A stretch of 64,000 nucleotides of DNA from an uncultured Actinomycetes bacterium. GTDB taxonomy: Bacteria; Actinomycetota; Acidimicrobiia; IMCC26256; PALSA-610. Both the position numbers and the translations under genes were made by a program. Shown here one piece after another: positions 1 to 64,000 of this stretch. Positions within the stretch are counted from its first letter, which is position 1. Every line of letters begins with the position of its first letter. The notes under the pieces were generated by a model. That model worked only from the letters and a program-made list of their open reading frames with translations, ran no database searches and was not told the DNA's origin. The stretch lies in assembly GCA_963716525.1 (NCBI GenBank), contig OY970315.1, forward strand, positions 3,996,682 through 4,060,681, given 5' to 3'.

Positions 1-654
1 TGCCTTGCGCTGCGTAGCGCGCGTGGCGGCGAGCTCTTTGAGGTCGCGCTCGAGCTTCTGCACGCGCCGCAGGAGCCGCCGGCGGTCGACCTCGAGCTGC
101 GTCTCACCCGGACCCCTCGTGCCGATACCGCCCCCCTGCTGGCTGAGGGTGTGGCCGCGGCCGCGCAGGCGGGGCAGCCGGTAGCGGAGCTGCGCGAGCT
201 CCACCTGCACCATGCCCTCCTGGCTCGTGGCGTGTTGGGCGAAGATGTCGAGGATCAACGCCACCCGATCGACGACGTCGACCGCGAGCAAGCCTTCGAG
301 GTTGCGTTGCTGCGCGGGCGTCAACTCGTCGTCGAAGACGACCACGTCGACGTCGTGTGCGGCCGCGAGCTCGGCGAGCTCCCCGGCCTTGCCCGTGCCG
401 ACGTACGTGGCCGGCTCGGGCTTGTCGCGCCGTTGCAGCTCGCGATGCACCGGCTCGGCACCGGCGGTGGCGGTGAGGCGGGCGAGCTCGTCGAGCGACT
501 CGGCCGCGGCCTCGACGCTGCGGCCGACGGTGGTGCCCACGAGCAGCGCGCGCTGGCGGACGACGCCGAGGTCGACCTCGGTGGCGGTGAGGCGCCGTCG
601 CCCTCGGGCCACGTGCACGCCGTCGCGATTGCCGTTCCGGCCGTTCGCGCTCAT
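1..654 (-). CDS. hflX: GTPase HflX, N-terminal part (runs off left edge of window)
   Basis: Own translation of minus strand from ATG at 654: MSANGRNGNRDGVHVARG...GTGKAGELAELAAAHDVDVVVFDDELTPAQQRNLE...DRVALILDIFAQHATSQEGMVQVELAQLRYRLPRLRG...GGGIGTRGPGETQLEVDRRRL. This is the conserved HflX N-domain. ATGA start/stop overlap with dapF. Absent from ORF track because no stop lies inside the window. Confidence 0.85.
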   Translation of the reverse strand, partial: MSANGRNGNRDGVHVARGRRRLTATEVDLGVVRQRALLVGTTVGRSVEAAAESLDELARLTATAGAEPVHRELQRRDKPEPATYVGTGKAGELAELAAAHDVDVVVFDDELTPAQQRNLEGLLAVDVVDRVALILDIFAQHATSQEGMVQVELAQLRYRLPRLRGRGHTLSQQGGGIGTRGPGETQLEVDRRRLLRRVQKLERDLKELAATRATQRKA

Positions 655-1502
655 ACCAGGCGTTCCCGCTCGATCTCGACGTCGAACACGTGCTGCACCG
701 GCCCGCCGAGGTGGATCGTGTCACCGAGCTCGATCGCCAGCTCGCCGCCGGGCACGCGCATCGTGACGTCCGCGTCGACGAGGTTCCGGTGGCGCAGCGC
801 CGCCGCGGCCGCGCACGCCCCGGTGCCGCACGACAGTGTCTCACCGACGCCACGCTCCCACACGCGCATCGCCGCGTAGCTGCGGTCGCGCACCGCCACC
901 CATTCCACGTTCGTGCGTTGCGGGAAGCGCGCATCGTGCTCGAGCACCGGGCCGTGCTGCTCGACCGCAACCGCATCGACGTCGTCGACCTGCAGGACCA
1001 GATGCGGGTTGCCCATGCCCACGGCGTCGCCGTGATAGCGGGCTCCGTCGACCGCGGCGAGCACGTCGTGGGCGTCGGCTGCCTCGAACGGGATGGCGGC
1101 GGGCACGAACGTGGCGCTCCCCATGTCGACGTCGGCCGCGACCACACAGCCGTCAGGGCCACGCGTGAGCATGACGTCGCGGCGCCCGGCCGGCGTGAGC
1201 ACACGAAGCGCTCGGGCACTGCCGAGCCCGCGCCGGGCCGCGACCGCGGCGAGGCAGCGCATGCCGTTGCCGCTCATCTCCGCCACGCCGCCGTCGGCGT
1301 TACGGAGCGCGAACGTGCAGTCGGCGTCGCTGCCGGCAGGCGCCACGCCGAGCGTGATCACGCCGTCGGCACCGACACCGCGGTGGCGGTCGCAGAGCGC
1401 TACCGCCTCGCGGGCCGACAGCGGGGCGGCACCGGGCGTGGCGACGGCCACGAGGAAGTCGTTGCCCGTGGCCTGGTACTTGGAGAGCAGCAGTGTCGTC
1501 AT
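651..1502 (-). CDS. dapF: diaminopimelate epimerase
   Basis: 283-aa ORF MTTLLLSKYQATGNDFLV... with both catalytic Cys contexts (SGNGMRC and SCGTGACA). Conserved miaA-dapF-hflX order. Confidence 0.95.
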   Translation of the reverse strand: MTTLLLSKYQATGNDFLVAVATPGAAPLSAREAVALCDRHRGVGADGVITLGVAPAGSDADCTFALRNADGGVAEMSGNGMRCLAAVAARRGLGSARALRVLTPAGRRDVMLTRGPDGCVVAADVDMGSATFVPAAIPFEAADAHDVLAAVDGARYHGDAVGMGNPHLVLQVDDVDAVAVEQHGPVLEHDARFPQRTNVEWVAVRDRSYAAMRVWERGVGETLSCGTGACAAAAALRHRNLVDADVTMRVPGGELAIELGDTIHLGGPVQHVFDVEIERERLV

Positions 1503-1544
1503 CGCAATCAGATGTCCAACCGGCTCAGTCCGTCACGCATTCCA

Positions 1545-2499
1545 TCAGGCCATCAGGAATTCCGGCCGCCAGCTTGCCAGCACGGCGGCCGCGGTCGGGG
1601 CGACATTCCCGCCGTCGGGCCGGATCCAGCGCACACGCGGATCGCGCCGGAACCACATGCGCTGGCGGCGGGCAAAGCTGCGGGTGCGGCGCTCGGCGAG
1701 ATCGAACGCCGCGCCGGGCGCGAGCTCACCGCGCGTGGCTGCGAGAAGTTCCTTGTAGCCGATCGCCTGGCTCGCCGAGCGCGACATGCGCCCGTCGAGC
1801 CCGGCCACCTCACGCTCGAGCCCGCGATCGCGCATGGCGGCGATGCGGTGAGCGATGCCGCGTCGCGAGCTCGGCGCGACCTCGCCACACACCGATCATC
1901 GCGACGTCGAGCGCGGGCCGGGCCTCGAACACGCCGCGGCCGAAGTCCGAGAACGGCCGGCCGGTGCTGCGCACCACCTCGAGCGCGCGCACGATCCGCC
2001 GCTGGTTGTGCTCGTCGATCCGCGCCGCGGCCAACGGGTCGGCCGCGCGCAGCTCGGCCCATGCCGCGGCCAGCCCGCCGGGCTCGCTCGTCCATGCTTC
2101 CAGCTCGGCCCGTACCTCGAGATCCTGCACCGGGAGCGTGAGATCGTCGACAACCGCCTGCACGTAGAGGCCGCTGCCGCCCACCAGCACCGCGCGCCGC
2201 CCGCGCGACTCGATGCCGCGCACCGCGTCACGCGCCGCGGCCTGGGCCAGAGCCACCGACCACTCGCTTCCGGGATCGACGACGTCGACGAGATGGTGCG
2301 GGATCTCGTCGCGCTCGGCGGGTGCCGGCTTGGCGGTGCCGACGTCCATGCCGCGGTACACCTGCATGGCGTCGAGCGACACGATCTCGCAGTCACCAGC
2401 CCGCCGCGCGACCGCGAGCGCGAGGTCGCTCTTGCCCGCCGCTGTGGGTCCGACGATTGCCAGGTGCAGTGGACGGGGTGCGGACCGGCTCGCGCTCAC
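1545..2499 (-). pseudogene. miaA: tRNA dimethylallyltransferase MiaA, split by a 1-nt frameshift near 1860-1890 (probable assembly indel)
   Basis: N-part ORF 1810..2499 has the P-loop GPTAAGKSDLA and DAMQVYRGMDVGTAKP. C-part ORF 1545..1892 has RIAAMRDRGLEREV...AIGYKEL...RQRMWFRRD. The two parts overlap in different frames. The GTG start overlaps the miaB stop (GTGA). Confidence 0.85.
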
Positions 2500-3900
2500 A
2501 CGACTGTGACGGGGATACGGGTGCGGATGCGCGTCCCGATACGGGCCCGGTCACCGCGGGTGTGCGTGGCGACGATGTCGCCTTGCAGCCAGTGCGGCGC
2601 GGCGCGGGTGATCGCCACGTCGACGTCGTCACCCGGCTCCACCGCGTCGTGGCGCGGCGAAGTCCGCGAGCTTGTTCTGCGCGGTGCGACCCGACCACAC
2701 CTCTGGGTCCTTCTTCGACGGCCCGTCGACGAGCACCCGCTCGACCCGGCCCACCCGCATCGCGTGGGCCCGGTGGGCGCTCGCCTCCACGACGGCGACG
2801 AGCCGATCCATGCGCTCGCGGCACGTATCGGCGTCGACGAAGTCTGCGGTGAGCGCAGCAGCCTCGGTGCCGGGCCGGGGTGAGAAGACGAAGGTGTACG
2901 CCGAGTCGTAGCCGGCCTCGCGGGCGACGGCCAGGGTCGCCTCGAAGTCGTCGTCGGTCTCGCCGGGGAAGCCCACGATGATGTCGGTGGTGACGGCCAG
3001 GTCGGGCACCGCGGCCCGCGCCGCGCGCAGGCGCTCGAGGTAGCGGGCCGCCGTATAGCCCCGGTGCATGCGGGCCAGCACCCGGTCGCTGCCCGACTGC
3101 AACGGCAGGTGCAGATGGGGGCAGACGTGTTCGCATTCGGCCATCGCCGCGATCGTCTCGGCCCGGAGATCCTTCGGGTGCGGCGACGTGAAGCGGATGC
3201 GGTCGATCCCCTCGACGGCATCCACCGCACGCAGCAGGTCGGCGAACATCGGCCGGTACTGCCCGGCGCCCAGGTCACGCCCGTACGAGTTGACGTTCTG
3301 GCCGAGGAGCGTGATCTCGCGCACGCCGTCGGCCGCCAGCGCCTCGACCTCGTGCACGATGTCGCCCATCCGCCGGCTGACCTCGCGGCCCCGCACGGCC
3401 GGCACGATGCAGAACGCGCAGGAGTTGTCGCAGCCGATCTGGATCGTGACCCACGCGCGGTGGTCGACCTCGCGCCGGGCCGGCAGCGCGCTCGGGTAGG
3501 CCTCGTGCTCCTCGAGGATCTCCACGAGCGGGCCCTCCCGCGTCGCCCGATCGAGCAGCGCCGGGGCGTGGGCCAGGTTGTGGGTGCCGAACACCACGTC
3601 GACGTGGCCAGCCCGTTCCCGGATCAGCTCGCGATCCTTCTGGGCCAGGCAGCCACCGACCGCGATCTGCAGGCCGGGTCGGGCTGCCTTCAGCGCCTTC
3701 AGCCGTCCGAGCTGCCCGTAGAGCTTGTTGTCGGCGTTCTCGCGGATGCAGCACGTGTTGAGCACGACCACGTCGGCGTCCTCGACCCCGTCGGCCGCGA
3801 CCATCCCCTGTTCGGCGAGCAGCCCCGCGAGCCGTTCCGAGTCGTGCTCGTTCATCTGGCACCCGTACGTGCGCACGAAGTACCGCCGCGGTGCACCCAT
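2496..3900 (-). pseudogene. miaB: tRNA-i6A37 methylthiotransferase MiaB, frameshift near 2650-2670 (probable assembly indel)
   Basis: ORF 2629..3957 carries YFVRTYGCQMNEHDS, the radical-SAM motif CDNSCAFCIVP and GRTAQNKLADF. The TRAM-domain end (PRHDAVEPGDDVDVAITRAAPHWLQG) continues in the frame of ORF 2496..3278. Start chosen at MGAPRRYF (3900). Confidence 0.85.
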
Positions 3901-4110
3901 CGCCAAGCATCGTACGGGCTCCACCGCCGCCCGCCTCCGGCTCATGTCCCGGTGCACCCCCCGGCGCGGGCTCGGGTGCCGCCGGTAGTCCGGCGGACCC
4001 CGAGCCCATGCCGCCCGGGTGTGGCGCGGTCTCGTGGTGTGGTGCGGCGTGGTGTGGTGCTGGCGACGGCGGCGGAGCGCAGCCCGCGCCGCGCTGCGAG
4101 CGCCGAACGA

Positions 4111-6510
4111 TCAGTCCAGCGACTCGAGCTCCCCGTCGAGCTCCTCGTCGAGGTCCTCGGCGGCGAGATCGACGTCGGCATCGTCGCCGATGCCCGCCTC
4201 GATCCGGACCTTCTCGGTGATCTCGATCATGAGGTCGGGGTTCTCGCCGAGGAACTTCTTCACGTTCTCGCGGCCCTGGCCGAGCTGCTCGCCCTCGTAG
4301 GTGAACCAGGCCCCCGACTTCTTGATGATGCCGAGGTCGACCGCGACGTCGAGCAGCGAGCCCTCACGGCTGATGCCCCGCCCGAACGCGATGTCGAACT
4401 CGGCCTGGCGGAACGGTGGGGCGCAGTTGTGTACGACCACACCCTCGGCCACGAAGTTATGGAGCTCCGGGACTTCGATGTCGAACGTTGCCGTCACCTC
4501 CGCCGGGTCAACAGCCACGATCCGGTCGTACCACAGCTGCTCCGCGAGCACCTCGCGCAGGAAGCCGCTGTCGAGTGCCTCAGCAAGAGGCTCCAGCCGG
4601 TCGCGACGGATACGACCGACACCGAGGACGCTGCGGAATCCACCAACCGGATCACCGGCACGTTCGCCGATCATCGCCGCGGCTTGCGACGGCGTCACAC
4701 CGAGCCGCACGAGATACTCGATGACCGCCGCACTGTGGCACGCCGGCAGATAGTTGGTCTGCGAACCACGGTGCTTCGCGAGCTCAGGCCGCGCCAGTTC
4801 CATCGCTAGTACCTGGCCTCGTGGCCCCCACATCGGGACCGCCTCGGCGAAACGAGCCACGTTGTCGATGCCGCTGATGCGCACCTCGAAGGCGGGCAGC
4901 TTCGCCCCCACCTTGCGGCCCCCGATGATGCTCGGGCGCCGGCCCGTCGGGTCGTACGAGCGCACCGATGACCAGATACCGAACCGCAGCAACAGCCAGT
5001 GCACCTGATGTGCGAGCTGTTCGGACGTCGTCGTGTAGCCGACACGAAGCCCACCGGTCTGCTCACGGCTGACCCACCCGTCCGTTTCGAGCAAGCCGAA
5101 CAGCAGGTTCGCCACGACCACTTCGCTCACGTCCGTGGCAAACAGCTCCGCAGGGATCCGCTTCGTCGGGGCAGTGTGCCCCCAGATGCCGGCCCAGCGA
5201 GCGAGCTCCAGCAACCCATTCTTCTCGCCAGGGCGATGGGAGAACGCCGTCTCGATCCCGCGACGGCGCGCGCCGCATCCGAGCGACGACGCGATCTGAA
5301 TGGCGTCCTCTTGCAGCTCCTCGCGGATGTTCGTGAAGGCAATCGGCGTCTTGCCGCCCACGTAGCCGTCGCCGATGAGGTAGCCGAGGATCCGAGCCTG
5401 TTCCGGCGTGATGGGTTCACTCTGTCCGAACCCGCCAACTTGCCGCGGCCGGGCGACGCGATCGCCAACGCCAAGCTCGCCGGCATCTCGCCATCCCGAT
5501 TCGGTGAGCACGGGATGATCCGCCGTGACGCGTAGCACCGTGCCGTCTCGGAGCCGGAGACCAATGACCTCCTGAGTGCCCTGGTCCATCAGGTCACGGA
5601 TCGAGCGCACGTGCACGATGCCGGCCTTGTCCGCGGCCGCCACGTCGATGCCGCGGCCGTCGCGCACCACGTCTTCGATGCAATGGAGCGTTCCGGTTGT
5701 CGGGTCGAACACACGCGTGCCTTCGGCGAGGCATTTGTTCTTGGCGACCTTCACCCGCACGCGGTTGCCGACGACCTCGGCGCCGTCCTTGATGCTCTCC
5801 ACCCGGCGGATGTCGAGCCGGACCGAGCTGTAGAACTTCAGCGCCCGCCCGCCCGGCGTGGTCTCGGGAGACCCGAACATCACACCGATCTTCTCCCGCA
5901 GCTGGTTGATGAAGATCGCGATCGTCTCGGTCTTGTTGAGGTTGCCGGTGAGCTTGCGCAGGGCCTGGCTCATCAACCGGGCCTGGAGGCCGACGTGGGT
6001 GTCGCCCATCTCGCCTTCGATCTCGGCGCGGGGCACGAGCGCGGCCACCGAGTCGATCACGACCACGTCGAGCGCGCCCGAGCGAATGAGCATGTCGGCG
6101 ATCTCGAGGGCCTGCTCCCCGGTGTCGGGCTGGCTGATCAGCAGCTCGTCGACGTTGACGCCGATCGCCCGGGCGTAGACCGGGTCCATCGCGTGCTCGG
6201 CATCGATGTAGGCGCACACACCGCCGTTGCGCTGCGCCTCCGCGACCACGTGCGTGGCCAGCGTCGACTTGCCCGAGCTCTCCGGGCCGTAGATCTCGAC
6301 GATGCGCCCGCGCGGCAGGCCGCCGATGCCCAGGGCCAGGTCGAGCGCGAGCGCCCCGGTGGAGATCGCCGCCACGCCGGTGGTGGCCTTCTCGCCCAAG
6401 CGCATGATCGAGCCTTTGCCGAACTGCTTGTCGATCTGTGCCAGGGCCATGTCGAGTGCCTTCTCGCGTTCCACCGTGTCACCTTTCTGTGCCGTCACCG
6501 ACGGTCTCAT
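4111..6510 (-). CDS. recA: recombinase RecA precursor containing an intein (259-aa N-extein + 436-aa intein + 104-aa C-extein)
   Basis: From ATG 6510: [39 protein letters not shown]...[11 protein letters not shown] (Walker A)...VRVKVAKNK | CLAEGTR...VVVHN | [26 protein letters not shown]... The ORF-track ORF extends upstream to 7266, but that part has Arg/Pro-rich shadow composition. Confidence 0.95.
4426..5733 (-). mobile_element. RecA intein with LAGLIDADG homing-endonuclease domain
   Basis: Starts with Cys ([23 protein letters not shown]). Block B is TADHPVLT. Two LAGLIDADG motifs ([24 protein letters not shown]). Ends VVVHN followed by Cys+1. 1308 nt is exactly 436 codons, so removal restores a contiguous RecA. 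Confidence 0.9.
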
Positions 6511-6548
6511 GACTGCTCGTTCCCGGGGGAGGTTGGGGGGACGTCTCG

Positions 6549-6571
6549 AACATAAAGAGGGGCTCGGACAA
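6549..6571 (-). promoter_or_regulatory. candidate RecA-NDp (PafBC-type, LexA-independent) promoter upstream of recA
   Basis: Minus strand reads TTGTCCGAG-CCCCTCTT-TATGTT. This matches the actinobacterial motif tTGTCRgtg-N8-TAnnnT in both sequence and spacing. The -10 element ends about 38 nt upstream of the recA ATG. Confidence 0.45.
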
Positions 6572-6685
6572 CCGTTCGTGACCCTGCTCGGACGCTCGGG
6601 CGCTCGACATGCCGGACTCCTCCTCGGGCAAATCCCGAAGGTGGAATTCCAACGGTGTGACTCTATGCCACGAACGGGTGTTCGG

Positions 6686-7789
6686 TCAAGCGTCGTCGCC
6701 GGACGGTGGGCCGGACGGTGGGCCGGACGGTGTGCCGGACGATGCGCCGGACGGTGGGCCGAACGGCGGCTCGAGGTACCGGGGGCCGTCGGCAAGAAGC
6801 CGCCCGTGGCAGCGCCGGTGACCGGCCGCGGGCCCGAGCGATAGCTCGCAGCGCGCCGAGTAGGCGAGCACCCACAGCGCCGCCCCGCCCGCGGCCGCCC
6901 ACTGCACCGCGGTGAACGGCGCGCCGCTCGCTCGCTCGTAGTCGCGCACGTACCCCGCGACCTCCTCGGGCGAGGGCGCGAGTGCCTCGCCCGGCTCGGC
7001 GAGCGCGTTCCACGTGACCGCCGCCTGCGCCACCGCGACCGATTCGGCGACGATCGCGAGGCTGTCCCAGTCGAACACCGCGCACACCCCGTCCGCTTCG
7101 AAGCGCACGTTGCGCGCCGCGAAGTCAGTGTGCGCGACGACGGGCGCGTGATCGTCGAGCGCGCGCACCCGCACGGCCTGCCGCGCGAGCGCGTCGACGT
7201 GGCGCGTCGCCGCGGTGTCGATCGTGAAGTCGAACATCGGATTGTGCGGTTCCGGATACAGCGCACCGTCGCCCGGCGTATCGAGCGGGTGCGGCGAGAG
7301 TCCTTCCACCTGGTCGGCCGGGAGTTGCGCGGCGAGCTCCACGATGCGAGCGAGCGCGGCCGCCGATTGCGGGCGGGCGCGGGCGGCCGGGACCCGCGCG
7401 CCGGGATCGTGGAGCAGCGTCTCGGCCCCGGCGATGCCGCGCCCGATCGGTGCAGGCGCGCCGACGGGCACCGGCGCCGGGAACCCGTGAGCTGCGAGAT
7501 GCGCCTGCGCCTGGCGGGCGGCGGCCACGAAGCGCGCCGGGTAGCGCGGCGGCAGGGCCTTGACCACGACGTCCCGGCCGCCGGCGAGCGTCAACGCGGC
7601 CACGGCGCCCACCGACACGCGGTACCAGCGCGCGGCCTCCACGGCGGCGCCGAGCTGGCGGCGCGTCCATTCGTCGAACAGGCGAGCGACGGCGTGCGGG
7701 TCGTCGGTGCCGAACACGATGTGCTCGACCTGCGAGCCCTGCGCGGCGATCGAGCGCTCGATGTGCCGGGCCAGGCCCTCGCGTGTCAC
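6686..7789 (-). CDS. phosphotransferase (APH/choline-kinase-like) family protein
   Basis: Catalytic-loop-like [13 protein letters not shown] and FDWDS motifs. The GTG start at 7789 overlaps the thpR stop (GTGA). The C-terminus is a PSG-rich repeat. Confidence 0.7.
6698..6769. repeat. 6 x 12-bp tandem repeat (gccggacggtgg) inside the 3' end of the phosphotransferase gene
   Basis: Read directly from the sequence. Encodes [20 protein letters not shown] on the minus strand. Confidence 0.9.
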
Positions 7790-8355
7790 GTGGCCGTGAC
7801 TCGACCGTGCACGCGATGGCGGGCCGGCCCGCGACCGAGCATGCTCTCCACGAGCAGCACCTCGGTCACCGTCCACGCCGGACCGACGCGGTCCGGACCG
7901 ACGCGGTCCGGACCGGGCCGGTGCACCAGCCCACGCACGTCGGCCGGGCGGCCGAAACGAGCGACGGTGAGATGGGGCCGGTACGGCGCGCCGTCTACCG
8001 GGGCCATCGCGGCGGTCGCCGCGCGCACCGCGCCGGCGAGCGCGATCAGCGGCGCACAGCCCTCGGCGACACCGAACCACAGCACCCTCGCTCGCGACGG
8101 CCGGGAGAACGCGCCGACGCCGCCGAGCCGCACGTCGAACGGCGCGAACGACACGGTCCGCAACGCGGCCGCGGCCGCGTCGAGGTCGGCCTCGTCGCCG
8201 AGGAACCGCAGCGTGAGGTGCCACTGCTCACGCGGCGCCCAGCGCGCCTGCGTCCTCACGTTCGCGGGGCAGGTGGCGCGCAGCCCGTCGGCCGCGCGGC
8301 TCACGGCATCCAGGACTGGCTCGGGTGGCAGGACGGCGACGAACGCGCGCGCCAT
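7786..8355 (-). CDS. thpR: RNA 2',3'-cyclic phosphodiesterase (2H phosphoesterase, ThpR/LigT)
   Basis: Two H-x-T-x motifs (HLTLRF and HLTVARF) at typical spacing. Start at MARAFVAVLPP. Confidence 0.8.
   Translation of the reverse strand: MARAFVAVLPPEPVLDAVSRAADGLRATCPANVRTQARWAPREQWHLTLRFLGDEADLDAAAAALRTVSFAPFDVRLGGVGAFSRPSRARVLWFGVAEGCAPLIALAGAVRAATAAMAPVDGAPYRPHLTVARFGRPADVRGLVHRPGPDRVGPDRVGPAWTVTEVLLVESMLGRGPARHRVHGRVTAT
7878..7922. repeat. 3 x 15-bp tandem repeat (ccggaccgacgcggt) inside thpR
   Basis: Read directly from the sequence. Encodes GPDRVGPDRVGP in frame. Confidence 0.9.
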
Positions 8356-8438
8356 GGGAGGCCAGCGTAGGAGTCCGTGGTACTGCGTGTGGCAGCTCTT
8401 CCTGACATACGCAGTACCACGGCCGAGGACCGGCCGGC

Positions 8439-8792
8439 TCAGCAGACGCACACGCAGAATTCGTTGCCCTCGGGATCGGCCATCACGACCCAGCCGCCCT
8501 CACCGAACTCCTCGATGAATCCGCTCCGGCGCGTGGCGCCCAGCGCTTCGAGCCGGGCGACCTCGGCCTCGACGTCGAAGCCCGCCTCGTGATCGAGGTC
8601 GAGGTGCAGCCGGTTCTTGACCGTCTTCGGTTCCGGGACCTGCTGCAGGATCAGCTTCGGGCCGGGGCCCGACTCCGGCACGAACGAGCGGTACTGCTGC
8701 ACCGAACCCTTGCGCCGGTACCCGAGCGCGGCGCACCAGAACGCCTCCATGCGATCGAGGTCGGCCACGTCGAGATTCAGCGTGATGTGCAC
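8439..8792 (-). CDS. VOC/glyoxalase-like domain protein
   Basis: 117-aa ORF with LHLDLD...EAEVARLEALGA...GGWVVMADPEGNEFCV, typical of small glyoxalase-like proteins. Confidence 0.7.
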   Translation of the reverse strand: MHITLNLDVADLDRMEAFWCAALGYRRKGSVQQYRSFVPESGPGPKLILQQVPEPKTVKNRLHLDLDHEAGFDVEAEVARLEALGATRRSGFIEEFGEGGWVVMADPEGNEFCVCVC

Positions 8793-8810
8793 GGCATCCT
8801 CCTCACGGGC

Positions 8811-10060
8811 TCAGGCCACAGCACCGATCGTGTCGAGCCGCAACCGCAGCAGGTTCAGCAGCGAGATCGTGGCGAACTGGCGGACGCGATCGCGATCGCC
8901 CGGCAGGCGCGTCGTGACCGCCTCCGTGGGCCGGCCGGGCAACGCCATGGCGAAGCACACCGTGCCCACGGCGACGCCGTCCTGCTCGGTGGGCCCCGCG
9001 ACGCCGGTGGCCGCGAGCCCGACGTCGCACTGCAGCAGCCGCCGCGCGCCCTCGGCCATCTCCTTCGCCGCGGTCTCGGTGACCACCGACGGCTCCATCA
9101 CGTCGAGGACGTTGCGCTTCACGTCGGTGGCGTACGACACCAGGGCGCCCTTGAACACCTCGCTCGCGCCGGGCACGTTCACGATGCGCGAGCTGATCAG
9201 CCCGCCGGTGAGCGACTCGGCGACGCCGAGTGTCCAGCCCCGCCCCCGCAGCCGGTCGAGCACCGCGAACTCCATCGTCTCGTCGTCGACGCCGAAGACC
9301 AGATCACCGAGCACCGCCCTGAGCTCGATCTCCTCGGCCCGCGCGAGCGCACCCGCCTCCTCGGTTGTGGCGCCCTTCGCCGTCACGCGCACGACCAGCC
9401 CTTCGATGCCGCGAGCGAGGAACGCGATCGTGGGGTTCCCGGCCGCCTCGAGCGCGTCGAGCCGGTGCGCCACCATCTCGGCCAGGGCCGACTCGCTCGT
9501 GCCCCATGTCTTCAGCACCCGCGAGACGATCGCCGACGTCTCGCCGCTGCCGCGAGTAGATCGGGAAGCACGTGCTCACCGATCATCTTCTGCATCTCGT
9601 ACGGCACACCCGGCACCGCGTAGATCACCTTGCCGTCCACCTCGCCGCGCACGCCCGGCGCGGTGCCGATCGGGTTCGGGATGGGGTCGGCGCCCTTCGG
9701 CACATCGGCCTGCCGCAGGTTGTTCTGCGGCATGTCGCGCAGGCGCATCTTGAACATGGCGGCGATCTGCTCGCCGAGCTCCTCCCGCCGCTCGAGCGGC
9801 ACGCCCATCACCTCGGCGATCGCCTCACGGGTGACGTCGTCCTGCGTGGGTCCGAGACCGCCGCACACGATCAGCGCGTCGGAGCGCGCGAGCAGCTCAC
9901 GCATCGCCCCGACCATGCGCGACAGGTTGTCGCCGACGACGCGATGCTCGTAGCTGTCGATGCCGTGCTCGGCGAGCCGCTCTCCGATCCACGCCGAGTT
10001 CGTGTCGACGATCTGGCCGAGCAACAGCTCGGTGCCGATGGCGAGGACTTCACAGCGCAT
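8811..10060 (-). pseudogene. cinA: competence/damage-inducible protein CinA (MoCF + nicotinamide-nucleotide amidase domains), frameshift near 9541-9556
   Basis: ORF 9512..10060 is the N-domain (MRCEVLAIGTELLLGQIVDTNSAWI...GGLGPTQDD). ORF 8811..9518 is the C-domain (LKTWGTSESALAE...ESLTGGL...GVAGP). The expected junction SGETSAIVSRVLKTWG is readable in the second frame. Confidence 0.85.
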
Positions 10061-10069
10061 CGGCGAAAT

Positions 10070-10744
10070 CTAGATGGAAGTTCGCGCCAGGACCCACAGC
10101 CACTGCTCGGGCCCGAACGGCGTCTCGTCGCCGACGAGCGCGTGGTGCTCGACGTCGAAGCCGGCCGCCCGGAGCAGCTCGACGGTGTCGTCGACCGTGT
10201 AGCTGTTCGTGAACGACGACGCGCCCGCGAAGCCGAGGAAGTCCACCTCGTCGAAGCCGGCCGAGTCGCTCCGGCCGAGCGCGGCGAGGAACCAGCCTCC
10301 CGGACGCAGCCAGTGCACGAACCGCGCGAGCAGCTCGGGGTAGGTGCCGCGCGGCACGTGGGTGAGCGAGAAGAGCGCCACGATCGCGTCGAGCGAACCT
10401 TCCGCGAGACCGTCGTAGCCGGTGATGTCGGCAACCTCGAAGCGGGCGCCCGGAACCTGCTCGCGCGCGAGCTCGACCTGCCGGGCCGACACGTCCACCC
10501 CGACCACGTGATGCCCGAGCGCGGTCAGCGCCGCGGCGGTCGGCACGCCCGACCCGCAGCCGGCGTCGAGCACGCGCGATCCGGGCGCGAGACGCTCGAC
10601 GAGCCGCGCCGTCCATTCGGCACGCGGGTCGCCGTCGCGCGCGACACGCACGGCCGCGAGGTATCCGTCGGCGATCGTGTCGTAGCCGCGCCGCACGATC
10701 TCGACGATCTCGTCGTGGCTGCGCCCTTCGGGCGACTCGGGCAT
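10070..10744 (-). CDS. class I SAM-dependent methyltransferase
   Basis: Motif I VLDAGCGSGVPT and post-I/II motifs (VGVDVS, LRPGGWF). Start chosen at the internal M (MPESPE), which avoids overlap with pgsA. Confidence 0.75.
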   Translation of the reverse strand: MPESPEGRSHDEIVEIVRRGYDTIADGYLAAVRVARDGDPRAEWTARLVERLAPGSRVLDAGCGSGVPTAAALTALGHHVVGVDVSARQVELAREQVPGARFEVADITGYDGLAEGSLDAIVALFSLTHVPRGTYPELLARFVHWLRPGGWFLAALGRSDSAGFDEVDFLGFAGASSFTNSYTVDDTVELLRAAGFDVEHHALVGDETPFGPEQWLWVLARTSI

Positions 10745-10778
10745 CGCAGGCGACCCGACCGTTTCCGCGACTGCGCGA

Positions 10779-11459
10779 CTACTTGTCGCGCTGCCAGTCG
10801 ACATAGCCGTGGCGGACGATCTGCAGCCCCGACGCGACAGTGAGGAACACGGCGACGGCGAGCCACAGTTGCTGCACGCCGACCCACGACGCGGTGACCG
10901 GCAGCACCACGAGCCCCACCGCGCTGTATTGCGTGAACGCCTTGTACTTGCCCAGCCGCTGCGCCGGCAGCACGATGCCGCGCTTGCCCGCGACCGAGCG
11001 GTAGACGGAGATGCCGACCTCGCGCGCCGCGATCAGCAGCACGGGCCACCACACCATGTCGCCGCGTGCCGCGAGCGCGCCGAGACCACCGAGCACGATG
11101 GTCTTGTCGGCGAGCGGGTCGAGGAACGCGCCGCTGCGGGTGGCGCCGTCGCGCCGCGCGAGCCAGCCGTCGAGGCTGTCGCTCGACGTGACCGCGAACC
11201 ACAACGACAGGTTCAACCAGTTCGCACCGTTCTGGTAGATCAACGCGAGCGTCGGGATCGCGATCGCGATCCGCGCGATCGTGACGGCATTCGCCGGTGT
11301 GGCGATCGCACTCTGGCCGAAGCGCTTACGGATCGCGGCGGTCGCGGTGCTCGCCGCCGTGGCCGCGCTCACCGCGGTGGCGCTCGCGGCGCTCGCGGCG
11401 GTCGCGGTGCTCGCCGCAGCGGGCCCGGCGGTGCCTGCGGGCTGCGAGGTGGCCGTCAC
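10779..11459 (-). CDS. pgsA: CDP-diacylglycerol--glycerol-3-phosphate 3-phosphatidyltransferase
   Basis: CDP-alcohol phosphatidyltransferase motif DGWLARRDGATRSGAFLDPLADK, with multiple TM helices. The GTG start at 11459 overlaps the rimO stop (GTGA). Confidence 0.85.
   Translation of the reverse strand: MTATSQPAGTAGPAAASTATAASAASATAVSAATAASTATAAIRKRFGQSAIATPANAVTIARIAIAIPTLALIYQNGANWLNLSLWFAVTSSDSLDGWLARRDGATRSGAFLDPLADKTIVLGGLGALAARGDMVWWPVLLIAAREVGISVYRSVAGKRGIVLPAQRLGKYKAFTQYSAVGLVVLPVTASWVGVQQLWLAVAVFLTVASGLQIVRHGYVDWQRDK
11334..11420. repeat. direct repeat (gcggcggtcgcggtgctcgccgc, two copies 60 bp apart) in the pgsA 5' region
   Basis: Read directly from the sequence. Encodes the Ala/Thr/Ser low-complexity segment TATAASAASATAVSAATAASTATAA. 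Confidence 0.8.
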
Positions 11460-12784
11460 CGTGCGCGCTCCGGCGCGGGCGTGCCCGCGAACAGGTCGGT
11501 GCCGTCGCAACCGTGGACCACGGCCCGGATCGTGTCACCCGCGAGCAGCGGTGTCGAGGAACCGTCGACGTGCACGAGGCCGTCGATCTCGGGGGCCTCA
11601 CGGTAGGTGCGGCCGGTACCGGTGGCGCACGACGCGTCGACGTGATCGATCAGCACTTCGACGGGCGCACCGACGAGCGCGGCACGCGACGCGCCGGTGA
11701 TCGGCTCCTGCACGTCGTGGAGCTCGGCAAGCCGTTCGCGCACCGTCGCGGGATCGATCACACCGTCGAGATGGGCTGCTGCGGTGCCCTCTTCCTGCGA
11801 GAACGCGAAGAATCCGGCCCAGTCGAGCTGGGCTGCGTCGACGAACGCCAAGAGCTCGTCGTGCATCGCCTCGGTCTCACCGGGGAAGCCGGTGATGAAC
11901 GACGAGCGGAAGACGGCCGCCGGCTCGTCGCGCCGGATCCGGTCGATCAGATCGAGGAACTGCTCGCCGCTCCCCCATCGCTTCATGCGCCGCAGCAACG
12001 GGCGCGACGCGTGCTGCAGCGACAGGTCGAAGTACGGCACCACCGACGGCAGCTCGAGCATCGTCGCCACGAGCGGATCGTGCACCTCCGACGGGTAGAG
12101 GTACAGCAGCCGGATGCGCTCCAGGCCCCGCGCGCGCAGACCGTCGAGACGTCGCAGCAGCGGTACCAGCGCGCCCGGCGTGCCGATGTCGCGGCCGTAC
12201 CAGGCGAGGTCCTGCGCCACGAGCACGAGCTCGCGGACACCGCCGTCCACGAGCGTGCCCGCTTCCCGCTCGATCGACTGCGGGGCGCGCGAGCGCTGCG
12301 CGCCGCGGAACGTGGGGATCGCGCAGAACGCGCACGCCCGGTCGCAACCCTCGGCCACCTTCAGATAGGCCCACGGCACGTCGGGCACGTTGCGCGGGAG
12401 GTCGAGCAGCGACGTGGGTGCGCGCCCGAGGCGCACCGGCACCCCGGCATGCTCGGCGATCGTCGACTGGCCGCCGAAGCCCACGATCGCGTCGGCCTCG
12501 GGGAGCGCGGCGCCGAGCTCGTCGCCGTAGCGCTCGGCCATGCACCCGGTGGCCACGAGCCGGGCCCCGGGCTTGCGCGCCGCGCCGAGGTGGAGCAGCA
12601 CCTCGACCGACTCCTCGCGCGCCGTCTCGATGAAGGCGCACGTGTTCACGACCACGACGTCGGCGTCGCCCGCCGCCCGCGCCGGCACAAGACCGTCGGC
12701 CTCCAGCTGGGCCACGATCTTGTCGGAGTCGACGGCGTTCTTCGGGCAGCCGAGTGTCTCCACCCAGTATTTGGGCCCCGTCAC
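11456..12784 (-). CDS. rimO: ribosomal protein S12 methylthiotransferase RimO
   Basis: MTGPKYWVETLGCPKNAVDSD..., radical-SAM motif CDRACAFCAIP, and a TRAM-like C-terminus. Confidence 0.9.
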   Translation of the reverse strand: MTGPKYWVETLGCPKNAVDSDKIVAQLEADGLVPARAAGDADVVVVNTCAFIETAREESVEVLLHLGAARKPGARLVATGCMAERYGDELGAALPEADAIVGFGGQSTIAEHAGVPVRLGRAPTSLLDLPRNVPDVPWAYLKVAEGCDRACAFCAIPTFRGAQRSRAPQSIEREAGTLVDGGVRELVLVAQDLAWYGRDIGTPGALVPLLRRLDGLRARGLERIRLLYLYPSEVHDPLVATMLELPSVVPYFDLSLQHASRPLLRRMKRWGSGEQFLDLIDRIRRDEPAAVFRSSFITGFPGETEAMHDELLAFVDAAQLDWAGFFAFSQEEGTAAAHLDGVIDPATVRERLAELHDVQEPITGASRAALVGAPVEVLIDHVDASCATGTGRTYREAPEIDGLVHVDGSSTPLLAGDTIRAVVHGCDGTDLFAGTPAPERAR

Positions 12785-12825
12785 AGCTCTCAGGTTACAA
12801 GTGCGGCGATTTCGGCCCCGGGCCG

Positions 12826-15384
12826 TCAGTTGCCCGGGAGCTCGTCGAGCTCCTCGACCGTCATCAGGACCGAACGCGGTTTGGAGCCCTCGGACGGGCC
12901 CACGACACCGCGCCGTTCGAGGAGGTCCATGATGCGCCCGGCTCGAGCGAAGCCCACGCGCAGCTTGCGCTGCAGCATCGACGTGCTGCCGAGCCGCCCG
13001 CGCACCACGAGATCCATCGCCTGCTCCAGCAGCTCGTCGCCCTCGTCGTCGTCGAAGAAGCCGCTGCCCGAGCTCTCCTCACCCTGCACGCCCTCCACGT
13101 AAGCGGGCGCGATCGTCTGGCGCCGCCAGTGCGCGACGACCTTGCGCACGCAGTCCTCGTCGACCCAGGCGCCCTGGATGCGCTCGGTGCGCGACGACGA
13201 CGCGCTCAGGAGCAGCATGTCGCCCTTGCCCACCAGCTTCTCGGCCCCGGGCTGGTCGAGGATCACCCGCGAGTCGGTGAGGCTGCTCACCGCGAACGCG
13301 AGACGGCTCGGGATGTTCGCCTTGATCACGCCGGTGATCACATCGACCGATGGCCGTTGCGTCGCGATCACGAGGTGGAGACCGACGGCGCGGGCCATCT
13401 GCGCGAGCCGGGCGATGCTGCTCTCCACGTCGCGTGCCGCGACCATCATGAGGTCGGCGAGCTCGTCGACGACGATCACGATGAACGGCAAGCGGTCGTA
13501 GTTCTTGCCGCCCACCGGGTCGGGGTTGTCCTCGGTGGGCAGGTCACCACGGTCCCACAGCGCGTTGTAGCCGGTGATGTCGCGCACTCCGACCTCGGCG
13601 AGCAGGTCGTAGCGCATCTCCATCTCCCGCACGGCCCAGTCGAGCGCGTTGGCGGCCTTCTTCGGATTGACGACCACCTCGGTGAGCAGGTGCGGCACGT
13701 TGTTGTACTGGCCGAGCTCGACGCGCTTGGGATCGACGAGGATCAGCCGCACCTGATCTGGGGTCGTGCGCATCAGCAGCGACGTCACGATGCTGTTGAT
13801 GCAGCTCGACTTGCCCGCACCGGTCTGCCCCGCGATGAGCACGTGCGGGAACGTCGCCAGGTTCGCCATCACGGACCGTCCTGTGATGTCGCGACCGAGG
13901 CCGACCTGCAGCGCATGCGCCGCCGTGTGCGCGTCCTCACTCGCGAGGATGTCGCCGAGCGTGATGATCGGCCGCACCTTGTTCGGCACCTCCACGCCGA
14001 TCGCGCTGCGGCCGGGAATCGGGGCGAGGATGCGCACGTCGTGGCTCGCCATCGCGTAGGCGATCTCCTTGGCGAGGTTCGTGACCTTGTTGACCTTCAC
14101 GCCCGGCGCGAGCTCGAGCTCGTAGCGGCTGACCGTGGGGCCGATCGCCCGGCCGATGAGGCGCGCGTCCACGCCGAACTCCTGCAGCGTGGCCTCGAGC
14201 ACCTCACCGCCGGCGTCGATGAGCCGCTCGTCCACCTGCTTGCCGCTCCCCCGCTTCAGCAGGGTCGCGGCCGGCAGCTTCCAGTCCGTGCGCTTGTAGC
14301 CCGGACCGAGATCGAGCGCGCCCTGGCCTGCCTCAGCGGCTTGCTCCTCGCCGTCCTCGCCGTCCTCGGCGACCTCCTCGTACTCGTACTCCTCGTCATC
14401 GGCGTCTTCGTCGTCGCCGTCCTCGTACTCCTCGTCGGTGTCCTCGTCCTCGTATTCCGCGTCTTCGTCCTCGTCCTCGTACTCCTCGTCGTCGATCTCT
14501 TCCTCGGCCGCGAGGTCGATCTCGTCGGGGGCGAAGTAGGAGTCGTCGGCCATCACGTCGTAGAGCACGGTCTTGCGCGCCCGGGCCGGCGCCGCGGCCA
14601 CGGGCGCGTCGAGGTCCACCGCGCCGGCGGCGATGAGGTCGAGCTCGTCGTCACCGTCGAACTCGCCATCGTCATCGAGGCCGTCGAACTCTTCGACGCC
14701 GTCGACGCCGTCGTCGTGGTCACGGTGGCCGAGGTCGAACAGCTCCCGCGCTTGGGCCGCCAGCCAGCGGATCGCGGTGGCCAGCGCGGGCCCGATCGTG
14801 CGGAACGTGAGGCCGGTGACGAGCAGCAGCCCGAGCGCGACGAGCGCGACGAGCACGATCGACGCACCGACCACGCCGGCGAGCGCGGCGATCGACCCGC
14901 CGGTGAGCGCGCCGAGCACGCCGCCGGCGCGCTCGAGGTCGGTCAGCCCGTCGAGGGTTGTCGGCTGGCCGGCCGCGAGGTGCCAGATGCCGGTGACGGC
15001 GACCACCACGAGCGTGGCTCCGATCGCCACCCGCAGTCCGTGGCGTTCGCCCGTGTCGTCACCGCGGCGCACCAGCAGTGCCGCCGTGGCGGCGAAGCAG
15101 GCCAGCGGCACGAGGAAGCGGCCGCGTCCGAGCGCGGCACCGAGCCCCACGTTGACGCCGTGCCCGAGCGGGCCCGCCGCGGTCGTGTACACGCCGAGCG
15201 CGATGAGCACGCCGGCGACCGCGGCGAAGATCGCGGCCGCGTCCGACGAATGCGCCGCCAGCTGCTCGTGCAGCGCCTCGCGGGTGCCCTCGAACATCGG
15301 CTGGCGGGCCGGGCGCCGGCGAGCGGTCGATCGGCCGCGGCCCTTCGACTTCGAGGCCGGACGGCGCTTCGTGCTGGTGGGCAT
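12826..15384 (-). CDS. ftsK: DNA translocase FtsK
   Basis: N-terminal TM helices. Motor domain with Walker A (GQTGAGKSSCIN), LPFIVIVVDELADLM and the winged-helix gamma domain (STSMLQRKLRVGFARAGRIMD). Unusual D/E/Y-rich linker. Confidence 0.95.
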   Translation of the reverse strand: MPTSTKRRPASKSKGRGRSTARRRPARQPMFEGTREALHEQLAAHSSDAAAIFAAVAGVLIALGVYTTAAGPLGHGVNVGLGAALGRGRFLVPLACFAATAALLVRRGDDTGERHGLRVAIGATLVVVAVTGIWHLAAGQPTTLDGLTDLERAGGVLGALTGGSIAALAGVVGASIVLVALVALGLLLVTGLTFRTIGPALATAIRWLAAQARELFDLGHRDHDDGVDGVEEFDGLDDDGEFDGDDELDLIAAGAVDLDAPVAAAPARARKTVLYDVMADDSYFAPDEIDLAAEEEIDDEEYEDEDEDAEYEDEDTDEEYEDGDDEDADDEEYEYEEVAEDGEDGEEQAAEAGQGALDLGPGYKRTDWKLPAATLLKRGSGKQVDERLIDAGGEVLEATLQEFGVDARLIGRAIGPTVSRYELELAPGVKVNKVTNLAKEIAYAMASHDVRILAPIPGRSAIGVEVPNKVRPIITLGDILASEDAHTAAHALQVGLGRDITGRSVMANLATFPHVLIAGQTGAGKSSCINSIVTSLLMRTTPDQVRLILVDPKRVELGQYNNVPHLLTEVVVNPKKAANALDWAVREMEMRYDLLAEVGVRDITGYNALWDRGDLPTEDNPDPVGGKNYDRLPFIVIVVDELADLMMVAARDVESSIARLAQMARAVGLHLVIATQRPSVDVITGVIKANIPSRLAFAVSSLTDSRVILDQPGAEKLVGKGDMLLLSASSSRTERIQGAWVDEDCVRKVVAHWRRQTIAPAYVEGVQGEESSGSGFFDDDEGDELLEQAMDLVVRGRLGSTSMLQRKLRVGFARAGRIMDLLERRGVVGPSEGSKPRSVLMTVEELDELPGN

Positions 15385-15542
15385 CGGTCAGCCAACGTAA
15401 CACCGGCCACACCGCCCTCAACGGACCGCTTTGTCCACAGCGGATTACCGCCCGGTGCGGCGACCGGAGGAGCGCAGGAGCGACGGAGGAGCGAGATGCG
15501 TCCGCAGTGAGCTCGCCGCCGAGCCGGAGGCGAGGCAAAGCA

Positions 15543-17214
15543 TCAGGCCTCCATCACCACCGGCACGATGATCGGGTAGCGCTTGGTGCGCTCCGCGATG
15601 AAGCGCTTGAGCGCGCGGCGCGTGTTGCGGCGGACCGTCTCGAAGTCGGTGGCACCGTGCTCGCTCGCGTCGGCGATCGACCGCAGCACGACGGCCTTGG
15701 CTTCCTCGATCAGGTCGTCGGCCTCGGGCGCGTAGATCCAGCCACGCGTCACGATCTCGGGCCCGGTGAGCACCTCGCCGCTGCGCGCGTCGACGGTGAC
15801 GATCACGACCACCACACCCTCCTCGGCGAGCGCGCGGCGGTCGCGCAACACGCTCCCGCCGACGTCGCCGACGATGCCGTCGACGTAGGTGTAGCCCGAC
15901 GGCACCGCGCGGCGTTCGACGTCGACGCCGTTCGGGCCGAGCACGATCGCGTCGCCGTCCTCGCACACGAGCACCTTCTCGGCCGCGACCCCGACCGCCT
16001 CGGCAAGCCGGGCGTGGTGCACGAGCTGGCGGTACTCGCCGTGCACCGGGACGAACCACTCGGGCGAGAGCAGCGAGAGCAGGAACTTGAGCTCCTCGCG
16101 TGACGCGTGCCCCGACACGTGCACGCCCGACGCCGTGCCGTACACGACATCGGCGCCGGCGCGGTGCAGCGCGTCGATCACGCCGTACACGTTCGTCTCG
16201 TTGCCAGGGATCGCGTGCGACGACAGCACGACCAGATCGTCGGCCGAGACCTTCACGAACTTGTGGTCGTGGGCGGCCATCGAGCGCGAGCGCGCTCATC
16301 GGCTCGCCCTGCGAACCGGTGCAGATCACGCAGATCTCGTGCGGCGAGAAGCGAGCGATCTCCTCGATGTCGACCACGGCCGCGATCGGGATGTCGAGCA
16401 GGTCGAGCTCGCGCGCCCGCGCAACGTTGTGCTGCATCGAGCGGCCGAGGAACGCCACCTTGCGGCCCGCGCCGATCGCGGCCCTGGCCACCTGCTCGAT
16501 GCGATGGAGGTGGCTGGCGAAGCACGCCACGATCACCCGGCGATCGCGATGGTCACGGAACAGGTCGCGCATCGCCTCGCCGACGGTGCTCTCCGAGGGC
16601 GTGAACCCCGGACGCTCCGCGTTCGTGGAGTCCGACAGCAGCAGGCGCACGCCGCCTTCGCGCCGCCCGATCTCGCCGAGCAGCGCGAGGCCGATGTGGC
16701 GACCGTCGACGGGCGTGAGGTCGATCTTGAAGTCACCCGAGTGCACGATCGTGCCCGCGGGCGTGAAGAAGGCCGTCGCGAAGCCGTGCGGCACCGAGTG
16801 CGTGACCGGGACGAACTGGCAGTCGAACGGACCGATGCGCCGGCGCTCGCCGTCGTGCAGGACGATGAGCTCGGTGCGGTCGAGCACGCCGGCCTCCTCG
16901 ATGCGCCGGCGCGCGAAGGCGAGCGACAGCGCCGACCCGTAGATGGGCACCGACACGTGCTGGAGGAGGTACGGCAGCCCGCCGGCATGGTCCTCGTGCG
17001 CGTGCGTGAGGAACGCCGCCTCGACCCGGTCGGCGTTGTCGATCAGGTACGAGAAGTCGGGCAGCACGATGTCGACGCCGGGCATGTCGGCGTCGGGGAA
17101 CATGAGCCCGCAATCGACCACGAGGATGCGGTCGTCGTGCTCGAGGCAGAAGCAGTTGCGGCCGATCTCGCCCACACCGCCGAGCAGCGTGATGCGAACA
17201 TTGCCGGAGCTCAT
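15543..17214 (-). pseudogene. rnj: ribonuclease J, frameshift near 16283-16295
   Basis: N-part runs from ATG 17214 (MSSGNVRITLLGGVGEIGRNC...THAHEDHAGGLPYL...). C-part is ORF 15543..16280 (AAHDHKFVKV...VHVSGHASREELK...). The junction GEPMSAL/..MAAHDHKF is shifted by one nt. Confidence 0.9.
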
Positions 17215-17957
17215 GACGTTTGCGACCGTATCAGGTGGTTGTCCGCGACCAGGACAAGCGTGACGCCCGATCGCATGCTCGGCGGGAGGGCGCGGTCGAC
17301 CGCATTCTGCCGCGGCGTGGCGGAGCCGGCGGGCCGCACCACCGCGGCCGCCCGCCGCGAACCGGTAGTCGAAGTACGCGTGGCGCGTGGCGCGCACGAC
17401 GTCGAAGCCCGCCGCGCCGGCGATCCCGCGCAGTTCGGCGTACGTGCACTCGCGCACGTGCCGGGCGCCACTGCGCTCGGGATCGAGCGCGTCGTAGGGA
17501 TGGCGGCCGGTGAGGAGCTTCACCCGCCGGTCGAGCGCGGCCGCGTTCGGCGTCTGCACGATGAGCGCACCCCGTTCTGCGAGGTGCTCGCGCAGCCAGG
17601 CGAGGAGGTGCTCCGGGGCCGTGTAGAGGTGCTCGAGCACCTCGCAGCAGAGGATCGCGTCGTAGCGGTCGAGGCTGTCCGGGCCGCGTTCCCCGGCAGA
17701 CGGTTGAGGTCGAACTCGTAGTGCGTGCCGCCGGTGGTGTTCGCACCGACGTCCTGGAACCCGACACTGTCGACACGGGCGCGGCCGCCGTACTGCTCGG
17801 CCGCGAGCGTGGTGAGCTGCGACGGGCCGACGTCGAGAATCGTCCGCGCGTGCGGCGCGTACTCGGCGAGCAGCTCCAGCACGAGCGCGTACCGCCGCGA
17901 GTGGAACCCCACGTACGCGTCACCCGGGAAGCGGGCGACGATCTCCTCAGCCTTCAC
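17211..17957 (-). pseudogene. class I SAM-dependent methyltransferase, at least one frameshift (C4 run 17691-17694), 3' end uncertain
   Basis: N-part is ORF 17520..17957 (ILDVGPSQ...THYEFDLNRLPG). It continues in the frame of ORF 15445..17640 (ERGPDSLDRYDAILCCEVLEHLYTAPEHLL...). A third frame ends ...IRSQTS-TGA, overlapping the rnj ATG (ATGA), which suggests a second indel. Confidence 0.5.
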
Positions 17958-18031
17958 AGGGCGCCAGTCTGCCCCGGCGTGTGCAGCGCTTCGGTGCTAT
18001 GGCGCCGAAACGCGGCAAAGACTCGGGTGCG

Positions 18032-19852
18032 TCACCGGGCGCCGAAGCGCCGGATCCGCAACGCGACGTCGCCGGTGAAGGTGGGCAACGCGACATGGGT
18101 GTGGTGACCGCGCCGGCCGAACACGACGAAACGGTGGGTGAGGGCGCCGACCGTGGTGTCCCACCACTCGCCGATCCAGATGCCCGGGGCGACGCCGAGG
18201 TCGCAGGTCGCGCCGGTCACCGGGGTCGGGTCCGGGTGGTTCCACTGGTGATCGTCGTTCTTGATCCACACGAGGCGGAGGCCGGCGCCGTCCAGCCCGT
18301 GCACCACCACGTTCCGGCCGGGCGCCAACACGCTCGCCGTTGTCGCGCCGAAGTGCTCGCGGTCCCATGCCACGTGGGACAGGAACCGCACGAGTGCACC
18401 GAACATCGGATACAGACGGTCGGGGTCGGCGTCGACGTACGTGTCCCACCACCACGTCATCGCGCTGCCGAGCGCACCCGACAGCGCGGACGACCAGAGC
18501 GAGTCGTGCAAGGCGATGCCGTCGGGGTCGAGCGTCGCCGTCGCCGAGCCCGCGTCGACCCCGTACTCGGCGACGAGCGTCGGGCGGTGGTGGCGGTCGA
18601 GCATCTCGCCGGCGAGGTTCGGCAGGTCGCGGCTGACGTCCTGGTCGCCGACCGGGATGCCGGCGTCGAGCGTCGTGTAACGGTGCACCTGTGTGAAGTC
18701 GAGATTCGTCGTGTCCCACAGCGCGCCGTCCGACGGTTGCTGCAGGATGCTCGGGTACAGCGACAGGCTCGTCGTCACGAGGTGCCGGTTGGTGTCGAGG
18801 TCGCGGAGGTGCGCCGCCATCGCTCGGTGCCACGCGGCGACGGCCGCGACCTCGTACCCACCGGTGAGATCGACCTCGTTCCACAGCTCCCACGCGGCGA
18901 GGTGCGGTGCGTAGCCCCAACGGGCCACGCAGTACCGCATCCTCCGGCGGAACAGCAGGCGGGCGATGGGATTGGTGAAGAAGTCCTGCGGCTCGCCGAG
19001 CGGGCCACCGTTCGCGGCGTTGTACGGGTTGACGTCCCACTCGCTGTTGAACACGAGCGAGAACGGCCCGTGGTTCTGGAGGCTCAGCATGAGCGCGATG
19101 CCCGAATCACGCGCGAGGTCGAACACGTAGTCGAGCTCCCAAGCCTGCGCGAGGCGATCGGTGTAGTCGCCGAGCGGGCTGCCCGGCGCCTCCAGCGCGA
19201 ACGCCCAGTACGGCATCCAGAGGCGCGCGTAGTTCGCGCCCTGCTCGTGCAGCTGACCGAACCAGCGGTCGTAGTCGAACGTCTGCTTGTTGTCGTACCA
19301 GGCGACGTTCTCGCCGATCGGGAAGTACGGGCTGCCGTCGTCGTGCACGAGGTAGCGCGCGTCGCGCGTGCTGCGCCGGACGAACCCGGGCGCGTGCCGT
19401 TCGGTGACGACGAAGTTGCCCGTCGGGCCGCGGTACAGACGTCCCTTCGCATCGACCGCGCGCCAGTGCCAGTGCCAGTGGCCGGCACGCGTCGGCGTGA
19501 AGCGGACGCGCCACTCCGGCGCCCCACTCGCGGTCAGCTGCTCCTTGCCGTTCTTTGCCTGCGTGCGCGTGTAGTCCTGGAACCAGAACGCCGGGACGCG
19601 CGACGTGCGGCCCGACGGGTCGCGGAAGTACGCCCACACGTCGAGCGCGTGCGCGTCGAACGGGTTCGCAACGGCAGGGAGGCCGGTGAGCGTGCGCTCG
19701 AACCGGTCGTAGCGCCGCAGCGCCCACGGAGTGGTCGGGCGCGGCGGCGCGGCCAGGCTCGGCGAGCGCGCGCCGGCGGGCCGGGGAAGCACGGTCGCGG
19801 CACCCAGGCCGGCCGATGCCGCCAAGAATCCCCGCCGTGAGATCTGCTCCAC
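18032..19852 (-). CDS. secreted glycoside hydrolase, GH5 (cellulase-family)-like with an N-terminal DUF5060-like domain, Tat signal
   Basis: Twin-arginine signal SRRGFLAASAGLGAATVL. Acid/base context WELWNEVD and nucleophile context TLVAEYG are typical of GH5. GTG start at 19852. Confidence 0.75.
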   Translation of the reverse strand: MEQISRRGFLAASAGLGAATVLPRPAGARSPSLAAPPRPTTPWALRRYDRFERTLTGLPAVANPFDAHALDVWAYFRDPSGRTSRVPAFWFQDYTRTQAKNGKEQLTASGAPEWRVRFTPTRAGHWHWHWRAVDAKGRLYRGPTGNFVVTERHAPGFVRRSTRDARYLVHDDGSPYFPIGENVAWYDNKQTFDYDRWFGQLHEQGANYARLWMPYWAFALEAPGSPLGDYTDRLAQAWELDYVFDLARDSGIALMLSLQNHGPFSLVFNSEWDVNPYNAANGGPLGEPQDFFTNPIARLLFRRRMRYCVARWGYAPHLAAWELWNEVDLTGGYEVAAVAAWHRAMAAHLRDLDTNRHLVTTSLSLYPSILQQPSDGALWDTTNLDFTQVHRYTTLDAGIPVGDQDVSRDLPNLAGEMLDRHHRPTLVAEYGVDAGSATATLDPDGIALHDSLWSSALSGALGSAMTWWWDTYVDADPDRLYPMFGALVRFLSHVAWDREHFGATTASVLAPGRNVVVHGLDGAGLRLVWIKNDDHQWNHPDPTPVTGATCDLGVAPGIWIGEWWDTTVGALTHRFVVFGRRGHHTHVALPTFTGDVALRIRRFGAR

Positions 19853-19908
19853 GGCCCGCCTTGTTCGTTCCTCGACGCCACCGAGCGCGGCGTCGCACTC
19901 ACACGACC

Positions 19909-21054
19909 CTATGCCGCGGAGCGGTCCTTGGCGACCTCGTCGAGGTTCTCGTACTCCTCGCCGGTGTCGGTCCAGTCCTCGAACTGGATCACGCCGAGCT
20001 CGGTGAACTTCTGGCGCAGCCAGCCGTCGCCCGCGTCGAGCAAGCCGAGCTTCTTGCAGTTCGGCACGATCTTCGAGAACAGCAGCGACTGGAACATCAC
20101 GCGGCTGTCGTCCATCATCACGAGCTCGAGCGCGTCCTTCACGTTCACGCCCATGCGATCCCACACCTCCTGCTGGAGGAAGCGGTCGCGCATGCGCACC
20201 GCGGCCTCGAACGCGAACTCCTGGCGCTCGCGGATCTCCGGGCCCGACAGCTGCGTGTAGAACTCCTGCAGCGACAGCACACCGAACGCCACGTGGCGCG
20301 CCTCGTCGCTCATCACGTAGCGCAGCAGCTTCTTGAGCAGCGGCTCGGTCGTCATCTGGTGCATGAAGCCGAACGCGGCGAGTGCGAGGCCCTCGACCAT
20401 GATCTGCATGCCGAGGTACGTCATGTCCCAGCGCGAGTCGCTGATGATGTCGTCGAGCAGCATCTTCAGATGCGCGTTGATCGGGTAGCGGCCCTCGAGC
20501 TTCTCGTCGAGATAGCGGGCGAACACCTCGACGTGGCGCGCCTCGTCCATCACCTGGGTGGCCGCGTAGTACTTGGCGTCGATCCACGGCACCGTCTCCA
20601 CGATGCGTCCGGTGCAGATCAGCGCGCCCTGCTCGCCGTGGAGGAATTGGCTCATCGTCCAGCGGTTGCCCTCGATACCGAGCTCGAGCCACTTCTTCTC
20701 GTCCCACTTCGCGAACGGCGTGCCGGTGAGGTCGACGTTGCCGAAGAACATCTCGCTGTTGGCAGCCTGGTTGTTCATGACGACCTGCTCGATGTCGACG
20801 GGCGTCGACCAGTCGAGGTCGGTCGCGGCGTTCCACTGCGACGTCTTGGCCTTCTCGTACAGCTTGCTCAGCGCGGGGCGGCTGCGCGTGTAGTCCCACG
20901 TGAAGATCGAGTCGACGGAGGCCGCGACCTTGTGGTCCTTGGCGTCGACGTCGGTGTTGCTGACCGAGAGGATGGCCTCGAGGTCGTTGATGTCGTCGCG
21001 TCCGATGAGTGACGAGAGGTCGGTCATGTCGGTCATGTCGGTCGTGTCGGTCAT
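19909..21054 (-). CDS. ferritin-like diiron-carboxylate protein (AurF/R2-like oxygenase family)
   Basis: Two E-x-x-H metal motifs (DEARHVEVF and DEARHVAFG) plus conserved Glu-containing helices. ATGA overlap with the upstream TetR gene. Confidence 0.7.
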   Translation of the reverse strand: MTDTTDMTDMTDLSSLIGRDDINDLEAILSVSNTDVDAKDHKVAASVDSIFTWDYTRSRPALSKLYEKAKTSQWNAATDLDWSTPVDIEQVVMNNQAANSEMFFGNVDLTGTPFAKWDEKKWLELGIEGNRWTMSQFLHGEQGALICTGRIVETVPWIDAKYYAATQVMDEARHVEVFARYLDEKLEGRYPINAHLKMLLDDIISDSRWDMTYLGMQIMVEGLALAAFGFMHQMTTEPLLKKLLRYVMSDEARHVAFGVLSLQEFYTQLSGPEIRERQEFAFEAAVRMRDRFLQQEVWDRMGVNVKDALELVMMDDSRVMFQSLLFSKIVPNCKKLGLLDAGDGWLRQKFTELGVIQFEDWTDTGEEYENLDEVAKDRSAA

Positions 21055-21056
21055 TG
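21021..21056. repeat. 4 x 9-bp tandem repeat (cggtcatgt) at the 5' end of the diiron gene
   Basis: Read directly from the sequence. Encodes MTDTTDMTDMTD, so several in-frame ATG codons are generated. Confidence 0.9.
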
Positions 21057-21740
21057 CGGCTCTCCCTTCCGGGTGGAGATCGAGGTGAGCCCGGGCACGA
21101 CGAAGTCGGCCACGAGCATGCGAACGGCGTGCGGGTCGGCGAGCGTTGCGGGTACGGGGTCGCACCCGTCGAGCGAGACGAGGTATGCGGTGACGAGCCG
21201 GGCGAGCCACTCGCCGGCGCGGGCCGCCGCGGCCGGCTCGAGCCAGCGGTCGAGCAGGTCGACGGCGAGGGCCGACGCCGCGGTGAAGGCGTGCTGCATG
21301 CGGTCGAGCGCGAGGAACGGCATGACCGTCTCGGGTTCGTGCTCGAGCACGAACCGCAGCGCATCGATCGACTCGAGCTGTTCGACCGCGGCGCCGGTGG
21401 CCGCGACGAGCGCGTCGGCGAGCGAGCCGGCGGGCGCGACCGCGTGGCGCACGGCGTCGGCGAGGCGGGCCACCTCCCGGGCCACGAGGGCCTCGAACAG
21501 CGGCCTGCGACCCGCGAAGTAGCGGTAGACGGTCGCCCGGCTGAGGCCGGCCTGGCGGGCGACGTCGTCGAAGGTGGTCTTGGCCGGGCCCACCCGGCCG
21601 AGGCATGCGAGCGCGGCGTCGAGGATCCGGTCGGGCACCGGGATCACGAGTTCGGGCGCTTCGGACAGCGCGGGCGCTTCGGACCGAGCGGGCAGAGCGG
21701 ACAGAGCGGACAGCGCGGGCGGCGCGGACAGTGCGGGCAT
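21051..21740 (-). CDS. TetR/AcrR family transcriptional regulator
   Basis: HTH segment TTFDDVARQAGLSRATVYRYF. The N-terminus carries PALS-type repeats. Confidence 0.85.
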   Translation of the reverse strand: MPALSAPPALSALSALPARSEAPALSEAPELVIPVPDRILDAALACLGRVGPAKTTFDDVARQAGLSRATVYRYFAGRRPLFEALVAREVARLADAVRHAVAPAGSLADALVAATGAAVEQLESIDALRFVLEHEPETVMPFLALDRMQHAFTAASALAVDLLDRWLEPAAAARAGEWLARLVTAYLVSLDGCDPVPATLADPHAVRMLVADFVVPGLTSISTRKGEPQ

Positions 21741-21743
21741 TCA

Positions 21744-21770
21744 TGAGACAATTACCCGCTCAGTGTCTCA
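21744..21770. promoter_or_regulatory. candidate TetR operator: TGAGACA-N13-TGTCTCA inverted repeat
   Basis: Perfect 7-bp arms in a locally AT-richer stretch, immediately upstream of the TetR start at 21740. Confidence 0.3.
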
Positions 21771-21868
21771 GTGTCAAGGCGCCGCCCGTCACACGAGTGC
21801 TCGCGGACGCGAACGCACCGCCCCGGGCGGGGCCCGGCCCGGCGAACGACGGCCGGATCGCGGGTGGG

Positions 21869-22501
21869 TCAGGCGACGACGGCTGTGTGGTCTCCCGCGA
21901 CGCAGGCCTGCACGAAGTCGTCGAAGGCGGCGACGTCGAACGACACGGCGAGACCCCCCGTGTCGGGATGCTCGATGTGCAACACCGGGCAGAACCAGTC
22001 GTGGCCGCCCACGAAGAAGTGCGGCGAGCCGAGCACGCCCCGCCGGCGGCCGTCGTGCCAGTCGTCGATCACGTCCTGCTCGGCGTCGAGCGGCACGTGG
22101 AGCCCGAGCGACGCGGCGATCCGCTGCAGCGTGCAGTGGCAGGAGATGTCGAGACCGTCCTCGAACAGGGCATCGCGCAGGAGCAGGCTCGCCCGCTCGC
22201 CGGTGGCGATGTCCTTGCGGTAGGCGGTCGCCGCGACCGCGAGGGCCGGCAGCGACGTGTAAGGGAAGTGGGCCGGCTCGAACGCCCGGAACAGCTCCGG
22301 AGCCACCGACGCCCGCAGCGCGGCGACCTTGTCGGCCACGGGGCCGGGCTCGAAGGGCGCACCGTTCACGAGCTCGAGCGGCCATGCCCGCACGCGGATC
22401 TGGAAGTCGGCACCGAGCTGCCGCCGCCGCTCCACGAGCCGGTGCAGACCCACGTGGGTGAACGGGCACACGATGTCGGCGAACACCTCGACCACGGTCA
22501 T
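21869..22501 (-). CDS. DsbA-family oxidoreductase / 2-hydroxychromene-2-carboxylate isomerase-like protein
   Basis: MTVVEVFADIVCPFTHVG... N-terminal C-P-F-T active-site-like motif and GSPHFFVGG near the C-terminus, typical of the DSBA-like thioredoxin family. Confidence 0.7.
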   Translation of the reverse strand: MTVVEVFADIVCPFTHVGLHRLVERRRQLGADFQIRVRAWPLELVNGAPFEPGPVADKVAALRASVAPELFRAFEPAHFPYTSLPALAVAATAYRKDIATGERASLLLRDALFEDGLDISCHCTLQRIAASLGLHVPLDAEQDVIDDWHDGRRRGVLGSPHFFVGGHDWFCPVLHIEHPDTGGLAVSFDVAAFDDFVQACVAGDHTAVVA

Positions 22502-22565
22502 GCATCGACCGTACGGACGTGGGGCCCCGCCGGGCCAGGGTCGAACGTCCCGACGCCACCGTCGC

Positions 22566-22605
22566 TGTCCCATCGGGAGCCAAGTCCTTGGCTCCTGATG
22601 GGACA
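22566..22605. repeat. palindromic element type 2, copy A (TGTCCCATCGGGAGCCAAG-tc-CTTGGCTCCTGATGGGACA)
   Basis: 19-bp arms with one mismatch. Near-identical to the copy at 41654..41695. Intergenic, between the TetR stop and the DsbA-like start. Confidence 0.85.
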
Positions 22606-22638
22606 ACGGGCAAAGGCGGGTGAGGCGGGTCAGGCGGG

Positions 22639-23241
22639 TCAGGCGACGATGCCACCGAGGAGCTCGGTGCGCACGAGGTCGGCGAGCTGGGCCGGGTCGT
22701 CGTAGTCCCACCGGCCCGGCGATCCGATGAGCGACAGCACCATCCGGGCCACGTAGTCGGCGGCGCGCCCCACGTCGACGCCCTCGCGCAGGCGGCCCGC
22801 GGCCCGCTCCCGCTCCAGATACGGGAACAGGAACGCGGCGATGAACGGCACGGTGCGCGCCGACTCGGTGGTGAGCAGGCCGAGCAGCCGCTCGGGCTCG
22901 GTCTCGAGGATCTTCTGCAACAGCTCGTGCGACTCGAGCGAGCGGCGCGCGAAGCGCAGCCCCTCGGCCACGAGGCTGTTGAGGTCGGGCTCGTCGCGCA
23001 CGTGGTCGGCGAGCCGGGTGAGGAAGTGCGCGATCTCCCACCCGACGGTGTCGCGCACCAGCTCGTCACGGCCGCCCGGGAAGTAGCGGTAGATCGTGGC
23101 GCGCGACACGCCCGACTCCTTCACGACGTCCTCGACCGTGGTCTTGCCGAGCCCGTAGCGCGAGACGCACGCGTACGTGGCGCCGAGCAGCCGCTCGCGC
23201 ATCGACAGCGGGTCGGCGCCGGACGCCGACCCGGCGGTCAT
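22639..23241 (-). CDS. TetR family transcriptional regulator, divergent from bioAFD (candidate BioQ-like biotin regulator)
   Basis: HTH segment TTVEDVVKESGVSRATIYRYF. Only the last 200 aa of the 701-aa ORF are credible, with the start at MTAGSASG. The regulatory role is inferred from position only. Confidence 0.8.
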   Translation of the reverse strand: MTAGSASGADPLSMRERLLGATYACVSRYGLGKTTVEDVVKESGVSRATIYRYFPGGRDELVRDTVGWEIAHFLTRLADHVRDEPDLNSLVAEGLRFARRSLESHELLQKILETEPERLLGLLTTESARTVPFIAAFLFPYLERERAAGRLREGVDVGRAADYVARMVLSLIGSPGRWDYDDPAQLADLVRTELLGGIVA

Positions 23242-23370
23242 CGCTGCGCTCCCACCGACCCGGTCATCACGGTCATCGCGACCATTATCGCCACTACGGT
23301 TGCCGCCCGTGAGCAGCGGCGCACGCACACACGACGACCGCCCGAGCAGCGAGGAAAGGCCCCCCGGCCC

Positions 23371-24669
23371 GTGAGCGCAGCGAACCAGCGGGAAGAGTGG
23401 TGCGCGCGCGACGCCGCGGTCGTGTGGCACGGCTTCACGCAGATGGCCACCTACGCCGAGAACCGGCCTGTGATCGTGGATCGGGCCGACGGCCACGAGG
23501 TGATCGACGTCGACGGCCACCGTTACCTCGACGCCATCTCGTCGCTGTGGGTCACCACCCTCGGACATCACGTGCCGGAGCTCGACGCCGCGATCCGAGA
23601 ACAGCTCGAGCGCGGGGCCCACACGACAATGCTCGGCAACGGCAACCGCGTGGTGATCGAGCTGTCCGAACGCCTCGCGCCGCTCGTGCCGGTCGACGAT
23701 CCACACTTCCTCTACGCGTCCGACGGCGCGTCCGCGGTCGAGCAGGCGCTGAAGATCGCGTTCCAGTACTGGGTGAACATCCGCCGGCCGCGCCGCACGT
23801 TCCTCGCCTTCGCCGGCGCATACCACGGTGACACGCTCGGCGCCCTCTCGGTGGGCGACCGCGGCTTCGGCACCGACATCTTCGATCCGCTCACCTTCCC
23901 GGTGGTGCGTGCGCCCGCGTTCACCGACCCGCAGTGCATCGACGCGGCGTGCGAGCTCGTCGCCCGCCACCGGGAGGAGCTGGCCGCCGTGATCGTGGAG
24001 CCGAGCGTGCAGGGCGCGGCGGGAATGCTCATGGCCGACCCCGGCGGCTTCTCGCAGCTGCGCCGGGCGTGCGACGAGCACGACGTGCTGCTGATCTGCG
24101 ACGAGGTCGCCACCGGCTTCGGCCGTACCGGCACGCTCTTCGCGTCCGAGCACTGCGGCATCCGCCCCGATCTGCTGTGCCTCGGCAAGGGCCTCACCGC
24201 GGGTTACCTGCCGATGTCGGCCACCGTCGCGAGTGGCCGCGTGTTCGGCGAGTTCCTCGGCGCCGACCTCGGCCCCCGCACCCTGTACCACGGTCACTCC
24301 TACAGCGGGAACGCGCTGGCCGCCGCGGTCGCGCTCCGCCACCTCGAGCTCATCGAGGCCTACGACGTGCTCGGCAACGTGCGCGAGCGCTCCGAGGAGT
24401 TGCAGGGTCTGCTCGACGATCGGATCGCGCCGCACCCGGCCGTGAGGGAGGTCCGGCTGCGCGGCCTCATGGGCGGCGTGGAGCTCGCGCCGCCGCACGA
24501 CGGCTTGCGCTGGGGGCGGCGCGTCTGCGCCGCGGCGGTCGAGCGCGGAGTGCTGCTGCGACCGCTCGGCGACGTGGTGGTGCTGATGCCGCCCCTCACG
24601 ATCACGTCGCAAGAGTTGTCGCAGATCGTGGAAGCGCTGTGCGAGGCCCTCGACGAGGTGTGCGCGTGA
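23371..24669 (+). CDS. bioA: adenosylmethionine-8-amino-7-oxononanoate aminotransferase
   Basis: VWHGFTQM..., class-III aminotransferase motifs (ASDGASAVEQALK, LICDEVATGFGRTG, GKGLTAGYLP). GTG start at 23371. Confidence 0.9.
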   Translation: MSAANQREEWCARDAAVVWHGFTQMATYAENRPVIVDRADGHEVIDVDGHRYLDAISSLWVTTLGHHVPELDAAIREQLERGAHTTMLGNGNRVVIELSERLAPLVPVDDPHFLYASDGASAVEQALKIAFQYWVNIRRPRRTFLAFAGAYHGDTLGALSVGDRGFGTDIFDPLTFPVVRAPAFTDPQCIDAACELVARHREELAAVIVEPSVQGAAGMLMADPGGFSQLRRACDEHDVLLICDEVATGFGRTGTLFASEHCGIRPDLLCLGKGLTAGYLPMSATVASGRVFGEFLGADLGPRTLYHGHSYSGNALAAAVALRHLELIEAYDVLGNVRERSEELQGLLDDRIAPHPAVREVRLRGLMGGVELAPPHDGLRWGRRVCAAAVERGVLLRPLGDVVVLMPPLTITSQELSQIVEALCEALDEVCA

Positions 24670-25925
24670 TCCCCGAGAACGCGTGGACGGCCTGGGCCGA
24701 AGCGACCACGTGCCGCCTTCACGGCGCGCAGCGCTGGCGGGCACCGCGCGCGTTCGACGGCGACGGCGTCGCCGGCACGTACGAGGGACGCGATGGTGTG
24801 GTGTCGTTCGCGTCGAACGACTATCTCGGGCTCACGCACCACCCCGACGTGATCGCGGCCGCACACGCAGCGCTTGACCGTGACGGCGCGGGGAGCGGGT
24901 CGGCGCGACTCATCGTGGGCGCGCGTGCCGTGCACGACGAGCTCGAAGCTGAGCTCGCGGCATGGAAGGACGAGCCCGCGGCGGTGCTGTTCCCCACCGG
25001 CTTCGCCGCGAACATCGGCACGCTCGCGGCGTTCGGCGGCCCGCACACGCTCGTGTGCTCCGACGAGCTGAACCATGCGTCGATCGTCGACGGCTGCCGC
25101 CTCTCGCGCTCCGACGTAGCGGTGTTCCGCCACCGCGACCTCGACCATCTCGCGACGCTCCTCGACGACCGCAGCGGGCGGTACGAGCGCGCGATCGTGG
25201 CGAGCGACTCGGTGTTCTCGATGGACGGCGACCTCGCCGACGTCGCGGGCCTCATCGCGCTGTGCGCGGAGCACGGCGCGCTGCTCGTGCTCGACGAGGC
25301 GCACGCGGTGCTCGGTCCGCATCCCGACGCGGGCGCGCTCGCGGCCATCCCGCACGTGCGGGTGGGCACGCTGTCGAAGACGCTCGGCGCGCTCGGCGGC
25401 TTCGTCGCGGGCCCGCGCGTGTTCACCGATCTGCTCGTGAACCTCGCACGCTCGTACATCTTCACCACCGCGCCCACGCCGGCCGACACCGCTGCCGCGC
25501 TCGCCGCGCTGCGCGTGCTGCGGTCGGGCGACGGTGCCGCGCTCGTGGCCCGGCTCGCCGCCAACGTCGCGCGGCTCGAGCCCACCGCACGCTCGCCGAT
25601 CGTGCCGGTGATGTGCGGCGACGACCACAGCGCGCTCCAGGCCGCGGCCACGCTCCTCGACCGCGGCTTCCTCGTGCCGGCGATCAGGCCGCCCACCGTG
25701 CCTCCGGGAACGTCGCGCCTGCGCATCGCGTGCAGCGCGGCCCACACCGGCCCGCAGATCGACGCGCTGCGGCACGCGCTCGTCGAAGTGGGGTTGTGGC
25801 CCCCACCGGCGGAGGCAACAGGCAAGGCCGCGGCCGAGGCCGCTCCTGCAGCCGAGCGGGAGTCGCGCTCGACATGCTCGTGGTCGTCACGGGCACGGGT
25901 ACCGACGTCGGCAAGACCTACGTGA
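24666..25925 (+). CDS. bioF: 8-amino-7-oxononanoate synthase
   Basis: FASNDYLGL, SDELNHASIVDG, DEAHA and the PLP-lysine context GTLSKTLG. The GTG start overlaps the bioA stop (GTGA). The 3' end overlaps bioD by 52 nt, so the exact stop is uncertain. Confidence 0.85.
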   Translation: MIPENAWTAWAEATTCRLHGAQRWRAPRAFDGDGVAGTYEGRDGVVSFASNDYLGLTHHPDVIAAAHAALDRDGAGSGSARLIVGARAVHDELEAELAAWKDEPAAVLFPTGFAANIGTLAAFGGPHTLVCSDELNHASIVDGCRLSRSDVAVFRHRDLDHLATLLDDRSGRYERAIVASDSVFSMDGDLADVAGLIALCAEHGALLVLDEAHAVLGPHPDAGALAAIPHVRVGTLSKTLGALGGFVAGPRVFTDLLVNLARSYIFTTAPTPADTAAALAALRVLRSGDGAALVARLAANVARLEPTARSPIVPVMCGDDHSALQAAATLLDRGFLVPAIRPPTVPPGTSRLRIACSAAHTGPQIDALRHALVEVGLWPPPAEATGKAAAEAAPAAERESRSTCSWSSRARVPTSARPT

Positions 25926-26519
25926 CCGCGGCGACGATCGCGGTGCTACGCAGTGCGGGCGCGCAGGTGCAGGCGTGGAAGCCCGTGCAGAGCTACACGC
26001 GCGAGGAGCTCGGCGGCACCGATGCCGAGGTGCTGGCGCGCGCCGTCGGAAGGTCGCCGTACGACGTGTGCCCGCGGCACCGCTGGCTCGCGCTCGCGAT
26101 GGCACCACCGATCGCCAACGCCGCGCTCGATGGGCCACCGTTCACGATCGCGACACTCGCGCGACGAGTTCCGTCGCGAACCCACGTGCGACTTCGTGTT
26201 CGTGGAAGGCGCGGGCGGCGTGCGCTCACCGCTCGCCGACGACGGCGACACGCTGTCGTTGTGCGAGGCGCTCGACCCCGATGCGGTCGTGGTGGTGGCG
26301 CACCCCCGCCTCGGCACGCTCAACGAGGTGCGGCTCACAGTCGGCACGCTGTCGCGCTGGCCAGTGACCGTGGTGTTGAACCGTTACGACGACGGCGACC
26401 ACGTGCAGCGCGCCAACCTGCTGTGGCTGCGCGCCCGCGACCGCTTCGACGTCGTGCTCGACGCCGACGAGCTCGCCGTGGCGCTCACACGCCGAGCAGC
26501 GGATCGAGCCCGATCGTAA
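25874..26519 (+). pseudogene. bioD: dethiobiotin synthetase, frameshift near 26158-26166
   Basis: MLVVVTGTGTDVGKTYVTAA (P-loop) lies in the frame of ORF 24962..26572. The protein continues as DEFRREPTCDFVFVEGAGGVRSPL in the frame of ORF 25953..26519. Confidence 0.8.
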
Positions 26520-27303
26520 GGCCGGGCCGGTGCGCCACCTCGCGCACCGCGAGGAGCACGCCCGGCATGTAGGCATCGCGGTCGAAGCTGTCGTGGCGGA
26601 TCGTCAAGGTCTGCCCGGCGGTGCCGAGCACCACCTCCTGGTGCGCGAACACGCCACGGAGCCGCACCGAGTGCACCGGGATGCCGTCGACGGTCGCCCC
26701 GCGCGCGCCCGGCACCGTGTGCGTCTCGGTGGGGTCGGGCGTCCAGCTGCTGCTCGCCGCAGCCATGCGCTGGGCGGTGCGGACCGCCGTGCCCGACGGC
26801 GCGTCGATCTTGCGGTCGTGGTGCAGCTCGATGATCTCGGCCGACTCGAACCACGGCGCGGCCATCTCGGCGAAGCGCATCATCAGCACCGCGCCGATCG
26901 TGAAGTTCGGCGCGACGATCGCGTTGGCGGCGCTCGCCTCGAAGAGGCGTGCGTACTCGTCGAGGTCGGCCGCGGTGAAGCCCGTGGTGCCCACCACCGC
27001 ATGGATGCCGTGCTCGGCGTACTGCGGCACGTTCTTGCGCGCCGCACCGAGCACGGTGAAGTCGACGGCCACCTCCACACCGGCGTCGACGAACGCCGAG
27101 AGGTCGGACGCGATCTCGACCGCGCTCCCCTCGACCGCGCTCCCCTCGCCCGCGCTCTGTTCGACCGCGCTCTGTTCGACCGTCTCGCCCGCGTGCTGCG
27201 GGTCGACGGCTGCGACGAGCGCGAGGTCGCCGGCACCCAGCACCGCCCGGCACACCGTCTGGCCCATCCGTCCCCCCGCACCGGAGACTCCTACGCGCAG
27301 CAC
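26485..27303 (-). CDS. dapB: 4-hydroxy-tetrahydrodipicolinate reductase
   Basis: VLRVGVSGAGGRMGQ (NAD(P)-binding), EIIELHHDRKIDAPSGTA and other signature motifs. GTG start at 27303. Contains an in-frame repeat insertion. Confidence 0.9.
   Translation of the reverse strand: MLRVGVSGAGGRMGQTVCRAVLGAGDLALVAAVDPQHAGETVEQSAVEQSAGEGSAVEGSAVEIASDLSAFVDAGVEVAVDFTVLGAARKNVPQYAEHGIHAVVGTTGFTAADLDEYARLFEASAANAIVAPNFTIGAVLMMRFAEMAAPWFESAEIIELHHDRKIDAPSGTAVRTAQRMAAASSSWTPDPTETHTVPGARGATVDGIPVHSVRLRGVFAHQEVVLGTAGQTLTIRHDSFDRDAYMPGVLLAVREVAHRPGLTIGLDPLLGV
27117..27191. repeat. 4-5 x 15-bp tandem repeat inside dapB
   Basis: Units cgaccgcgctcccct (x2), cgcccgcgctctgtt, cgaccgcgctctgtt, and one degenerate unit. 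Encodes ETVEQSAVEQSAGEGSAVEGSAVE between the N-terminal Rossmann strands. Confidence 0.9.
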
Positions 27304-27527
27304 GGAACCGACTGTAACGGCCGGCCCGCAGCCGCGCCGTGAGGGTGGCGTATCGCGGCGCGAACGGCACATCCGTGAACGGCGTCACATCGCGGCGGCC
27401 CCCATCCGATGCCGTGACCGCTGATCGGTCACGTTCACGTCCGCGGCCCTCGACGTGACGCCCGTGCCGTGTTCTGGTGCCCGCAGCCGCGCGTCCGCCA
27501 CCGCGTGGGCTTGGAGGATACGAACTC

Positions 27528-29843
27528 ATGCTGCGCCGACCGCTCTCGGCAGTACTCGCGCTCGGCCTCGCCGGTCTCGGCGTCGCCGCCGCGCTCAGTC
27601 TTCCCGCCCACGCGGGCAGCCCCACCGTGCACACGGGCACATCGAGCACCGACGCGGCGCCGTCGTGCTGGGCGATCAAGCAGAGCTTCCCGTCGAGCCA
27701 CGACGGGATCTACTGGCTCGAGACCTCGGCGCTCGGGGCACCGCAGCCGTTCTACTGCGACATGACCACCGACGGCGGTGGTTGGGTGCTCGTCGGCCGG
27801 GGCCGCAGCGGTTGGAAGTGGCGCGAGAGCGGGCAGGGCACCGCGGCCGCGTTGCGCACGACGATCAGTGGGCCCGGCGCGTTCTACCCGTCGACGCTCT
27901 CGGAGCAGGTGATCGAGGGGCTCATGGCCGGCGGCCGTCCCGACGCGCTGGCCGACGGCATCCGCCTGGTGCGGGCCACGAACACCTCCGGCACGAGTTG
28001 GCAGGAGGCCCGCTGGCACCTCGGCACGACCGCGACATGGTCGTGGGAGTTCGCCGGCGGCGAGCCGCTCTCCGCATACAGCTACGGCACTCGGAGCGCG
28101 ACGAGCTCGGGATACTCGACGACGACCGCGAGCAGCGGCTTCGACAACGCGTACGACCGCGCGACGCTCGACACTGGCAGCGCCGGCCACAAGCAGACGT
28201 CGGGCTTCGCGTTCGGCACGAGCGTCACCGGCAGCACGGCGTCGAGCTCGTTCCTCGCGGCCGGCGTGAAGGGCAGCGGCGCGCTTCCGTTCACGCAGGT
28301 GTGGATCCGCCCGAAGGTCGACGACTCGCAGACTGGTTTCACGGCGGTGCCTGACTCCGGCACGGACGCGCAGACGCTGTCGTGGCTGCCGCAGAGCGCC
28401 CCGCAGACGATGCAGTGGGGTGTGGTGGGCGTGAAGAAGGTGGCCGACCCCGATCCCGACAACGACGCGCCCGCCCACGCGCTGCAGCAGGTGGGCAACA
28501 CGATGTTCGTGGGCGGCAAGTTCGCGGCGGTCCAGAAGGGCGCCGGCGGCCCCCAGTACGACCAGTCGTGGCTCGCGGCATTCGACGTGCAGACCGGCAC
28601 GTGGATCTCCACGTTCCGGCCGCAGCTCGACGGTGAGGTGTTCAGCCTCGCGGCCGCGCCGAATGGCAACCTCATCGTGGGTGGCAACTTCACGAACGTG
28701 AACGGTGCGCCGAACACGGCCGGCCTCGCCGAGCTCGACCCCACCAGCGGCGCGGTCGTGTCCGGCTTCACCGCCTCCGTGTCGAACCCGCGCTACGGCG
28801 CCGCCCGCCCCTATGTGCGCAAGGTCGCGGTGTCCGGCAACTGGCTCTACGTCGGCGGCGGCTTCAACCGCCTCACCGGCGGCCCGACGATGCGCACGGT
28901 GGTGCCGCAAGGCCTTGGTCGCGTGCGGCTGAGCGACGGCACGCCCGACCAGCACTGGAAGGTGCCGACGGACCTGCCCGTGGTCGACATCTTCCCGTCG
29001 GACGACGGCACGCGCGTGTACATCGCCGGCTTCTTCCACAACGTCGACAACACTCCCGGTATCGACGCCGCGGCCGTGCTCGACGGCACGACCGGCGGCC
29101 TCCTTCCCGGCATGAACCGCCCGCAGTTCGACCAGGGCAATCAGCAGCACTGGTACCAGTACGCGATCTTCGAGTACGGCGACAAGGTGTACCTCGGGGG
29201 CTCGCAGCACGACCTGCAGGAGTACACGCAGGGATCGTTCTCGTGGGTCACCGGCCACGTGACGCAGTGGGGCGGCGACTTCCAGGCGGCGCGTGAGTTC
29301 CACGGCGTGGTCTTCGGTGGATGCCACTGCTACTTCTACGACTACGCGAACACCAGCTCCTGGCCGACCCCCACGAACTACTCGCAGGTGACGAGCTCCA
29401 ACTGGCTCGACGCGTACAGCGCCAACGGTCTCGTGAAGCAGAGCGACTTCGACCCGCAGTGGGCGATGGCATCGAGCGGCGAGGGCGTGTGGGGCATCAC
29501 GCTCGACAGCCACGACTGCGTGTGGGCAGCCGGCGACATGGTGCGCGGCGCGTACCACAAGGGTGTGGCCGACTGGCTCGGCGGCTTCGCCCGGTTCTGC
29601 TCCCGCGACACCACCGCACCGGGGGTGCCTACGAACGTCAAGATGTCGGGTAGCGACATCGTGTGGACGCCGTCCACCGACAATTCCGGCGTGGCACCCA
29701 CCTACGAGATCATCCGCGGCGACCGGGTGATCGCCACCACCACGAGGCGTCGCTTCACGCCTCCGGGCCCCGGCCGCTACTTCGTCCGGGCGATCGACGC
29801 CACCGGCAACCGTTCCGCCTCGACGATCGTCGTCAACGTCTGA
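27528..29843 (+). CDS. secreted protein with N-terminal fibrinogen-like YCDxxxxGGGW domain, central beta-propeller-like repeats and C-terminal FN3-like domain
   Basis: GGAGGA RBS 10 nt upstream. Signal peptide MLRRPLSAVLALGLAGLGVAAALSLPAHA. CWAIKQSFPSSHDGIYWLET...PFYCDMTTDGGGWVLVGRG matches the fibrinogen-related-domain core. Repeated GG(N/G/K)F..V(N/D) blades follow. The C-terminus is FN3-like (APGVPTNVKMSGSDIVWTPSTDNSGV). Confidence 0.8.
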   Translation: MLRRPLSAVLALGLAGLGVAAALSLPAHAGSPTVHTGTSSTDAAPSCWAIKQSFPSSHDGIYWLETSALGAPQPFYCDMTTDGGGWVLVGRGRSGWKWRESGQGTAAALRTTISGPGAFYPSTLSEQVIEGLMAGGRPDALADGIRLVRATNTSGTSWQEARWHLGTTATWSWEFAGGEPLSAYSYGTRSATSSGYSTTTASSGFDNAYDRATLDTGSAGHKQTSGFAFGTSVTGSTASSSFLAAGVKGSGALPFTQVWIRPKVDDSQTGFTAVPDSGTDAQTLSWLPQSAPQTMQWGVVGVKKVADPDPDNDAPAHALQQVGNTMFVGGKFAAVQKGAGGPQYDQSWLAAFDVQTGTWISTFRPQLDGEVFSLAAAPNGNLIVGGNFTNVNGAPNTAGLAELDPTSGAVVSGFTASVSNPRYGAARPYVRKVAVSGNWLYVGGGFNRLTGGPTMRTVVPQGLGRVRLSDGTPDQHWKVPTDLPVVDIFPSDDGTRVYIAGFFHNVDNTPGIDAAAVLDGTTGGLLPGMNRPQFDQGNQQHWYQYAIFEYGDKVYLGGSQHDLQEYTQGSFSWVTGHVTQWGGDFQAAREFHGVVFGGCHCYFYDYANTSSWPTPTNYSQVTSSNWLDAYSANGLVKQSDFDPQWAMASSGEGVWGITLDSHDCVWAAGDMVRGAYHKGVADWLGGFARFCSRDTTAPGVPTNVKMSGSDIVWTPSTDNSGVAPTYEIIRGDRVIATTTRRRFTPPGPGRYFVRAIDATGNRSASTIVVNV

Positions 29844-30063
29844 GCTCGCTGCGATCTCCGGGGGCGGCCGCGCCCGGGTGGTCGTCACACATCTTCCGTG
29901 CACAGGTTGCGCCGGGCTTCCTCTGGGCCCGGCGCGACCTCGCGGTTTGCCCCACCGGCCACGCTTCGAAACATTCGCGGCGCGTGTGCTGTCAGCCGGC
30001 GACAACGTTCCGTCGGTGGCCACCTGGCTCATGGTCACCTGACCCCACCCCGCCTCCTCCCCT

Positions 30064-30107
30064 CATGCGTCGTTTGGGACCGCTATTTGGTACCCAAACG
30101 ACGCATG
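30064..30107 (+). repeat. 44-bp hairpin repeat (REP/MITE-like), copy 1
   Basis: CATGCGTCGTTTGGG-ACCGCTATTTGGTA-CCCAAACGACGCATG. Perfect 15-bp stem. Intergenic, between convergent genes. Confidence 0.95.
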
Positions 30108-30154
30108 GTGGGGCGGGGAGACCTGCTGACGGGGCGCGCGTGTGCGTACGGGGG

Positions 30155-31546
30155 CTATGTGTCGTCGTCGTCGGTCGACGGGAGCGACGCGACGCGGCGC
30201 AGCGTCGAGGCCGGCACGAGCTGCTGGCTCGGGAACACGCGCGGGGGCGTCGGCGCCGCCGCGAAGTTGAACGAGGCGGAGTAGTCGTAGCCCAGCGCGT
30301 CGTTGAGCCCGAGGGGCCACAGGTGGAAGGCCTCCTCGGTGAACCGCAGGATCGACGCGAAGGTGGCGTTGTGCGAGTCGGTGCCCGCCACCTTGGCGTA
30401 CGGGCTGATGATCACCATCGGCTCGCGCAATCCCTGCTGCGTGCCGTCGGGGTTCAGGCTCGGCGGCGCCACGTGGTCGTAGAAACAGCCGCAGTCGTCA
30501 TAGGTGATGAAGATCGCGGTCGACGACCAGTCGCGGCTCGACTGCAGCGCGTTCACGACCTTGGCGATCCAGTTGTCGCCCACGAGCATCGAGCTCGGCG
30601 GGTGCTGCCCGGTGCCGCCCGGACCGGTCGGGGCCAGCACCGAGTACGCCGGCAGGTTGCCGTTCTTCGCGTCGGTCAGGATCTGCTGCGGCGCGACGAC
30701 GTTCGTGTGCTGCGGTCCGTACTGGCACTTGGCGAAGGTGGGGCAGATCGACCAGCCGACGACCGACGCGTAGATCTTCCAGGGAAGCTTGCCCGCGTCG
30801 AGGCGGTCGAAGATCGTCGGCACCGTCTTCACCGGGCTGGGGCGGAACGGGCCCCCGTACGGGAAGCGACCCCGATCGAGCACGCCGGCCGGCGCCGGGA
30901 TGCACGCCGGCTGCATGCTCTGCTTGTGCGTGGTCGGGTCGATCCACGGCGTGATCTTGTACGAGTTGCAACCCCATCCGGGGCCGGGCTTCACGCCGGG
31001 CGCGCTCGACGGGATCGCTCCGGTGAAGTCGTCCTGCGTGGCCGCCGCCACCGCGATGTGACCGCCGAACGACGGGCTGTCGCCGAGCGAGAACGTGCGG
31101 TCCGACACGACGTACTTGCCGGCGAACGCGCTGAGCGCGGGGATCTGCGCCTCGTCGTAGTGCGAGACGCACTGGTTCACCCCGTTGTGCATGCACGTAG
31201 ACAAGCCGTTCCACCCGTCCATGCGGCCGTGATCGATCACCTTGACCTGCGTCTCGACGGTGTGCGGCGGATCGGGTGTGATCACGTCGGGACTCTTGAT
31301 GTTGAACACGAACGAGCCGTCGGCGAGCCGCACCGGCCCGATGTAGCCGTCACAGCGGTGGGGGTGATCGAAGCAGAACGCGCCGAGCACCTCGTCGAAC
31401 GAACGGTTCTCCTGGAAGATCACTACGACATGCTTGATCTTGCCGGCGGGACCGGTCGCCGCGGCCGGCTTCGTTCCTGCCGCCGCGGGCGCAAGCGCCG
31501 CCGACCCCGCGACCACCACGGCCGCCATCAACCATCGCACAGACAT
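30155..31546 (-). CDS. secreted phosphoesterase family protein (phospholipase C / acid phosphatase type)
   Basis: Signal peptide MSVRWLMAAVVVAGSAALAPAAAG, then the hallmark HVVVIFQENRSFDEVLG, and later ITYDDCGCFYDHV. Confidence 0.85.
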   Translation of the reverse strand: MSVRWLMAAVVVAGSAALAPAAAGTKPAAATGPAGKIKHVVVIFQENRSFDEVLGAFCFDHPHRCDGYIGPVRLADGSFVFNIKSPDVITPDPPHTVETQVKVIDHGRMDGWNGLSTCMHNGVNQCVSHYDEAQIPALSAFAGKYVVSDRTFSLGDSPSFGGHIAVAAATQDDFTGAIPSSAPGVKPGPGWGCNSYKITPWIDPTTHKQSMQPACIPAPAGVLDRGRFPYGGPFRPSPVKTVPTIFDRLDAGKLPWKIYASVVGWSICPTFAKCQYGPQHTNVVAPQQILTDAKNGNLPAYSVLAPTGPGGTGQHPPSSMLVGDNWIAKVVNALQSSRDWSSTAIFITYDDCGCFYDHVAPPSLNPDGTQQGLREPMVIISPYAKVAGTDSHNATFASILRFTEEAFHLWPLGLNDALGYDYSASFNFAAAPTPPRVFPSQQLVPASTLRRVASLPSTDDDDT

Positions 31547-31655
31547 GGCAGGGCTCCCCCACTTCGTTCGACTGGCCGGCCGGGCACGCAGGAACGTACC
31601 GCTTCGGCGCGGTGGGCGCCGTAGCTCGCCGCTGGGGCGACCCGCTCGACGGCCT

Positions 31656-32915
31656 TCAGAAGTCGGACTCGGAGAAGGGACCGACCACCGCGAGGGCGCG
31701 GGGTTGGCCGCGCAGCAACCGGTCCACGACGCGGCCGACGTGGTCGAGGGTGACGGCGTCGACGCGGCGCGCCAACTCCTCGAGCGACGGGATCTCGCCC
31801 TCCACCAGCTCGCCGTGGCCCAGCCGGCGCATGCGCGACGACGACGTTTCGAGCGACATGAGCAGTGAGCCGGTGAGGTTGCCCTTGGCGGCCCGCAGCT
31901 CGTCGTCGGTGATGGTGCCCGCACTCGTGATGCGATCGAGCTCGCCGTGCACGAGCCCGAGCGTCTCCTTCGCCCGCTCGACCGTGGTACCGGCGTACAC
32001 GGCGAGGAATCCGCTCTCGTCGAACGCGGCCCGGAACGAGTACACGGAGTACGCGAGGCCGCGATCCTCACGGATCTCCTGGAACAGTCGCGACGACATG
32101 CCGCCGCCGAGCACATGGTTCAGCACGGTGACCGCGTAGCGGTCGGGGTCGCGGTGTGCCGGGGCGCGCACACCCAGTACGAGATGGGCCTGCTCGGTGT
32201 CGCGCTCGACCACGCGCACCGGCCGCGGCGGCGAGAGCGCGGTGTGCTCGCGAGCCGGGCGGGCGCCGTTCGTGGACGGCCCCATGCGCGCGACGAGCTC
32301 GCATACCCGCGCATGGTCGAGGTTTCCTGCCGCCGCGAGCACCGTGTTGGCGGCCCGGTAGTGCGAGCCGTGATAGTCGCGCACCGAGTCGCGGGTCATG
32401 TTCGACACCGTCGTCTCGGAGCCGATCACCTCGCGGCCGAGCGGATGGTCGGGGAACAGGGCGCTCGCGAACACGTCGTGCACGAGGTCGTCGGGCGTGT
32501 CGTCGCGCATCGCGATCTCTTCGAGGATCACCTGCCGCTCGCACTCGACCTCGTCGGGGCGAAACGCGGGACGCCACACGATGTCGCTCAGCACATCGGC
32601 CGCGAGCTCCAGTTGGTCGTCGGGCACGCGCACGTAGAACACCGTCTGCTCGTGCGCGGTGAACGCGTTCATCTCACCGCCCACCGACTCGATCGCGTCG
32701 GCGATGTCGCGGGCGGAGCGTGTCTCGGTGCCCTTGAACAGCAGGTGCTCGAGGAAGTGGCTCGCGCCCACGACCCCGTCGTCCTCGTCGCGCGCGCCCG
32801 TGCCCACCCACGCGCCGATCGTGACGGAACGCAGCTGCGGCAGTGCCTCGGTGACGACGCGCAGCCCCGACGGGAGTTCGGAGCGCTGCACACCGTCCGG
32901 TGCAGGAGGCGTCAC
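31656..32915 (-). CDS. M16 family zinc metallopeptidase (pitrilysin-like)
   Basis: Inverted zinc motif HFLEHLLFKGT plus a downstream Glu (REVILEEI). 4-nt overlap with the pnp stop. Conserved pnp-M16 pairing in actinobacteria. Confidence 0.85.
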   Translation of the reverse strand: MTPPAPDGVQRSELPSGLRVVTEALPQLRSVTIGAWVGTGARDEDDGVVGASHFLEHLLFKGTETRSARDIADAIESVGGEMNAFTAHEQTVFYVRVPDDQLELAADVLSDIVWRPAFRPDEVECERQVILEEIAMRDDTPDDLVHDVFASALFPDHPLGREVIGSETTVSNMTRDSVRDYHGSHYRAANTVLAAAGNLDHARVCELVARMGPSTNGARPAREHTALSPPRPVRVVERDTEQAHLVLGVRAPAHRDPDRYAVTVLNHVLGGGMSSRLFQEIREDRGLAYSVYSFRAAFDESGFLAVYAGTTVERAKETLGLVHGELDRITSAGTITDDELRAAKGNLTGSLLMSLETSSSRMRRLGHGELVEGEIPSLEELARRVDAVTLDHVGRVVDRLLRGQPRALAVVGPFSESDF

Positions 32916-35347
32916 CGCCGGCGTGGCCCGCCTCCACGACGGCGCGGGCGGCCACCGCCACTGCGCTCACCGCCACCGCGCTCACCGCCGGCACTCGACT
33001 CGACCGCGGGACCGAGATCGCCGAACTCATCGGCGGTCTGCGCATCCCACTCGCGCTCGAAGCTCACCGTCTCGACCCCAGGTCCACCGCCGCTCGCTGT
33101 GCTCGCGCCCCGAGGGGCACTCCCCGCGCCCGAGCCATTGCCCGAATCGCCGGCCGGCGCGTCATCGTCACCGACGAGCGACAGCGACAGCTTGCCGTTC
33201 TGGTCGATGTCGTCGACGCGCACCTCGAGCTCGTCGCCGAGATTGAGCACGTCCTCGACCCGGTCGATGCGCTTGCCACGCCCGAGCTTGGAGATGTGCA
33301 CCAGACCGTCGCGGCCCGGGAGGATGTTGACGAAGGCGCCGAACTTCGTGACATTCACGACCTTGCCGGTGTAGACGGCGCCGAGCTCCGCGGTAGGCGG
33401 GTCGAGGATCAACATGATGCGACGTTGGGCCTCCTCGACGCGCGAGCTCTCCTTCGAGCCGATCGACACCAGGCCGACGGTGCCGTCGTCGCTGACCGCG
33501 ATGTCGGCGCCGGTGTCCTGCTGGATCGTGTTGATGACCTTGCCCTTGGGCCCGATCACCTCGCCGATCTTGTCGATCGGGATCTCGAAGCTGATGATCT
33601 TCGGCGCGCTCTCGCGCACCTCAGGCCGCGGCTCGGCGATCGCCTCGGCCATCACGCCGAGGATCTTCAGGCGCGCTTCCTTGGCCTGGTTGAGCGCCGC
33701 CGCGAGCACGTCGGCGGGGATGCCGGCGATCTTCGTGTCGAGCTGCAGCGCGGTCACGAACTCCGCCGTACCCGCGACCTTGAAGTCCATGTCGCCGAAC
33801 GCGTCCTCGGCGCCGAGGATGTCGGTGAGCGTCGTGTACTTGCCCTCGGCGTGCACGAGTCCCATGGCGATGCCGGCCACCGGCGCCTTGATCGGCACAC
33901 CGGCGTCCATCAGCGACAGCGAGGAGCCGCACACCGACGCCATCGAGGTGGAGCCGTTCGACGAGAGCACGTCGGACACCACACGGATCGTGTAGGGCCA
34001 GTCCTCCTTCGGCGGCAGCACCGGAACGAGCGCACGCTCGGCCAGTGCACCGTGACCGATCTCCCGCCGCTTCGGCGACCCGACCCGGCCGGTCTCGCCG
34101 GTGGAGAACGGCGGGAAGTTGTAGTGGTGCATGTAGCGCTTCTTCTCGTCGGTGGTGATCGTGTCGAGCATCTGCTCCATGCGGAGCATGCCGAGCGTCG
34201 CCACCGAGAGCACCTGCGTCTCACCGCGCTGGAACAGACCGGAACCGTGCGCGGTGTTGAGCAGCCCCACCTCGGCCGAGAGCGGGCGGATGTCGCTGGT
34301 GCCGCGGCCGTCGATACGCACGCCCTCGTTCACGATCCGGGCGCGCACCGTCTTCTTCTGCAGGCTGCGGAACGCCCGCTTCACCTGCACCGCGCGATCG
34401 GCGAACGGTCCGGGCACGTCGGCGGCGCCAGCGAGGGTCGCGATCACGTCGCCCTCGACCTCGTCGAGGCGCGCATTGCGGTCGTGCTTGTCGGCGATCT
34501 TCATCGCCTCGGCGACCGATGCACCGCTCTGCTGCTCGACCGCGGCGAACACGTCGTCGTCGTAGTCGGTGTGCCGCTGGTATTCGATCGTCTCGATCTT
34601 GCCGCGCTCCTCTTCGAGCCGGCGCCGCAGCTCCAGCTGCAGCTTGATCGACGCCGCGATCCACTGCTTCGAGTACTCGAGCCCTTCGGCGATCACCTCT
34701 TCGGTGACCTTCGGCGCGCCGTCGTCGTAGAGGTCCCACGACATCTCGGTGCCACCGGCCTCGACCATCATGATCGCGACGTCGCCGTCGTCGAGCAGGC
34801 GCCCGGCCACGACGATCTCGAACGTGGAGCGGTCACCCTCCTGGAACGTGGGGTGCGCCACCCACTCGCCCTCGAGGTGCGCGAGGCGCACCGCGCCGAT
34901 CGGGCCGTTGAACGGGATGCCGCTCACCATGAGCGCGGCCGACGCGCCGTTGATCGACGCGACGTCGTGGGGGTTCTCCATGTCGGCGCCGAGGATCGTG
35001 GCGACCACCTGCACCTCGTTGCGGAACCCCTCGGGGAAGCTCGGCCGCAGCGGGCGGTCGGTGAGCCGGCAGGTGAGGATCGCCTGCTCGCCGGGCCGGC
35101 CCTCCCGCCGGAAGAACGAGCCGGGGATCTTCCCGGCCGCGTACATCCGTTCCTCGACCTCGACGGTGAGCGGGAAGAAGTCGATGCCCTCACGGGGCTT
35201 CGACGTGCAGACCGTGCTGAGCAGCGTGGTGTCACCGAGGCGCACCACGACCGCACCGTCGGCGAGCTCCGCGAGCTTGCCGGTCTCGAACGACATCTCC
35301 AGGCCGTCGGCGTTCACCGGGCCTGAGACACGAATGGCGTCACGCAT
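32912..35347 (-). CDS. pnp: polyribonucleotide nucleotidyltransferase (PNPase)
   Basis: Two RNase PH domains, KH (IGEVIGPKGKVIN) and S1 (GKVVNVTKFGAFVNILPGRDGLVHISKL). Extra Gly/Arg-rich C-terminal tail (GGERGGGERSGGGRPRRRGGGPRRR). Confidence 0.95.
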   Translation of the reverse strand: MRDAIRVSGPVNADGLEMSFETGKLAELADGAVVVRLGDTTLLSTVCTSKPREGIDFFPLTVEVEERMYAAGKIPGSFFRREGRPGEQAILTCRLTDRPLRPSFPEGFRNEVQVVATILGADMENPHDVASINGASAALMVSGIPFNGPIGAVRLAHLEGEWVAHPTFQEGDRSTFEIVVAGRLLDDGDVAIMMVEAGGTEMSWDLYDDGAPKVTEEVIAEGLEYSKQWIAASIKLQLELRRRLEEERGKIETIEYQRHTDYDDDVFAAVEQQSGASVAEAMKIADKHDRNARLDEVEGDVIATLAGAADVPGPFADRAVQVKRAFRSLQKKTVRARIVNEGVRIDGRGTSDIRPLSAEVGLLNTAHGSGLFQRGETQVLSVATLGMLRMEQMLDTITTDEKKRYMHHYNFPPFSTGETGRVGSPKRREIGHGALAERALVPVLPPKEDWPYTIRVVSDVLSSNGSTSMASVCGSSLSLMDAGVPIKAPVAGIAMGLVHAEGKYTTLTDILGAEDAFGDMDFKVAGTAEFVTALQLDTKIAGIPADVLAAALNQAKEARLKILGVMAEAIAEPRPEVRESAPKIISFEIPIDKIGEVIGPKGKVINTIQQDTGADIAVSDDGTVGLVSIGSKESSRVEEAQRRIMLILDPPTAELGAVYTGKVVNVTKFGAFVNILPGRDGLVHISKLGRGKRIDRVEDVLNLGDELEVRVDDIDQNGKLSLSLVGDDDAPAGDSGNGSGAGSAPRGASTASGGGPGVETVSFEREWDAQTADEFGDLGPAVESSAGGERGGGERSGGGRPRRRGGGPRRR

Positions 35348-35511
35348 GCGACGCTCCTCTCATTGTGACCCGGGCACCTCATGGGGGCCGGGCGCTGGTG
35401 CGAGAGGCGGCGGTTCCCAGTGGTCAGCGTCCCGCCGGCACACGCTCGAAGGCGCGTGCTCGGGACGGTGGCAACCGGTAACCCCCACTGCTCCCGCGCT
35501 GGTTGTGTGCC

Positions 35512-35530
35512 GGGCGCGATGGTCGCGCCC
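35512..35530 (-). promoter_or_regulatory. GC-rich stem-loop just downstream of rpsO (candidate rpsO terminator / pnp-leader processing hairpin)
   Basis: GGGCGCGA-tgg-TCGCGCCC, a perfect 8-bp stem, 10 nt after the rpsO stop within the 192-nt rpsO-pnp spacer. No U-tract follows. Confidence 0.35.
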
Positions 35531-35539
35531 CGCGGCGGT

Positions 35540-35797
35540 CTAGCGGCGGATCCCCAGCTTGGCGATGAGCGCCCGGTAACCCTCGACGTCGTTGGCGCGC
35601 AGGTAGTCGAGCATGCGGCGCCGCTGACCCACGAGCATCAGCAGCCCCCGCCGAGAGTGATGGTCCTTCTTGTGGACCTTCAGGTGCTCGGTGAGGTGCT
35701 GGATCCGCTCGGTGAGCAGCGCGATCTGCACCTCGGTCGACCCGGTATCGGTGTCGTGCCGCCGGTGCTCGGAGATCGTGGCTTGCTTGTTCGGCAT
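35540..35797 (-). CDS. rpsO: 30S ribosomal protein S15
   Basis: 85-aa ORF ...[49 protein letters not shown]... Confidence 0.95.
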
Positions 35798-36063
35798 CTG
35801 GTTCGAAGACTCTCAGGTTCTGCGGGCACGCAGGAGCGGCGCAGGGAATCGCGGGGCTAGACCTCGTCTGCCCGAGACTCGGACGGACGGAAAAAGCTAC
35901 CACGGGCCGGCCGCCGCGCCCCGCCGGGGCGCATCCGGAGCCTGCCTTCCCGGGTGACGGCGAAAACGCGTAGCGACTACGCGGGCTCACTCGGTGCCAT
36001 CTCTCTACCTTCGGGGTGGGGCTCGACTCGACCGGCAACCACTGGCATCCGGGGGCACTTGCC

Positions 36064-36642
36064 ATGATCAGATTCCTTGGCCGTCACGGCATCGCGATCG
36101 TCGCACTGTTCATCGCGCTCGGCGGCACCGCCTACGCGGCCAACACCGTCCGCTCCGCCGACATCGTCGACGGCACGGTCCAGACCCAGGATCTCGCCAA
36201 CAAGGCGGTGACCCCGACCAAGACCACAGGCGTCTGGACGTTCCACACCGTCGCGACCCAGGTGACGTCTGACTGCGCGAAGGCTGCCCAGACCTGGACG
36301 GCGTGCGCGCCCGTCACACTCACAGTTCCGGCCGGGCACCGGTACTCGGTGACCGTGCAGTCGACGGTCGAGATCTACGTCGGCCCCACGCGGACCGAAT
36401 TCACGTTGTTCGACTACTGCGCCGCGTCCTCGGGCCCTTCGTGCTTCGCCGGCACGTACGACGAGTTGCTCGTCAGCGACGGAGAGACGGTGACCGCGAG
36501 CAACGCCGGGCACCGCGTGTACGGGCCCGGTACCTACACGTTCTCAACCGCCATGAAGTCCTACTACGCGGTGCCGAGCTTCAAGAACGCGCACACCACG
36601 ACCACGGTCATCGCGACCGACGCCGCCAACACGACGCATTGA
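36064..36642 (+). CDS. hypothetical secreted/membrane-anchored Cys-containing protein, paralog 1 of 3
   Basis: MIRFLGRHGIAIVALFIALGGTAYAANTVRSADIVDGTVQTQDLANKAVTPTKT... Shares the N-terminal 45 aa, 4 Cys and the GPGTYTFSTAMK motif with the next two genes. Confidence 0.7.
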   Translation: MIRFLGRHGIAIVALFIALGGTAYAANTVRSADIVDGTVQTQDLANKAVTPTKTTGVWTFHTVATQVTSDCAKAAQTWTACAPVTLTVPAGHRYSVTVQSTVEIYVGPTRTEFTLFDYCAASSGPSCFAGTYDELLVSDGETVTASNAGHRVYGPGTYTFSTAMKSYYAVPSFKNAHTTTTVIATDAANTTH

Positions 36643-36669
36643 CGGAGAGCACAGGAACGAGGGAACTCG

Positions 36670-37233
36670 ATGATCCGCTTCATTCGACGTAACACCGTTG
36701 CGTTCATCGCCCTGCTGATCGCGCTCGGCGGCACCGCCTACGCGGCCAACACCGTGCGGTCGATCGACATCGTCGACGGGACCATCAAGACGCAAGATCT
36801 CGCGAACGGCGCGGTGACGCCCACGAAGACCAAGAACGTGGTGACCCTCAACTCGACGAATTTCCAGAAGACCGCTGCGTGCGTGCAACCGCAGATCTGG
36901 TTCGCGTGCACGCCGATCCCCGTGTACGTGCCGGCGGGGCGCCAGTGGCGGGTGACGGTGATCTCGACCGTCAACGCCGAACCGACAGGCACACAATCGA
37001 CGACCGCGCTGTACTGCGCGGCCAAGAGCGGACCCACGTGCATCAACGGCGGCCCGGTGTACGCGACGTTCGGGGCGCACGTCGTGACGAGCGCGACCGA
37101 CACCGCGACAGTCATCGTCGGGCCGGGAAGCTACACGTTCTCCACCGCAGTGAAGTTCCCCGTCACCGTGGTCGACGCTGCCACCATGCACACGACCACC
37201 ACGGTCATCATCACCGATCTGGGCAAGTCATAA
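36670..37233 (+). CDS. hypothetical secreted/membrane-anchored Cys-containing protein, paralog 2 of 3
   Basis: MIRFIRRNTVAFIALLIALGGTAYAANTVRSIDIVDGTIKTQDLANGAVTPTKT...GPGSYTFSTAVKFP...HTTTTVIITD. Confidence 0.7.
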   Translation: MIRFIRRNTVAFIALLIALGGTAYAANTVRSIDIVDGTIKTQDLANGAVTPTKTKNVVTLNSTNFQKTAACVQPQIWFACTPIPVYVPAGRQWRVTVISTVNAEPTGTQSTTALYCAAKSGPTCINGGPVYATFGAHVVTSATDTATVIVGPGSYTFSTAVKFPVTVVDAATMHTTTTVIITDLGKS

Positions 37234-37240
37234 GCGAAAG

Positions 37241-37819
37241 ATGTCGATCATGCTTGCATTTCTCCGGCGCAATCTCATCGCGCTCGTTGCACTGTTCATC
37301 GCGCTCGGCGGCACGGCCTATGCGGCCAACACCGTGCGCTCGACCGACATCGTCGACGGCACGATCAAGACCGTCGACCTCGCCAACAAGGCGGTGACAC
37401 CGGCGAAGACCACCGGCCTCGGCGTGTTGCACTACACCTCGGTTGCGCAGACGAGCGACTGCGCCAGGCAGGCCAACATCTGGAAGGCCTGTGCCGGGAT
37501 CGGCCTGCTTGTTCCTGCGGGCCATGTCTACTCGGTCACGGTGATTTCCGTGGTGCACGCCGATCCGTCTGCCACCCAGGATGCGCACGCCCTGATCTGC
37601 GCGGCGCGGTCGGGACCGACGTGCATGCAGAGCGAGCCTGACTACGTGACGTTCTGGAAGCACGGTGTCACGAGCGCGACGTCGGTTGCATCGGGCATCT
37701 TCGGTCCGGGCAGCTACAGCTTCTCCACGGCCGTCAAGTTCCCCTTTCCGATTCTCGCCGACCCGAACGCGCACACGAGCACCACGTTGATCGTGACCGA
37801 TCGAGCAGCCGAGCAATAG
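37241..37819 (+). CDS. hypothetical secreted/membrane-anchored Cys-containing protein, paralog 3 of 3
   Basis: MSIMLAFLRRNLIALVALFIALGGTAYAANTVRSTDIVDGTIKTVDLANKAVTPAKT...GPGSYSFSTAVKFP...HTSTTLIVTD. Confidence 0.7.
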   Translation: MSIMLAFLRRNLIALVALFIALGGTAYAANTVRSTDIVDGTIKTVDLANKAVTPAKTTGLGVLHYTSVAQTSDCARQANIWKACAGIGLLVPAGHVYSVTVISVVHADPSATQDAHALICAARSGPTCMQSEPDYVTFWKHGVTSATSVASGIFGPGSYSFSTAVKFPFPILADPNAHTSTTLIVTDRAAEQ

Positions 37820-37843
37820 CTCGCGAACGCCCCGCTCGCGCCG

Positions 37844-38785
37844 TCATTGCATCAACTCCCGGGTGCGCGCGACGTCGGCGCGCATCTGCTCGACGAGCGC
37901 GTCGACGCCGTCGAACTTCATCTGGGGGCGGAGGTGGTGCACGAAGCGCACCTCGAGCTCCTGGCCGTAGAGGTCGCCGTCGAAGTCGAGCAGGTACGGC
38001 TCGAGGAGGCGCATGCCGCGCTCGTCGTAGAACGTGGGGCGGCGGCCGAGGGAGATCGCCGCGACGTGCTCGCTACCGTCGCCGGTGCGCACCGTGCCCG
38101 CGTACACCCCATCGGCAGGCACGCAAATGCGCGCCGGCACGGCCATGTTCGCGGTGGGAAACCCGAGCTCGCGGCCGCGATGGTCGCCCTCCTCCACGGC
38201 CCCACGCACCGCATGGAGCCGGCCGAGCACCTCTGCCGCGCCCGCCACGTCGCCCTCGGCGAGCAGGTGGCGGGCACGGGTGGACGAGTAGGCGGGACCG
38301 CCGGGCACCTCGGCCACGAGCCCGTAGCCGATCACCTCGAAGCCGACCTGCGCGCCGACCTCCTCGAGCATCGGCACGTTGCCGGTGCGGTTGTGCCCGA
38401 AGTGGAAGTCGGCGCCCACCACCACGACTCGGGCCGCGCAGATGCCCACGAGCACCTCGCCGACGAAGTCGTCGGCCGTCTCCTTGCTGCGCGCCTCGTC
38501 GAAGGTGAGCACCACCGTGTGGTCGACGAGCCCCGTGGCTGCGAGCAGCTCGAGCTTCTGCGCCAGCGTGGTGAGCAGCGGCGGCGCGCTCGCGGGGCGC
38601 ACGACCTCCGCGGGATGGCGGTCGAACGTGACGATTGCCGACTCCAGGCCTCGTGCCGTCGCGAGCTCGCGCACGAGCCGCAGCAGCGCATGGTGGCCCC
38701 GGTGCACGCCGTCGTACGCGCCGATCGACACGACAGTGCCCGCCGAGATCGGCGGCGGCGCGGCGGGATCACGGTGCACCTGCAC
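37844..38785 (-). CDS. ribF: bifunctional riboflavin kinase / FMN adenylyltransferase
   Basis: VVSIGAYDGVHRGHHALL (FMNAT), GADFHFG, and the kinase part GRELGFPTAN...GVYAG...RPTF. GTG start at 38785. Confidence 0.9.
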   Translation of the reverse strand: MQVHRDPAAPPPISAGTVVSIGAYDGVHRGHHALLRLVRELATARGLESAIVTFDRHPAEVVRPASAPPLLTTLAQKLELLAATGLVDHTVVLTFDEARSKETADDFVGEVLVGICAARVVVVGADFHFGHNRTGNVPMLEEVGAQVGFEVIGYGLVAEVPGGPAYSSTRARHLLAEGDVAGAAEVLGRLHAVRGAVEEGDHRGRELGFPTANMAVPARICVPADGVYAGTVRTGDGSEHVAAISLGRRPTFYDERGMRLLEPYLLDFDGDLYGQELEVRFVHHLRPQMKFDGVDALVEQMRADVARTRELMQ

Positions 38786-38796
38786 GATGGGTCTGT

Positions 38797-39765
38797 CTAC
38801 TCCCCTACCGCGCCGACCGGTCGCACGAGCACCACCGACGGCTTGAGCATCCCCGCGCGCCACGGTTCGTAGACCGCGAGCACCTCGCCCGACTCGTCGC
38901 ACACCGCGATCGGGCCGGTTGCCGTGGCCGCCGTGTCCGTCGTGGCCGTCGTGGCCGTCGTGGCCGTCGTGTCCGGGAGCGTGGCACCGTGCGCGACGGT
39001 GCGTGCGGTGTCGTCGTCGACGGTGAGGCGGGGAAGGTCGCGCAGCGCGGTGGCGATCGGGAGCACGCAGCCGGCGCCGCGTTGCTCGACCTCGTCGAGC
39101 GGGTGCGCGCCGGCGAGGTCGAAGCGCCCGACCGCGAGCCGGCGCAGCTCGGCCACGTGCGCCAGACCGCCGAGCGCGGTGCCGAGATCGGCCGCGAGGC
39201 TGCGCACGTAGGTGCCGCTGGAGCACTCCACCAGCACCGTCGCCCGCGCTGGACGCCCTACGACAGCAGGGTCGAGATCCTCGACCTCGAAGCGGTGCAC
39301 CGTCACGGTGCGAGGCGCGCGCTCCACCTCAGTGCCTTCGCGCGCCAGTTCGTGCAGGCGCCGCCCACCCACCTTCACCGCCGACACCATCGGCGGCACC
39401 TGCTGGATCGGACCGGTGAACCGCGCCACCGCGGCGTCGAGCTGCGCACGGTCGACGTGCATCTCGGTGCGGCCGATCACGCGGCCCGAGGCATCGAGCG
39501 TGTCGGTGGCGACGCCGAACACGATCACCGCGCGGTACACCTTGGTGGTGTCGGTGACGAACCGCAACAGGCGCGTCGCCGCACCGAGCGCCACGACCAG
39601 CACGCCGGTGGCGTCGGGATCGAGGGTGCCGCCGTGGCCCACCTGGCGCTGCCCGAACACCTTGCGGCAGCGAGCCACCACGTCATGGCTCGTCATCCCC
39701 GCCGGCTTGTCGACGACGAGGAAACCGTCGACGTTCGCAGGGCGGTTACGACGGGAGCGCGGCAC
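38797..39765 (-). CDS. truB: tRNA pseudouridine(55) synthase
   Basis: GFLVVDKPAGMTSHDVV and the catalytic-Asp context VGHGGTLDPDATGVLVV. GTG start at 39765 chosen. The C-terminal domain carries a Thr/Ala repeat insertion. Confidence 0.9.
   Translation of the reverse strand: MPRSRRNRPANVDGFLVVDKPAGMTSHDVVARCRKVFGQRQVGHGGTLDPDATGVLVVALGAATRLLRFVTDTTKVYRAVIVFGVATDTLDASGRVIGRTEMHVDRAQLDAAVARFTGPIQQVPPMVSAVKVGGRRLHELAREGTEVERAPRTVTVHRFEVEDLDPAVVGRPARATVLVECSSGTYVRSLAADLGTALGGLAHVAELRRLAVGRFDLAGAHPLDEVEQRGAGCVLPIATALRDLPRLTVDDDTARTVAHGATLPDTTATTATTATTDTAATATGPIAVCDESGEVLAVYEPWRAGMLKPSVVLVRPVGAVGE
38921..38974. repeat. 6 x 9-bp tandem repeat (gtcgtggcc and variants) inside truB
   Basis: Read directly from the sequence. 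Encodes TTATTATTATTDTAATAT in frame. Confidence 0.9.
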
Positions 39766-40792
39766 GGATGCGCTCGACCACCGTGTCGATCGGGCCCTCG
39801 CCGGTGAAGCCGGCGGCGAAGCGGTGCCCCCCACCGCCGAAGCCCTGCGCGATCTCGCACACGTCGACCGCGCCCTGGCTGCGCAGGCTCACGCGCACCG
39901 AACCGTCGGGATCCTCCTTCAGCACCGCGCTGACGTCGGCCTCCTTCGTGCGGCGCACGACATCGATGAGTCCCTCGACCTCATCCATGGTGACATCGTG
40001 CTCGGCAAGGTCGGCTTGCGTGACCGATGTCCACACGAAGCTCTGCTCGGGCACGAGCTCAGCGCGCGCGATCACCGCGGCGAGCAGTCGCATGTACTGG
40101 AACCGGTGCTCCTCGAACAGGGTGCGCGACAGCAACGCGATCGGCAGGTCGAACTCCGTGAGCTCGCGGGCGAGCTCGAACACCGCCGGGGTGGTGGAGT
40201 CGTACTGGAAGCGGCCGGTGTCGCACACGAGCGCAGCGAACAGGCAGAGCGCGGCGTCGCGGTTCAGCGGCAGGCCGAGTGCCTTCACGAGGTCGCGCAC
40301 CACCACGCTGCTCGCCGCGGCATGCGGATCGATCACGTTGATCGTGCCGTAACGATCGTTGCTCACGTGGTGGTCGACCACGATGAGCTCGCGCGCCGCC
40401 CTCGCGCTCGCCTCGAGCGTGCCGAGGCGCGCGATCGAGCCGGAATCGAACGTGACCATGAGCTCGGGCTCGGCCGGGAAGTCGACGGGCTTCGTGAGCT
40501 CGTCGAGGCCCGCCAGCTCGCGGTAGTGCGGTGCCACCACGAACGGCTCCGAGAACGAGGCGATCGACGGCACACCCGCGGCGCGCAGCACGAGGTGGAG
40601 GCCGAGCATCGAGCCGAGCGCGTCGCCGTCGGGCGACACGTGGCACGCGAGCGCCACGGCGCGGGCACCGGCGATCGCAACCGCAGCCTGCTCGAGCGCG
40701 CCGCGGTACTCGGCGGCCTCGTCGCTGCCACCGTCGCCGCCGCCGGAGCGGGCTTCGGGGTCGTGGGAGCGCGCGGACATCACTGTCTTCAT
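39746..40792 (-). CDS. nrnA: DHH/DHHA1 family phosphoesterase (NrnA-type oligoribonuclease / pAp phosphatase)
   Basis: DHH motifs (HVSPDGDALGS, VTFDSGS, VVDHHVSN) and DHHA1 GGGGH near the C-terminus. Start at MKTVMSARS (40792). Confidence 0.85.
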   Translation of the reverse strand: MKTVMSARSHDPEARSGGGDGGSDEAAEYRGALEQAAVAIAGARAVALACHVSPDGDALGSMLGLHLVLRAAGVPSIASFSEPFVVAPHYRELAGLDELTKPVDFPAEPELMVTFDSGSIARLGTLEASARAARELIVVDHHVSNDRYGTINVIDPHAAASSVVVRDLVKALGLPLNRDAALCLFAALVCDTGRFQYDSTTPAVFELARELTEFDLPIALLSRTLFEEHRFQYMRLLAAVIARAELVPEQSFVWTSVTQADLAEHDVTMDEVEGLIDVVRRTKEADVSAVLKEDPDGSVRVSLRSQGAVDVCEIAQGFGGGGHRFAAGFTGEGPIDTVVERIRAALPS

Positions 40793-40799
40793 CGGTGCG

Positions 40800-41162
40800 T
40801 CACTGCGAATCGTCGAGCGAATCGGTGCGCCGGCCGCCCTCACGGAGGATCTGGTCGATGCGGGCGCCGGTCTCGATCGCGGGATCGGGGCGGAACACGA
40901 GCTCCGGCACCTGGCGCACCCGCATCCCCCGGCCGAGCACCTCACGCAGGCGTGGCGCCGCCGAAGCGAGGGCCTTGGCGGCGTCCGGTGAGTTGAGCGC
41001 CGAGTAGAAGACGATCGCGGTCGACAGGTCGGCGCGCACCTCGACCCCGGTGATCGTGACCATCTCGAGGCGCGGGTCGGAGAGCCGTTCGAGCTCGGAG
41101 GCGACGACCTCCTGCACGACCTCGTTCAGCCGGGCCGTCCGCGGATAGCGCTTCGTGGGCAC
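40800..41162 (-). CDS. rbfA: ribosome-binding factor A
   Basis: 120-aa ORF ...RLNEVVQEVVASELERLSDPRLEMVTITGVEVRADLSTAIVFYS... Confidence 0.9.
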   Translation of the reverse strand: MPTKRYPRTARLNEVVQEVVASELERLSDPRLEMVTITGVEVRADLSTAIVFYSALNSPDAAKALASAAPRLREVLGRGMRVRQVPELVFRPDPAIETGARIDQILREGGRRTDSLDDSQ

Positions 41163-41257
41163 GCGCGCATTGTCGCGCTTGCACGCGCCACCGTTCGACC
41201 CCGTTCCGTCAGCCAGCCTGTCAGGACCCTGGAAGGAGCCCGGTCAGGCGTCCCGGA

Positions 41258-41343
41258 AGGCGGCCGGTCGAGGCGGCCGGTCGAGGCGGCCGGCGGGTCG
41301 GGCGGCCGGCGGGTCGGGCGGCCGGTCAGGGCGGCCGGTCAGG
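41258..41343. repeat. compound tandem repeat (13/16-bp units ggcggccggtcga, ggcggccggcgggtcg, ggcggccggtcag, each x2) at and downstream of the DUF503 stop codon
   Basis: Read directly from the sequence. The last units contain the tca (TGA on minus) that terminates the DUF503 gene. Confidence 0.9.
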
Positions 41344-41632
41344 CGGTGTCGAGCCAGGTGATCTCGACACCGAGGAGCTCGATGTCGGCCGCGGCGGCCA
41401 CGAAGCGCTCCACCGCGTCGAGCACCTCCTCGACGTGGCGGTGGTCGGCGGCCACCACGGCCACCGCGACGGCCGACCGTTGCCAGGTGTCGTGGTGGTC
41501 GACCTCGGCCACCGACAGGCGAAAGCGGTGCCGCAGGCCGTCGATGACGGGCCGGATCGCGGCCCGCTTGGCTTTGAGCGAGTGGCTCGCGGGCACGTGC
41601 AGCTCGAAGCGGGCCACCGCAGCGTCCATCAC
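41339..41632 (-). CDS. DUF503 (YlxP-like) protein
   Basis: 97-aa ORF MMDAAVARFELHVPASHSLKAKRAAIRPVIDGLRHRF...SVAEV. This is the usual small gene between infB and rbfA in actinobacteria and Firmicutes. Confidence 0.8.
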   Translation of the reverse strand: MMDAAVARFELHVPASHSLKAKRAAIRPVIDGLRHRFRLSVAEVDHHDTWQRSAVAVAVVAADHRHVEEVLDAVERFVAAAADIELLGVEITWLDTA

Positions 41633-41653
41633 CCGGCCGGTCTACCCGCCTCG

Positions 41654-41695
41654 TTGTCCCATCGGGAGCCAACTTGTTGGCTCCCGATGGGACAA
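41654..41695. repeat. palindromic element type 2, copy B (TTGTCCCATCGGGAGCCAAC-tt-GTTGGCTCCCGATGGGACAA)
   Basis: Perfect 20-bp arms. Lies 22 nt upstream of the DUF503 start and about 85-100 nt upstream of the divergent ECF sigma gene. Confidence 0.9.
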
Positions 41696-41780
41696 CAGGA
41701 GGTATCGCCGGGGCTCGGGGCGCCGATCGGGGAGACTGGCGGCCGGTTGCACTTCGGGGGCATGCGGTGTCGTTCTGGAT

Positions 41781-42299
41781 GTGGGCAGGGGAATCGTGAT
41801 CGAGAACGGCCCCGGCACAGAGCGGGACGAGCGAGTGCTCGACGAGCTGCGCGGCCTCTACGAGCCACTGCGGCGCTTTGCCGCCGTCGTGGGGCGGCTC
41901 GACGTGGAACCCGACGACCTGGTGCAGGAGGCCTACGCCCGGTTCCTCGCCGGCGACCGGTCCGGCGTCGCCGACGCGGGCGCGTATCTGCGCCGCACGA
42001 TCGTGAACCTCGCGAGCAACGAGCGGCGGCGGATGCGACGGGCGGATGCCGCGGCGCAGCGCCTCGGCGCCGGTGACGATGGCGGCAAACGGCGCGACAG
42101 CTACCCCAGCGCGCTCGGCGACCTGCTCGCGCTCGATCCGCGCGACCGCGCGCTCCTCTATCTCGTCGACGTCGACGGCTACTCCGCGAAGGACGCCGCC
42201 GCGCTGGTCGGGATCAACGCCGCCGCGGCGCGCATGGCCCTCTCCAGGGGCCGGCGGGCGCTGCGCATCGCAATGGAAACGGAGTCGACCGATGTCTGA
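41781..42299 (+). CDS. ECF-type RNA polymerase sigma-70 family factor
   Basis: Region 2 (PDDLVQEAYARFL...YLRRTIVNLASNERRR) and region 4 HTH (LLYLVDVDGYSAKDAAALVGINAAAARMALSRGRRAL). The start is GTG at 41781 or 41796. Confidence 0.8.
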   Translation: MGRGIVIENGPGTERDERVLDELRGLYEPLRRFAAVVGRLDVEPDDLVQEAYARFLAGDRSGVADAGAYLRRTIVNLASNERRRMRRADAAAQRLGAGDDGGKRRDSYPSALGDLLALDPRDRALLYLVDVDGYSAKDAAALVGINAAAARMALSRGRRALRIAMETESTDV

Positions 42300-44133
42300 C
42301 CGCACTGGTCACAGCGCCCCGGGCGCGCCATGGGACGCGCTCGCACGCCGGGGTGAGCGCCGGGGTGCCGACGCGGTGCTGACCGCGGCCGTCGCCCGAG
42401 CGGAATCGGCAAGCGACGGCGTTCCCGTCGCCGACCTCGCGCCGCGCGACGGCTCGAAACGCGGTCGGCGGGGCCGGCGCACGTTCGGCATCGTCGGCAT
42501 CGCCGCGCTGCTCGGCGCCGGCGGCTACGCGATCGCCGGGGTGCAGGGCAACGGAACCGGCGGCGACTCCCCCGCCGCAGTGGTGCAGCAGCTCGCCGAT
42601 GCGATCGGCCACGAAGACGCGCTCGCCGCCGTCGCCGCGCTGGACCCGTCGGAGATCTCGACCTTGCAATCGACCGTCGGCAAGGCCGAGCACAAGGCGA
42701 AGGACACGAAGCTCGTCGACTCCTCGAGCGCACCGTTCGCGGGCATCGACTTCTCGGTCAACGGGCTGCAGACGTCGGTGACCTCGCTTGCCGGCGGCGT
42801 TGCGAAGGTGACGCTGTCGGGTTCGATCTCGGCCAAGGTGAGCGCGGGCCAATTGTCGGAGGTGCTGCAGCGTGTCGCCGGCAACGCGCAGGGTTCGGTG
42901 AACCTCGCGCGGCTCGGCGCCAGCGGTGGTGCACCGTTCGTGGTGACGGTCGAGCGCGACGGCAAGTGGTACGTGAGCCCGATGTACACCGCGTTCGAGT
43001 ACGTGCGGTCGGCGGAGAACCTGCCGCCGGCCGACTTCGGCTCGGCCAACGCGTCGAAGCTCGGCGCGACCTCGCCCGACGGCGCGGTCGAGCAGCTGAT
43101 CCGCGCGATCGGCGCGGGCGACTGGAACACGGTCGCGTCGCTCGCACCGCCCGACCAGTTCCCGCTCTACGAGTACCGCGCCGCGTTCGCGCAGCTGATG
43201 GGCAACTCGCTGGGGTCGGGGCAACACTTCACCGTCGATCACGTCGTCGCGACACCGCACGCCCACGGCACGAACGCGACGGTGGACGTCACCGCATCGG
43301 GCACATACCCCGGCACCGACTACAGAACCGGCGCGCCGGCGACGGAACCGTGGAAGCTCGTCGACGGGTGCGTGACCGGCGACCAGTCGTACCAGAGCGC
43401 GAGGGGTGTCGTCGAAGGCGCGAGCTACCCCATCGGGAACCTCTGCCTGCTCGATCACGGCCCATTGCCGATCGGTTCGGGATTCGTGACGAGCGGTCCG
43501 ACGCCGGTGCATGCCGTCGAGGAGAGTGGGCGCTGGTACGTGAGTCCCGTGGGCACCGCGCTCGACTACCTCGACCGCTGGGTTGCGAACTTCGACGACA
43601 ACACGCTCGCAAGCCTGCTGCACCAGCCACTCATCGCGCCGGTGACCGGCCCACTCACGCTCGACCGCACCGTCAAGGTCGGTGCACCGGCCGACGCCGC
43701 ACGCTTCGCGTACGTGCAATTCGCGCATTACACGCTGCACGTCGACGGGCCCGCCGCCGTTGTGGTCGACACGCGCGGGAACATGCCGAACGCGCCGGCG
43801 GGAATCTCGGTCGGCTCGGCCTTCGCCACCAGCATTTACGGCCCGGACGGGCACATGCTCACGCCCGACAGCACGTGGACCCGCTATCACCTGCCCGCCG
43901 CCGGCACCTACGACGTGATCACCGAGCGCGCCCCCTACGCGACGCTCACGGTGTGGCGGGCCGCGGATGCGCCGAAGGACGTGCCCACCGGTGAGCCCGG
44001 CTGCAATCCGACGCCGAACGGTGGCGAGGAGTGCTACAGCAGCGGCAGCTCGTCGAGCTCGAGCTCCTCGACGTCCGTCCCGCCGGTCACGATCCAGGTG
44101 CGGCCGACCGTCACCGTGACCACCGGCAAGTGA
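42292..44133 (+). CDS. single-pass membrane protein with large extracytoplasmic domain (candidate anti-sigma / sigma-coupled sensor)
   Basis: The ATG overlaps the sigma stop by 8 nt. Cytoplasmic N-segment of about 65 aa, then TM helix TFGIVGIAALLGAGGYAIAGV. Internal duplication (GKWYVSPMYTAFEYV / GRWYVSPVGTALDYL). Poly-Ser tail. No ZAS HxxxCxxC motif. Confidence 0.65.
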   Translation: MSDRTGHSAPGAPWDALARRGERRGADAVLTAAVARAESASDGVPVADLAPRDGSKRGRRGRRTFGIVGIAALLGAGGYAIAGVQGNGTGGDSPAAVVQQLADAIGHEDALAAVAALDPSEISTLQSTVGKAEHKAKDTKLVDSSSAPFAGIDFSVNGLQTSVTSLAGGVAKVTLSGSISAKVSAGQLSEVLQRVAGNAQGSVNLARLGASGGAPFVVTVERDGKWYVSPMYTAFEYVRSAENLPPADFGSANASKLGATSPDGAVEQLIRAIGAGDWNTVASLAPPDQFPLYEYRAAFAQLMGNSLGSGQHFTVDHVVATPHAHGTNATVDVTASGTYPGTDYRTGAPATEPWKLVDGCVTGDQSYQSARGVVEGASYPIGNLCLLDHGPLPIGSGFVTSGPTPVHAVEESGRWYVSPVGTALDYLDRWVANFDDNTLASLLHQPLIAPVTGPLTLDRTVKVGAPADAARFAYVQFAHYTLHVDGPAAVVVDTRGNMPNAPAGISVGSAFATSIYGPDGHMLTPDSTWTRYHLPAAGTYDVITERAPYATLTVWRAADAPKDVPTGEPGCNPTPNGGEECYSSGSSSSSSSSTSVPPVTIQVRPTVTVTTGK

Positions 44134-44607
44134 CGCTCACTCGTCGGCACCTCGCCGACGCGGGCTTCATCGCCGGCGGCGCGCTCCTCATCGCCGAGCG
44201 CGTTCCTCCACTGGGTGCGCCGCGGCAACGGCTCAACGTTGCGCGGCCACGCGCTGATCGACGCGATCGAGTCACTGTCGCACGGCCACTCGAGCGCGGC
44301 GGTCACCGCGCTCACGCTGGGCTGGTACGCGATCCCGGCGTGCGGCGCGCTGGCGTGGATCGTGGTCGGCTTCGGCGACCCGAGAGGAGGCACGGGCCGT
44401 GCCGTCGCCACCGTCACGCTGCTGGTCACCGCGGCGATCGACGCCTACTTCTGGGTGAAGCTCGGCACCCGCGCCGGCCCGGGCGTCTACCTCTCCGCGC
44501 TCGGCGCCCTCTCCACATGCGTCGTTTGGGACCGCTATTTGGTACCCAAACGACGCATGGACAATTTGGACAGGCGTTACGTGCGGGGGATCTCGCGTTC
44601 CTCGTAG
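44130..44607 (+). CDS. possible small multi-TM membrane protein. Apparent frameshift near 44190-44200, and the 3' end runs through hairpin repeat copy 2 into infB.
   Basis: The GTG at 44130 overlaps the upstream stop (GTGA) and gives VTLTRRHLADAGFIAGGALLIA... ORF 44215..44607 continues with hydrophobic segments (VTALTLGWYAIPACGALAWIVVGF, AVATVTLLVTAAIDAYFWV). Weak evidence. Confidence 0.35.
44516..44559 (+). repeat. 44-bp hairpin repeat, copy 2
   Basis: Identical to copy 1. Ends 18 nt before the infB stop region. Confidence 0.95.
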
Positions 44608-47369
44608 GTCTCGATCACGTCCCCGGGCTTCAAGTCCTGGAAGTTCTCGAGGCCGATACCGCACTCGAAGCCGTCGCGCACCTCGCGCACGTCCTCCTTG
44701 AACCGCTTGAGCGACGCGATCTGACCGTTCCAGATCACCACGCCCTCGCGCAGGAAGCGCACCTTCGAACCCCTCGTGATCACGCCGTTCTGCACGTAGC
44801 AACCGGCGATCGCGCCGACGCGCGGGATGCGGAAGATCTCGCGCACCTCGGCGTCGCCGGTGACCACTTCCTGGAACTCCGGCTTGAGCATGCCGACGAG
44901 CGCGTTGTTCACGTCTTCCAGCAGGCCGTAGATCACCTCGTAGAGCCGGACGTCGACCGACTCCTTCTCGGCGTGCTCGCGGGCCTTACGGTCGGGGCGC
45001 ACGTTGAAGCCGATCACGGTGGCATTCGACACCGCCGCGAGGTCGATGTCGCTCTCGGTGATACCGCCCACACCGCGGTGCACGAACGACAGGCGCACCT
45101 CGTCGTGCGTCTGGTCGACCTTGCGCAACGCTTCGGTGACGGCCTCGAGCGAACCCTGCACGTCGGCCTTCAGGATCAGGTTCAGCGTGGCGACCTCGCC
45201 GCGCTGCACCATCGCGAAGATGTCCTCGAGGCGGGCGCCGCCGCCGAGCGTCTCACGGTGCACCAGCCCCGCGGTGCGCCGCCGCCGGGCCCGGGCCTCG
45301 GCCACCGTGCGGGCGACCTTGTCGGACGGCGCGCTGCGCAGCTCGTCGCCGCCCACCGGCACGTCGTCGAGCCCCAGCACCTCGACCGGCTTCGACGGCC
45401 CGGCCTCGCTGACCGTGTTGCCGTTCTCGTCGAACATCGCGCGCACCCGACCCCATGCCGGGCCGGCCACGACGGTGTCACCGACACGCAGTGTGCCTTC
45501 CTCGACCAGCACCGTCGACACGGGGCCGCGGCCCTGGTCGAGGTGGGCCTCGAGCACCACCGCGCGCACGTTGCGCTCGGGGTTCGCGACGAGGAGCTGG
45601 TTGCCGTCCTCGTCGGTGAGCTCGATGTCGGCGGTGTCGATGATCGCCTCGAGCAACGCGTCGATCCCCTGCCCGGTCTTCGCGGCCACGTCGACGACGG
45701 TCGTCTCGCCGCCGTAGTCCGACGGCGTGAGGTCGTACTCGGTGAGCTGCGTGCGGACCTTCGTGGCATCGGCGTCCTCGCGGTCGACCTTGGTGACCGC
45801 GACGACGATCGGCACCTCGGCCGCCTTGGCGTGGTTGATCGCCTCGACCGTCTGCGGCATCACACCGTCGTCGGCGGCCACGACGAGCACCGCGATGTCG
45901 GTGACCTGCGCGCCGCGCTTACGCATCGCGGTGAAGGCCTCGTGGCCCGGCGTGTCGATGAACGTGAGGGCGCGGCCGTTGTGCTCGGTCTGGTAGGCGC
46001 CGATGTGCTGGGTGATGCCCCCCGCCTCGCCCGAGACGACGTTGGCGTGGCGGATCCGGTCGAGGAGCGTGGTCTTGCCGTGGTCGACGTGACCGAGCAC
46101 CGTGATGATCGGCGGGCGCGCCTGCAGCAGGCTCGGGTCCTCGTCCTCGTCGTCCTCGTCGGCCGTGAGGAGCGCCATGAGCTCGATCTCTTCCTCGCTG
46201 CCGGGCTCGACGACGAGCACTTGCGCACCGAGCGACTCGGCGATCAGCTCGATCATCTCGTCGGAGAGCGAGGCGGTGGCCGTGACCATCTCGCCGGCGT
46301 CGAACAGCAGCCGCACGAGGTCGGCCGGCCGGCGGTTCAGCCGCGGCGCGTAGTCCTGGATCGAGATGCCGCGCGGCACCACGATCTCGCCCTCGGGAAC
46401 CGGGGCGTCGTGTGGCGTGAGCGTGAGGCTCTGTTGGAGCTCGCTCTCGTCGAAGTCGCGACGCCGCTTCTTGCGCCGAGACGGCCGCCTCCCGCCGCCA
46501 CGGGGACCACCACGGCCTCCGGGACCGCCGGGACCGCCGCCGCCACCGGGACGGCCGGCGCCACCGCCGCCACCACCGAAACCGCCACGACCGGCACCGC
46601 CACCACCGCCACCACTGAAGCCGCCGGGACGGCCGGCACCGCCACCACTGAAGCCGCCGGGACGACCGCCGGTGCCCGCGCCGGTTCCGGTGCGAGCCCC
46701 GCCGGGCGCACCGCGTGCGCCGAAGTTGCGCGGACCGGGCGGCGGCGGCGTGCGCCGCCCACCCATGCCGGGCGGCGGCGGGATGATCTTGCCGCTCCCC
46801 GAACGCAGCGGCTGGCGCGGCGGCGACGGGGGCGGCGCGCCGATCGACGGGCCGCTGCGGGCCGCCGGCGCCTCACGCTCGCGGGGCGCGGGCCGCTCGA
46901 CGATCGGTGGCGGCGCGGGGATGCCGCCGGTGGAACGCACCGCGCTCTTCGACCGCTCGATGCGCTGGCTCGGCTCGGCGACGACCGGCGCGGCGGGCGC
47001 CTCCGCGGCCACCTGCTGCTCGGGCGTGCTGATCGGTGCCGCTGCCGGCGCCTCCGGAGCCGGGGCGGGGGCCGGGGCCGGGGCCGCGACCGGCGCGGGC
47101 GCGGGCGCGCCGACGGTCACCTCGGCCGCGACCCGCTGCGGGTCCGGCTCGGGAGCCGGAGCCGGGGCCGGGGCCGGTTCGGGCTCCGGCTCGCGCTTCA
47201 AGCCCTTGGCGTCGGCAAGACGGCGGACGCGGTCGGCCGAGGGCTCGTCGATGCTCGATGAATGGCTCTTCACGCCGAGCTTCAGCTCAGCGGCAAGATC
47301 CATGATGATCGGGTTCTCGACACCGAGCTCTCGCGCAAGCTCGTAGACCCTGATCTTCTTCGTTGCCAA
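44577..47369 (-). CDS. infB: translation initiation factor IF-2
   Basis: 930 aa. Low-complexity Pro/Gly/Ala N-region, G-domain ([24 protein letters not shown] context VTKVDR), and C-terminal domains. Confidence 0.95.
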
Positions 47370-47387
47370 AACCGATCGCTACCTTCG

Positions 47388-47672
47388 TCACCTCGGAGGG
47401 CCGCCGGGGCGGCCGCTCTCGTCAAACAGTCTCGCGCGCAGGTCCTCGACGTCCAGAGACGTGAAGTCGGCCCGCAGCGCCCGGGCGAGCGCACCTCGCC
47501 GGATTGCCGTGTCGAAACACTCGGATGAGCACAACCACGCGCCGCGGCCGGGAGCTTCCCGACCGACGCCGACGCGGCCGTGCGCGTCGCGTGCGCAGCG
47601 CCGCCAACCGCAACCTGGGGTCACGGTGGTACGGCAGCCGACGCACGTGCGCCGCCGCTCGCGCGCTGTCAC
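47388..47672 (-). CDS. ylxR: YlxR/RnpM (DUF448) family RNA-binding protein
   Basis: RTCVGCR...GRGAWLC signature. Lies between nusA and infB, with a 4-nt overlap with the nusA stop. Confidence 0.8.
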   Translation of the reverse strand: MTARERRRTCVGCRTTVTPGCGWRRCARDAHGRVGVGREAPGRGAWLCSSECFDTAIRRGALARALRADFTSLDVEDLRARLFDESGRPGGPPR

Positions 47673-48940
47673 CCGTCTACGTCACCACCCCCGCTCGCAC
47701 CCTCGGCCAGCGCCACGTCGTCGGCGCTCACCGCGTCGCCGACCGAGTCGCTCACCTCGAGCACGGTATCGGCCGCGCCGGTGCCGTCGTTGGCCTCCGC
47801 GACCGCTTCCACCGCGTCGCTGATGTCGTTGGCCTCGGGCGCCAGCGGCACGATGCCCGCGTAGCCGGCCTCGGCCGCCGAGATCACGTCGCCGCCCTCG
47901 GCGGGCTGCCACACGAGCTTGCCTTCGACCTCGATCCATTCGCCCTCGGCGAAGTCGCCTGACTCCTCCTCGGCGAGCTGGGTCTCGCTCTTGATGTCGA
48001 CCCGCCAGCCGGTGAGGCGGGCGGCGAGGCGGGCGTTCTGGCCCTCCTTGCCGATCGCGAGCGACAGCTGGAAGTCGGGCACGATGACCTCGGCGATGCC
48101 GGTGTCTTCGTGGATCCGAACCTCCTTCACCTTCGCGGGGGCGAGCGCCTTCATCACGAAGTCGGTGGGGCTGTCGGTGTAGGGGACGATGTCGACCTTC
48201 TCGCCGTGCAGCTCGGTGACCACCTGGCGCACACGCATGCCGCGCGCGCCGACGCACGCGCCGACCGGGTCGACGTTCGAGTCGTTCGACGCGACCGCGA
48301 TCTTCGTGCGATGACCGGGCTCGCGCGCGCACGCGCGGATCTCGATGACGCCGTCGATCAGCTCGGGCACTTCCAGCTCGAACAGGCCCTTCACGAGGCC
48401 GGGGTGGGTGCGCGACACCACGATCTGCGGGCCCTTGGCGGTGCGCCGCACCTCGACGATGTACGCCTTGCAGCGGCTGCCGTGGTCGTAGCGCTCGTTC
48501 TGCACCTGCTCGGCCTGCGGCAGCAGCGCCTCGACCCGGCCGAGGTCGAGCAGCGTGTAGCGCGAGTCGGTCTGCTGCACGATGCCCGTGACGATCTCGC
48601 CCTCGCGGCCCGCGAACTCCTCGTACTTGCGGTCGCGCTCCACCTCACGGATGCGCTGGGTGATCACCTGCTTGGCAGTCTGCGCGGCGATGCGACCGAA
48701 ATCCTTCGGCGTGTCGTCCCACTCGCGGGTGATCGTGCCTTCCTCGTCGAGCTCGAGCGCGATCACCCGGATCTCGCCGGAGTCGGGGTCGATCTCGACC
48801 TCGGCCTCCTCGGCCGCGTTCGGCAGCCGCTTGTAGGCGGTGACGAGCGCGTTCGCGAGCGCGAGCAAGAGGTCTTCCTCGGAGATGCCCCGTTCCACGG
48901 CGAGCGCGCGCAGGGCCTCCATCATGTCGGGGTTTGTCAT
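47669..48940 (-). CDS. nusA: transcription termination/antitermination factor NusA
   Basis: N-domain, S1 ([21 protein letters not shown]) and two KH domains ([29 protein letters not shown]). Acidic C-terminal extension. Confidence 0.95.
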
Positions 48941-49497
48941 GACCGCGTCGTCTCCTTCACGCGCGCGTTCGCGCCCGGCTTGGTGCGGCCGGGCCGCGGT
49001 GCAGGCCCCCAGTCGAAGACGGTGCGCGCGGCGATCACGTCGTCGTACGCGATGACGAGCTCGGTGCCGTGCTCGTCGAGGATCGTGATCGTGTGTTGCG
49101 TGCGCTCGGTGCGGTCGGTGCGGTCGGTGTGGTGGGTGCCGGCGAGCCGGCCGCGGACGCGGGTGGCGGCGCCCGACTCGTCGCGGTACTTCACGCTGAC
49201 GTCGACGCCGACGGCCGCGCGGAAATGCTCGGGTCGGGACAGCTTGCGCTCGAGGCCGGGGCTCGACACCTCCAGCTGGAACGCGCCGGTGACGGCCTCC
49301 TCGACCGCGTGCTCGACCGCATGCGTCGCGTCGGACAGCACCTCCAGATCGATGCCCGTGCCGTCGGGCCGCTGGACGCTGATCCGCACCACGCGGGCCC
49401 GGCCGCTGCCGGTGAGCTCCACGTCGTACACCTCGAGCCCGAGGGGTGCCACGAGCGGCGCGGCGGCGGCGCGCAGGGCGTCCAGATCGACAGTCAT
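48937..49497 (-). CDS. rimP: ribosome maturation factor RimP
   Basis: LGLEVYDVEL...LEVSSPGLERKLSRPEHF. Start at MTVDLDAL. 4-nt overlap with nusA. Confidence 0.85.
   Translation of the reverse strand: MTVDLDALRAAAAPLVAPLGLEVYDVELTGSGRARVVRISVQRPDGTGIDLEVLSDATHAVEHAVEEAVTGAFQLEVSSPGLERKLSRPEHFRAAVGVDVSVKYRDESGAATRVRGRLAGTHHTDRTDRTERTQHTITILDEHGTELVIAYDDVIAARTVFDWGPAPRPGRTKPGANARVKETTRS
49104..49139. repeat. 4 x 9-bp tandem repeat (ggtcggtgc type) inside rimP
   Basis: Read directly from the sequence. Encodes HHTDRTDRTERT in frame. Confidence 0.85.
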
Positions 49498-49597
49498 CGC
49501 GCGCACCTCCTCGTGGGCTCGGACTCGGGTTCTTGGCTTGTGGTGCCGGCGGCGGCCGGCGTCCTGGCTCGGGTTCGCGGCTGCCGGCGCAGCGCCG

Positions 49598-49626
49598 ACA
49601 ACAAAGAACGTGGGCACAAGGCCCAC
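49598..49626 (-). terminator. candidate intrinsic terminator downstream of the sulfotransferase gene
   Basis: Minus strand reads GTGGGC-CTTGT-GCCCAC followed by GTTCTTTGTTGT, a U-rich tail that is unusual in this GC-rich DNA. Lies 85 nt after the stop at 49711 and upstream of rimP. Confidence 0.5.
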
Positions 49627-49710
49627 GTCCGCCAGCGGTACGACCCGCAACCAGGGACTCGAACGGGCTCTAAGAGTACCAGAGGAGCGCCGAAATTGCC
49701 CGCGCCGTGG

Positions 49711-50739
49711 CTACTTGCCGAGGCGCCGTTTCACCATCGTGAACGGGTTGCCGATCTGGCGGGCGTTCATCACACCGGCCACACCCAGCTTCACCGGCAA
49801 CGCGCCGTACCAGCCGAGCTTGCCGAGCAACGCGTCGCCGGGCGCGGCGGGCGCGTAGCCGTGGCGCTGCATGGCGTCGCCCGCGACCGCCTCGCACATC
49901 GCGATCTCGGCGTTCGACAGCCCACCCCGGGTTCGCCACGCTTCGGCCACGTCGCCGCGCAGACCGCGCGCACCGGGTTCGTCGGACGCGAGCGACGAGC
50001 TCTCCTGGGGCACATCGAGCATCTCGGGCGTGAACTCGACGCCGCAGTGCGCGGCCACCGCCGCCACCTGGCGCTCGGGCTCGCCGAGGAGGTCCTCGAA
50101 CCGGACCGTGAGGAGCCGGCGGTCGTCGACCGCGTCGGCCGCGTCGACTGCGCCCTTCCAGATGCGGGCGGTCACGAGCGGGTGGTAGTTCGACCAGCTG
50201 CGCACGACCTCCGAGCGGGGAAGCGCCGACTCGCCGAGCGAGCGGCGGCGCCACTTGTTCTTCTGCGAGAGCAGAACGGCACGGGGGTCGCGCACCATGT
50301 TGACGATGCGGGCGTCGGGGAACGCACGCAGGATGTCGCGGATGTAGAACACGTTCCGTGGTGTCTGGTCGCAGGCGATCTCGCCGCCCCGCCGGCGGGC
50401 GTCGACCGCGAGGAACTCGCCGTAGACCGCGAGCGGCGACACGCGGCCGCTGCCGTTGACGACGCCCACGATCTGCTCGGCTTCGTTGCGGAAGTCGCTC
50501 GCCGTGCCCTGCCGGTAGAAGAGGCCCTTGTGCTGGGTGTGCACGAGGCGCGCCGCGAGCTCGACGGCATCGTCGTGCGAGAGCGTGTCGGGATCGCTGC
50601 CCGGCGTGTAGAGGCGCTCGAAGAAGTGCACCTCGGCGAGTGCGCGTACCGGGCCGCTGCGGCTGACGACGCGGCTCATCAGCGTGGTGCCGCTACGGCT
50701 CGCGCCGACGACGAAGATCGGCCCGATCACGTGGGTCAC
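49711..50739 (-). CDS. sulfotransferase family protein
   Basis: 5'-PSB-like loop FVVGASRSGTTLMS and 3'-PB-like IVNMVRDPRAVLLS. The GTG start is at 50739 or 50730. Confidence 0.8.
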   Translation of the reverse strand: MTHVIGPIFVVGASRSGTTLMSRVVSRSGPVRALAEVHFFERLYTPGSDPDTLSHDDAVELAARLVHTQHKGLFYRQGTASDFRNEAEQIVGVVNGSGRVSPLAVYGEFLAVDARRRGGEIACDQTPRNVFYIRDILRAFPDARIVNMVRDPRAVLLSQKNKWRRRSLGESALPRSEVVRSWSNYHPLVTARIWKGAVDAADAVDDRRLLTVRFEDLLGEPERQVAAVAAHCGVEFTPEMLDVPQESSSLASDEPGARGLRGDVAEAWRTRGGLSNAEIAMCEAVAGDAMQRHGYAPAAPGDALLGKLGWYGALPVKLGVAGVMNARQIGNPFTMVKRRLGK

Positions 50740-50780
50740 GCTATGTGTGATCGGCAGCCTCCCGACCCGCTTCACCCCCA

Positions 50781-50824
50781 CATGCGTCGTTTGGGTACCA
50801 AATAGCGGTCCCAAACGACGCATG
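50781..50824 (-). repeat. 44-bp hairpin repeat, copy 3 (loop in opposite orientation)
   Basis: CATGCGTCGTTTGGG-TACCAAATAGCGGT-CCCAAACGACGCATG. Intergenic, between the ligase stop and the sulfotransferase start. Confidence 0.95.
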
Positions 50825-50833
50825 GTGCGCCGA

Positions 50834-50916
50834 GGGGGGCGCCGCCGCCGGGGGGCGCCGCCGCAGGGGTGTGGCGCCGCAGGGGTGTGGCGCAGCGGCG
50901 GGGCGGGGCGGCGGGG
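50834..50916. repeat. G-rich tandem duplications adjoining hairpin copy 3
   Basis: ggggggcgccgccgc(c) x2, then aggggtgtggcgc(cgc) x2, then gcggggcggggcggcgggg. Ends at the ligase stop codon. Confidence 0.85.
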
Positions 50917-50917
50917 C

Positions 50918-51991
50918 TCAGGCGCGGAACAGGGCCCGCAGCTCGGCCGGGGGGACCACCTCGAGCTGGTCATAGCGGCACGACGACGGGTCGCGGTCGT
51001 CACGCCAGCGCTTGAAGTGTGCGTTGTGCCGGAACCGACCGTTCGTCAGACCTTGATAGTCGACCTCGACGACCCGCTCCACCCGCAGCGGCTCCCACGA
51101 GAGGTCCTTCGTCGCGTTCCAGCGCGACACGTTGCCGGGCGCGCGCCCCGGCGTGACGTGCTCCGCGGCGAGCTCCACCCACTGCCGCCAGGGGTGATCC
51201 TCGAGCGCGTGCTCGCGCAGCGGCGCGACGTCACCGAGCAGCTGCTCACGCACCTTGGCGCTCATGCCCGACGCCACCCCGACGTGTTGCAGCACTCCCG
51301 AGCCGTCGTAGAGGCCGAGCAGGAGCGACCCGACGCCGTTGCCGTCCTTGTGCATGCGAAAGCCCGCGACCGCGCAGTCGCAGGTGCGCTCGTGCTTGAT
51401 CTTGACGAGCGTGCGCTGCCCCGGCGCGTACGGATCGCGCACCGGCTTGGCGATCACACCGTCGAAACCCGCGCCCTCGAAGCTGTCGAACCAGGCGCGC
51501 GCGGTGACGGGGTCGCGCGTTGCCGGCGTGAGCAGCAGCGGCGGGCGCGGCCCCTCCAGCAGCTGCTCGAGGCGGGCGCGGCGTTCCTCCATCGCGGTCG
51601 GCAGCAGCGACTCGTCACCCACGGCCAGCAGGTCGAAGGCCACGTAGCACGCGGGGATCTCCACGCTCAGCTTGCGGACTCGCGATTCCGCGGGATGCTG
51701 GCGCAGCTGCAGCACGTCGAAGTCGAGTCCGCCGTGCACGCCGACCACCACGAGCTCCCCGTCGAGCACGCAGCGATCGGGCAGCTGTGAGAGCAGCGGG
51801 TCGCGCAGCTCGGGGAAGTAGCGCAGCAACGGCTTCTGGTTCCGGCTCTGCAGATCGAGCTCGTCGCCGTCGCGGAACACCACGCACCGGAAGCCGTCCC
51901 ACTTCGGCTCGAAGATGAAGCCGTCGCCGTCGGGCACCTCGCGAGTGAGCTTCGCGAGCATCGGCTCGAACGGCGGGCGCACCGGGAGCAT
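50918..51991 (-). CDS. ATP-dependent DNA ligase (minimal LigC-type: adenylation + OB domains)
   Basis: Motif I EPKWDGFR (KxDG), plus [21 protein letters not shown] and LVKIKHERT motifs. Start at [15 protein letters not shown]. Confidence 0.85.
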
Positions 51992-52968
51992 GGCGGCGCT
52001 CCTACACGCCGCTGATCGCGGCAATGCAGGCGGCGACCAACCCGTCGAGCGCGAGCTCGTCGCGCACGCCGCTGGCGCGGTCCTTGCGCTCGGCCACACC
52101 CCGCGCCAGACCCTTCGCGCCGATCGTGAGCTGCAACGGCACGCCCACGAGGTCGGCGTCGGCGAACTTCACACCCGGGCTCGCGTCGCGGTCGTCGTAA
52201 AGCACCTCTATGCCCGCCTCCACGAGGCCTGCGTACACGCGGTCGGCGGCAGCACGCACGTCGTGGGCCGTCGCGCCCTTGCCGGCCAGCGCCACGAGAT
52301 GCACGCGGTACGGCGCGACGGCGGCCGGCCAGGCGATGCCGACGTCGTCGTGATGCTGCTCCACGATCGAGGCGACGATGCGTGACACGCCGATGCCGTA
52401 GGTGCCCATCACCATCGGATGGCTCTCGCCGTGCTCGTCGGTGTAGTGCGCGCCGAGCGCTTTCGAGTACTTCGTGCCGATCTGGAACACCTGGCCGACC
52501 TCGATGCCGCGGTCGACCGATAGCTCGGATCCGCAGCTCGGGCACGCGTCGCCGGAGCGGATCACCACGAGGTCGGCCCACACGTCGACGTCGAAGTCGC
52601 GGCCGAGCCACGCCCCGCGCACGTGGTGGTCGACCTCGTTCGCGCCGGTCACCCATTCGTGGGGCACGCCCACGGCCGGGTCGGCCACCACGAGGCGCAC
52701 CGACGGGTGGTTCGGCCCGATGTAGCCCTTCGGCAGCTCGGGGTGCGCGGCGAAGTCGTCGTCGGTGTAGAGGCGGACCTTGCGTGGGGCGACGGCACGG
52801 GCGAGCGCGACCTCGTTGACCTCGCGGTCGCCGGGCACGAGCGCGAGGCCGAGCTCGCCGTCGGCGTCGAAGGCGATGCACTTCAGCGTGCGCGACTCCT
52901 CCACCGCGAGGTGCCGCGCCACCGCGGTGATGCCCGGCATCCCCGGCGTGTGCACCCTCTCCACCGCG

Positions 52969-53012
52969 CATGCGTCGTTTGGGACCGCTATTTGGTACCC
53001 AAACGACGCATG
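52969..53012 (+). repeat. 44-bp hairpin repeat, copy 4, located inside the proS reading frame
   Basis: Identical core, flanked by additional palindromic gcg/cgc. Translated in the proS frame as [15 protein letters not shown], with no stop. Confidence 0.95.
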
Positions 53013-53013
53013 C

Positions 53014-53049
53014 GCGGCCGGGGCGGCCGGGGCGGCCGGGGCGGCGCGG
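53014..53049. repeat. 4 x 9-bp tandem repeat (gcggccggg) adjoining hairpin copy 4 inside proS
   Basis: Read directly from the sequence. Encodes [11 protein letters not shown] in the proS frame. Confidence 0.9.
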
Positions 53050-53798
53050 GTGGCGACCTCGACGTTGGCGGCGTAGTCGCAGCTCGGGCACCACACGAAG
53101 TCGTCCTCGCCCACCTCGGCCACCGCCATGAACTCGTGGTTCACGTCGCCACCGATCTCGCCGGCCTCCCCCTCGACGGCGCGGAACACCAAACCGCAAC
53201 GTTCGAACACCCGCGAGTACCGCGTCGTACATGCGCTGGTAGGTGACGAGCAGGCTCTCGTGGTCGGGATGGAAGCTGTACGCGTCCTTCATCAGGAACT
53301 CGCGGCCGCGCAGCAGGCCGAAACGGGGCCGCACCTCGTCGCGGTACTTCCAGTTGATCTGGTACAGGTTCACCGGCAGGTCGCGGTAGCTCGTGTACTC
53401 GTTCGCGACCGTCGCGGTGATCACCTCCTCGGCCGTCGGCACGAGCGCGAAGCCGGTCTCCTTGCGGTCCTCGAACCGGAACATCGTGGGGCCGTACGCC
53501 TTGTCGCGCCCGCTGCGTTGCCAGAGCTCGAGCGGCTGCGGGATCGGCAGGATCACCTCCTGGGCGCCTACCGCGTCCATCTCCTCCCGGACGATGCCCT
53601 CCACCTTGCGCAACACACGCCGGCCGAGCGGCAGCCACGAGTAGATCCCCGCCGCCACCTTGCGGATGTAGCCGGCCCGCACGAGCAGGCGGTGGCTGTC
53701 GACGTCGGCGTCGGCCGGGTCGTCGCGCAGCGTGCGCAGGAACAGCTCGGACATCCGCATAGGGCCCGGAGGCTAGACACGGGCGGGCCCCCTGAAAG

Positions 53799-53815
53799 CT
53801 GACTCATACAGTCAG
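53799..53815. promoter_or_regulatory. inverted repeat CTGACT-catac-AGTCAG in the AT-richer proS/sir divergent promoter region (candidate operator)
   Basis: Perfect 6-bp arms, with a third CTGAC half-site at 53824..53828. The local sequence ctgaaagctgactcatacagtcagaaaaattcctgacc is far below the window GC. Confidence 0.25.
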
Positions 53816-54041
53816 AAAAATTCCTGACCAAAGAGGTGGCATTTCGGGCCCGACCGGAGTACCGTGCCCCGCATGAGCCACGTGCTGCGTGTGACCGGGG
53901 CACCGTCGATCGCGATGGGCCGCACACCGCACGAGGTCCGCGACGAGCTCTGTCGCCCTGAAATCGCTTCCCGCTGAGCCGTAACGGCTCGGCGGCACTG
54001 CTCCCTTTCTTTCCGTACCGACCTCGATCGAGGAGGCGCGC

Positions 54042-55831
54042 GTGGCCATCGACGTGCGTGAGCTACAGACCCGAAGCCTGCCCCCCGACATCGCCGAGGA
54101 GCTCGACCGCTACGAGCAGACCGTCGCCGAGTACCTCGCGGGCGACGTCGACGAGGACGTCTTTCGCGTCTTCCGCCTGAACAACGGCATCTACGGCCAG
54201 CGCCAGGGCGGCCACAACCAGATGGTCCGGGTCAAGGTGCCGTACGGCAAGGTCACGCCCGAACAGCTCGAGGTGCTCGGCTTCGTCTCCGAGCACTTCA
54301 GCCGCGGTTGGGGCCACCTCACCACGCGCCAGAACGTGCAGTTCCACTTCGTCGAGCTCGAGAAGACGCCTGAAGTGGTGCGCCTGCTCGCGAGCTGCGG
54401 TCTCACCACCCGCGAGGCGTGCGGCGACACGGTGCGCAACGTCGTCGGCTGCCATCTCGCCGGCGCGTGCCCGCACGAGGTGCTCGACATCTCGCCGTGG
54501 GCCGAGGCGGCGGCGCGCACGTTGTTGCGCCACCCGTACGCGCAGCGGTTACCCCGCAAGTTCAAGATCAACTTCTCGGGCTGCGCCACCGACTGCGGCC
54601 AGGCGATGTTCAACGACGTCGGCGTGATCGCGGTGAACCGCACGCACGACGACGGCACCGTCGAAGCCGGGTTCAAGGTCGTGATCGCCGGCGGGCTCGG
54701 CGCCAACCCGCACCCGGCGCTCGCGCTCGAGGAGTTCACGAGCCGAGACGACCTGATGCCCACGATCGAGGCGTGCCTGCGCACGTTCGACCACTACGGC
54801 AACCGCGACAACAAGCTGCGCGCCCGCATGAAGTGGCTCGTCGACACGATGGGCATCGACGAGCTCCGTGAGCGCATCTTCAAGGAGCGCAAGTTCCTGC
54901 GCGGCTCGGTCAGCTGGCCCGGCGGGGTGCCGCAGACGGTGCGCGAGCGCGGCGATGCGCCCGCCGGCACCGGCGCCGGTCCGGTCAGCGGCACACCGGG
55001 CGGCGAGACGGTGGTGCGCCTGCCGCGCGCGACCCCTACGAGCGCTGGGCCGAAGCCAACGTGGTGCGCGGTGTGGCGAACGGCACGGTGAGCGCGTACG
55101 CGTCATGCGAGCTCGGCGACATCACCACCGAGCAGTTCGACGGGCTCGCCGAGATCCAGCGCGACTTCAACCTCGATGTGCGCATCACGAGTCGCCAGAA
55201 CTTCGCGTTCCGCGACCTCACCGAAGGCGACCTGCGCCGCGCTCTACGAACGCCTCGACGCAATCGGCATGGCCCGTCCGGGCGCCGAGCTCGCCGCGAC
55301 GTGGTGGCCTGCCCCGGCGCCGACACGTGCAACCTCGCGGTCACCCAGTCGCGTGGGCTCGCCTCGGCGATCGGCGAGGCGCTCGAGGACGCGGGTCTGT
55401 CCGACGTCGGCGGCGTGCGCGTCAACATCAGCGGCTGCACGAACAGCTGCGGCCAGCACCACATCTCCGACATCGGCTTCTTCGGCCTGGAACGGCGAGC
55501 GCACGGCCAGGCCGCGCCCGGCTACCAGATGCTGCTCGGCGGCCATCTCGGCGACGAGCAGGTGGAGTTCGGCGACAAGGCCACCAAGCTCCCGGCCAGG
55601 AACGCGCCGGAGGCCGTCGTGCGCGTCGTCCGGCGCTTCGCCGACGAGCGCAACGCAGGTGAGGCGTTCAGTGGTTGGCTGGAGCGCAGCGGCGGCGCGG
55701 CCGGAGTGGGTTCGGCCCTCCGCGAGCTCGACGAGTTCCCCGAACCCGAGGTGAGCCCCGAGTTCTATGTCGACTACGGCGAGACCGGCCCCTACGTCAA
55801 GGAGATCGGCGAGAGCGAGTGCGCGACGTGA
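54042..55831 (+). pseudogene. sir: assimilatory sulfite reductase (ferredoxin-type, NirA/SirA family), three 1-nt frameshifts
   Basis: N half is ORF 54042..55091 (NNGIYGQRQ..., TTRQNVQFH, TTREACGDTVRNV). It continues as DPYERWAEANVVRGV... in frame 55061. A short excursion into frame 55176 follows (ALYERLDAIGMARPGAELA). It then returns to DVVACPGADTCNLAVTQSRGL...SGCTNSCGQHHISDIGF (siroheme/4Fe-4S Cys motifs). Confidence 0.85.
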
Positions 55832-56553
55832 TGGCCGCGTCGAGCACGCTCACCTCCGCCACCGGTCTGGCCGTCCCCCGGTCCGACGTCGATCTCGAGG
55901 AGCTCGCACGCGTGTCCGCGGAGCTCGAGCACAAGCCGGCCGCCGCCGCGATCCGCTGGGCGTGGGAACGCTACGGCACCGGCATCTTCGTGGCCGCGAG
56001 CTTCCAGGACTCCGTGCTCGTCGACGTGGCGGTGCGCGAGGTGCCCGAGATCGAAGTGGTGTTCCTCGACACGCAGTTCCATTTCGCCGAGACGCTCTGG
56101 TACGTGGAACGGGTCCGCGATCGCTACGACCTCAACCTCACCGTCATGCAGCCGCTCGCGGAGCCCGACGATCTCTGGCAGGTCGATCAGAACGAGTGCT
56201 GCGCGATCCGCAAGGTCGAGCCGCTCGCCCGCGCGCTCGAAGGCCGCGAGGCGTGGATCACGGGGCTGCGCCGCAGCGAGGCGCCCACCCGCGCCAAGTC
56301 GCCGATCGTGCACCTCGACCTCGGCCGCGGCGTGGTGAAGGTGAACCCGCTCGCGTCGTGGACCGATCTGGACGTTGAGGGCTACGTCGCCGACCACGAG
56401 CTGGACGAGCATCCGTTGAAGCGCCGGGGCTACCCGTCGATCGGCTGCTGGCCGTGCACGCGGCCGGTGCGGGACGGCGAGGACGCGCGTGCAGGGCGCT
56501 GGTCGGGCACCGGCAAGACCGAATGTGGCTTGCACGGCTGGCCCGAACCCTGA
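55828..56553 (+). CDS. cysH: adenylyl-sulfate (APS) reductase, thioredoxin-dependent, Fe-S type CysH
   Basis: PAPS-reductase fold (ASFQDSVLVD, ITGLRRSE) plus the Fe-S cysteine pairs ECCAIRKVEPL and SIGCWPCTRPV that mark APS-specific enzymes. The start overlaps the sir stop. Confidence 0.9.
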   Translation: MMAASSTLTSATGLAVPRSDVDLEELARVSAELEHKPAAAAIRWAWERYGTGIFVAASFQDSVLVDVAVREVPEIEVVFLDTQFHFAETLWYVERVRDRYDLNLTVMQPLAEPDDLWQVDQNECCAIRKVEPLARALEGREAWITGLRRSEAPTRAKSPIVHLDLGRGVVKVNPLASWTDLDVEGYVADHELDEHPLKRRGYPSIGCWPCTRPVRDGEDARAGRWSGTGKTECGLHGWPEP

Positions 56554-57452
56554 CCTAACGCGGGCCGCGCAGCACGGTGAGACCGACGCGCGCGCCGAGT
56601 CGCGCGCGCTTCAGCAACGAGAGGTCCGGTCCGCGCACGGCCATCCGCCGCGAACTGGGCCGCACCGCGCCGGTCACCGCGTTGCGACAGGCGGCGCACG
56701 AGCGCGGAGCACGCGACCGCATCACCATGCGCACCCTGGGCTTCCAGTGCCGGCAGGTGACGCTCGAGCACGTCGAGGTGCGCCTCCCACTGGGCGACGG
56801 AGTTCGAGCTGAGGCTGTCGGACCGCAGGCGGTACCAACCGAGCGCGTCCTCGACGAAGCCGACGCGCTCGCCACCGAGCATGAACCGGATCCAGAGGTC
56901 GTAGTCCTCGGCGCGGCGTTGCGATTCGTCGAACGCGCCGTAGCGGTCGAAGAGCACGCGCCTGATCACCGCGCCCACGAAGATGAAGTTGCGCCGGGCG
57001 ATCTCGTCGAGTTGGTGGTCGGGTGCGATCGTGCCGTCGGCATAGTCGTAGTACCGGCGATCGGTGCGGACACCGTGCTCGAGCAGGTAGGTGTCCGACG
57101 TCACCCAGCCGAGCGACGGTTCGTCGAGCAGCTTGGCGATACAACGATCGAGCCGGTCGGGCATCCACACGTCGTCGCCGTCGAGCAGCGCCACGAGTGC
57201 GCCGCGCGACGCGGCCAGACCGCTGTTGCGCGCACCGGCGAGACCGCGGTTGGCCTGCTCCACGTAGACGACCTCCGGTTCGGACAGATACGGAGCGACC
57301 GCGTCGTGCGTGCCGTCAGTGGAGCCGTCGTTCACGATGACGACCTCGAGCGGCCGGTACGTCTGCGCCAGTGCCGATTCGACCGCCTCACCGATGTACC
57401 GCTCGACGTTGAAGGCCGGAATCAGTACCGAGCACAGCGGTCGGTCAGCCAT
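56430..57452 (-). CDS. family 2 glycosyltransferase (3' end uncertain)
   Basis: SVLIPAFNVERYIGEAVESALAQTYRPLEVVIVNDGSTDGT and DGDD (DxD). As read, the ORF overlaps cysH by 124 nt. An alternative frame ends at 56555 (...LLKRARLGARVGLTVLRGPR), which would require one more indel near 56620-56640. Confidence 0.75.
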   Translation of the reverse strand: MADRPLCSVLIPAFNVERYIGEAVESALAQTYRPLEVVIVNDGSTDGTHDAVAPYLSEPEVVYVEQANRGLAGARNSGLAASRGALVALLDGDDVWMPDRLDRCIAKLLDEPSLGWVTSDTYLLEHGVRTDRRYYDYADGTIAPDHQLDEIARRNFIFVGAVIRRVLFDRYGAFDESQRRAEDYDLWIRFMLGGERVGFVEDALGWYRLRSDSLSSNSVAQWEAHLDVLERHLPALEAQGAHGDAVACSALVRRLSQRGDRRGAAQFAADGRARTGPLVAEARATRRARRSHRAARPALGQGSGQPCKPHSVLPVPDQRPARASSPSRTGRVHGQQPIDG

Positions 57453-57651
57453 GGCGCACTCGTGTGACAGCGAAGCCCGCGTGGGCAGCCATGGGGACCA
57501 TTTCCTCTGACATGAACCGGAACGAGATCGCGCTGCTCGCGGGCCGCTGCGTTGCGCCGCACGATACCGGCCGGCCCGCGGCGCAGCGGTCACCGCGAGG
57601 CACGGATCGCGCCGTGCGAGCCCGGCGATCGAGTGTCGCGTTCAGCGCGGG

Positions 57652-57932
57652 CGCCGGGCTGCCGATCAGAAGGTGCCGCGCACCGCTCGGGTGTCCGCTT
57701 CGCGGCAATCTGAACGGGACCATCGAACTACCATGACCGCGCTCTCCAGCCTCCCCCCACGCCCCCACGCCCGCACGAGCCCGGCCGCCGGGGGTCGCGT
57801 GCGACGCGGCCGCCGGGCTGCCGATCAGAAGGCGCCACGCACCGGCCGGTGTCCGCTTCGCGGCAATCTGAACGGGACCATCGAACTACCATGACCGCGC
57901 TCTCCAGCCTTCCCCCACGCCCCCACGAGCCC
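57652..57932 (+). repeat. tandem duplication (period about 158 bp, about 125 bp conserved) of the cysD leader, start codon and first 14 codons
   Basis: The two copies are cgccgggctgccgatcagaagg...gtccgcttcgcggcaatctgaacgggaccatcgaactaccATGaccgcgctctccagcct.cccccacgcccccacg. The ATGs are at 57733 and 57891, with only a few substitutions and one indel between copies. Confidence 0.9.
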
Positions 57933-58862
57933 GCTGACCGGGTGCAGAGGACCGCCGTGCACACCCAGCTGTCGCATCTCCAGGCGCTCGAGGCCGAGTC
58001 CGTCCACATCATGCGCGAGGTGGCGGCCGAGTTCGAGCGGCCCGTGCTGCTCTTCTCCGGCGGCAAGGACTCCGCGGTGATGCTGCACCTCGCGTGGAAG
58101 GCGTTCAAGCCGGCACGCATCCCGTTCCCGGTGATGCACGTCGACACCGGCCACAACTTCGACGAGGTGATCAGCTACCGCGACGAGGTCATCGGCACGT
58201 ACGGCGTGCGGCTCGTCGTGGCGAGCGTGCAGGAGTCGATCGACAAGGGTCGCGTCGTCGAGGAGACCGGACCGCGGGCGAGCCGCAACCGGCTGCAGAC
58301 CACCACGCTGCTCGACGCCATCACCGAGCACCAGTTCGACTCGGTGTTCGGCGGTGGCCGGCGCGACGAGGAGAAGGCCCGCGCCAAGGAGCGGGTGTTC
58401 AGCTTCCGCGACGAGTTCGGCCAGTGGGACCCGAAGACGCAGCGGCCCGAGCTGTGGTCGCTCTACAACGGCCGGCACCGCAAGGGTGAGCACATCCGCG
58501 TGTTCCCCATCTCCAACTGGACCGAGATGGACATCTGGCAGTACATCGCGTCGGAGCCGGTGCCGATCCCGTCGATCTACTTCGCGCACCGCCGGCGCGT
58601 GTTCCGCCGCGACGGCATGTGGCTCTCGGAGTCGCCGATCATCCCGATGCTGCCCGACGAAGAGGTCGTGGAGATGACGGTGCGCTACCGCACCGTCGGC
58701 GACCTCACGTGCACGGGTGCAGTCGAGTCACCTGCTGCCACGGCCGAGGAGATCATCGTCGAGGTCGCGGCGTCGCGGATCACCGAACGCGGCGCCACCC
58801 GCGCCGACGACAAGTTCACCGAAGCGGCAATGGAAGACCGCAAGAAGGAGGGCTACTTCTGA
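57891..58862 (+). CDS. cysD: sulfate adenylyltransferase subunit 2
   Basis: QLSHLQALEAESVHIMREVAAEFERPVLLFSGGKDSAVMLHLA...HVDTGHNF...RDEEKARAKERVFSFRD...EDRKKEGYF. In-frame GTG at 57849 is an alternative start. Confidence 0.9.
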   Translation: MTALSSLPPRPHEPADRVQRTAVHTQLSHLQALEAESVHIMREVAAEFERPVLLFSGGKDSAVMLHLAWKAFKPARIPFPVMHVDTGHNFDEVISYRDEVIGTYGVRLVVASVQESIDKGRVVEETGPRASRNRLQTTTLLDAITEHQFDSVFGGGRRDEEKARAKERVFSFRDEFGQWDPKTQRPELWSLYNGRHRKGEHIRVFPISNWTEMDIWQYIASEPVPIPSIYFAHRRRVFRRDGMWLSESPIIPMLPDEEVVEMTVRYRTVGDLTCTGAVESPAATAEEIIVEVAASRITERGATRADDKFTEAAMEDRKKEGYF

Positions 58863-58939
58863 TGCGCCAGCATCACGCCACCCCGCCTTCGAGGACTGAC
58901 CGTCAAGCTGCAGACCGCAAGAAGGAGGGGTACTTCTAG
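58835..58939 (+). repeat. 28-bp direct repeat of the cysD 3' end (agaccgcaagaaggaggg[c/g]tacttctRR), copies at 58835..58862 and 58912..58939
   Basis: Read directly from the sequence. The copies are 77 bp apart. The first ends in the cysD TGA, and the second ends in TAG 2 nt before the cysN ATG. Confidence 0.9.
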
Positions 58940-58941
58940 CC

Positions 58942-60195
58942 ATGGAGATGCTCCGCTTCGCCACCGCCGGCTCCGTCGACGACGGTAAGAGCACGCTGAT
59001 CGGGCGCCTCTTGCTCGAGACCAAGGCGATCTTCGAGGACCAGCTCGAGAGCGTCGAGCGGTCGTCGCGCGACCGCGGGTTCGACTACACGAACCTCGCG
59101 CTGCTCACCGACGGCCTGCGCGCCGAGCGGGAACAGGGCATCACGATCGATGTCGCCTACCGCTACTTCGCCACGCCGCGCCGCAAGTTCATCATCGCCG
59201 ACACCCCCGGCCACATCCAGTACACGCGCAACATGGTGACGGGCGCGTCGACGGCCGACCTCGCGCTCGTGCTCGTGGACGCGCGCAACGGCGTCGTCGA
59301 GCAGAGCCGCCGCCACGCGGTGATCGCGTCGCTGCTGCAGGTGAAGCACCTCGTGCTGTGCGTGAACAAGCTCGATCTCGTCGACTACGACGAGCGTCGC
59401 TTCGAGTCGATCTGCGCCGAGTTCACCGACTTCGCGGCCAAGCTCGACATCGACGACCTCACGTTCATCCCTGTCTCCGCGCTGCTCGGCGACAACGTCA
59501 CCAGCCACTCCGACAACACCCCGTGGTACGACGGCCCCACGTTGCTGCACCACCTCGAGCACGTGTACATCGCCTCCGACCGCAACCTCATCGACCCGCG
59601 GTTCCCGGTGCAGCTCGTGATCCGGCCGATGAGCCACGATCATCACGACTACCGCGGCTACGCGGGCGTGGTTGCCGGCGGCATCTTCCGGCCCGGCGAC
59701 GAGGTCGTGGTACTGCCGTCGGGCTTCACCACCACCATCGAGGCGATCGACCGGTTCGGCGAGCCGATCGACGAGGCGTTCCCGCCCAGCGCGGTCACGA
59801 TCCGCCTGCGCGACCAGATCGACATCAGCCGGGGCGACATGCTGTGCCGCACGAACAACCAGCCGGCCGTCACCCAGGACGTCCAAGCCCAGATCTGCTG
59901 GTTCAGCCCCGAGCGCACGCTCGAGCGCGACCGCGTGTACGCGATCAAGCACACCACGCGGTGGGCCCGGGCGAAGGTGGTCGACCTGCTCTACCGGCTC
60001 GATGTCAACACGCTCTCGCGCGACGAGTCGTGCCCGCAGCTGCGGCTGAACGACATCGGCCGCGTGAAGCTGCGCACCACCCAGCCGCTGTTCGTCGACG
60101 AGTACCGGCGCAACCAGAGCACCGGCTCGTTCATCCTCGTCGACGAGGGCACGAACGAAACGGTGGCCGCCGGCATGATCATCGGGTCTGACTGA
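58942..60195 (+). CDS. cysN: sulfate adenylyltransferase subunit 1 (GTPase CysN, no fused APS-kinase domain)
   Basis: LRFATAGSVDDGKSTLIGRLL, DTPGHIQY and NKLD GTPase motifs. 417 aa, ending right after the EF-Tu-like beta-barrel domains. Confidence 0.9.
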   Translation: MEMLRFATAGSVDDGKSTLIGRLLLETKAIFEDQLESVERSSRDRGFDYTNLALLTDGLRAEREQGITIDVAYRYFATPRRKFIIADTPGHIQYTRNMVTGASTADLALVLVDARNGVVEQSRRHAVIASLLQVKHLVLCVNKLDLVDYDERRFESICAEFTDFAAKLDIDDLTFIPVSALLGDNVTSHSDNTPWYDGPTLLHHLEHVYIASDRNLIDPRFPVQLVIRPMSHDHHDYRGYAGVVAGGIFRPGDEVVVLPSGFTTTIEAIDRFGEPIDEAFPPSAVTIRLRDQIDISRGDMLCRTNNQPAVTQDVQAQICWFSPERTLERDRVYAIKHTTRWARAKVVDLLYRLDVNTLSRDESCPQLRLNDIGRVKLRTTQPLFVDEYRRNQSTGSFILVDEGTNETVAAGMIIGSD

Positions 60196-60270
60196 CCGCT
60201 CGCGCGAGGAGCCTCGTGGCGCGTCGCTCTACAACGCTGTAGGACGCCCTTCGATAACCTCCTGCACCCT

Positions 60271-60999
60271 ATGAGCCTGGCGACACGGGGCATCAAGCTC
60301 CTCAACGAGGTCGAACGGCGCCGGCGCACGCGCCGGCCGGTGGAGGACGCGTGGAAGAGCGCGCTCGCCGGCGAGGTGCGCCACTGGGAGCGCGCGGTCA
60401 AGACCTGGAAGCAGCTCACCGACCGCTTCGATCCCGACCAACCGCTCTACGCGCCGCTCGCCGAGCTCGCCACCGCGATGGCGCCGGCCGGCTCGACGAT
60501 CAAGGTGATCGACGTGGGCGCGGGGCCCATCACGTGCGTCGGCAAGAAGCTTTCCGGCTACACCGTCGAGAACCGCGCGGTCGACGTGCTCGGCGACGAG
60601 TACCGGGGCGTGCTCGAACGGGCGGAGCTGGCACCGCCGGTGTGGACCGAGCAGTGCAACTCCGAGAAGCTGTCGGAGAAGTTCGGTGAGAACGTGTTCG
60701 ACCTCGCCTACGCCCGCAACACGCTCGACCACAGTTACGACCCGCTGCTCGCCATCCGCGAGATGGTGCGGATCGTGAAGCCCGGCGGCGCGGTGATGCT
60801 GGAGCACGCACCCGACGAGGCCGAGGAGGAGAAGTACCTCGGTCTGCACCAGTGGAACCTGCGCTGCGAGCAGGGGCGGTTCGTGGTGTGGCGGCGCGAT
60901 ACCCGCATCGACGTGGGCAACGAGCTCGCCGCCATGGCGACGGTCGAGCTCGCCCGCGACGCGCCCCCCCTCCACCGGGTCATCCTCCGCAAGCACTGA
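60271..60999 (+). CDS. class I SAM-dependent methyltransferase
   Basis: Motif I VIDVGAGPITCVG and VKPGGAVMLEH. No closer assignment is possible. Confidence 0.7.
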   Translation: MSLATRGIKLLNEVERRRRTRRPVEDAWKSALAGEVRHWERAVKTWKQLTDRFDPDQPLYAPLAELATAMAPAGSTIKVIDVGAGPITCVGKKLSGYTVENRAVDVLGDEYRGVLERAELAPPVWTEQCNSEKLSEKFGENVFDLAYARNTLDHSYDPLLAIREMVRIVKPGGAVMLEHAPDEAEEEKYLGLHQWNLRCEQGRFVVWRRDTRIDVGNELAAMATVELARDAPPLHRVILRKH

Positions 61000-61000
61000 C

Positions 61001-61044
61001 CATGCGTCGTTTGGGTACCAAATAGCGGTCCCAAACGACGCATG
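61001..61044 (-). repeat. 44-bp hairpin repeat, copy 5
   Basis: Starts 2 nt after the methyltransferase stop. Same loop orientation as copies 3 and 6. Confidence 0.95.
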
Positions 61045-61075
61045 CGCGGGGGTGGCTAGGCCGCGCTATGTCCTG

Positions 61076-62026
61076 CTAGGCCGCTTCGCGGCGCAAGGTC
61101 GCGAGGAGCGCGAGCAGCTCGGGGCATCCGCGGGCGATCTCCTCGTCGCCCACGGCGGAGATGTCGATGCCGTGGAGCGTCCGTATGCGCAGGGCGCGCG
61201 CGATGTCGTACTGATGCTGGCGGACACCGCCGTGGGTCGAGAACGGGTTCACCTCGACGGCACGGTGAAACTCGGACAGGTAGAAGTCGAGGCGCACCGT
61301 CCAGGTGGGACTCAGGCTGAGCTCGTACTGCGGCACGATCTCGTAGCCGGCCGCGAGGAGTGCGCGACCGACGAGGATCTCGGGCGGACTCTCCGTCTGG
61401 CTCAGCGCGGGCTGGAACTGGTCGAGCGCGCGCCGCGCGGCCCGGGCACCGATCCGGAACTCTGGCGCGAGGCGCTCGTAGGTGCGCTCGAGCTGCTCGA
61501 GATCGGTGAGACCGCGCCGGACCGCGTCCTGCATCGCCAACACGAGCACTTCGAGCTCGATGTGGCCGAGGGCGACGGAGGTGCCCAGGTCGATGAGCGT
61601 CCGCGCGACCCGAGTGCGCGGGATGCCGTCGATCTCGACGACGTCGCGCTCCGACAGATGGAACGATTCGTGCACGCACAGCTCGAAGCCGGCGACATCG
61701 CTGCCGCGGGCGCGCCGCCATCGCGGACTGGCGACCTCCACTACGGACGCTCGCCCCGGCAGCCGCCACAGCCACGCCGACGAGCGATGCGACACACTCG
61801 ACAGCCGCCGACCGGCGCTCGCGGCGAACAAGGCACCGGGAAGCTCGATCGGCGCCCCACCAACGGCATAGACGCCCTGCCTGAGCACCCGTAAGCGGTG
61901 CTGGTCGACGAGCCTCTTGATGCTGTTCGGCGACAGCGCCAGCTCGTGCAGCAGCTGGTCCCGGGTGACGACGCCGTGCTGGCACGCAGCCATGGCAGAC
62001 AACGCTCGCTCTCGTGCAACATTCAT
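61076..62026 (-). CDS. AbiEi_4-like N-terminal domain / DUF559 (Vsr-like endonuclease fold) C-terminal domain protein
   Basis: N-terminus ...CQHGVVTRDQLLHELALSPNSIKRLVDQHRLRVLRQGVYAVGG is typical of AbiEi-family antitoxin-like wHTH proteins. The C-terminus has VRLDFYL...AVEVN..., which is PD-(D/E)xK-like. Start at MNVARERAL. Confidence 0.65.
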   Translation of the reverse strand: MNVARERALSAMAACQHGVVTRDQLLHELALSPNSIKRLVDQHRLRVLRQGVYAVGGAPIELPGALFAASAGRRLSSVSHRSSAWLWRLPGRASVVEVASPRWRRARGSDVAGFELCVHESFHLSERDVVEIDGIPRTRVARTLIDLGTSVALGHIELEVLVLAMQDAVRRGLTDLEQLERTYERLAPEFRIGARAARRALDQFQPALSQTESPPEILVGRALLAAGYEIVPQYELSLSPTWTVRLDFYLSEFHRAVEVNPFSTHGGVRQHQYDIARALRIRTLHGIDISAVGDEEIARGCPELLALLATLRREAA

Positions 62027-62064
62027 GCTCGCAAGCACACCAGAACCCTCGGACAGCCCCCGAC

Positions 62065-62108
62065 CATGCGTCGTTTGGGTACCAAATAGCGGTCCCAAAC
62101 GACGCATG
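62065..62108 (-). repeat. 44-bp hairpin repeat, copy 6
   Basis: Identical core, 39 nt upstream of the AbiEi-like gene start. Confidence 0.95.
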
Positions 62109-62151
62109 CGCGGGTTAGGCGCGGGTTAGGCGCGGGGTATGCGCGGGTTAG
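62108..62151. repeat. 4 x 11-bp tandem repeat (gcgcgggttag) abutting hairpin copy 6 and containing the sulfotransferase stop codon
   Basis: Read directly from the sequence. Each unit carries tta/cta, which is a stop codon on the minus strand. Confidence 0.9.
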
Positions 62152-63122
62152 CGGTCGAGGCGGGCGGCGAGGTTGCGGAGCCGCTTCGCGGTGTACCTAC
62201 GGGCGCCGGCGACCCGGTCGCGCCGTACCCGGCCCGAGCCGACCCAGCGGTGATCGGGCTCGTAGCCGAGCTCGATCAGCCGGTCGCCGGCCGCGGCGTC
62301 GAAGTCGTGACGCTCGGCGAACTGCCATTCGTCGCGCCAGCCGCCCACCGCACCCTTGCGGAAGAAGCCGTCCGGCTCCACCCGGCTGCGCTCGTCGCCG
62401 GCGAACTCGCCGCCCGTGATGATCGACGACGCCACCGCGCCCGCCTCGGCCATCGCCGCGAAGGCGAAGCGCTCGACGGTGGCCGCGCACTCCTCGAGCG
62501 GCACGTCGAGCCCACACGCCGCGAACGCGCCCTGGAGCACCGGTGCGCCGTCGCGGTGCAGGTCCTCGTAGCGAACCTCGACGTAGCCACCGGGCGCGTC
62601 GAGCGCCGAGCGCGCCGCTTCGAGCCGGGACCGCCACATGCGCGCCGCCTGCGTGACCTCGCCGGGCGCGAACCCCGCACCGAACGTTCGCGACGCGGCC
62701 ATGAGCGACGCCGCCACGTCGCGGCCGTCGCGAATCATGTGGATGAAGCTCGCGTCGGGCCAGAACCTGCGCACCACCTCGGTGGCGAGACTGTGCCCGG
62801 GGCTCTTCTCGACCACCACCGTCGCTCCGGGCTTGTGCCCGCGCACGGTGTCGATCATCGTCTCCACGAAGTTGCGGCCGAGGTGACGGAACTGCTCGGC
62901 GTCGAGCACTGTGGGGAGTCCCTTGCGCCGGCGGTCGTCGCTCGTGTCCTGCAGCAGCTCCACTTGATGGTCCCACGCCTCGGCGAGCGGTTGGAGATAC
63001 ACGCGGAACAGGTCGGTCTCCTGGGGCGTCGCAACCTCCGGATGCGCGCCGAGCATCGTCTGCAGCCAGGTGGTGCCCGAACGGGGCGAACCGATGATGA
63101 GCACGAGGCGCGCGTCCGGCAT
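62148..63122 (-). CDS. sulfotransferase family protein
   Basis: LIIGSPRSGTTWLQ (PAPS 5'-phosphosulfate loop), FIHMIRDGRDVAAS (3'-phosphate motif), and the C-terminal FFRKGAVGGWRDEW typical of this family. Start at MPDARL (63122). Confidence 0.8.
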   Translation of the reverse strand: MPDARLVLIIGSPRSGTTWLQTMLGAHPEVATPQETDLFRVYLQPLAEAWDHQVELLQDTSDDRRRKGLPTVLDAEQFRHLGRNFVETMIDTVRGHKPGATVVVEKSPGHSLATEVVRRFWPDASFIHMIRDGRDVAASLMAASRTFGAGFAPGEVTQAARMWRSRLEAARSALDAPGGYVEVRYEDLHRDGAPVLQGAFAACGLDVPLEECAATVERFAFAAMAEAGAVASSIITGGEFAGDERSRVEPDGFFRKGAVGGWRDEWQFAERHDFDAAAGDRLIELGYEPDHRWVGSGRVRRDRVAGARRYTAKRLRNLAARLDR

Positions 63123-63186
63123 CGCGCCGATGATAAACACGCCCGGGTGCGCACGGGCCGGACCGCGTGGGAACATCGCGCCACCG

Positions 63187-64000
63187 ATGAGTGATCGCTT
63201 CGTCAGCCCGGCGTGGATGCCGTCGTCGCTTCGTGAGGCGGCGCGCGCCGGCGACGCCACCGCCGCCGACCTCGAGTCGGGTACGGCATGGGCGCACCTC
63301 CTCGGCAAGCTCGAAGCGGTGTCGGCGACGGTGCGGTCCGACGATGTGCCGCGCAACCCGGCCGATCTCGCGGCCGGGTTCAAGCACCTGCTCGTCCTGC
63401 TCTGGACCGGCATCGACGAGGCGCTGCGACGGGATTCGGGCGCGGTGCTCGCGATCCGGCCGTCGAACACCGATGCGGTGTTCAAGTGGGGCATGGACTG
63501 CCCCGACTGCATCTACATGGGCGCGGGCCTGCGGGGCGGCGCGTCATACCGTGTGTGGGGCAATCGCGGCACGGCGCGGTACGTGGGGCTGCAGACAATG
63601 GCGGGAATGGCGAGCACCGCCAACGTGCTGCTCGACGGGCACGAGATCGAGATTGACGGCGACGGCAATTTCGAGATCGTGCTCTCCCCCGACGAACGGC
63701 CCGGGAATTGGATGAAGGTCGCCGACGACGCGACCGCCCTCGTGATCCGGCACTTCTTCTACGACTGGGACACCGAGGTGGCATCGTCGCTGTCGATCGA
63801 ACAGATCGCGGGCGCGCCGTCGCCGGGAACGGCCCGCGGCGGCGACGCCGACGACCCGCGCGCCGCGATGGCTCGCCAGCTCGTGGCGATCGGTGACTTC
63901 GTGGAGGCGAACCTTGATTTCTTCTTGCAGTTCGCGCGACCCGAACGACCGAACACGTTCAACCCGCCGTTCGACGGCACCGCGATGGGCGCCGCGGCCG
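63187..64000 (+). CDS. hypothetical protein, 5' part (runs off right edge of window)
   Basis: Own translation from ATG 63187: MSDRFVSPAWMPSSLREAARAGDATAADLESGTAWAHLLGKLEAVSATVRSDDVPRNPADLAAGFKHLLVLLWTGIDEALRR...FKWGMDCPDCIYMGAGLRGGASYRVWGNRGTARYVGLQTMAG... The frame is open to the window end with strong GC3 bias. It is not in the ORF track because it lacks a stop. Confidence 0.55.
   Translation, partial: MSDRFVSPAWMPSSLREAARAGDATAADLESGTAWAHLLGKLEAVSATVRSDDVPRNPADLAAGFKHLLVLLWTGIDEALRRDSGAVLAIRPSNTDAVFKWGMDCPDCIYMGAGLRGGASYRVWGNRGTARYVGLQTMAGMASTANVLLDGHEIEIDGDGNFEIVLSPDERPGNWMKVADDATALVIRHFFYDWDTEVASSLSIEQIAGAPSPGTARGGDADDPRAAMARQLVAIGDFVEANLDFFLQFARPERPNTFNPPFDGTAMGAAA

Follow-up and report, generated by a model that had tools for sequence, protein, structure and literature searches.

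The described systems closest to the locus reported here join short repeats to an enzyme or carry related proteins. REP/REPIN elements are short palindromic chromosomal repeats of Proteobacteria with a single-copy partner gene, the RAYT, which is flanked by cognate repeats and encodes an HUH Y1 transposase. As outlined in two sources (PMC3686654; bioRxiv 10.1101/2024.10.14.618302), the repeat sequence diverges jointly with this gene between related genomes, and the repeats are mainly extragenic and keep orthologous positions by vertical inheritance. The REP-defining feature is a conserved 5'-terminal tetranucleotide, GT(A/G)G, adjoining the palindrome (PMC3686654). Rickettsia palindromic elements (RPEs) measure about 100-150 bp and have no known partner gene. 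They lie in frame in housekeeping genes and are tolerated as an extra peptide (PMC10969869). In IS200/IS605 elements and the gene-less PATEs, the hairpins at the ends of a unit are on one strand and are not terminal inverted repeats, target sites are not duplicated, and gene-less hairpin derivatives are dispersed in the genome. Vsr-like homing endonucleases, free-standing or intron-borne, show precise presence or absence of the gene at a site. Finally, in the AbiE type IV toxin-antitoxin system (AbiEi/AbiEii), AbiEi binds to its own promoter at inverted repeats.

The stretch of DNA analysed here (the window, 64 kb) contains six copies of a 44-bp hairpin that are 100% identical. A pattern search gave exactly six matches with no mismatch, starting at positions 30064, 44516, 50781, 52969, 61001 and 62065 as the initial annotation had reported, and none was found in 100 dinucleotide-preserving shuffles. 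The perfect 15-bp stem and the split of orientations were also confirmed: three copies have the loop ACCGCTATTTGGTA on the plus strand and three have its reverse complement. Folding of the 44-mer extended the stem by three inner pairs (ACC/GGT), left one base bulged and closed a loop of 5-7 nt; as single-stranded DNA the hairpin gave -20.5 kcal/mol (z = -9.9). The GC content is indeed lower than that of the surroundings (2-kb windows: 65-75% over the whole window, 69-75% around the copies), but it measured 54.5% and not about 52%. As to the longer imperfect palindrome that had been proposed, the C-rich left and G-rich right flanks add only a few copy-specific pairs, such as CGCG/CGCG at copy 4, and nothing is conserved past 44 bp. 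A covariance model found no further, diverged copies in the window. The 44-mer is open in five of its six reading frames, has a KpnI site at the stem/loop junction, and ends in CATG on both sides. In the window, CGTCGTTTG is confined to the six hairpins. A DNA uptake signal (DUS/USS-type) was rejected, because solitary copies of this sequence would be expected beside the inverted pairs.

The six copies within the 64 kb show an extragenic bias: four lie entirely outside genes, one extends into an ORF at its 3' end, and one is within a gene. Copy 1 (30064..30107, CTAT-loop strand plus) is a solo hairpin between convergent gene ends, one at 29843 for a secreted-type protein of 788 aa and one at 30155 for a phosphoesterase. 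Copy 2 (44516..44559, plus), also solo, is 17 bp past the stop codon of infB (44577, minus strand); it also covers part of a conserved ORF for a small membrane protein (44134-44607), at the 3' end of that ORF. Copy 3 (50781..50824, minus) stands alone in the spacer between the genes of an ATP-dependent DNA ligase and a sulfotransferase. Copy 4 (52969..53012, plus) is inside a gene, as had been noted, in frame within proS (minus strand). It encodes 15 residues in the variable linker of ProRS, ahead of the editing domain. This placement resembles that of the RPEs, whereas just one of the six copies here is intragenic. Intrinsic terminators were rejected, since no T tract follows any of the six copies and a scan of 60900-62250 gave no terminator-like site at copies 5 and 6. 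The idea of recent insertions beside accessory genes did not hold: core genes (proS, infB, ligase) contain or adjoin three of the six sites, and species whose ProRS is about 20% diverged have hairpins at these three as well. The recent feature of the window copies is their sequence identity.

Copies 5 (61001..61044, minus) and 6 (62065..62108, minus) enclose a gene of 316 aa (61076..62026, minus), the sole ORF between them. The initial annotation had listed this "AbiEi-like" gene as a neighbour; it is instead the partner of the family, which is no orphan. Copy 5 forms the downstream boundary, 31 nt past the stop codon of the gene and 1 nt past that of a methyltransferase gene; copy 6 forms the upstream boundary, 38 nt before the start codon. 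Both hairpins have the same orientation, and their CTAT strand is the sense strand of the enclosed gene. The hairpin-gene-hairpin unit (61001..62108, minus; 1108 bp) is located between convergent methyltransferase and sulfotransferase genes.

The same arrangement was found in all four genomes for which DNA around an orthologue was available: the window, L014/L015, L012/L013 (where contigs break inside the hairpins) and L018/L019. The orthologues show 63-66% identity. The bracketing hairpins of a pair have the same orientation, are identical or 1 nt apart, and are the best-conserved pair of each genome. Their distances are similarly confined, with upstream gaps of 36-52 nt and downstream gaps of 2-31 nt. 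Distant protein homologues (about 30-38% identity; L016, L020, L024) had no bracketing hairpins. The four units are at four loci with differing neighbours (sulfotransferase/methyltransferase; acetyltransferase/P450; DUF179/Fpg; Kelch protein), all of them convergent spacers. In L011, the methyltransferase and sulfotransferase genes are only 7 bp apart (TGA-CGCGGTA-TCA), and the site is empty. The different loci and this precise empty site mean that the unit relocates between loci. For a putative homing endonuclease gene, the footprint seen is a precise filled versus empty site and four different loci.

The initial annotation called the repeats REP/MITE-like, did not recognise them as a described family, and saw no RAYT or transposase gene in the window. 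A genuine and undescribed palindromic family of REP-like appearance was confirmed, and no RAYT or transposase was found among the window genes tested; the elements are neither MITEs nor strict REPs, having no target-site duplication, no GT(A/G)G and no adjoining Y1 gene. The family matched nothing in Rfam, at gathering thresholds over the window or at E <= 1 over 60950-62200, and the 44-mer had no blastn match in plasmid and phage collections. A MITE was rejected, since the flanks of the six copies are unrelated, with no target-site duplication, and no transposase family was found among the window genes and the neighbours of related loci. The CATG at the ends belongs to the stem; relatives end in GATG...CATC or GGG...CCC, which are inverted and not direct. 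Among 14 distinct members, the conserved part contains neither GTAG nor GTGG and begins with CATG, GATG or GGG followed by CGTCGT. The likeness to REP/RAYT extends to the chromosomal palindromes around a single-copy gene, their joint divergence with it, and the mainly extragenic positions kept between species. However, membership was rejected: the flanked gene encodes an AbiEi-wHTH and Vsr/PD-(D/E)xK-type (DUF559-like) protein instead of a Y1 HUH enzyme, and the flanking hairpins are direct, not inverted. The stem is also much longer (15-18 bp), and the host belongs to the Actinomycetota (Acidimicrobiia). IS200/IS605 and PATE were likewise rejected, as neither TnpA (Y1) nor TnpB is encoded between the hairpins. 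The unit shares with them end hairpins on one strand, dispersed gene-less hairpins and the absence of duplications, but its end hairpins are mutually identical and a solo element is one 44-bp hairpin, not a left and a right end.

The hairpins might still be substrates of a classical single-strand transposase (REP/RAYT or IS200/IS605-derived, PATE-like), whose Y1 HUH enzyme would be encoded outside the window, with the AbiEi-Vsr gene as a passenger or a favoured landing site. Short perfect hairpins in both orientations, the extragenic bias and the missing duplications are consistent with this, and the transposase searches covered, in this genome of 4.59 Mb, the window genes tested. This explanation is considered improbable. 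The REP-defining GT(A/G)G (PMC3686654) is missing from the conserved element, and no match to the Y1, TnpA and TnpB families turned up among the tested genes of the window and those listed at related loci. Furthermore, the AbiEi-Vsr gene is bracketed in four of four cases by the genome's own hairpin variant. For RAYTs, bracketing by cognate repeats is the pattern that identifies the cognate enzyme.

The N-terminal region of about 200 residues of the partner protein is a complete AbiEi module, composed of a wHTH and the AbiEi C-domain (AbiEi, E = 1e-19). The AF2 model (pLDDT 91) matched AbiEi 6y8q in Foldseek, together with Vsr-type nucleases 3r3p (TM 0.67 on target), 3hrl, 1cw0, 4oky and 4par; 3r3p is the homing endonuclease I-Bth0305I. 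A profile search also gave 3hrl (E = 1.4e-5) and 3r3p (E = 8.7e-4). In an alignment of 25 homologues, the nuclease-type residues E216, D247, E258, H265, D274 and R277 were invariant. The modelled fold and the conserved acidic and His residues thus assign the C-terminal domain to a predicted Vsr-like (DUF559/I-Bth0305I-type) nuclease. In the hairpin-associated clade, Asn or Ser replaces the Asp of the E-x-D motif seen in other family members, so that the nuclease may have reduced activity or none. The complete AbiEi-like module and the hairpin 38 nt upstream of the gene recall AbiE and its operators. AbiE toxin-antitoxin was nevertheless rejected, because an adjacent AbiEii (DUF1814 nucleotidyltransferase) gene is missing in all four genomes; the protein is fused to a nuclease domain instead. 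The fold and the precise presence or absence of the gene are shared with the Vsr-like homing endonucleases. On the other hand, the presumed target here is a dispersed multi-copy palindrome and not a single allele, and the gene is bounded by full copies of the target, which it does not interrupt. Recognition would be through the AbiEi module, and cleavage is putative.

Diverged members of the family are present in independent short-read MAGs of related Acidimicrobiia, in metagenomes and in JGI contigs. The basal stem (GCGTCGT…ACGACGC) is invariant among them, the upper stem covaries, and the loop is of the CTAT type. Double (compensatory) changes were found at 9 of 16 stem pairs, and 93.8% of the cells were paired. 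None of 500 shuffles reached the observed percentage of paired cells, the number of cells with changes on both sides or the covariation score, and one of 500 attained nine compensatory pairs; in slid alignment registers, pairing fell to 27-46%. Correction from arm to arm within the palindrome could produce such apparent covariation without selection. The 44-mers belong to a natural chromosomal DNA hairpin family of an Acidimicrobiia clade. An artefact (adapter, linker or assembly error) might have been suspected from the designed look of the perfect palindrome with its KpnI site and CATG ends, and from indel errors of the assembly, which put proS, rnj and sir out of frame. Its probability is negligible: genes are colinear across every copy, in frame in proS, and diverged members occupy the same sites in the independent MAGs and JGI contigs. 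The artefact that the initial annotation had named as a refuting outcome is thereby ruled out.

Sites and sequences behave differently between species. The proS site is occupied in the window, L006 and L008 by diverged hairpins of equal length and is empty in L011. In the ligase/sulfotransferase spacer, the window, L008 and L011 have a hairpin, and L006 has a decayed remnant of one. The site 3' of infB is occupied in the window and in L011, with the opposite loop orientation in the latter; L008 and L006 have a hairpin of another family there. Orthologous hairpins are 57-70% identical (25-31 of 44 positions at the proS site), whereas the flanking proS DNA is 78-90% identical. Non-orthologous copies inside one genome are 89-100% identical: 44/44 in the window, 43/44 for the L014 pair, and 39/43 and 40/45 in the DASXZO genome. 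This means that the hairpin sequence is genome-specific although the sites are conserved between species.

These observations led us to a model in which the hairpin family lives with one AbiEi-Vsr/DUF559-type nuclease gene bracketed by two direct cognate hairpins. The unit relocates between convergent intergenic spacers, and solo hairpins hold long-lived sites at gene ends, with one in frame in proS. The protein might recognise the invariant basal stem, GCGTCGT(TTG)/(CAA)ACGACGC, whether folded as a hairpin/cruciform or present as an inverted repeat, and might nick or cut its base. Repair or copying from a gene-flanking "master" hairpin would then overwrite the solo copies in their variable part, the upper stem and the loop, and in an active genome all copies would become identical, as in the window. 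The proposed logic, a cut at the recognition site and repair copied from a gene-linked template, is analogous to that of Vsr-like homing endonucleases, and the unit as a whole might be likened to REP/RAYT or a free-standing homing endonuclease. Binding or cutting of the hairpins by the protein, and the copying driven by it, are what we infer from these patterns. We give this reading, in which a mobile unit bounded by hairpins encodes a nuclease that recognises the family and causes solo hairpins to be copied or converted, a probability of about 0.5. The homology arms for templated repair are only 10-15 bp, which is a point against copying. In the JBBREP genome, the unit is present (L014), yet the solo hairpins L011 and L001 are not homogenised, and one hairpin of the DASXZO genome, at 4.7 kb from the unit there, belongs to a different subtype. 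Conversion, if real, would therefore be episodic or selective.

AbiEi proteins autoregulate via inverted repeats. The hairpins could be non-mobile regulatory or structural elements of the host, namely operators through which the AbiEi-type wHTH protein controls its own gene from upstream, together with bidirectional terminators without a U tract, or mRNA stabilisers, at the ends of genes, kept identical by selection, with a nuclease domain that is irrelevant or inactive. That autoregulation, with the fold match to 6y8q, would suit this explanation, as would the persistence of sites across species, the clade without the Asp of the E-x-D motif, and the finding that most solo copies follow the 3' end of a gene, in many cases with a convergent gene on the other side (window copies 1 and 2; L001, L004). 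It seems unlikely, however. A terminator would do harm in proS, which contains one copy; no T tract is present; and the loop orientation relative to transcription varies by site and, at the infB site, is reversed from one genome to another. Selection on the stem leaves unexplained the identity of loops and upper stems within a genome when they differ by 30-43% at orthologous sites. Neither does it account for a unit at four different loci with a clean empty site in one relative.

If copying by the nuclease is real, the locus might represent an unrecognised class of repeat-enzyme partnership. Such a non-HUH analogue of REP/RAYT, in which an AbiEi-wHTH/Vsr-type nuclease maintains, relocates and periodically overwrites hairpins by nick- or break-induced copying, is proposed tentatively. 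One overwritten hairpin would then be translated within an essential aminoacyl-tRNA synthetase. Within the "AbiEi_4 + DUF559" protein family of Actinomycetota, which is very large and uncharacterised, one clade would thereby receive a first function.

Under the copying model, breaks or stalled forks at the stem base might also have led to the tandem duplications adjoining three copies. The short arrays beside copies 3, 4 and 6 were confirmed, and they are lineage-specific. An array with periods of 13-16 (50827..50921) begins 3 bp from copy 3 and is missing in all relatives. A 9-bp repeat present four times (53014..53050), encoding PAAPAAPAA in ProRS, adjoins copy 4 and is missing in relatives. 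An 11-bp repeat, GCGCGGGTTAG, also present four times (62108..62151), adjoins copy 6 and repeats the stop-codon region of the sulfotransferase gene. The chance that at least three of six random positions adjoin an array is P = 5e-6.

A search of the whole window with the pattern CATGCGTCGTTTGGG-N14-CCCAAACGACGCATG, in which up to three mismatches were permitted, gave six sites, at 30064, 44516, 50781, 52969, 61001, and 62065 (copies 1-6). All are free of mismatches, in agreement with the six identical 44-bp hairpins described in the initial annotation, and 100 dinucleotide-preserving shuffles of the window contained no match. The loop is ACCGCTATTTGGTA on the plus strand in three copies and its reverse complement in the other three, as had also been reported. 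Folding of the 44-mer reproduced the perfect 15-bp stem noted previously; beyond this stem, there are three inner pairs, one bulged base, and a loop of 5-7 nt. The folding energy as single-stranded DNA is -20.5 kcal/mol (z = -9.9). The core had been regarded as low in G+C, and it is indeed below its surroundings (65-75% in 2-kb windows; 69-75% near the hairpin copies), with the figure itself corrected to 54.5%. When the six copies are compared, the conserved sequence ends exactly at 44 bp. The longer imperfect palindrome proposed from the flanks was not borne out: the C-rich and G-rich flanks contribute copy-specific pairs only, outside the conserved element. The covariance model of the family detected no additional, degenerate members elsewhere in the window. 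Solitary half-sites of the hairpin word are also absent from the window, which rules out an uptake-signal-like word.

Related but non-identical hairpins are present in independent short-read assemblies, namely the JBBREP01 MAG of the Acidimicrobiia (contigs L001, L002, L011, and L014) and a few metagenome contigs; exact-stem matches were few in pattern scans of genomes and metagenomes. In 14 distinct members of this family, the basal stem GCGTCGT...ACGACGC is invariant, mostly lengthened to (AT)GCGTCGTTTG. The upper stem is variable, and the loop core is of the CTAT type (NCTATNN). In the 16-pair helix, changes on both sides occurred at nine pairs, and 93.8% of the cells were paired. None of 500 shuffles equalled the observed percentage of paired cells, the number of cells with both-side changes, or the covariation score, and one of 500 equalled the nine-pair count. 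Pairing fell to 27-46% when the register of the alignment was slid. It should be mentioned that arm-to-arm correction inside the palindrome could be an alternative source of this apparent covariation. Mismatches in the stem are rare and without strand bias (G·T 7, A·C 3), which suggests that the hairpin is able to form equally on either DNA strand. Strand assignment by wobble pairs was not decisive at these counts, the arms being nearly always perfect Watson-Crick. The ability to fold on either strand points to a DNA-level element more than an RNA-level one.

An Rfam search, proposed in the initial annotation, matched no known RNA family, either at gathering thresholds across the window or at E <= 1 across 60950-62200. 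The hairpins have no T-tract and so are not canonical terminators. The perfect palindrome, the KpnI site GGTACC, and the CATG ends might suggest an adapter, a linker, or another artefact. This is rejected, because the genes are colinear through every copy and diverged members are found at the same sites in independent MAGs. Searches by blastn matched no known IS, MITE, plasmid, or phage sequence, and no match was found in viral contigs.

Copies 5 and 6, which are in the same orientation, enclose a nuclease gene (61076-62026, minus strand; 316 aa), with the upstream hairpin 38 nt and the downstream hairpin 31 nt from the gene. The N-terminal ~200 residues of the protein form a complete AbiEi module (PADLOC E = 1e-19; Foldseek match 6y8q), and a nuclease domain of the Vsr/DUF559 type makes up the C-terminal ~100. 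The pLDDT of the AF2 model is 91. Its fold matches PvuRts1I/AbaSI, the homing endonuclease I-Bth0305I, NGO0050, Vsr, and the R2 restriction-like endonuclease, and a profile search gave 3hrl (E = 1.4e-5) and 3r3p (8.7e-4). Glu216, Asp247, Glu258, His265, Asp274, and Arg277 are invariant among 25 homologues; in the close clade, the Asp of the E-x-D motif is replaced by Asn or Ser. The protein is a putative inverted-repeat-binding module combined with the nuclease fold that homing endonucleases use. No AbiEii toxin gene was found beside the nuclease gene at the loci of four genomes, and therefore the gene is not half of an AbiE toxin-antitoxin pair. In the literature searched, DUF559/AbiEi proteins were nowhere linked to repeats.

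Close orthologues of the nuclease are 63-66% identical, and DNA from three further genomes was examined. In all three, two family hairpins in the same orientation bracket the gene, and the CTAT strand is the sense strand of the gene. The unit on contigs L014/L015 lies between acetyltransferase and P450 genes, and its two hairpins differ by 1 nt. That on L018/L019 lies between DUF179 and fpg, with two identical hairpins, and that on L012/L013 is beside a Kelch/glyoxal-oxidase gene, with the contig breaks falling within the hairpins. The hairpin-gene-hairpin arrangement is thus found in 4/4 genomes with DNA, at four different loci, each of them a spacer between convergent genes. A fifth orthologue (P0124), seen by its gene context alone, follows the same methyltransferase gene as in the window, in the opposite orientation. 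The gene-flanking pair is the best-conserved hairpin pair of each genome, and family hairpins bracket this one gene exclusively.

In L011, 7 bp separate the methyltransferase gene from the sulfotransferase gene (…TGA/CGCGGTA/TCA…), and both the hairpin and the gene are absent. The same junction in the window reads …TGAC[HP]CGCGGG…gene…GAC[HP]CGCGGGTTAG…, where HP is the hairpin. Comparison of the two junctions means that the 1.1-kb unit is a precise insertion with the same immediate flanks at both ends; the unit relocates, and this is its precise empty site. A partnership extending to the whole AbiEi_4+DUF559 family was considered and rejected. Bracketing hairpins are absent from three distant homologues (L016, L020, and L024; about 30-38% identity), and the partnership is therefore confined to this clade. 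The L016 homologue (33% identity) has a 16-nt motif, TTTC..C.GCTATGCG, at 2990-3005 and 3954-3969, common to the start-codon region and a downstream hairpin with a 14-bp stem, the loop of which is also CTAT. The shared motif may have arisen by chance, or it may be a distant trace of the bracketed arrangement.

Homologues of its ProRS assign the window to the Acidimicrobiia. The right-hand part belongs to the core chromosome, and its synteny (proS, ATP-dependent ligase, sulfotransferase, rimP, nusA, and infB) is conserved: the same gene order is found in relatives whose ProRS is 76-80% identical. Three of the six hairpins are at sites also filled in those relatives. One site is internal to proS, in the variable linker that follows the CxxC...YAANVE motif, and the frame is open through the hairpin. 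It is filled in the window and in the relatives L006 and L008 by hairpins of exactly equal length and position. The upper stem is rebuilt from one genome to the next (GGG/CCC, GAC/GTC, and AGCGTCG/CGACGCT in the window, L006, and L008, respectively), and the loop core AATAGCG is kept. In the more distant relative, L011, the proS site has no hairpin. The spacer between the ligase and sulfotransferase genes carries a hairpin in the window, L008, and L011, and a decayed remnant (ACGCGTCGCGCAAC…GGTCAGACGGCGCC) in L006. The third site, directly 3' of infB, is filled in the window and L011, with opposite loop orientations.

Between genomes, the proS-site hairpins are identical at 25-31/44 positions, with flanking proS DNA 78-90% identical. 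The identity of non-orthologous copies inside one genome is far above these hairpin values: 44/44 for all six copies in the window and 43/44 for the L014 pair. In the DASXZO genome, a unit-carrying relative, it is 39/43 between the proS and upstream-of-dapB hairpins (17/17 in the variable part) and 40/45 between the gene-flanking and ligase-spacer copies. Hairpin sequences track the genome, not the site. Persistent sites with genome-specific sequences amount to concerted evolution, in which existing hairpins are apparently overwritten from another copy in the same genome. Nearness to the nuclease gene as the driver of identity among solo copies, those not flanking the gene, was rejected, since a DASXZO hairpin at a distance of 4.7 kb from the unit belongs to another subtype.

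The nuclease protein might recognise the invariant basal stem and nick or cut at its base. The variable centre of solo hairpins would then be rewritten by copying from a gene-flanking master hairpin, and copying continued into the second hairpin would move the gene to a new hairpin site. The palindromic arms would allow a conversion product in either orientation, and this would account for the reversed loop orientation 3' of infB. The window genome might represent a lineage shortly after a conversion burst. Against this reading stand the replacement of Asp by Asn or Ser in the nuclease motif, the shortness of the homology arms on which templated repair would depend, the JBBREP genome, which has the unit yet un-homogenised solo copies, and the DASXZO genome, with its two subtypes of hairpin. 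The DNA inspected comprised 64 kb of the 4.59-Mb genome and about 190 kb of related loci.

The tandem repeats previously noticed beside copies 3, 4, and 6 start 0-3 bp from the hairpins; the chance of such abutment is P = 5e-6. These arrays are missing next to the hairpins in every relative. All three are on the higher-coordinate side, irrespective of the loop orientation. The GC skew is negative in 24/32 2-kb windows, and the cumulative skew goes from -0.02 to -0.47 across the window. Taken together, the one-sided arrays and the skew seem to fit slippage or break repair at the stem base, following either fork arrest or nuclease cutting at that point.

REPs are described (PMC3686654; 10.1101/2024.10.14.618302) as flanking their cognate RAYT gene and diversifying together with it, with the repeats persisting vertically. 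Of the REP/MITE-like assignment made earlier, the REP-like design is borne out, REP/RAYT being the closest known system, but membership in either class fails. Unlike REPs, the family lacks GT(A/G)G, the copies flanking the gene are direct rather than inverted, and the partner gene is not a Y1 transposase. A Y1 transposase may be encoded elsewhere in the genome, outside the window. The family also differs from MITEs in having neither TSD nor parental IS, and the unit differs from IS200/IS605 in having neither TnpA nor TnpB. In-frame residence in housekeeping genes is common to the Rickettsia palindromic elements (PMC10969869). The nuclease fold is common to Vsr-like homing endonucleases. The REP-like design with failed membership suggests a partnership of repeat and enzyme of the same kind, in which both the enzyme and the host phylum differ. 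To our knowledge, REP/RAYT is the main worked example so far of a vertically inherited chromosomal repeat population with an enzyme in bacteria. A second, independently evolved system, with another enzyme fold and in another phylum, would show that this lifestyle is general and not a proteobacterial curiosity. The present system also offers a natural example of concerted evolution among dispersed 44-bp sequences, one of them within an essential gene. AbiEi_4+DUF559 proteins abound in Actinomycetota, and annotation routinely mislabels them as antitoxins or "very short patch repair endonucleases". The proposed partnership, if true, would give them a testable function.

Short-read contigs stop inside the nuclease-flanking hairpins at L012:1-15 and both ends of L013. 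This means that the repeat fragments MAG assemblies, and it may hide the nuclease gene in incomplete bins; the hairpins are also possible strain markers. Three housekeeping genes in the window each carry one frameshift that splits them: proS (~53215, an extra G in GACGCG[G]TACTCG), sulfite reductase (sir, ~55061-55091), and RNase J (rnj, ~16295-16330). These are most likely indel errors of long-read assembly, not pseudogenes, and leave the hairpins unaffected.

A second palindromic family, CCGTGGTCCCAC-variable-GTGGGACCACGG, is present in relatives (L002:1197-1316, L008:16333-16377, L006:12384, and L012:10286) and absent from the window. Its design is the same, with the basal stem conserved and the centre variable. 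It occupies the region 3' of infB in L008 and L006, where the window and L011 have the 44-bp family. In the window, recA (4111-7590, minus strand) is interrupted by an intein with a LAGLIDADG homing-endonuclease domain (Pfam: RecA, Intein_splicing, LAGLIDADG_3, RecA_C). The lowest GC (65%) is at 36000-38000, with three successive plus-strand ORFs (36016-37819) without a Pfam match. At 41258-41351, the DUF503/rbfA operon is separated from the ECF sigma factor gene by a complex, G-rich tandem array with periods of 13, 16, and 29. At 57617-57960, a 158-bp tandem duplication, the two copies of which are 87-90% identical, lies immediately upstream of cysD (PAPS_reduct) and extends into it.

Follow-up and report, generated by a model that had tools for sequence, protein, structure and literature searches.

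Three tandem genes for putative exported mini-fibre proteins with a predicted C1q/TNF-like head between rpsO and ribF of an uncultured member of the Acidimicrobiia

The window analysed here is a stretch of 64,000 nucleotides from an uncultured Actinomycetes bacterium (Acidimicrobiia; IMCC26256; PALSA-610), located at positions 3,996,682 to 4,060,681 of contig OY970315.1 (assembly GCA_963716525.1, forward strand). Between rpsO and ribF it carries three plus-strand genes, whose products are referred to below as mini-fibre proteins. The features of the region are listed in window coordinates; the sign ^ marks the putative cleavage site of the leader.

32912-35347, minus strand: pnp, flanking gene.
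35540-35797, minus strand: rpsO (ribosomal protein S15), left flank, 94-98% identical in congeners.
35912-36063, plus strand: unique region upstream of the block, divergent from rpsO; presumed promoter and 5' UTR of copy 1.
36064-36642, plus strand: copy 1, 192 aa; leader, residues 1-25 (36064-36138, ...GGTAYA^A); N-module/stalk, residues 26-57 (36139-36234); predicted jelly-roll head, residues 58-192, with Cys 71, 81, 119 and 127.
36670-37233, plus strand: copy 2, 187 aa; leader 36670-36744; N-module/stalk 36745-36840; predicted head 36841-37230.
37241-37819, plus strand: copy 3, 192 aa from the ATG at 37241, more likely 189 aa from the ATG at 37250; leader to 37324; N-module/stalk 37325-37420; predicted head 37421-37816, with Cys 74, 84, 120 and 128.
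37844-38800, minus strand: ribF (FAD synthetase/riboflavin kinase), right flank, convergent with copy 3.
38797-39834, minus strand: truB, flanking gene.

The three open reading frames (192, 187 and 192 aa) are present where the initial annotation had placed them, and the flanking genes are all on the minus strand, so that the block is indeed antisense to the truB-ribF-rpsO-pnp run. Paralogy of the products is borne out by pairwise identities of 51-59% and mutual E-values of 1e-48 to 1e-56, far beyond chance, and the motifs quoted for them (ALFIALGGTAYAANTVRSxDIVDGT, VPAG, CAAxSGPxC, GPGxYxFSTA and HTxTT) were all found. The frames are real genes, because their GC3 of 0.85-0.91 is near that of the neighbours (0.89-0.93) and their N-terminal part is under purifying selection. 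For copy 3 the DNA repeat register and the N-termini of homologs suggest a start at ATG 37250 (MLAFLRRN...), which would give 189 aa and a 16-nt spacer; copy 2 has a GAGGGA Shine-Dalgarno-like motif with the ATG 5-6 nt downstream. Homology with the congeners G001 and G002 stops at about 35877-35911. Since a promoter scan of the block region found no sigma-70 consensus, we infer rather than observe a promoter in the unique region upstream of copy 1. A terminator scan delivered a single terminator-like hairpin, on the minus strand upstream of rpsO, and no Rfam family was found in the block region. The stop codons of ribF and copy 3 lie 24 nt apart.

The signal or anchor sequence of the initial annotation corresponds to a hydrophobic leader with an AxA-type site at each N-terminus. 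As read off the sequences, the leader consists of a short basic n-region, M(I/L)RF(L/I)(G/R)R..., and a hydrophobic core of 11-15 residues, followed by GGT-A-Y-A^A-N-T, with a Gly-Gly break between the core and the A-Y-A^A site. A26, Y27 and A28 are invariant across 27 family members, and a hydrophobic leader with an AxA-type site occurs in all members of the family, including remote ones on other stalks. The AlphaFold2 model shows a helix at leader residues 2-23. With its n-region, h-region and small residues at positions -3 and -1, the leader has the appearance of a Sec/signal-peptidase-I substrate; putative cleavage would fall at AYA^A, or else the leader would be kept as an N-terminal anchor. 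No lipobox Cys occurs in the leader, and no sortase, lipobox or wall-binding motif in the three proteins. A Tat substrate was considered and rejected, the RR site of S/T-R-R-x-F-L-K being variable among the members (RR, RQ, RH, GR, KQ).

The conserved mature N-terminus, ANTV(R/F)SxDIVDG(T/Q/E)VKxxDL..., is the start of a repeat stalk, which measures about 30 residues in the three window proteins and can reach about 120 in relatives. With a stalk of about 30 residues, window proteins anchored in the membrane could hardly extend past a Gram-positive wall. The stalk repeats are pentapeptide- and tail-fibre-like. They match phage tail-fibre PHROGs (phrog_892 and relatives) weakly, with E 4.5e-9 for the long member P0115; copies 1 and 3 of the window reach E 0.0075 and 0.0077 between them, and copy 2 gave no match. 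Weak profile matches were also obtained with designed pentapeptide solenoids (E 1.5e-4 to 2e-3) and with the HetL profile (E 1.7e-4 at 21 bits, far under the cut-off of 260), while the Pfam pentapeptide repeat family did not match the stalk. In the AlphaFold2 monomer model the stalk does not come out as a folded unit (pLDDT <55) and forms no monomeric solenoid, as would be expected of an oligomer-dependent fibre. In remote members the head is carried on long fibre-like stalks with 'NADKLDG' motifs. The N-module is under strong purifying selection (pN 0.12-0.16 vs pS 0.35-0.50), its apparent near-invariance being in part a matter of ascertainment, as the search used shared 5-residue words.

The initial annotation recognised no characterised domain, a statement that stands for the sequence libraries. 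None of the three proteins matched C1q (PF00386) or TNF (PF00229) in hmmscan of Pfam-A at E<=10; Pfam, NCBIfam, PHROGs and PADLOC delivered no significant family for the head, and none of the three proteins hit an anti-phage defence model of PADLOC at E<=1; no recurrent Pfam domain was found among 76 members of the head family, and the head profile found no match among the PDB sequences. It does not stand for the structure search. Two independent AlphaFold models, copy 3 being the copy modelled by AlphaFold2, contain a jelly-roll head of about 130 residues (pLDDT 91-98), and for both models the top Foldseek matches in the PDB are dominated by trimeric C1q/TNF-like domains, with probability of about 1.0 and E 3e-5 to 1e-3. 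The matches comprise ExsFA/BxpB, collagen X NC1, adiponectin, C1q, C1QL3, Cbln1 and RANKL/CD40L/EDA, further Pgp3, the BC2L-C lectin, the phi812 spike knob and a cyanophage short-fibre domain; generic jelly rolls (viral capsids, CBM4/16) follow lower in the lists. Target-normalised TM values are about 0.41-0.55 for 1gr3, 1pk6, 4nn0, 5ybz, 2wq4 and 6u66, a moderate agreement, and the rmsd is high, about 5-10 A. Phage fibre proteins and giant-virus collagen/C1q proteins were found in BFVD. The predicted head can thus be assigned to the C1q/TNF-like jelly-roll class, as a moderate match on predicted structures, and this fold class, which is marked by threefold-symmetric trimers joined through the sheet of strands A'-C-F-H, suggests that the heads trimerise. 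The four conserved cysteines (C-x8/9-C and C-x7-C), already recognised in the initial annotation, are kept in 27 family members and nearly invariant in 76 remote members; they probably form two local disulfides, C-x9-C and C-x7-C, which brace the head. The conserved head motifs CAPVTxTVPAG and CxAxxGPxC are specific to the family. The head evolves fast, with pN of 0.34-0.44, near pS.

The earlier description of the proteins as of unknown function and without a domain can be refined further, in that their N-terminal part is a widely shared module with interchangeable heads. Leader and N-module are common to many Actinomycetota proteins with unrelated heads, more than 100 proteins share the N-module only, and each of two Solirubrobacterales genomes holds about 20 matches to it. 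One gene of cluster L044 has the same head type (hhalign 99.2%), and its neighbours in the cluster are 71% identical in the first 91 residues and unrelated beyond. No remote homology was detected between the head and the other heads on the N-module from Nocardioides, other MAGs and the L044 neighbours (hhalign <=1.2%). The head family itself is rare, a set of 1.84 billion representatives containing about 96 clusters of it at 50% identity; six matches of >1,000 aa from the exhaustive search were discarded as spurious, five of them having been scanned against Pfam and all five being WD40-repeat proteins that match a short segment of the profile repeatedly. Family members are carried by cultured Nocardioides strains; the N-module occurs in one gene of Nocardioides sp. 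TF02-7 and has five matches in N. marinquilinus JCM 18459. At six loci no conserved neighbourhood or partner gene was found, and the locus of a congener (ferritin ... PAS-GGDEF) has no counterpart in the source genome. A literature search found no description of the mini-fibre family, which is an undescribed actinobacterial family with head-swapping on a common front end.

We consider it fairly probable that the three genes encode exported, probably trimeric, ligand-binding mini-fibres composed of leader, stalk and C1q/TNF-like head. The proteins would be exported by Sec via the leader, which would be cleaved or retained as an N-terminal anchor; the mature N-terminus would open a stalk of pentapeptide/tail-fibre-like repeats, and the C-terminus would form a jelly-roll head of about 130 residues with two local disulfides. 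The analogy to all well-studied proteins with this fold and architecture makes it most likely that the heads trimerise and that they bind a ligand outside the cell, probably a glycan or other surface polymer belonging to the cell's own envelope, to neighbouring cells or to particles. The heads of the three copies, which have diverged, may differ in specificity, and the genes would be stand-alone accessory genes whose heads are exchanged on the common leader and stalk.

The closest organisational counterpart is provided by the MAT (mosaic adhesive trimer) fibres of Bdellovibrio bacteriovorus, in which a conserved N-terminal part carries swappable tips, among them disulfide-containing TNF-like domains that bind GlcNAc; TNF-like tips occur in Bd2439 and Bd2734 (PMC10769870). 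As with the mini-fibre proteins, these are cellular (non-phage) multigene exported fibres in which the signal peptide is followed by a conserved N-terminal part, the tips are interchangeable and a genome can hold about 20 members; TNF/C1q-like jelly rolls occur among the tips, sugar binding being known for the MAT tips, and the MAT protein Bd1399 (PDB 8okh) is among the Foldseek matches. MATs, however, have about 1,000 aa; behind the signal peptide they carry a conserved beta-rich N-domain of about 130 aa, their long beta-helical shafts are intertwined, some of them ending in S74 chaperone-protease domains, and their host is a Gram-negative predator (PMC10769870), whereas the mini-fibre family has 190-400 aa, a conserved N-peptide of about 30 residues and pentapeptide-like repeats, and belongs to Actinomycetota. 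No sequence homology to MATs was detected, and the likeness is one of organisation. Membership in the MAT family was rejected for the window proteins, which have 187-192 aa with about 30 residues between leader and head.

Of the C1q/TNF-like exosporium proteins ExsFA/BxpB and BclA of Bacillus (PDB 7r5i, 8d02, 9h3d), ExsFA/BxpB is the best structural match in the PDB for one head model and ranks in the top 30 for the other. ExsFA/BxpB and BclA are likewise bacterial, extracellular, trimeric jelly-roll proteins, the trimer being presumptive for the mini-fibres, and BclA has its head on a repeat stalk that is attached via a conserved N-terminal peptide. In contrast, the stalk of BclA is collagen-like (GXX), and these proteins are assembled on spores inside the mother cell, lack a Sec leader and share no sequence similarity with the mini-fibre proteins. 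Acidimicrobiia are not known to sporulate. The eukaryotic C1q/TNF superfamily (C1q A/B/C, adiponectin, collagen VIII/X NC1, cerebellins and TNF ligands) has the same predicted fold class of head at the C-terminus of a stalk, with TM up to 0.54, and TNF ligands, as type II membrane proteins, have the same topology of N-terminal anchor, stalk and C-terminal head; the C1q chains, too, are encoded by three tandem paralogous genes. The mini-fibre proteins differ in that their stalk is not collagen and that their predicted disulfide pattern and conserved motifs are family-specific. Two more bacterial secreted trimers are comparable, the N-terminal TNF-like lectin domain of Burkholderia cenocepacia BC2L-C (2wq4), with the highest target-normalised TM among the listed matches of the second model (0.55, rmsd 4.8), and the C-terminal TNF-like domain of Chlamydia Pgp3 (4jdn), but their domain contexts differ (lectin fusion; coiled-coil trimer) and there is no common sequence motif. 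BC2L-C binds fucosylated glycans at the protomer interfaces (as cited in PMC10769870).

Phage fibres (phrog_892; phi812 central spike knob, 9eul; cyanophage A-1(L) short fibre, 8ke9; lambda J/Stf) resemble the mini-fibre proteins in stalk repeats, head fold and the modular exchange of heads on conserved N-terminal parts. The genes might derive from phage receptor-binding (tail-fibre tip) genes, as domesticated copies or remnants, or be prophage morons, with a role, for instance, in superinfection exclusion or as decoys for phage receptor-binding proteins. Such a reading could draw on the stalk matches to tail-fibre PHROGs, on the prevalence of phage proteins, lambda J/Stf-like tips and spike knobs among the BFVD matches, and on the head exchange typical of phage receptor-binding proteins. 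We regard it as quite improbable. Phage fibres lack signal peptides, have N-terminal domains that sit on baseplates and are encoded in phage gene clusters, whereas every mini-fibre member has an N-terminal Sec-type leader, and the genes are solo chromosomal genes with host-like codon usage and without PADLOC matches; the surroundings of the block and of the six homologous loci are free of phage and mobile-element genes, of terminal repeats and of target duplications, and a chromosomal copy number of up to about 20 in a genome speaks for a cellular gene family. Membership in the phage tail fibre family phrog_892 was rejected, the match being weak and confined to the stalk, with no phage genes at the six loci.

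The occurrence of CBM4/CBM16 and single-jelly-roll capsid proteins among the Foldseek matches, TM values of just 0.4-0.55 to C1q/TNF domains, the unstructured stalk of the monomer models and the shortness of the stalk in the window copies, which suits a tether better than a fibre, would also fit a head that acts as a monomer, a CBM-like or Ig-like binding module with jelly-roll or beta-sandwich fold joined to a flexible linker. The protein would then be a membrane-tethered or secreted envelope protein, such as a wall-polymer binder or sensor partner, rather than a trimeric fibre. This we consider unlikely, as the top matches and most of the list in both searches are obligate trimers of the C1q/TNF class, the stalk repeats resemble trimeric phage fibres, and remote members have the head on long fibre-like 'NADKLDG' stalks. 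Small secreted Cys-stabilised effectors of a bacteriocin-like or toxin-like kind, used in competition and diversified in tandem by an arms race, would likewise be small, exported and, as presumed here, disulfide-bonded; the C-terminal parts diverge fast (pN near pS), and the loci are accessory, with tandem paralogs and a patchy distribution. That the genes encode such effectors is nevertheless highly improbable, given that all libraries searched are devoid of toxin, enzyme or immunity-gene signatures for them, that no conserved partner gene accompanies them at any examined locus, and that the fold class is typical of binding heads, unlike pore-formers or enzymes.

An extension of the preferred mini-fibre reading, offered tentatively and rather doubtful, is that the front end of about 50 residues (leader and ANTVxSxDIVDG... 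peptide) serves as a dedicated assembly and attachment cassette of an undescribed Actinomycetota-wide system of exported trimeric mini-fibres with interchangeable heads, a Gram-positive counterpart of the MATs, in which the anciently diverged copies 1-3 could form heterotrimers in the manner of the tandemly encoded chains of complement C1q; such co-assembly of three chains would make a bacterial heteromeric C1q-like recognition molecule. Bacterial C1q/TNF-like heads have been described in a handful of cases (Bacillus exosporium, Chlamydia Pgp3, Burkholderia lectin, Bdellovibrio MAT tips), to which the mini-fibre family adds a rare head type annotated by no library. Of greater interest is the leader-and-stalk cassette, which carries many unrelated heads in Actinomycetota and is matched up to about 20 times in one genome. 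If the proteins are surface or secreted recognition fibres, they would offer a simple, genetically tractable system for the recognition of polymers, neighbours or phages by uncultured soil Actinomycetota, for which cultured Nocardioides carriers could serve as models, and a source of small disulfide-stabilised binding scaffolds.

Regarding the origin of the block, its GC content is lower (0.64-0.66) than that of the surroundings (0.69-0.75), as originally noted, but the view that this marks a foreign origin did not hold: GC3 is host-like, on which ground a foreign codon usage was rejected, and the dip sits in GC1 (0.51-0.56) because of the Thr/Ser/Asn/Ile-rich composition. A local GC dip alone is no evidence of transfer. 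Insertion by a mobile element was rejected as well, there being no inverted or direct terminal repeats and no integrase or transposase genes. The proposed acquisition with subsequent tandem amplification is contradicted by the copies themselves, which are separated by dS of 0.65-1.0 and are not monophyletic; the comparison of pN/pS and dS, suggested earlier as a check, reveals old copies and no recent local amplification. Copy 1 groups with P0004/P0007, and P0007 is a protein of a congener from an unrelated locus; the paralogs therefore predate the species split, and tandem paralogs need not be recent amplifications. Nor are the near-identical N-termini the product of recent gene conversion, as pS there (0.35-0.50) is near that of the heads; dS of the N-module is near-saturated. 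The lineage-specific position, in contrast, is supported by two congeners, which show the site to be specific to the source genome: one of them has an empty spacer of about 300 bp and the other a different exported-protein gene. In three further relatives of the same family the ribF-rpsO gap spans 80-283 bp, and this spacer repeatedly gains unrelated exported-protein genes in the source bacterial family.

The three paralogous genes, here called copies 1, 2 and 3, and their immediate flanks are arranged as follows.

35540-35797, minus strand: rpsO, left flank of the three-gene block
36064-36642, plus strand: copy 1, ORF of 192 aa
36670-37233, plus strand: copy 2, ORF of 187 aa
37241-37819, plus strand: copy 3, ORF of 192 aa
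from 37844, minus strand: ribF, right flank of the three-gene block

As described in the initial annotation, the block lies between rpsO and ribF, opposite to the pnp-rpsO-ribF-truB run, and the motifs quoted there are present in all three proteins. Pairwise identity among the copies is 51-59%, and four Cys occupy matching positions (C-x8/9-C and C-x7-C). Copies 1-3 are real genes, because their GC3 of 0.85-0.91 in the called frames is comparable to that of the neighbouring genes, the N-terminal third of the proteins is under clear purifying selection, and homologs are present elsewhere. They are the only family members in the source genome, a single contig of 4.59 Mb. The DNA repeat register and the starts of homologs suggest ATG 37250 as the start of copy 3.

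As read from the sequences, the leader opens with basic residues, followed by a hydrophobic stretch of 11-15 residues and then by a Gly-Gly break and the invariant A-Y-A|A. The N-terminus is built like the Sec signal peptides of Gram-positive bacteria and is predicted to be either cleaved or kept as an anchor; a lipoprotein signal and a Tat signal were both rejected. The most conserved segment of the proteins is formed by the approximately 30 residues after the leader, ANTVRSxDIVDGT(I/V)xTxDLAN(K/G)AVTP.KT. Within this stalk segment relatives insert 0-5 extra units of about 10 residues ('xDIxDxSLxGA'), and the stalk repeats give weak matches to phage tail-fibre PHROGs and to pentapeptide solenoids.

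No match was obtained with the proteins in sequence searches of Pfam, NCBIfam, PADLOC and PDB, in agreement with the initial annotation, which recognised no characterised domain; by sequence, copies 1-3 belong to no described family. A structure search, also proposed there, changes this view in part, since Foldseek assigns the C-terminal head domain a C1q/TNF-like fold class. The AlphaFold2 model of copy 3, built on a 27-sequence alignment, comprises an N-terminal helix (residues 2-23), a low-confidence segment (residues 26-60) and an all-beta domain (residues 61-188, pLDDT 91-98). Its PDB matches, with a probability of about 1.0, are nearly exclusively trimeric C1q/TNF-like jelly rolls, among them Bacillus ExsFA/BxpB, adiponectin, C1q heads, C1QTNF5, RANKL, CD40L, EDA and Chlamydia Pgp3, with a target-normalised TM of 0.54 to collagen X NC1. 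An independent model of P0015, a long-stalk relative, again retrieved Pgp3, ExsFA, C1QL3, Cbln1 and adiponectin, as well as the Burkholderia TNF-like lectin BC2L-C (TM 0.55). Together the two predicted structures make a good, if not airtight, case for a C1q/TNF-like jelly roll.

A head-only profile searched against 1.84 billion representatives gave 102 clusters. Six matches of more than 1,000 aa were rejected as spurious; all five of those scanned against Pfam were WD40-repeat proteins. Genuine members carry the head at or near the C-terminus, preceded by a leader plus a fibre-like stalk of varying type, including stalks with tail-fibre-like 'NLNADKLDGKDS' motifs, and the four Cys are nearly invariant. 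In the remote members P0165, P0173, P0178 and P0209 a long Ser/Gly-rich low-complexity tail (SSGGSSGTSSGG...) follows the head, which is therefore not always C-terminal; the tail may serve as a linker that spans the wall or is glycosylated. A full-length member is encoded on CAZLEC010000791.1, a 2.1-kb contig titled 'uncultured Burkholderiales', yet its genome is classed in the same family as the Acidimicrobiia source genome; either the record title or the binning is probably in error.

The conserved segment behind the leader (N-module) is common to well over 100 proteins with unrelated C-terminal domains from Acidimicrobiia, Solirubrobacterales, Conexibacter and cultured Nocardioides; its apparent invariance among the database matches is partly ascertainment, because candidates were gathered via shared 5-residue words. 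Profile matches number three in the source genome, two in each of two congeners, one and five in two Nocardioides genomes, six in a Conexibacter MAG, 11 in another Actinomycetota MAG, and 19 and 21 in two Solirubrobacterales MAGs. The MAG with 21 matches holds, at locus L044:964-5375 (G063:C5), three adjacent N-module genes with three different heads. One has the same head as copies 1-3 (hhalign 99.2%, E 4e-19), and the heads of the other two are unrelated to it. Two neighbours share 71% identity across the first 91 residues and no relation beyond. One head carries a 'C..LG.RLP' motif, which we take to be reminiscent of DUF1566/Lcl-type domains. The pattern is one of head swapping upon a conserved leader-and-stalk cassette. 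Heads are likewise swapped on a conserved front part in the chimeric mosaic adhesive trimer (MAT) fibres of Bdellovibrio, some of which have TNF-like tips that contain disulfides and bind sugars (PMC10769870). By predicted fold and by organisation, copies 1-3 resemble fibres and lectins with C1q/TNF-like heads known from other bacteria (MAT fibres, BclA/ExsFA, BC2L-C, Pgp3). New here are the very compact format, the particular four-Cys head, and an actinobacterial cassette bearing many different heads.

The reading we favour, with moderate confidence, is that copies 1-3 are exported, disulfide-stabilised, probably trimeric binding mini-fibres. Their heads would recognise a ligand outside the cell, a glycan or a polymer of the envelope being the most plausible candidate, with specificities differing among the three diverged heads. 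Of this picture, the architecture, the fold class, the conservation pattern and the modularity are shown by the analysis, and leader cleavage, disulfide formation, trimerisation and ligand binding are inferred. The head is fast-evolving (pN close to pS) and the front end, leader plus N-module, is frozen, as would be expected if a constant part for assembly or attachment were coupled to a recognition part that diversifies. The stalk has no folded unit in the monomer model, which is compatible both with a fibre that depends on oligomerisation and with a flexible tether. A monomeric CBM-like module upon a tether is accordingly worth considering as a rather unlikely alternative; generic jelly rolls (capsids, CBM4) appear further down the match lists, behind the C1q/TNF-like proteins.

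Phage knobs and fibre tips are also among the PDB matches of copy 3, and a viral library returned phage fibre proteins and collagen/C1q proteins of giant viruses. That the proteins are receptor-binding proteins of phages that were domesticated, or decoys, is nevertheless improbable, as homologs at other loci are always solo genes with unrelated neighbours; this speaks against the present loci having come from phages and also against a dedicated partner system. A secreted effector in competition is the least probable reading, and a very unlikely one. In a bolder and less likely extension of the mini-fibre reading, the cassette would be a signal specialised for assembly and attachment, serving a fibre repertoire that spans the Actinomycetota, and the three tandem chains might combine into heterotrimers like those of C1q.

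Acquisition followed by tandem amplification, inferred in the initial annotation from a dip in GC content, does not describe the history of the copies. The dip is caused by GC1 (0.51-0.56), that is, by amino-acid composition, with a host-like GC3. The copies are separated by dS of 0.65-1.0 and are not monophyletic in a maximum-likelihood tree; the paralogs therefore predate the species. Copy 1 clusters with the homologs P0004/P0007 (support 95/81), the P0007 gene being located beside a ferritin gene in the congener G002, and P0002, from another assembly, is as near to copies 2 and 3 as these are to each other. The array was either put together long ago or transferred as a block.

The position itself is lineage-specific, as had been supposed: among the relatives compared, only the source genome holds the block at this site. 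Homology to two congeners ends 80-115 bp upstream of rpsO and restarts within the ribF 3' end, leaving a unique segment of about 1.93 kb (35912-37843). The ribF-rpsO spacer is empty (~300 bp) in the congener G001. In G002 it encodes a protein of 436 aa that has a signal peptide and a right-handed beta-helix (L017:2731-4041; PF13229, 2.8e-7), and in the same-family genome G020 a GDSL-like hydrolase (L022:1925-2965; PF13472, 7.6e-10); the gap measures 80-283 bp in three further same-family genomes. It appears that unrelated genes for exported proteins, or accessory genes, have repeatedly settled in this spacer. A search for a mobile-element footprint at the block found none. By inspection of the sequence, the G001 spacer (L018:1590-1800) contains a ~70-nt unit twice, about 100 bp apart (CTCTATTGCGCCTACTCCGTCCGGCGCGGGCGAG ... 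CGCTCGTTCCTCGCTCC); this pair was absent from the TRF output.

The region contains a single terminator-like hairpin followed by a T-run (35901-35918, minus strand), some 100 nt upstream of rpsO and on the border of the congener-conserved sequence. It may have terminated ribF before the 1.9-kb block came between them, or it may belong to the rpsO leader. In the truB 3' region a 9-nt tandem repeat (38923-38975; 5.9 copies, 90% matches) codes on the minus strand for a TTATTATTATT run in the C-terminal part of TruB. According to the ORF list, the same minus-strand housekeeping run holds a second plus-strand insertion (41346-44133), between the DUF503/rbfA side and infB, which comprises one ECF-sigma-like ORF and one long ORF for a membrane or secreted protein.

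Follow-up and report, generated by a model that had tools for sequence, protein, structure and literature searches.

A palindromic repeat carried in frame by the prolyl-tRNA synthetase gene of an uncultured actinomycete and its relatives

How does a short palindromic repeat come to lie, translated, inside the gene of an aminoacyl-tRNA synthetase, and how long has it been there? Within the window (the whole stretch of 64,000 nucleotides analysed here, from an uncultured Actinomycetes bacterium), the initial annotation recognized copy 4 of a 44-bp element, together with an adjoining 4 x 9-bp repeat, in proS, the gene for prolyl-tRNA synthetase (ProRS), and regarded it as an insertion that had colonized this genome and lengthened a linker of the protein. 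The sequence and the repeats are as it described them, and its interpretation is right in kind, but wrong in the age of the insertion and in the cause of the linker length. The features of the locus are the following.

52002..53760, minus strand: proS, encoding a bacterial-type ProRS with an INS editing domain; frame broken by one extra base at 53220-53221
52969..53012, minus strand: 44-nt palindromic element with 15-nt arms and a 14-nt centre, within proS and translated in frame
53014..53050, minus strand: array of four 9-nt units (GCGGCCGGG on the plus strand; 4.0 by TRF), encoding 12 residues and abutting the proS element
53220..53221, minus strand: GG on the coding strand versus a single G in three orthologues; a +1 frameshift in proS

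The palindrome in proS and its family

The core of the element is CATGCGTCGTTTGGG-N14-CCCAAACGACGCATG at 52969-53012, and the perfect inverted repeat extends to 20-nt arms (52964-52983 and 52998-53017), which gives 54 nt in total, or 18 codons. As RNA, the element is predicted to fold with -50.7 kcal/mol (z = -9 versus shuffles). The 44-mer is read on the minus strand as 14 residues (+ C), in a frame that is stop-free across the element within a 402-codon ORF (53210..52002). Because the 44-mer is free of stops in five of its six frames, this stop-free passage through proS is unremarkable alone. An Rfam search over the entire window gave no match, the hairpin family included, and a tRNA scan found nothing.

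As had been proposed, the hairpin is part of a dispersed repeat family, with six full copies in the window. Its 16-nt arm has 14 matches at up to three mismatches in the 64-kb window versus 1.09 expected, a number that none of 100 shuffles reached, and 12 of these 14 matches make up the six complete copies, the proS copy being the fourth. All six are identical over the core, while the centre is found in both orientations. The other five copies, and a second array, are listed here.

30064..30107, unstranded: copy 1, apparently intergenic, with long minus-strand ORFs on either side
44516..44559, plus strand: copy 2, between two convergent genes, that of a small membrane protein and infB
50781..50824, unstranded: copy 3, between the DNA ligase gene and the sulfotransferase gene
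61001..61044, unstranded: copy 5, on the 3' side of an AbiEi/Vsr-like gene, beginning 2 nt past the methyltransferase stop codon
62065..62108, unstranded: copy 6, 38 nt upstream of the AbiEi/Vsr-like gene start codon
62105..62150, unstranded: array of about four 11-nt units (GCGCGGGTTAG), directly beside copy 6; the sulfotransferase stop codon falls in the last of them

The small membrane-protein ORF (44215-44607) runs through copy 2 and ~15 codons beyond, overlapping the 3' end of infB. In the related genome JBBREP, the orthologue is ended by a TAG within the centre of its own copy, so that the element supplies different C-terminal tails in the two genomes.

The family occurs within a clade of Acidimicrobiia. 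Its units consist of conserved arms of 14-15 nt, (N)ATGCGTCGTTTGRS, around a variable centre of 13-16 nt; the conserved arms read ATGCGTCGTTTGAC ... GTCAAACGACGCAT, and many centres are self-complementary. The position immediately outside ATGCG changes in step in the two arms and differs between genomes, being T/A in DASXZO, G/C in JBBREP, and C/G in the window. An arm-pattern scan of species-representative genomes found, among the matches listed, many copies each in the Acidimicrobiia MAGs DASXZO01 (the genome of ProRS P0001) and JBBREP01 (that of P0003), and, again among the matches listed, a few isolated ones in unrelated phyla that are probably due to chance. Copies sit directly after stop codons or between genes, nearly all of them outside high-GC3 coding frames; the ~54 copies examined include one internal gene insertion (that in proS and its orthologues) and one C-terminal tail. 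Apparent in-frame copies in long ORFs of L021 and L049 were rejected, since upstream GC3 is low there and the true starts lie after the element. One JBBREP copy (L060, 21641-21678) falls inside the 5' end of a gene called on the minus strand with 663 codons (19749-21740), which may reflect either a miscalled gene start or another translated copy. We also rejected the possibility that the hairpins are intrinsic (Rho-independent) terminators, because no copy has a T tail and the 3' flanks are G-rich; terminator calling over 44000-63000 called none of the copies.

Tandem arrays of three or more units, spanning 27 nt or more and lying directly against a copy, were found at 4 of 54 copies, compared with 0.09% of random positions in the same DNA. 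Besides those in the window, they are found in L016 (3090-3120, 7-nt unit) and L046 (6547-6606, 13-nt unit). A MITE derived from an insertion sequence would have terminal inverted repeats and a target-site duplication of fixed length; here there are inverted arms, and no direct repeat of constant length surrounds the six window copies. The arrays at some copies are one-sided, with units of 7, 9, 11, or 13 nt, and because the unit length varies they are not fixed target duplications. They were probably expanded by slippage beside a stable hairpin. Beside copy 5 (61050-61085), GCTAGGCCGC is present twice, 9 nt apart, and the second occurrence holds the stop codon of the AbiEi/Vsr-like gene.

The ProRS linker and the same site in related genomes

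The nearest relatives of the window ProRS are proline--tRNA ligases of uncultured Acidimicrobiia, with identity up to about 83-84%; homologues with E <= 1e-30 number 8000. In the frame-corrected protein, Pfam places the class II core (PF00587) at residues 94-469, tRNA_edit (PF04073) at 272-385, and the HGTP anticodon-binding domain (PF03129) at 494-577. YAANVE occupies residues 229-234, and the array and hairpin encode residues 239-269. The insert lies in the junction between the catalytic core and the INS editing domain, and its initial placement between YAANVE and the INS domain agrees with a tRNA_edit match that begins at residue 272. According to an AF2 model of the 402-residue ORF, most of the insert is coil, and the blocks over its central part have a pLDDT of 52-62 with adjoining blocks at >= 95. 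The model suggests a loose linker that ought to accommodate extra residues at little cost. Orthologues vary freely in both the length and the sequence of this coil linker, which would be why the insertion is tolerated. The hairpin-free proS of L061 (P0004) has its own 15-nt tandem repeat in the linker, GACCGAGTTCCACCC / GACCGACTTCCACCC, which encodes DRVPP/DRLPP, so that the linker lengthens by repeats in other lineages too.

The linker is indeed longer than usual, as was noted at first, with 31 residues in the window versus a median of 21 (range 16-50) in 119 orthologues. The hairpin alone was rejected as the cause, because the linker of the other hairpin-bearing relatives has 23-26 residues, which is near the norm. 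From YAANVE to HTPG, the segment measures 135 nt in the window versus 111 nt in L001 and L003, and this excess of 24 nt (8 aa) over the nearest relatives is attributed to the 9-nt array, which is absent there, and not to the hairpin. When the segment is aligned with orthologues for lineage specificity, only the array proves specific, whereas the hairpin is shared with relatives.

We compared the DNA of ProRS orthologues at loci that are syntenic (sulfite reductase, proS, ATP-dependent DNA ligase, sulfotransferase, and rimP-nusA-infB). Three further lineages have a diverged hairpin at the same linker position: L001/L002 (P0002), where it reads GTGCGTCGTCTGAC-ACTCAAATAGCGCA-GTCAAACGACGCAC, and L003-L005 (P0001) and L062 (P0005), where it reads GGGCGTCGTAGAGCGTCG-AATAG-CGACGCTTCACGACGCCC with the centre AATGG in L062. 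On the coding strand, the centre AATAGCG is common to the window, L001/L002, and L003-L005, and becomes AATGGCG in L062. In all bearers the hairpin has the same orientation, its 3' half is in the same frame, and its distance from the conserved V-x-(K/R)-V-HTPG segment is nearly equal. The next outgroups, L060 (P0003, 78-79% identical) and L061 (P0004), have no such hairpin in proS. Judging from ProRS identity (81-84% among hairpin bearers versus 76-79% to P0003), the bearers are a clade of at least four species-level lineages with P0003 outside. Because the bearers form a clade and the outgroups are without the hairpin, one insertion on the stem of this clade is the economical reading, and its presence at the same spot in relatives marks it as an old, tolerated insertion, common to the clade and not a colonization of the genome under study as was first thought.

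The stem has been maintained during this divergence. In a hand-set alignment of the proS copies (only four, equivalent to three independent lineages) with one N inserted in the loop, 90% of the cells of the 15-pair helix are paired, seven pairs being invariant and six changed on both sides, whereas slid-partner controls gave 30-48%. Folding is also more stable than in shuffles for the hairpins of the orthologues (z = -3.7 to -5.3), but not for the L060 linker (z = -1.4). A partial peptide similarity, QIA..NDA.AV, is shared among orthologues; those with the similar peptide (P0001, P0002, and P0005) also carry the diverged hairpin, and the similarity stems from the shared DNA, so that no homologous peptide was seen apart from the repeat.

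Two other sites allow the same comparison. In the gap between ligase and sulfotransferase, the window, L003, and L060 each have a copy and L001 has a decayed one; in the infB-h143 gap, the window and L060 have one. The window copies at proS and at these two sites are 100% identical to each other and 59-75% identical to their positional counterparts at the three sites, which points to concerted evolution or in-place replacement. The proS copy is the same as the five other window copies while its counterparts in relatives are 25-41% different, which argues for gene conversion or in-place replacement. Simple descent or random re-insertion cannot yield this concerted pattern; by comparison of the copies, it would need gene conversion or a replacement targeted at existing copies. 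The copy at the ligase site of L003 is 91% identical to the majority type of its own genome. Conversion is not uniform, since the DASXZO proS copy has not been homogenized: it is far from the majority type of that genome, and shares its 13-nt centre with another DASXZO copy (L010).

We consider it likely that the proS palindrome is an old in-frame copy of a REP-like element that has been tolerated in a loose linker, with its hairpin kept by exchange with paralogues, and that has been lengthened here by the array. One copy would have entered the proS linker before at least four species-level lineages diverged from their common ancestor, and would have been inherited at this site since, with selection holding the reading frame open. 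Pairing of the stem may have been kept by compensatory substitutions, but copying from other members of the family is the likelier cause, and gene conversion or in-place replacement would homogenize the copies within a genome. The 9-bp array would be a secondary, lineage-specific expansion, probably caused by slippage beside the hairpin. The AbiEi/Vsr-like protein described below is a candidate for the factor that recognizes, spreads, and homogenizes the family.

Recurrent independent insertion, with the proS linker as a hot spot at which each lineage gained a copy of its own genome's type, would explain why the proS copies are strongly divergent (59-75% identity), why the window copy is identical to the consensus of its own genome, and why genome-specific types are seen at other sites too. 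We regard it as unlikely, however, because all four proS copies share one orientation, one frame of the 3' half, and a nearly equal distance from V-x-(K/R)-V-HTPG, because their bearers form one clade, and because the DASXZO proS copy does not match the majority type of its own genome.

The reading frame of the assembled gene

The claim of read-through in an essential gene holds locally, no stop interrupting the element, but the gene as assembled is frameshifted upstream of it: the N-terminal 180 codons (53760..53221) and the other 402 codons (53210..52002) are in different frames, and the break falls ~170 nt upstream of the 9-bp array. The divergently transcribed neighbour of proS, a sulfite reductase gene (54042-55831), is split into ORFs at 54042-55091 and 55061-55831, and differs from two orthologues by indels of +1 near 55237 and of -1 near 55293, the latter within a run of C. 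The other neighbouring genes of the window for which a match was found, thirteen in number, show no such break, each aligning in one frame throughout. Because the sulfite reductase gene is frameshifted as well, an assembly error is likely in proS, and the extra G is, by comparison with its orthologues, probably such an error; we read the two lesions as those of an error-prone assembly rather than of two dead genes.

Were proS a pseudogene here, with a second proS doing the work, a one-base frameshift that splits the gene at 53220-53221 would be no surprise. This is decidedly unlikely, though, because the lesion is single with no stop codon elsewhere, the codon bias is normal (GC3 of 0.93, like that of nearby housekeeping genes), the identity to intact orthologues is 83-84%, and the hairpin-bearing orthologues are intact; the sulfite reductase gene beside it has indels too, including one at a C run, as an error-prone assembly would produce. 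It is very improbable that the hairpin is native to proS mRNA as a functional structure, for example a signal for processing or pausing, rather than an element that moves or is copied: compensatory changes do keep the stem within a coding region, but the same 44-mer recurs in the window in five other, unrelated contexts, with dozens of copies in related genomes, the outgroup proS genes are without the hairpin, and there is no Rfam match. That the assembler misplaced the repeat into proS is hardly credible. The assembly does appear to have indel errors, and at most 9% of the 31-mers of 52500-53800 are present in any one public run; yet three related lineages, assembled independently, have a hairpin at this site, and in the window the frame is uninterrupted across the element and the sequence on either side aligns with the orthologues.

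A hairpin-flanked AbiEi/Vsr-like gene and comparison with known systems

Two of the window copies bracket a single gene.

61076..62026, minus strand: 316-codon gene for a protein with an AbiEi-type winged helix and a Vsr/DUF559-type endonuclease domain, flanked by copies 5 and 6

Copy 5 is located ~30 nt after the stop of this gene, and the hairpin-gene-hairpin unit of 1.15 kb (61001-62108) stands between the methyltransferase and sulfotransferase genes. The orthologous methyltransferase and sulfotransferase genes of JBBREP (L060) are 7 nt apart with no unit between them, so that the unit must have been inserted or deleted as a block. Close homologues (57-67% identical) are likewise flanked in JBBREP (L034), DASXZO (L009 and L055), and DASXET (L063); thus, all five AbiEi/Vsr-like genes with DNA have hairpins on both sides, in four different genomic contexts. 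The two DASXZO paralogues differ in hairpin subtype, that at L009 being the majority type of the genome and that at L055 a minority type. Neighbours of the flanked genes are methyltransferase, sulfotransferase, GNAT-like (by eye), DUF179, and Fpg genes; an AbiEii nucleotidyltransferase gene was found beside none of them. Another close homologue, P0124, follows the same methyltransferase gene on the opposite strand relative to it, and this orientation hints that the hairpin-gene-hairpin unit can invert.

Pfam identified an AbiEi_4 winged-helix domain in the flanked protein, and DUF559 and REase_MTES_1575 in more distant homologues, with no match for the C-terminal part of the window protein alone. 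The family profile matches the DUF559 structure 3hrl (E = 5e-6) and the homing endonuclease I-Bth0305I (3r3p, E = 2e-4). The structural model has a pLDDT of 92, and in Foldseek its first 200 residues match AbiEi and Rv2827c and its C-terminus PvuRts1I, AbaSI, I-Bth0305I, and Vsr. The protein keeps E205, D236, E247, H254, and D263, while the near-invariant D249 (ELDG motif) is N or S in the subclade; lacking this aspartate, it may not cleave DNA.

Two distant AbiEi_4 + DUF559 homologues on long contigs have no paired flanking hairpins, so that the association is limited to one small subclade of five genes, and we rejected paired hairpins as a general trait of this architecture. A Y1 (RAYT) transposase gene was found next to none of the sampled copies, a part of each genome having been sampled. 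In a clustering of ORFs beside copies (~390 kb), no other gene family recurred in more than two loci; this is a weak screen, because its GC3 cut-off of 0.80 also removed most AbiEi/Vsr-like genes. A metagenome scan with a narrow alignment of the flanked protein and its homologues matched 389 stretches, none of which was confirmed by tblastn, and a metagenome search with a DNA pattern of hairpin arm and gene leader gave 120 chance matches, none with a hairpin or the gene.

By inference, the flanked gene is the leading candidate to encode the family's cognate enzyme. It is possible, but rather doubtful, that the hairpins are REP-like non-autonomous elements whose cognate enzyme is a domesticated AbiEi-winged-helix + Vsr/EDxHD (DUF559-type) endonuclease and not a RAYT; the protein would then recognize the arms and nick or cut them, driving the spread and homogenization of the family, the proS copy included. 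AbiEi binds inverted repeats in its own promoter, and we know of no cleavage activity for the AbiEi_4 + DUF559 architecture. The N-terminal ~200 residues of the flanked protein resemble, in sequence and fold, the AbiEi antitoxins of type IV toxin-antitoxin systems (6y8q) and Rv2827c (1zel); unlike in type IV AbiE, there is no adjacent AbiEii nucleotidyltransferase gene, and a nuclease domain is fused instead. In profile, fold, and E/D/E/H/D residues, its C-terminal part resembles the EDxHD/Vsr-like I-Bth0305I (3r3p) and DUF559 (3hrl), but unlike EDxHD homing endonucleases its gene is not in an intron or intein, and the second acidic residue of E-D is N or S.

In-frame palindromic repeats in housekeeping genes are textbook knowledge for Rickettsia, where the Rickettsia palindromic elements (RPE) measure ~100-150 nt. 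These elements were reportedly described by Ogata et al. in 2000. For housekeeping genes of Actinomycetota, we found no such in-frame palindromic repeats described in the literature. In-frame MITEs are known from Coxiella burnetii (PMC5896051). Like RPE and these MITEs, the present family contains short palindromes in frame in protein genes, housekeeping genes included, at tolerant sites (here the proS linker and the tail of ORF 44215-44607), and its copies are inherited by related species. Unlike RPE, its members are 44 nt long and of unrelated sequence, so that they do not belong to that sequence family, its host is a free-living high-G+C actinomycetote (Acidimicrobiia), and coding copies are exceptional.

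The family also resembles the REP and REPIN elements with their RAYT transposases (PMC3116915, PMC3686654, PMC5581495) in being made of short G+C-rich palindromes with many copies, mostly extragenic, with genome-specific types and persistence across species. RAYTs were found to be flanked by cognate REPs, and orthologous RAYTs by different REP classes (Nunvar et al., PMC3686654); here too, a single gene is flanked by copies of cognate type, and paralogues have their own subtype. Unlike REPs, none of the alignments has a GTAG/GTGG (GT[AG]G) head, the arms starting with (C/T/G)ATGCG or GGGCG, and unlike REPINs, the copies form no inverted doublets but are singletons more than 1 kb apart. The sole pairs are those around the AbiEi/Vsr-like genes, ~1.03-1.06 kb apart, and unlike in RAYT systems the flanked gene is not a Y1 HUH transposase but of the AbiEi_4 + Vsr/DUF559 type. 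Our literature search found nothing on the present hairpin family, on DUF559 with palindromic repeats, or on AbiEi_4 + DUF559 with repeats.

In the proS of several species, an insertion into an aminoacyl-tRNA synthetase has survived with its stem still paired, and this case is a natural test of the structure or extra peptide that is tolerated at the ProRS core-INS junction. The AbiEi/Vsr-like gene bracketed by hairpins is the more interesting, though unproven, lead. If its protein acts on the hairpins, REP-like systems would have arisen more than once with different enzymes, this one being a second, independent kind, and the very common actinobacterial AbiEi_4 + DUF559 architecture would have its first function.

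A second, unrelated palindrome family is also present in the window, at 22563-22608 and 41653-41696, with 21-22-nt arms, (G)TTGTCCCATCGGGAGCCAA(C), and a 2-nt spacer; these two copies compare with 0.04 matches expected by chance. A similarly built palindrome with a 2-nt spacer, TCGTGGTCCCACAAACAGTCGAC, is located just after infB in L003 (16331-16378).
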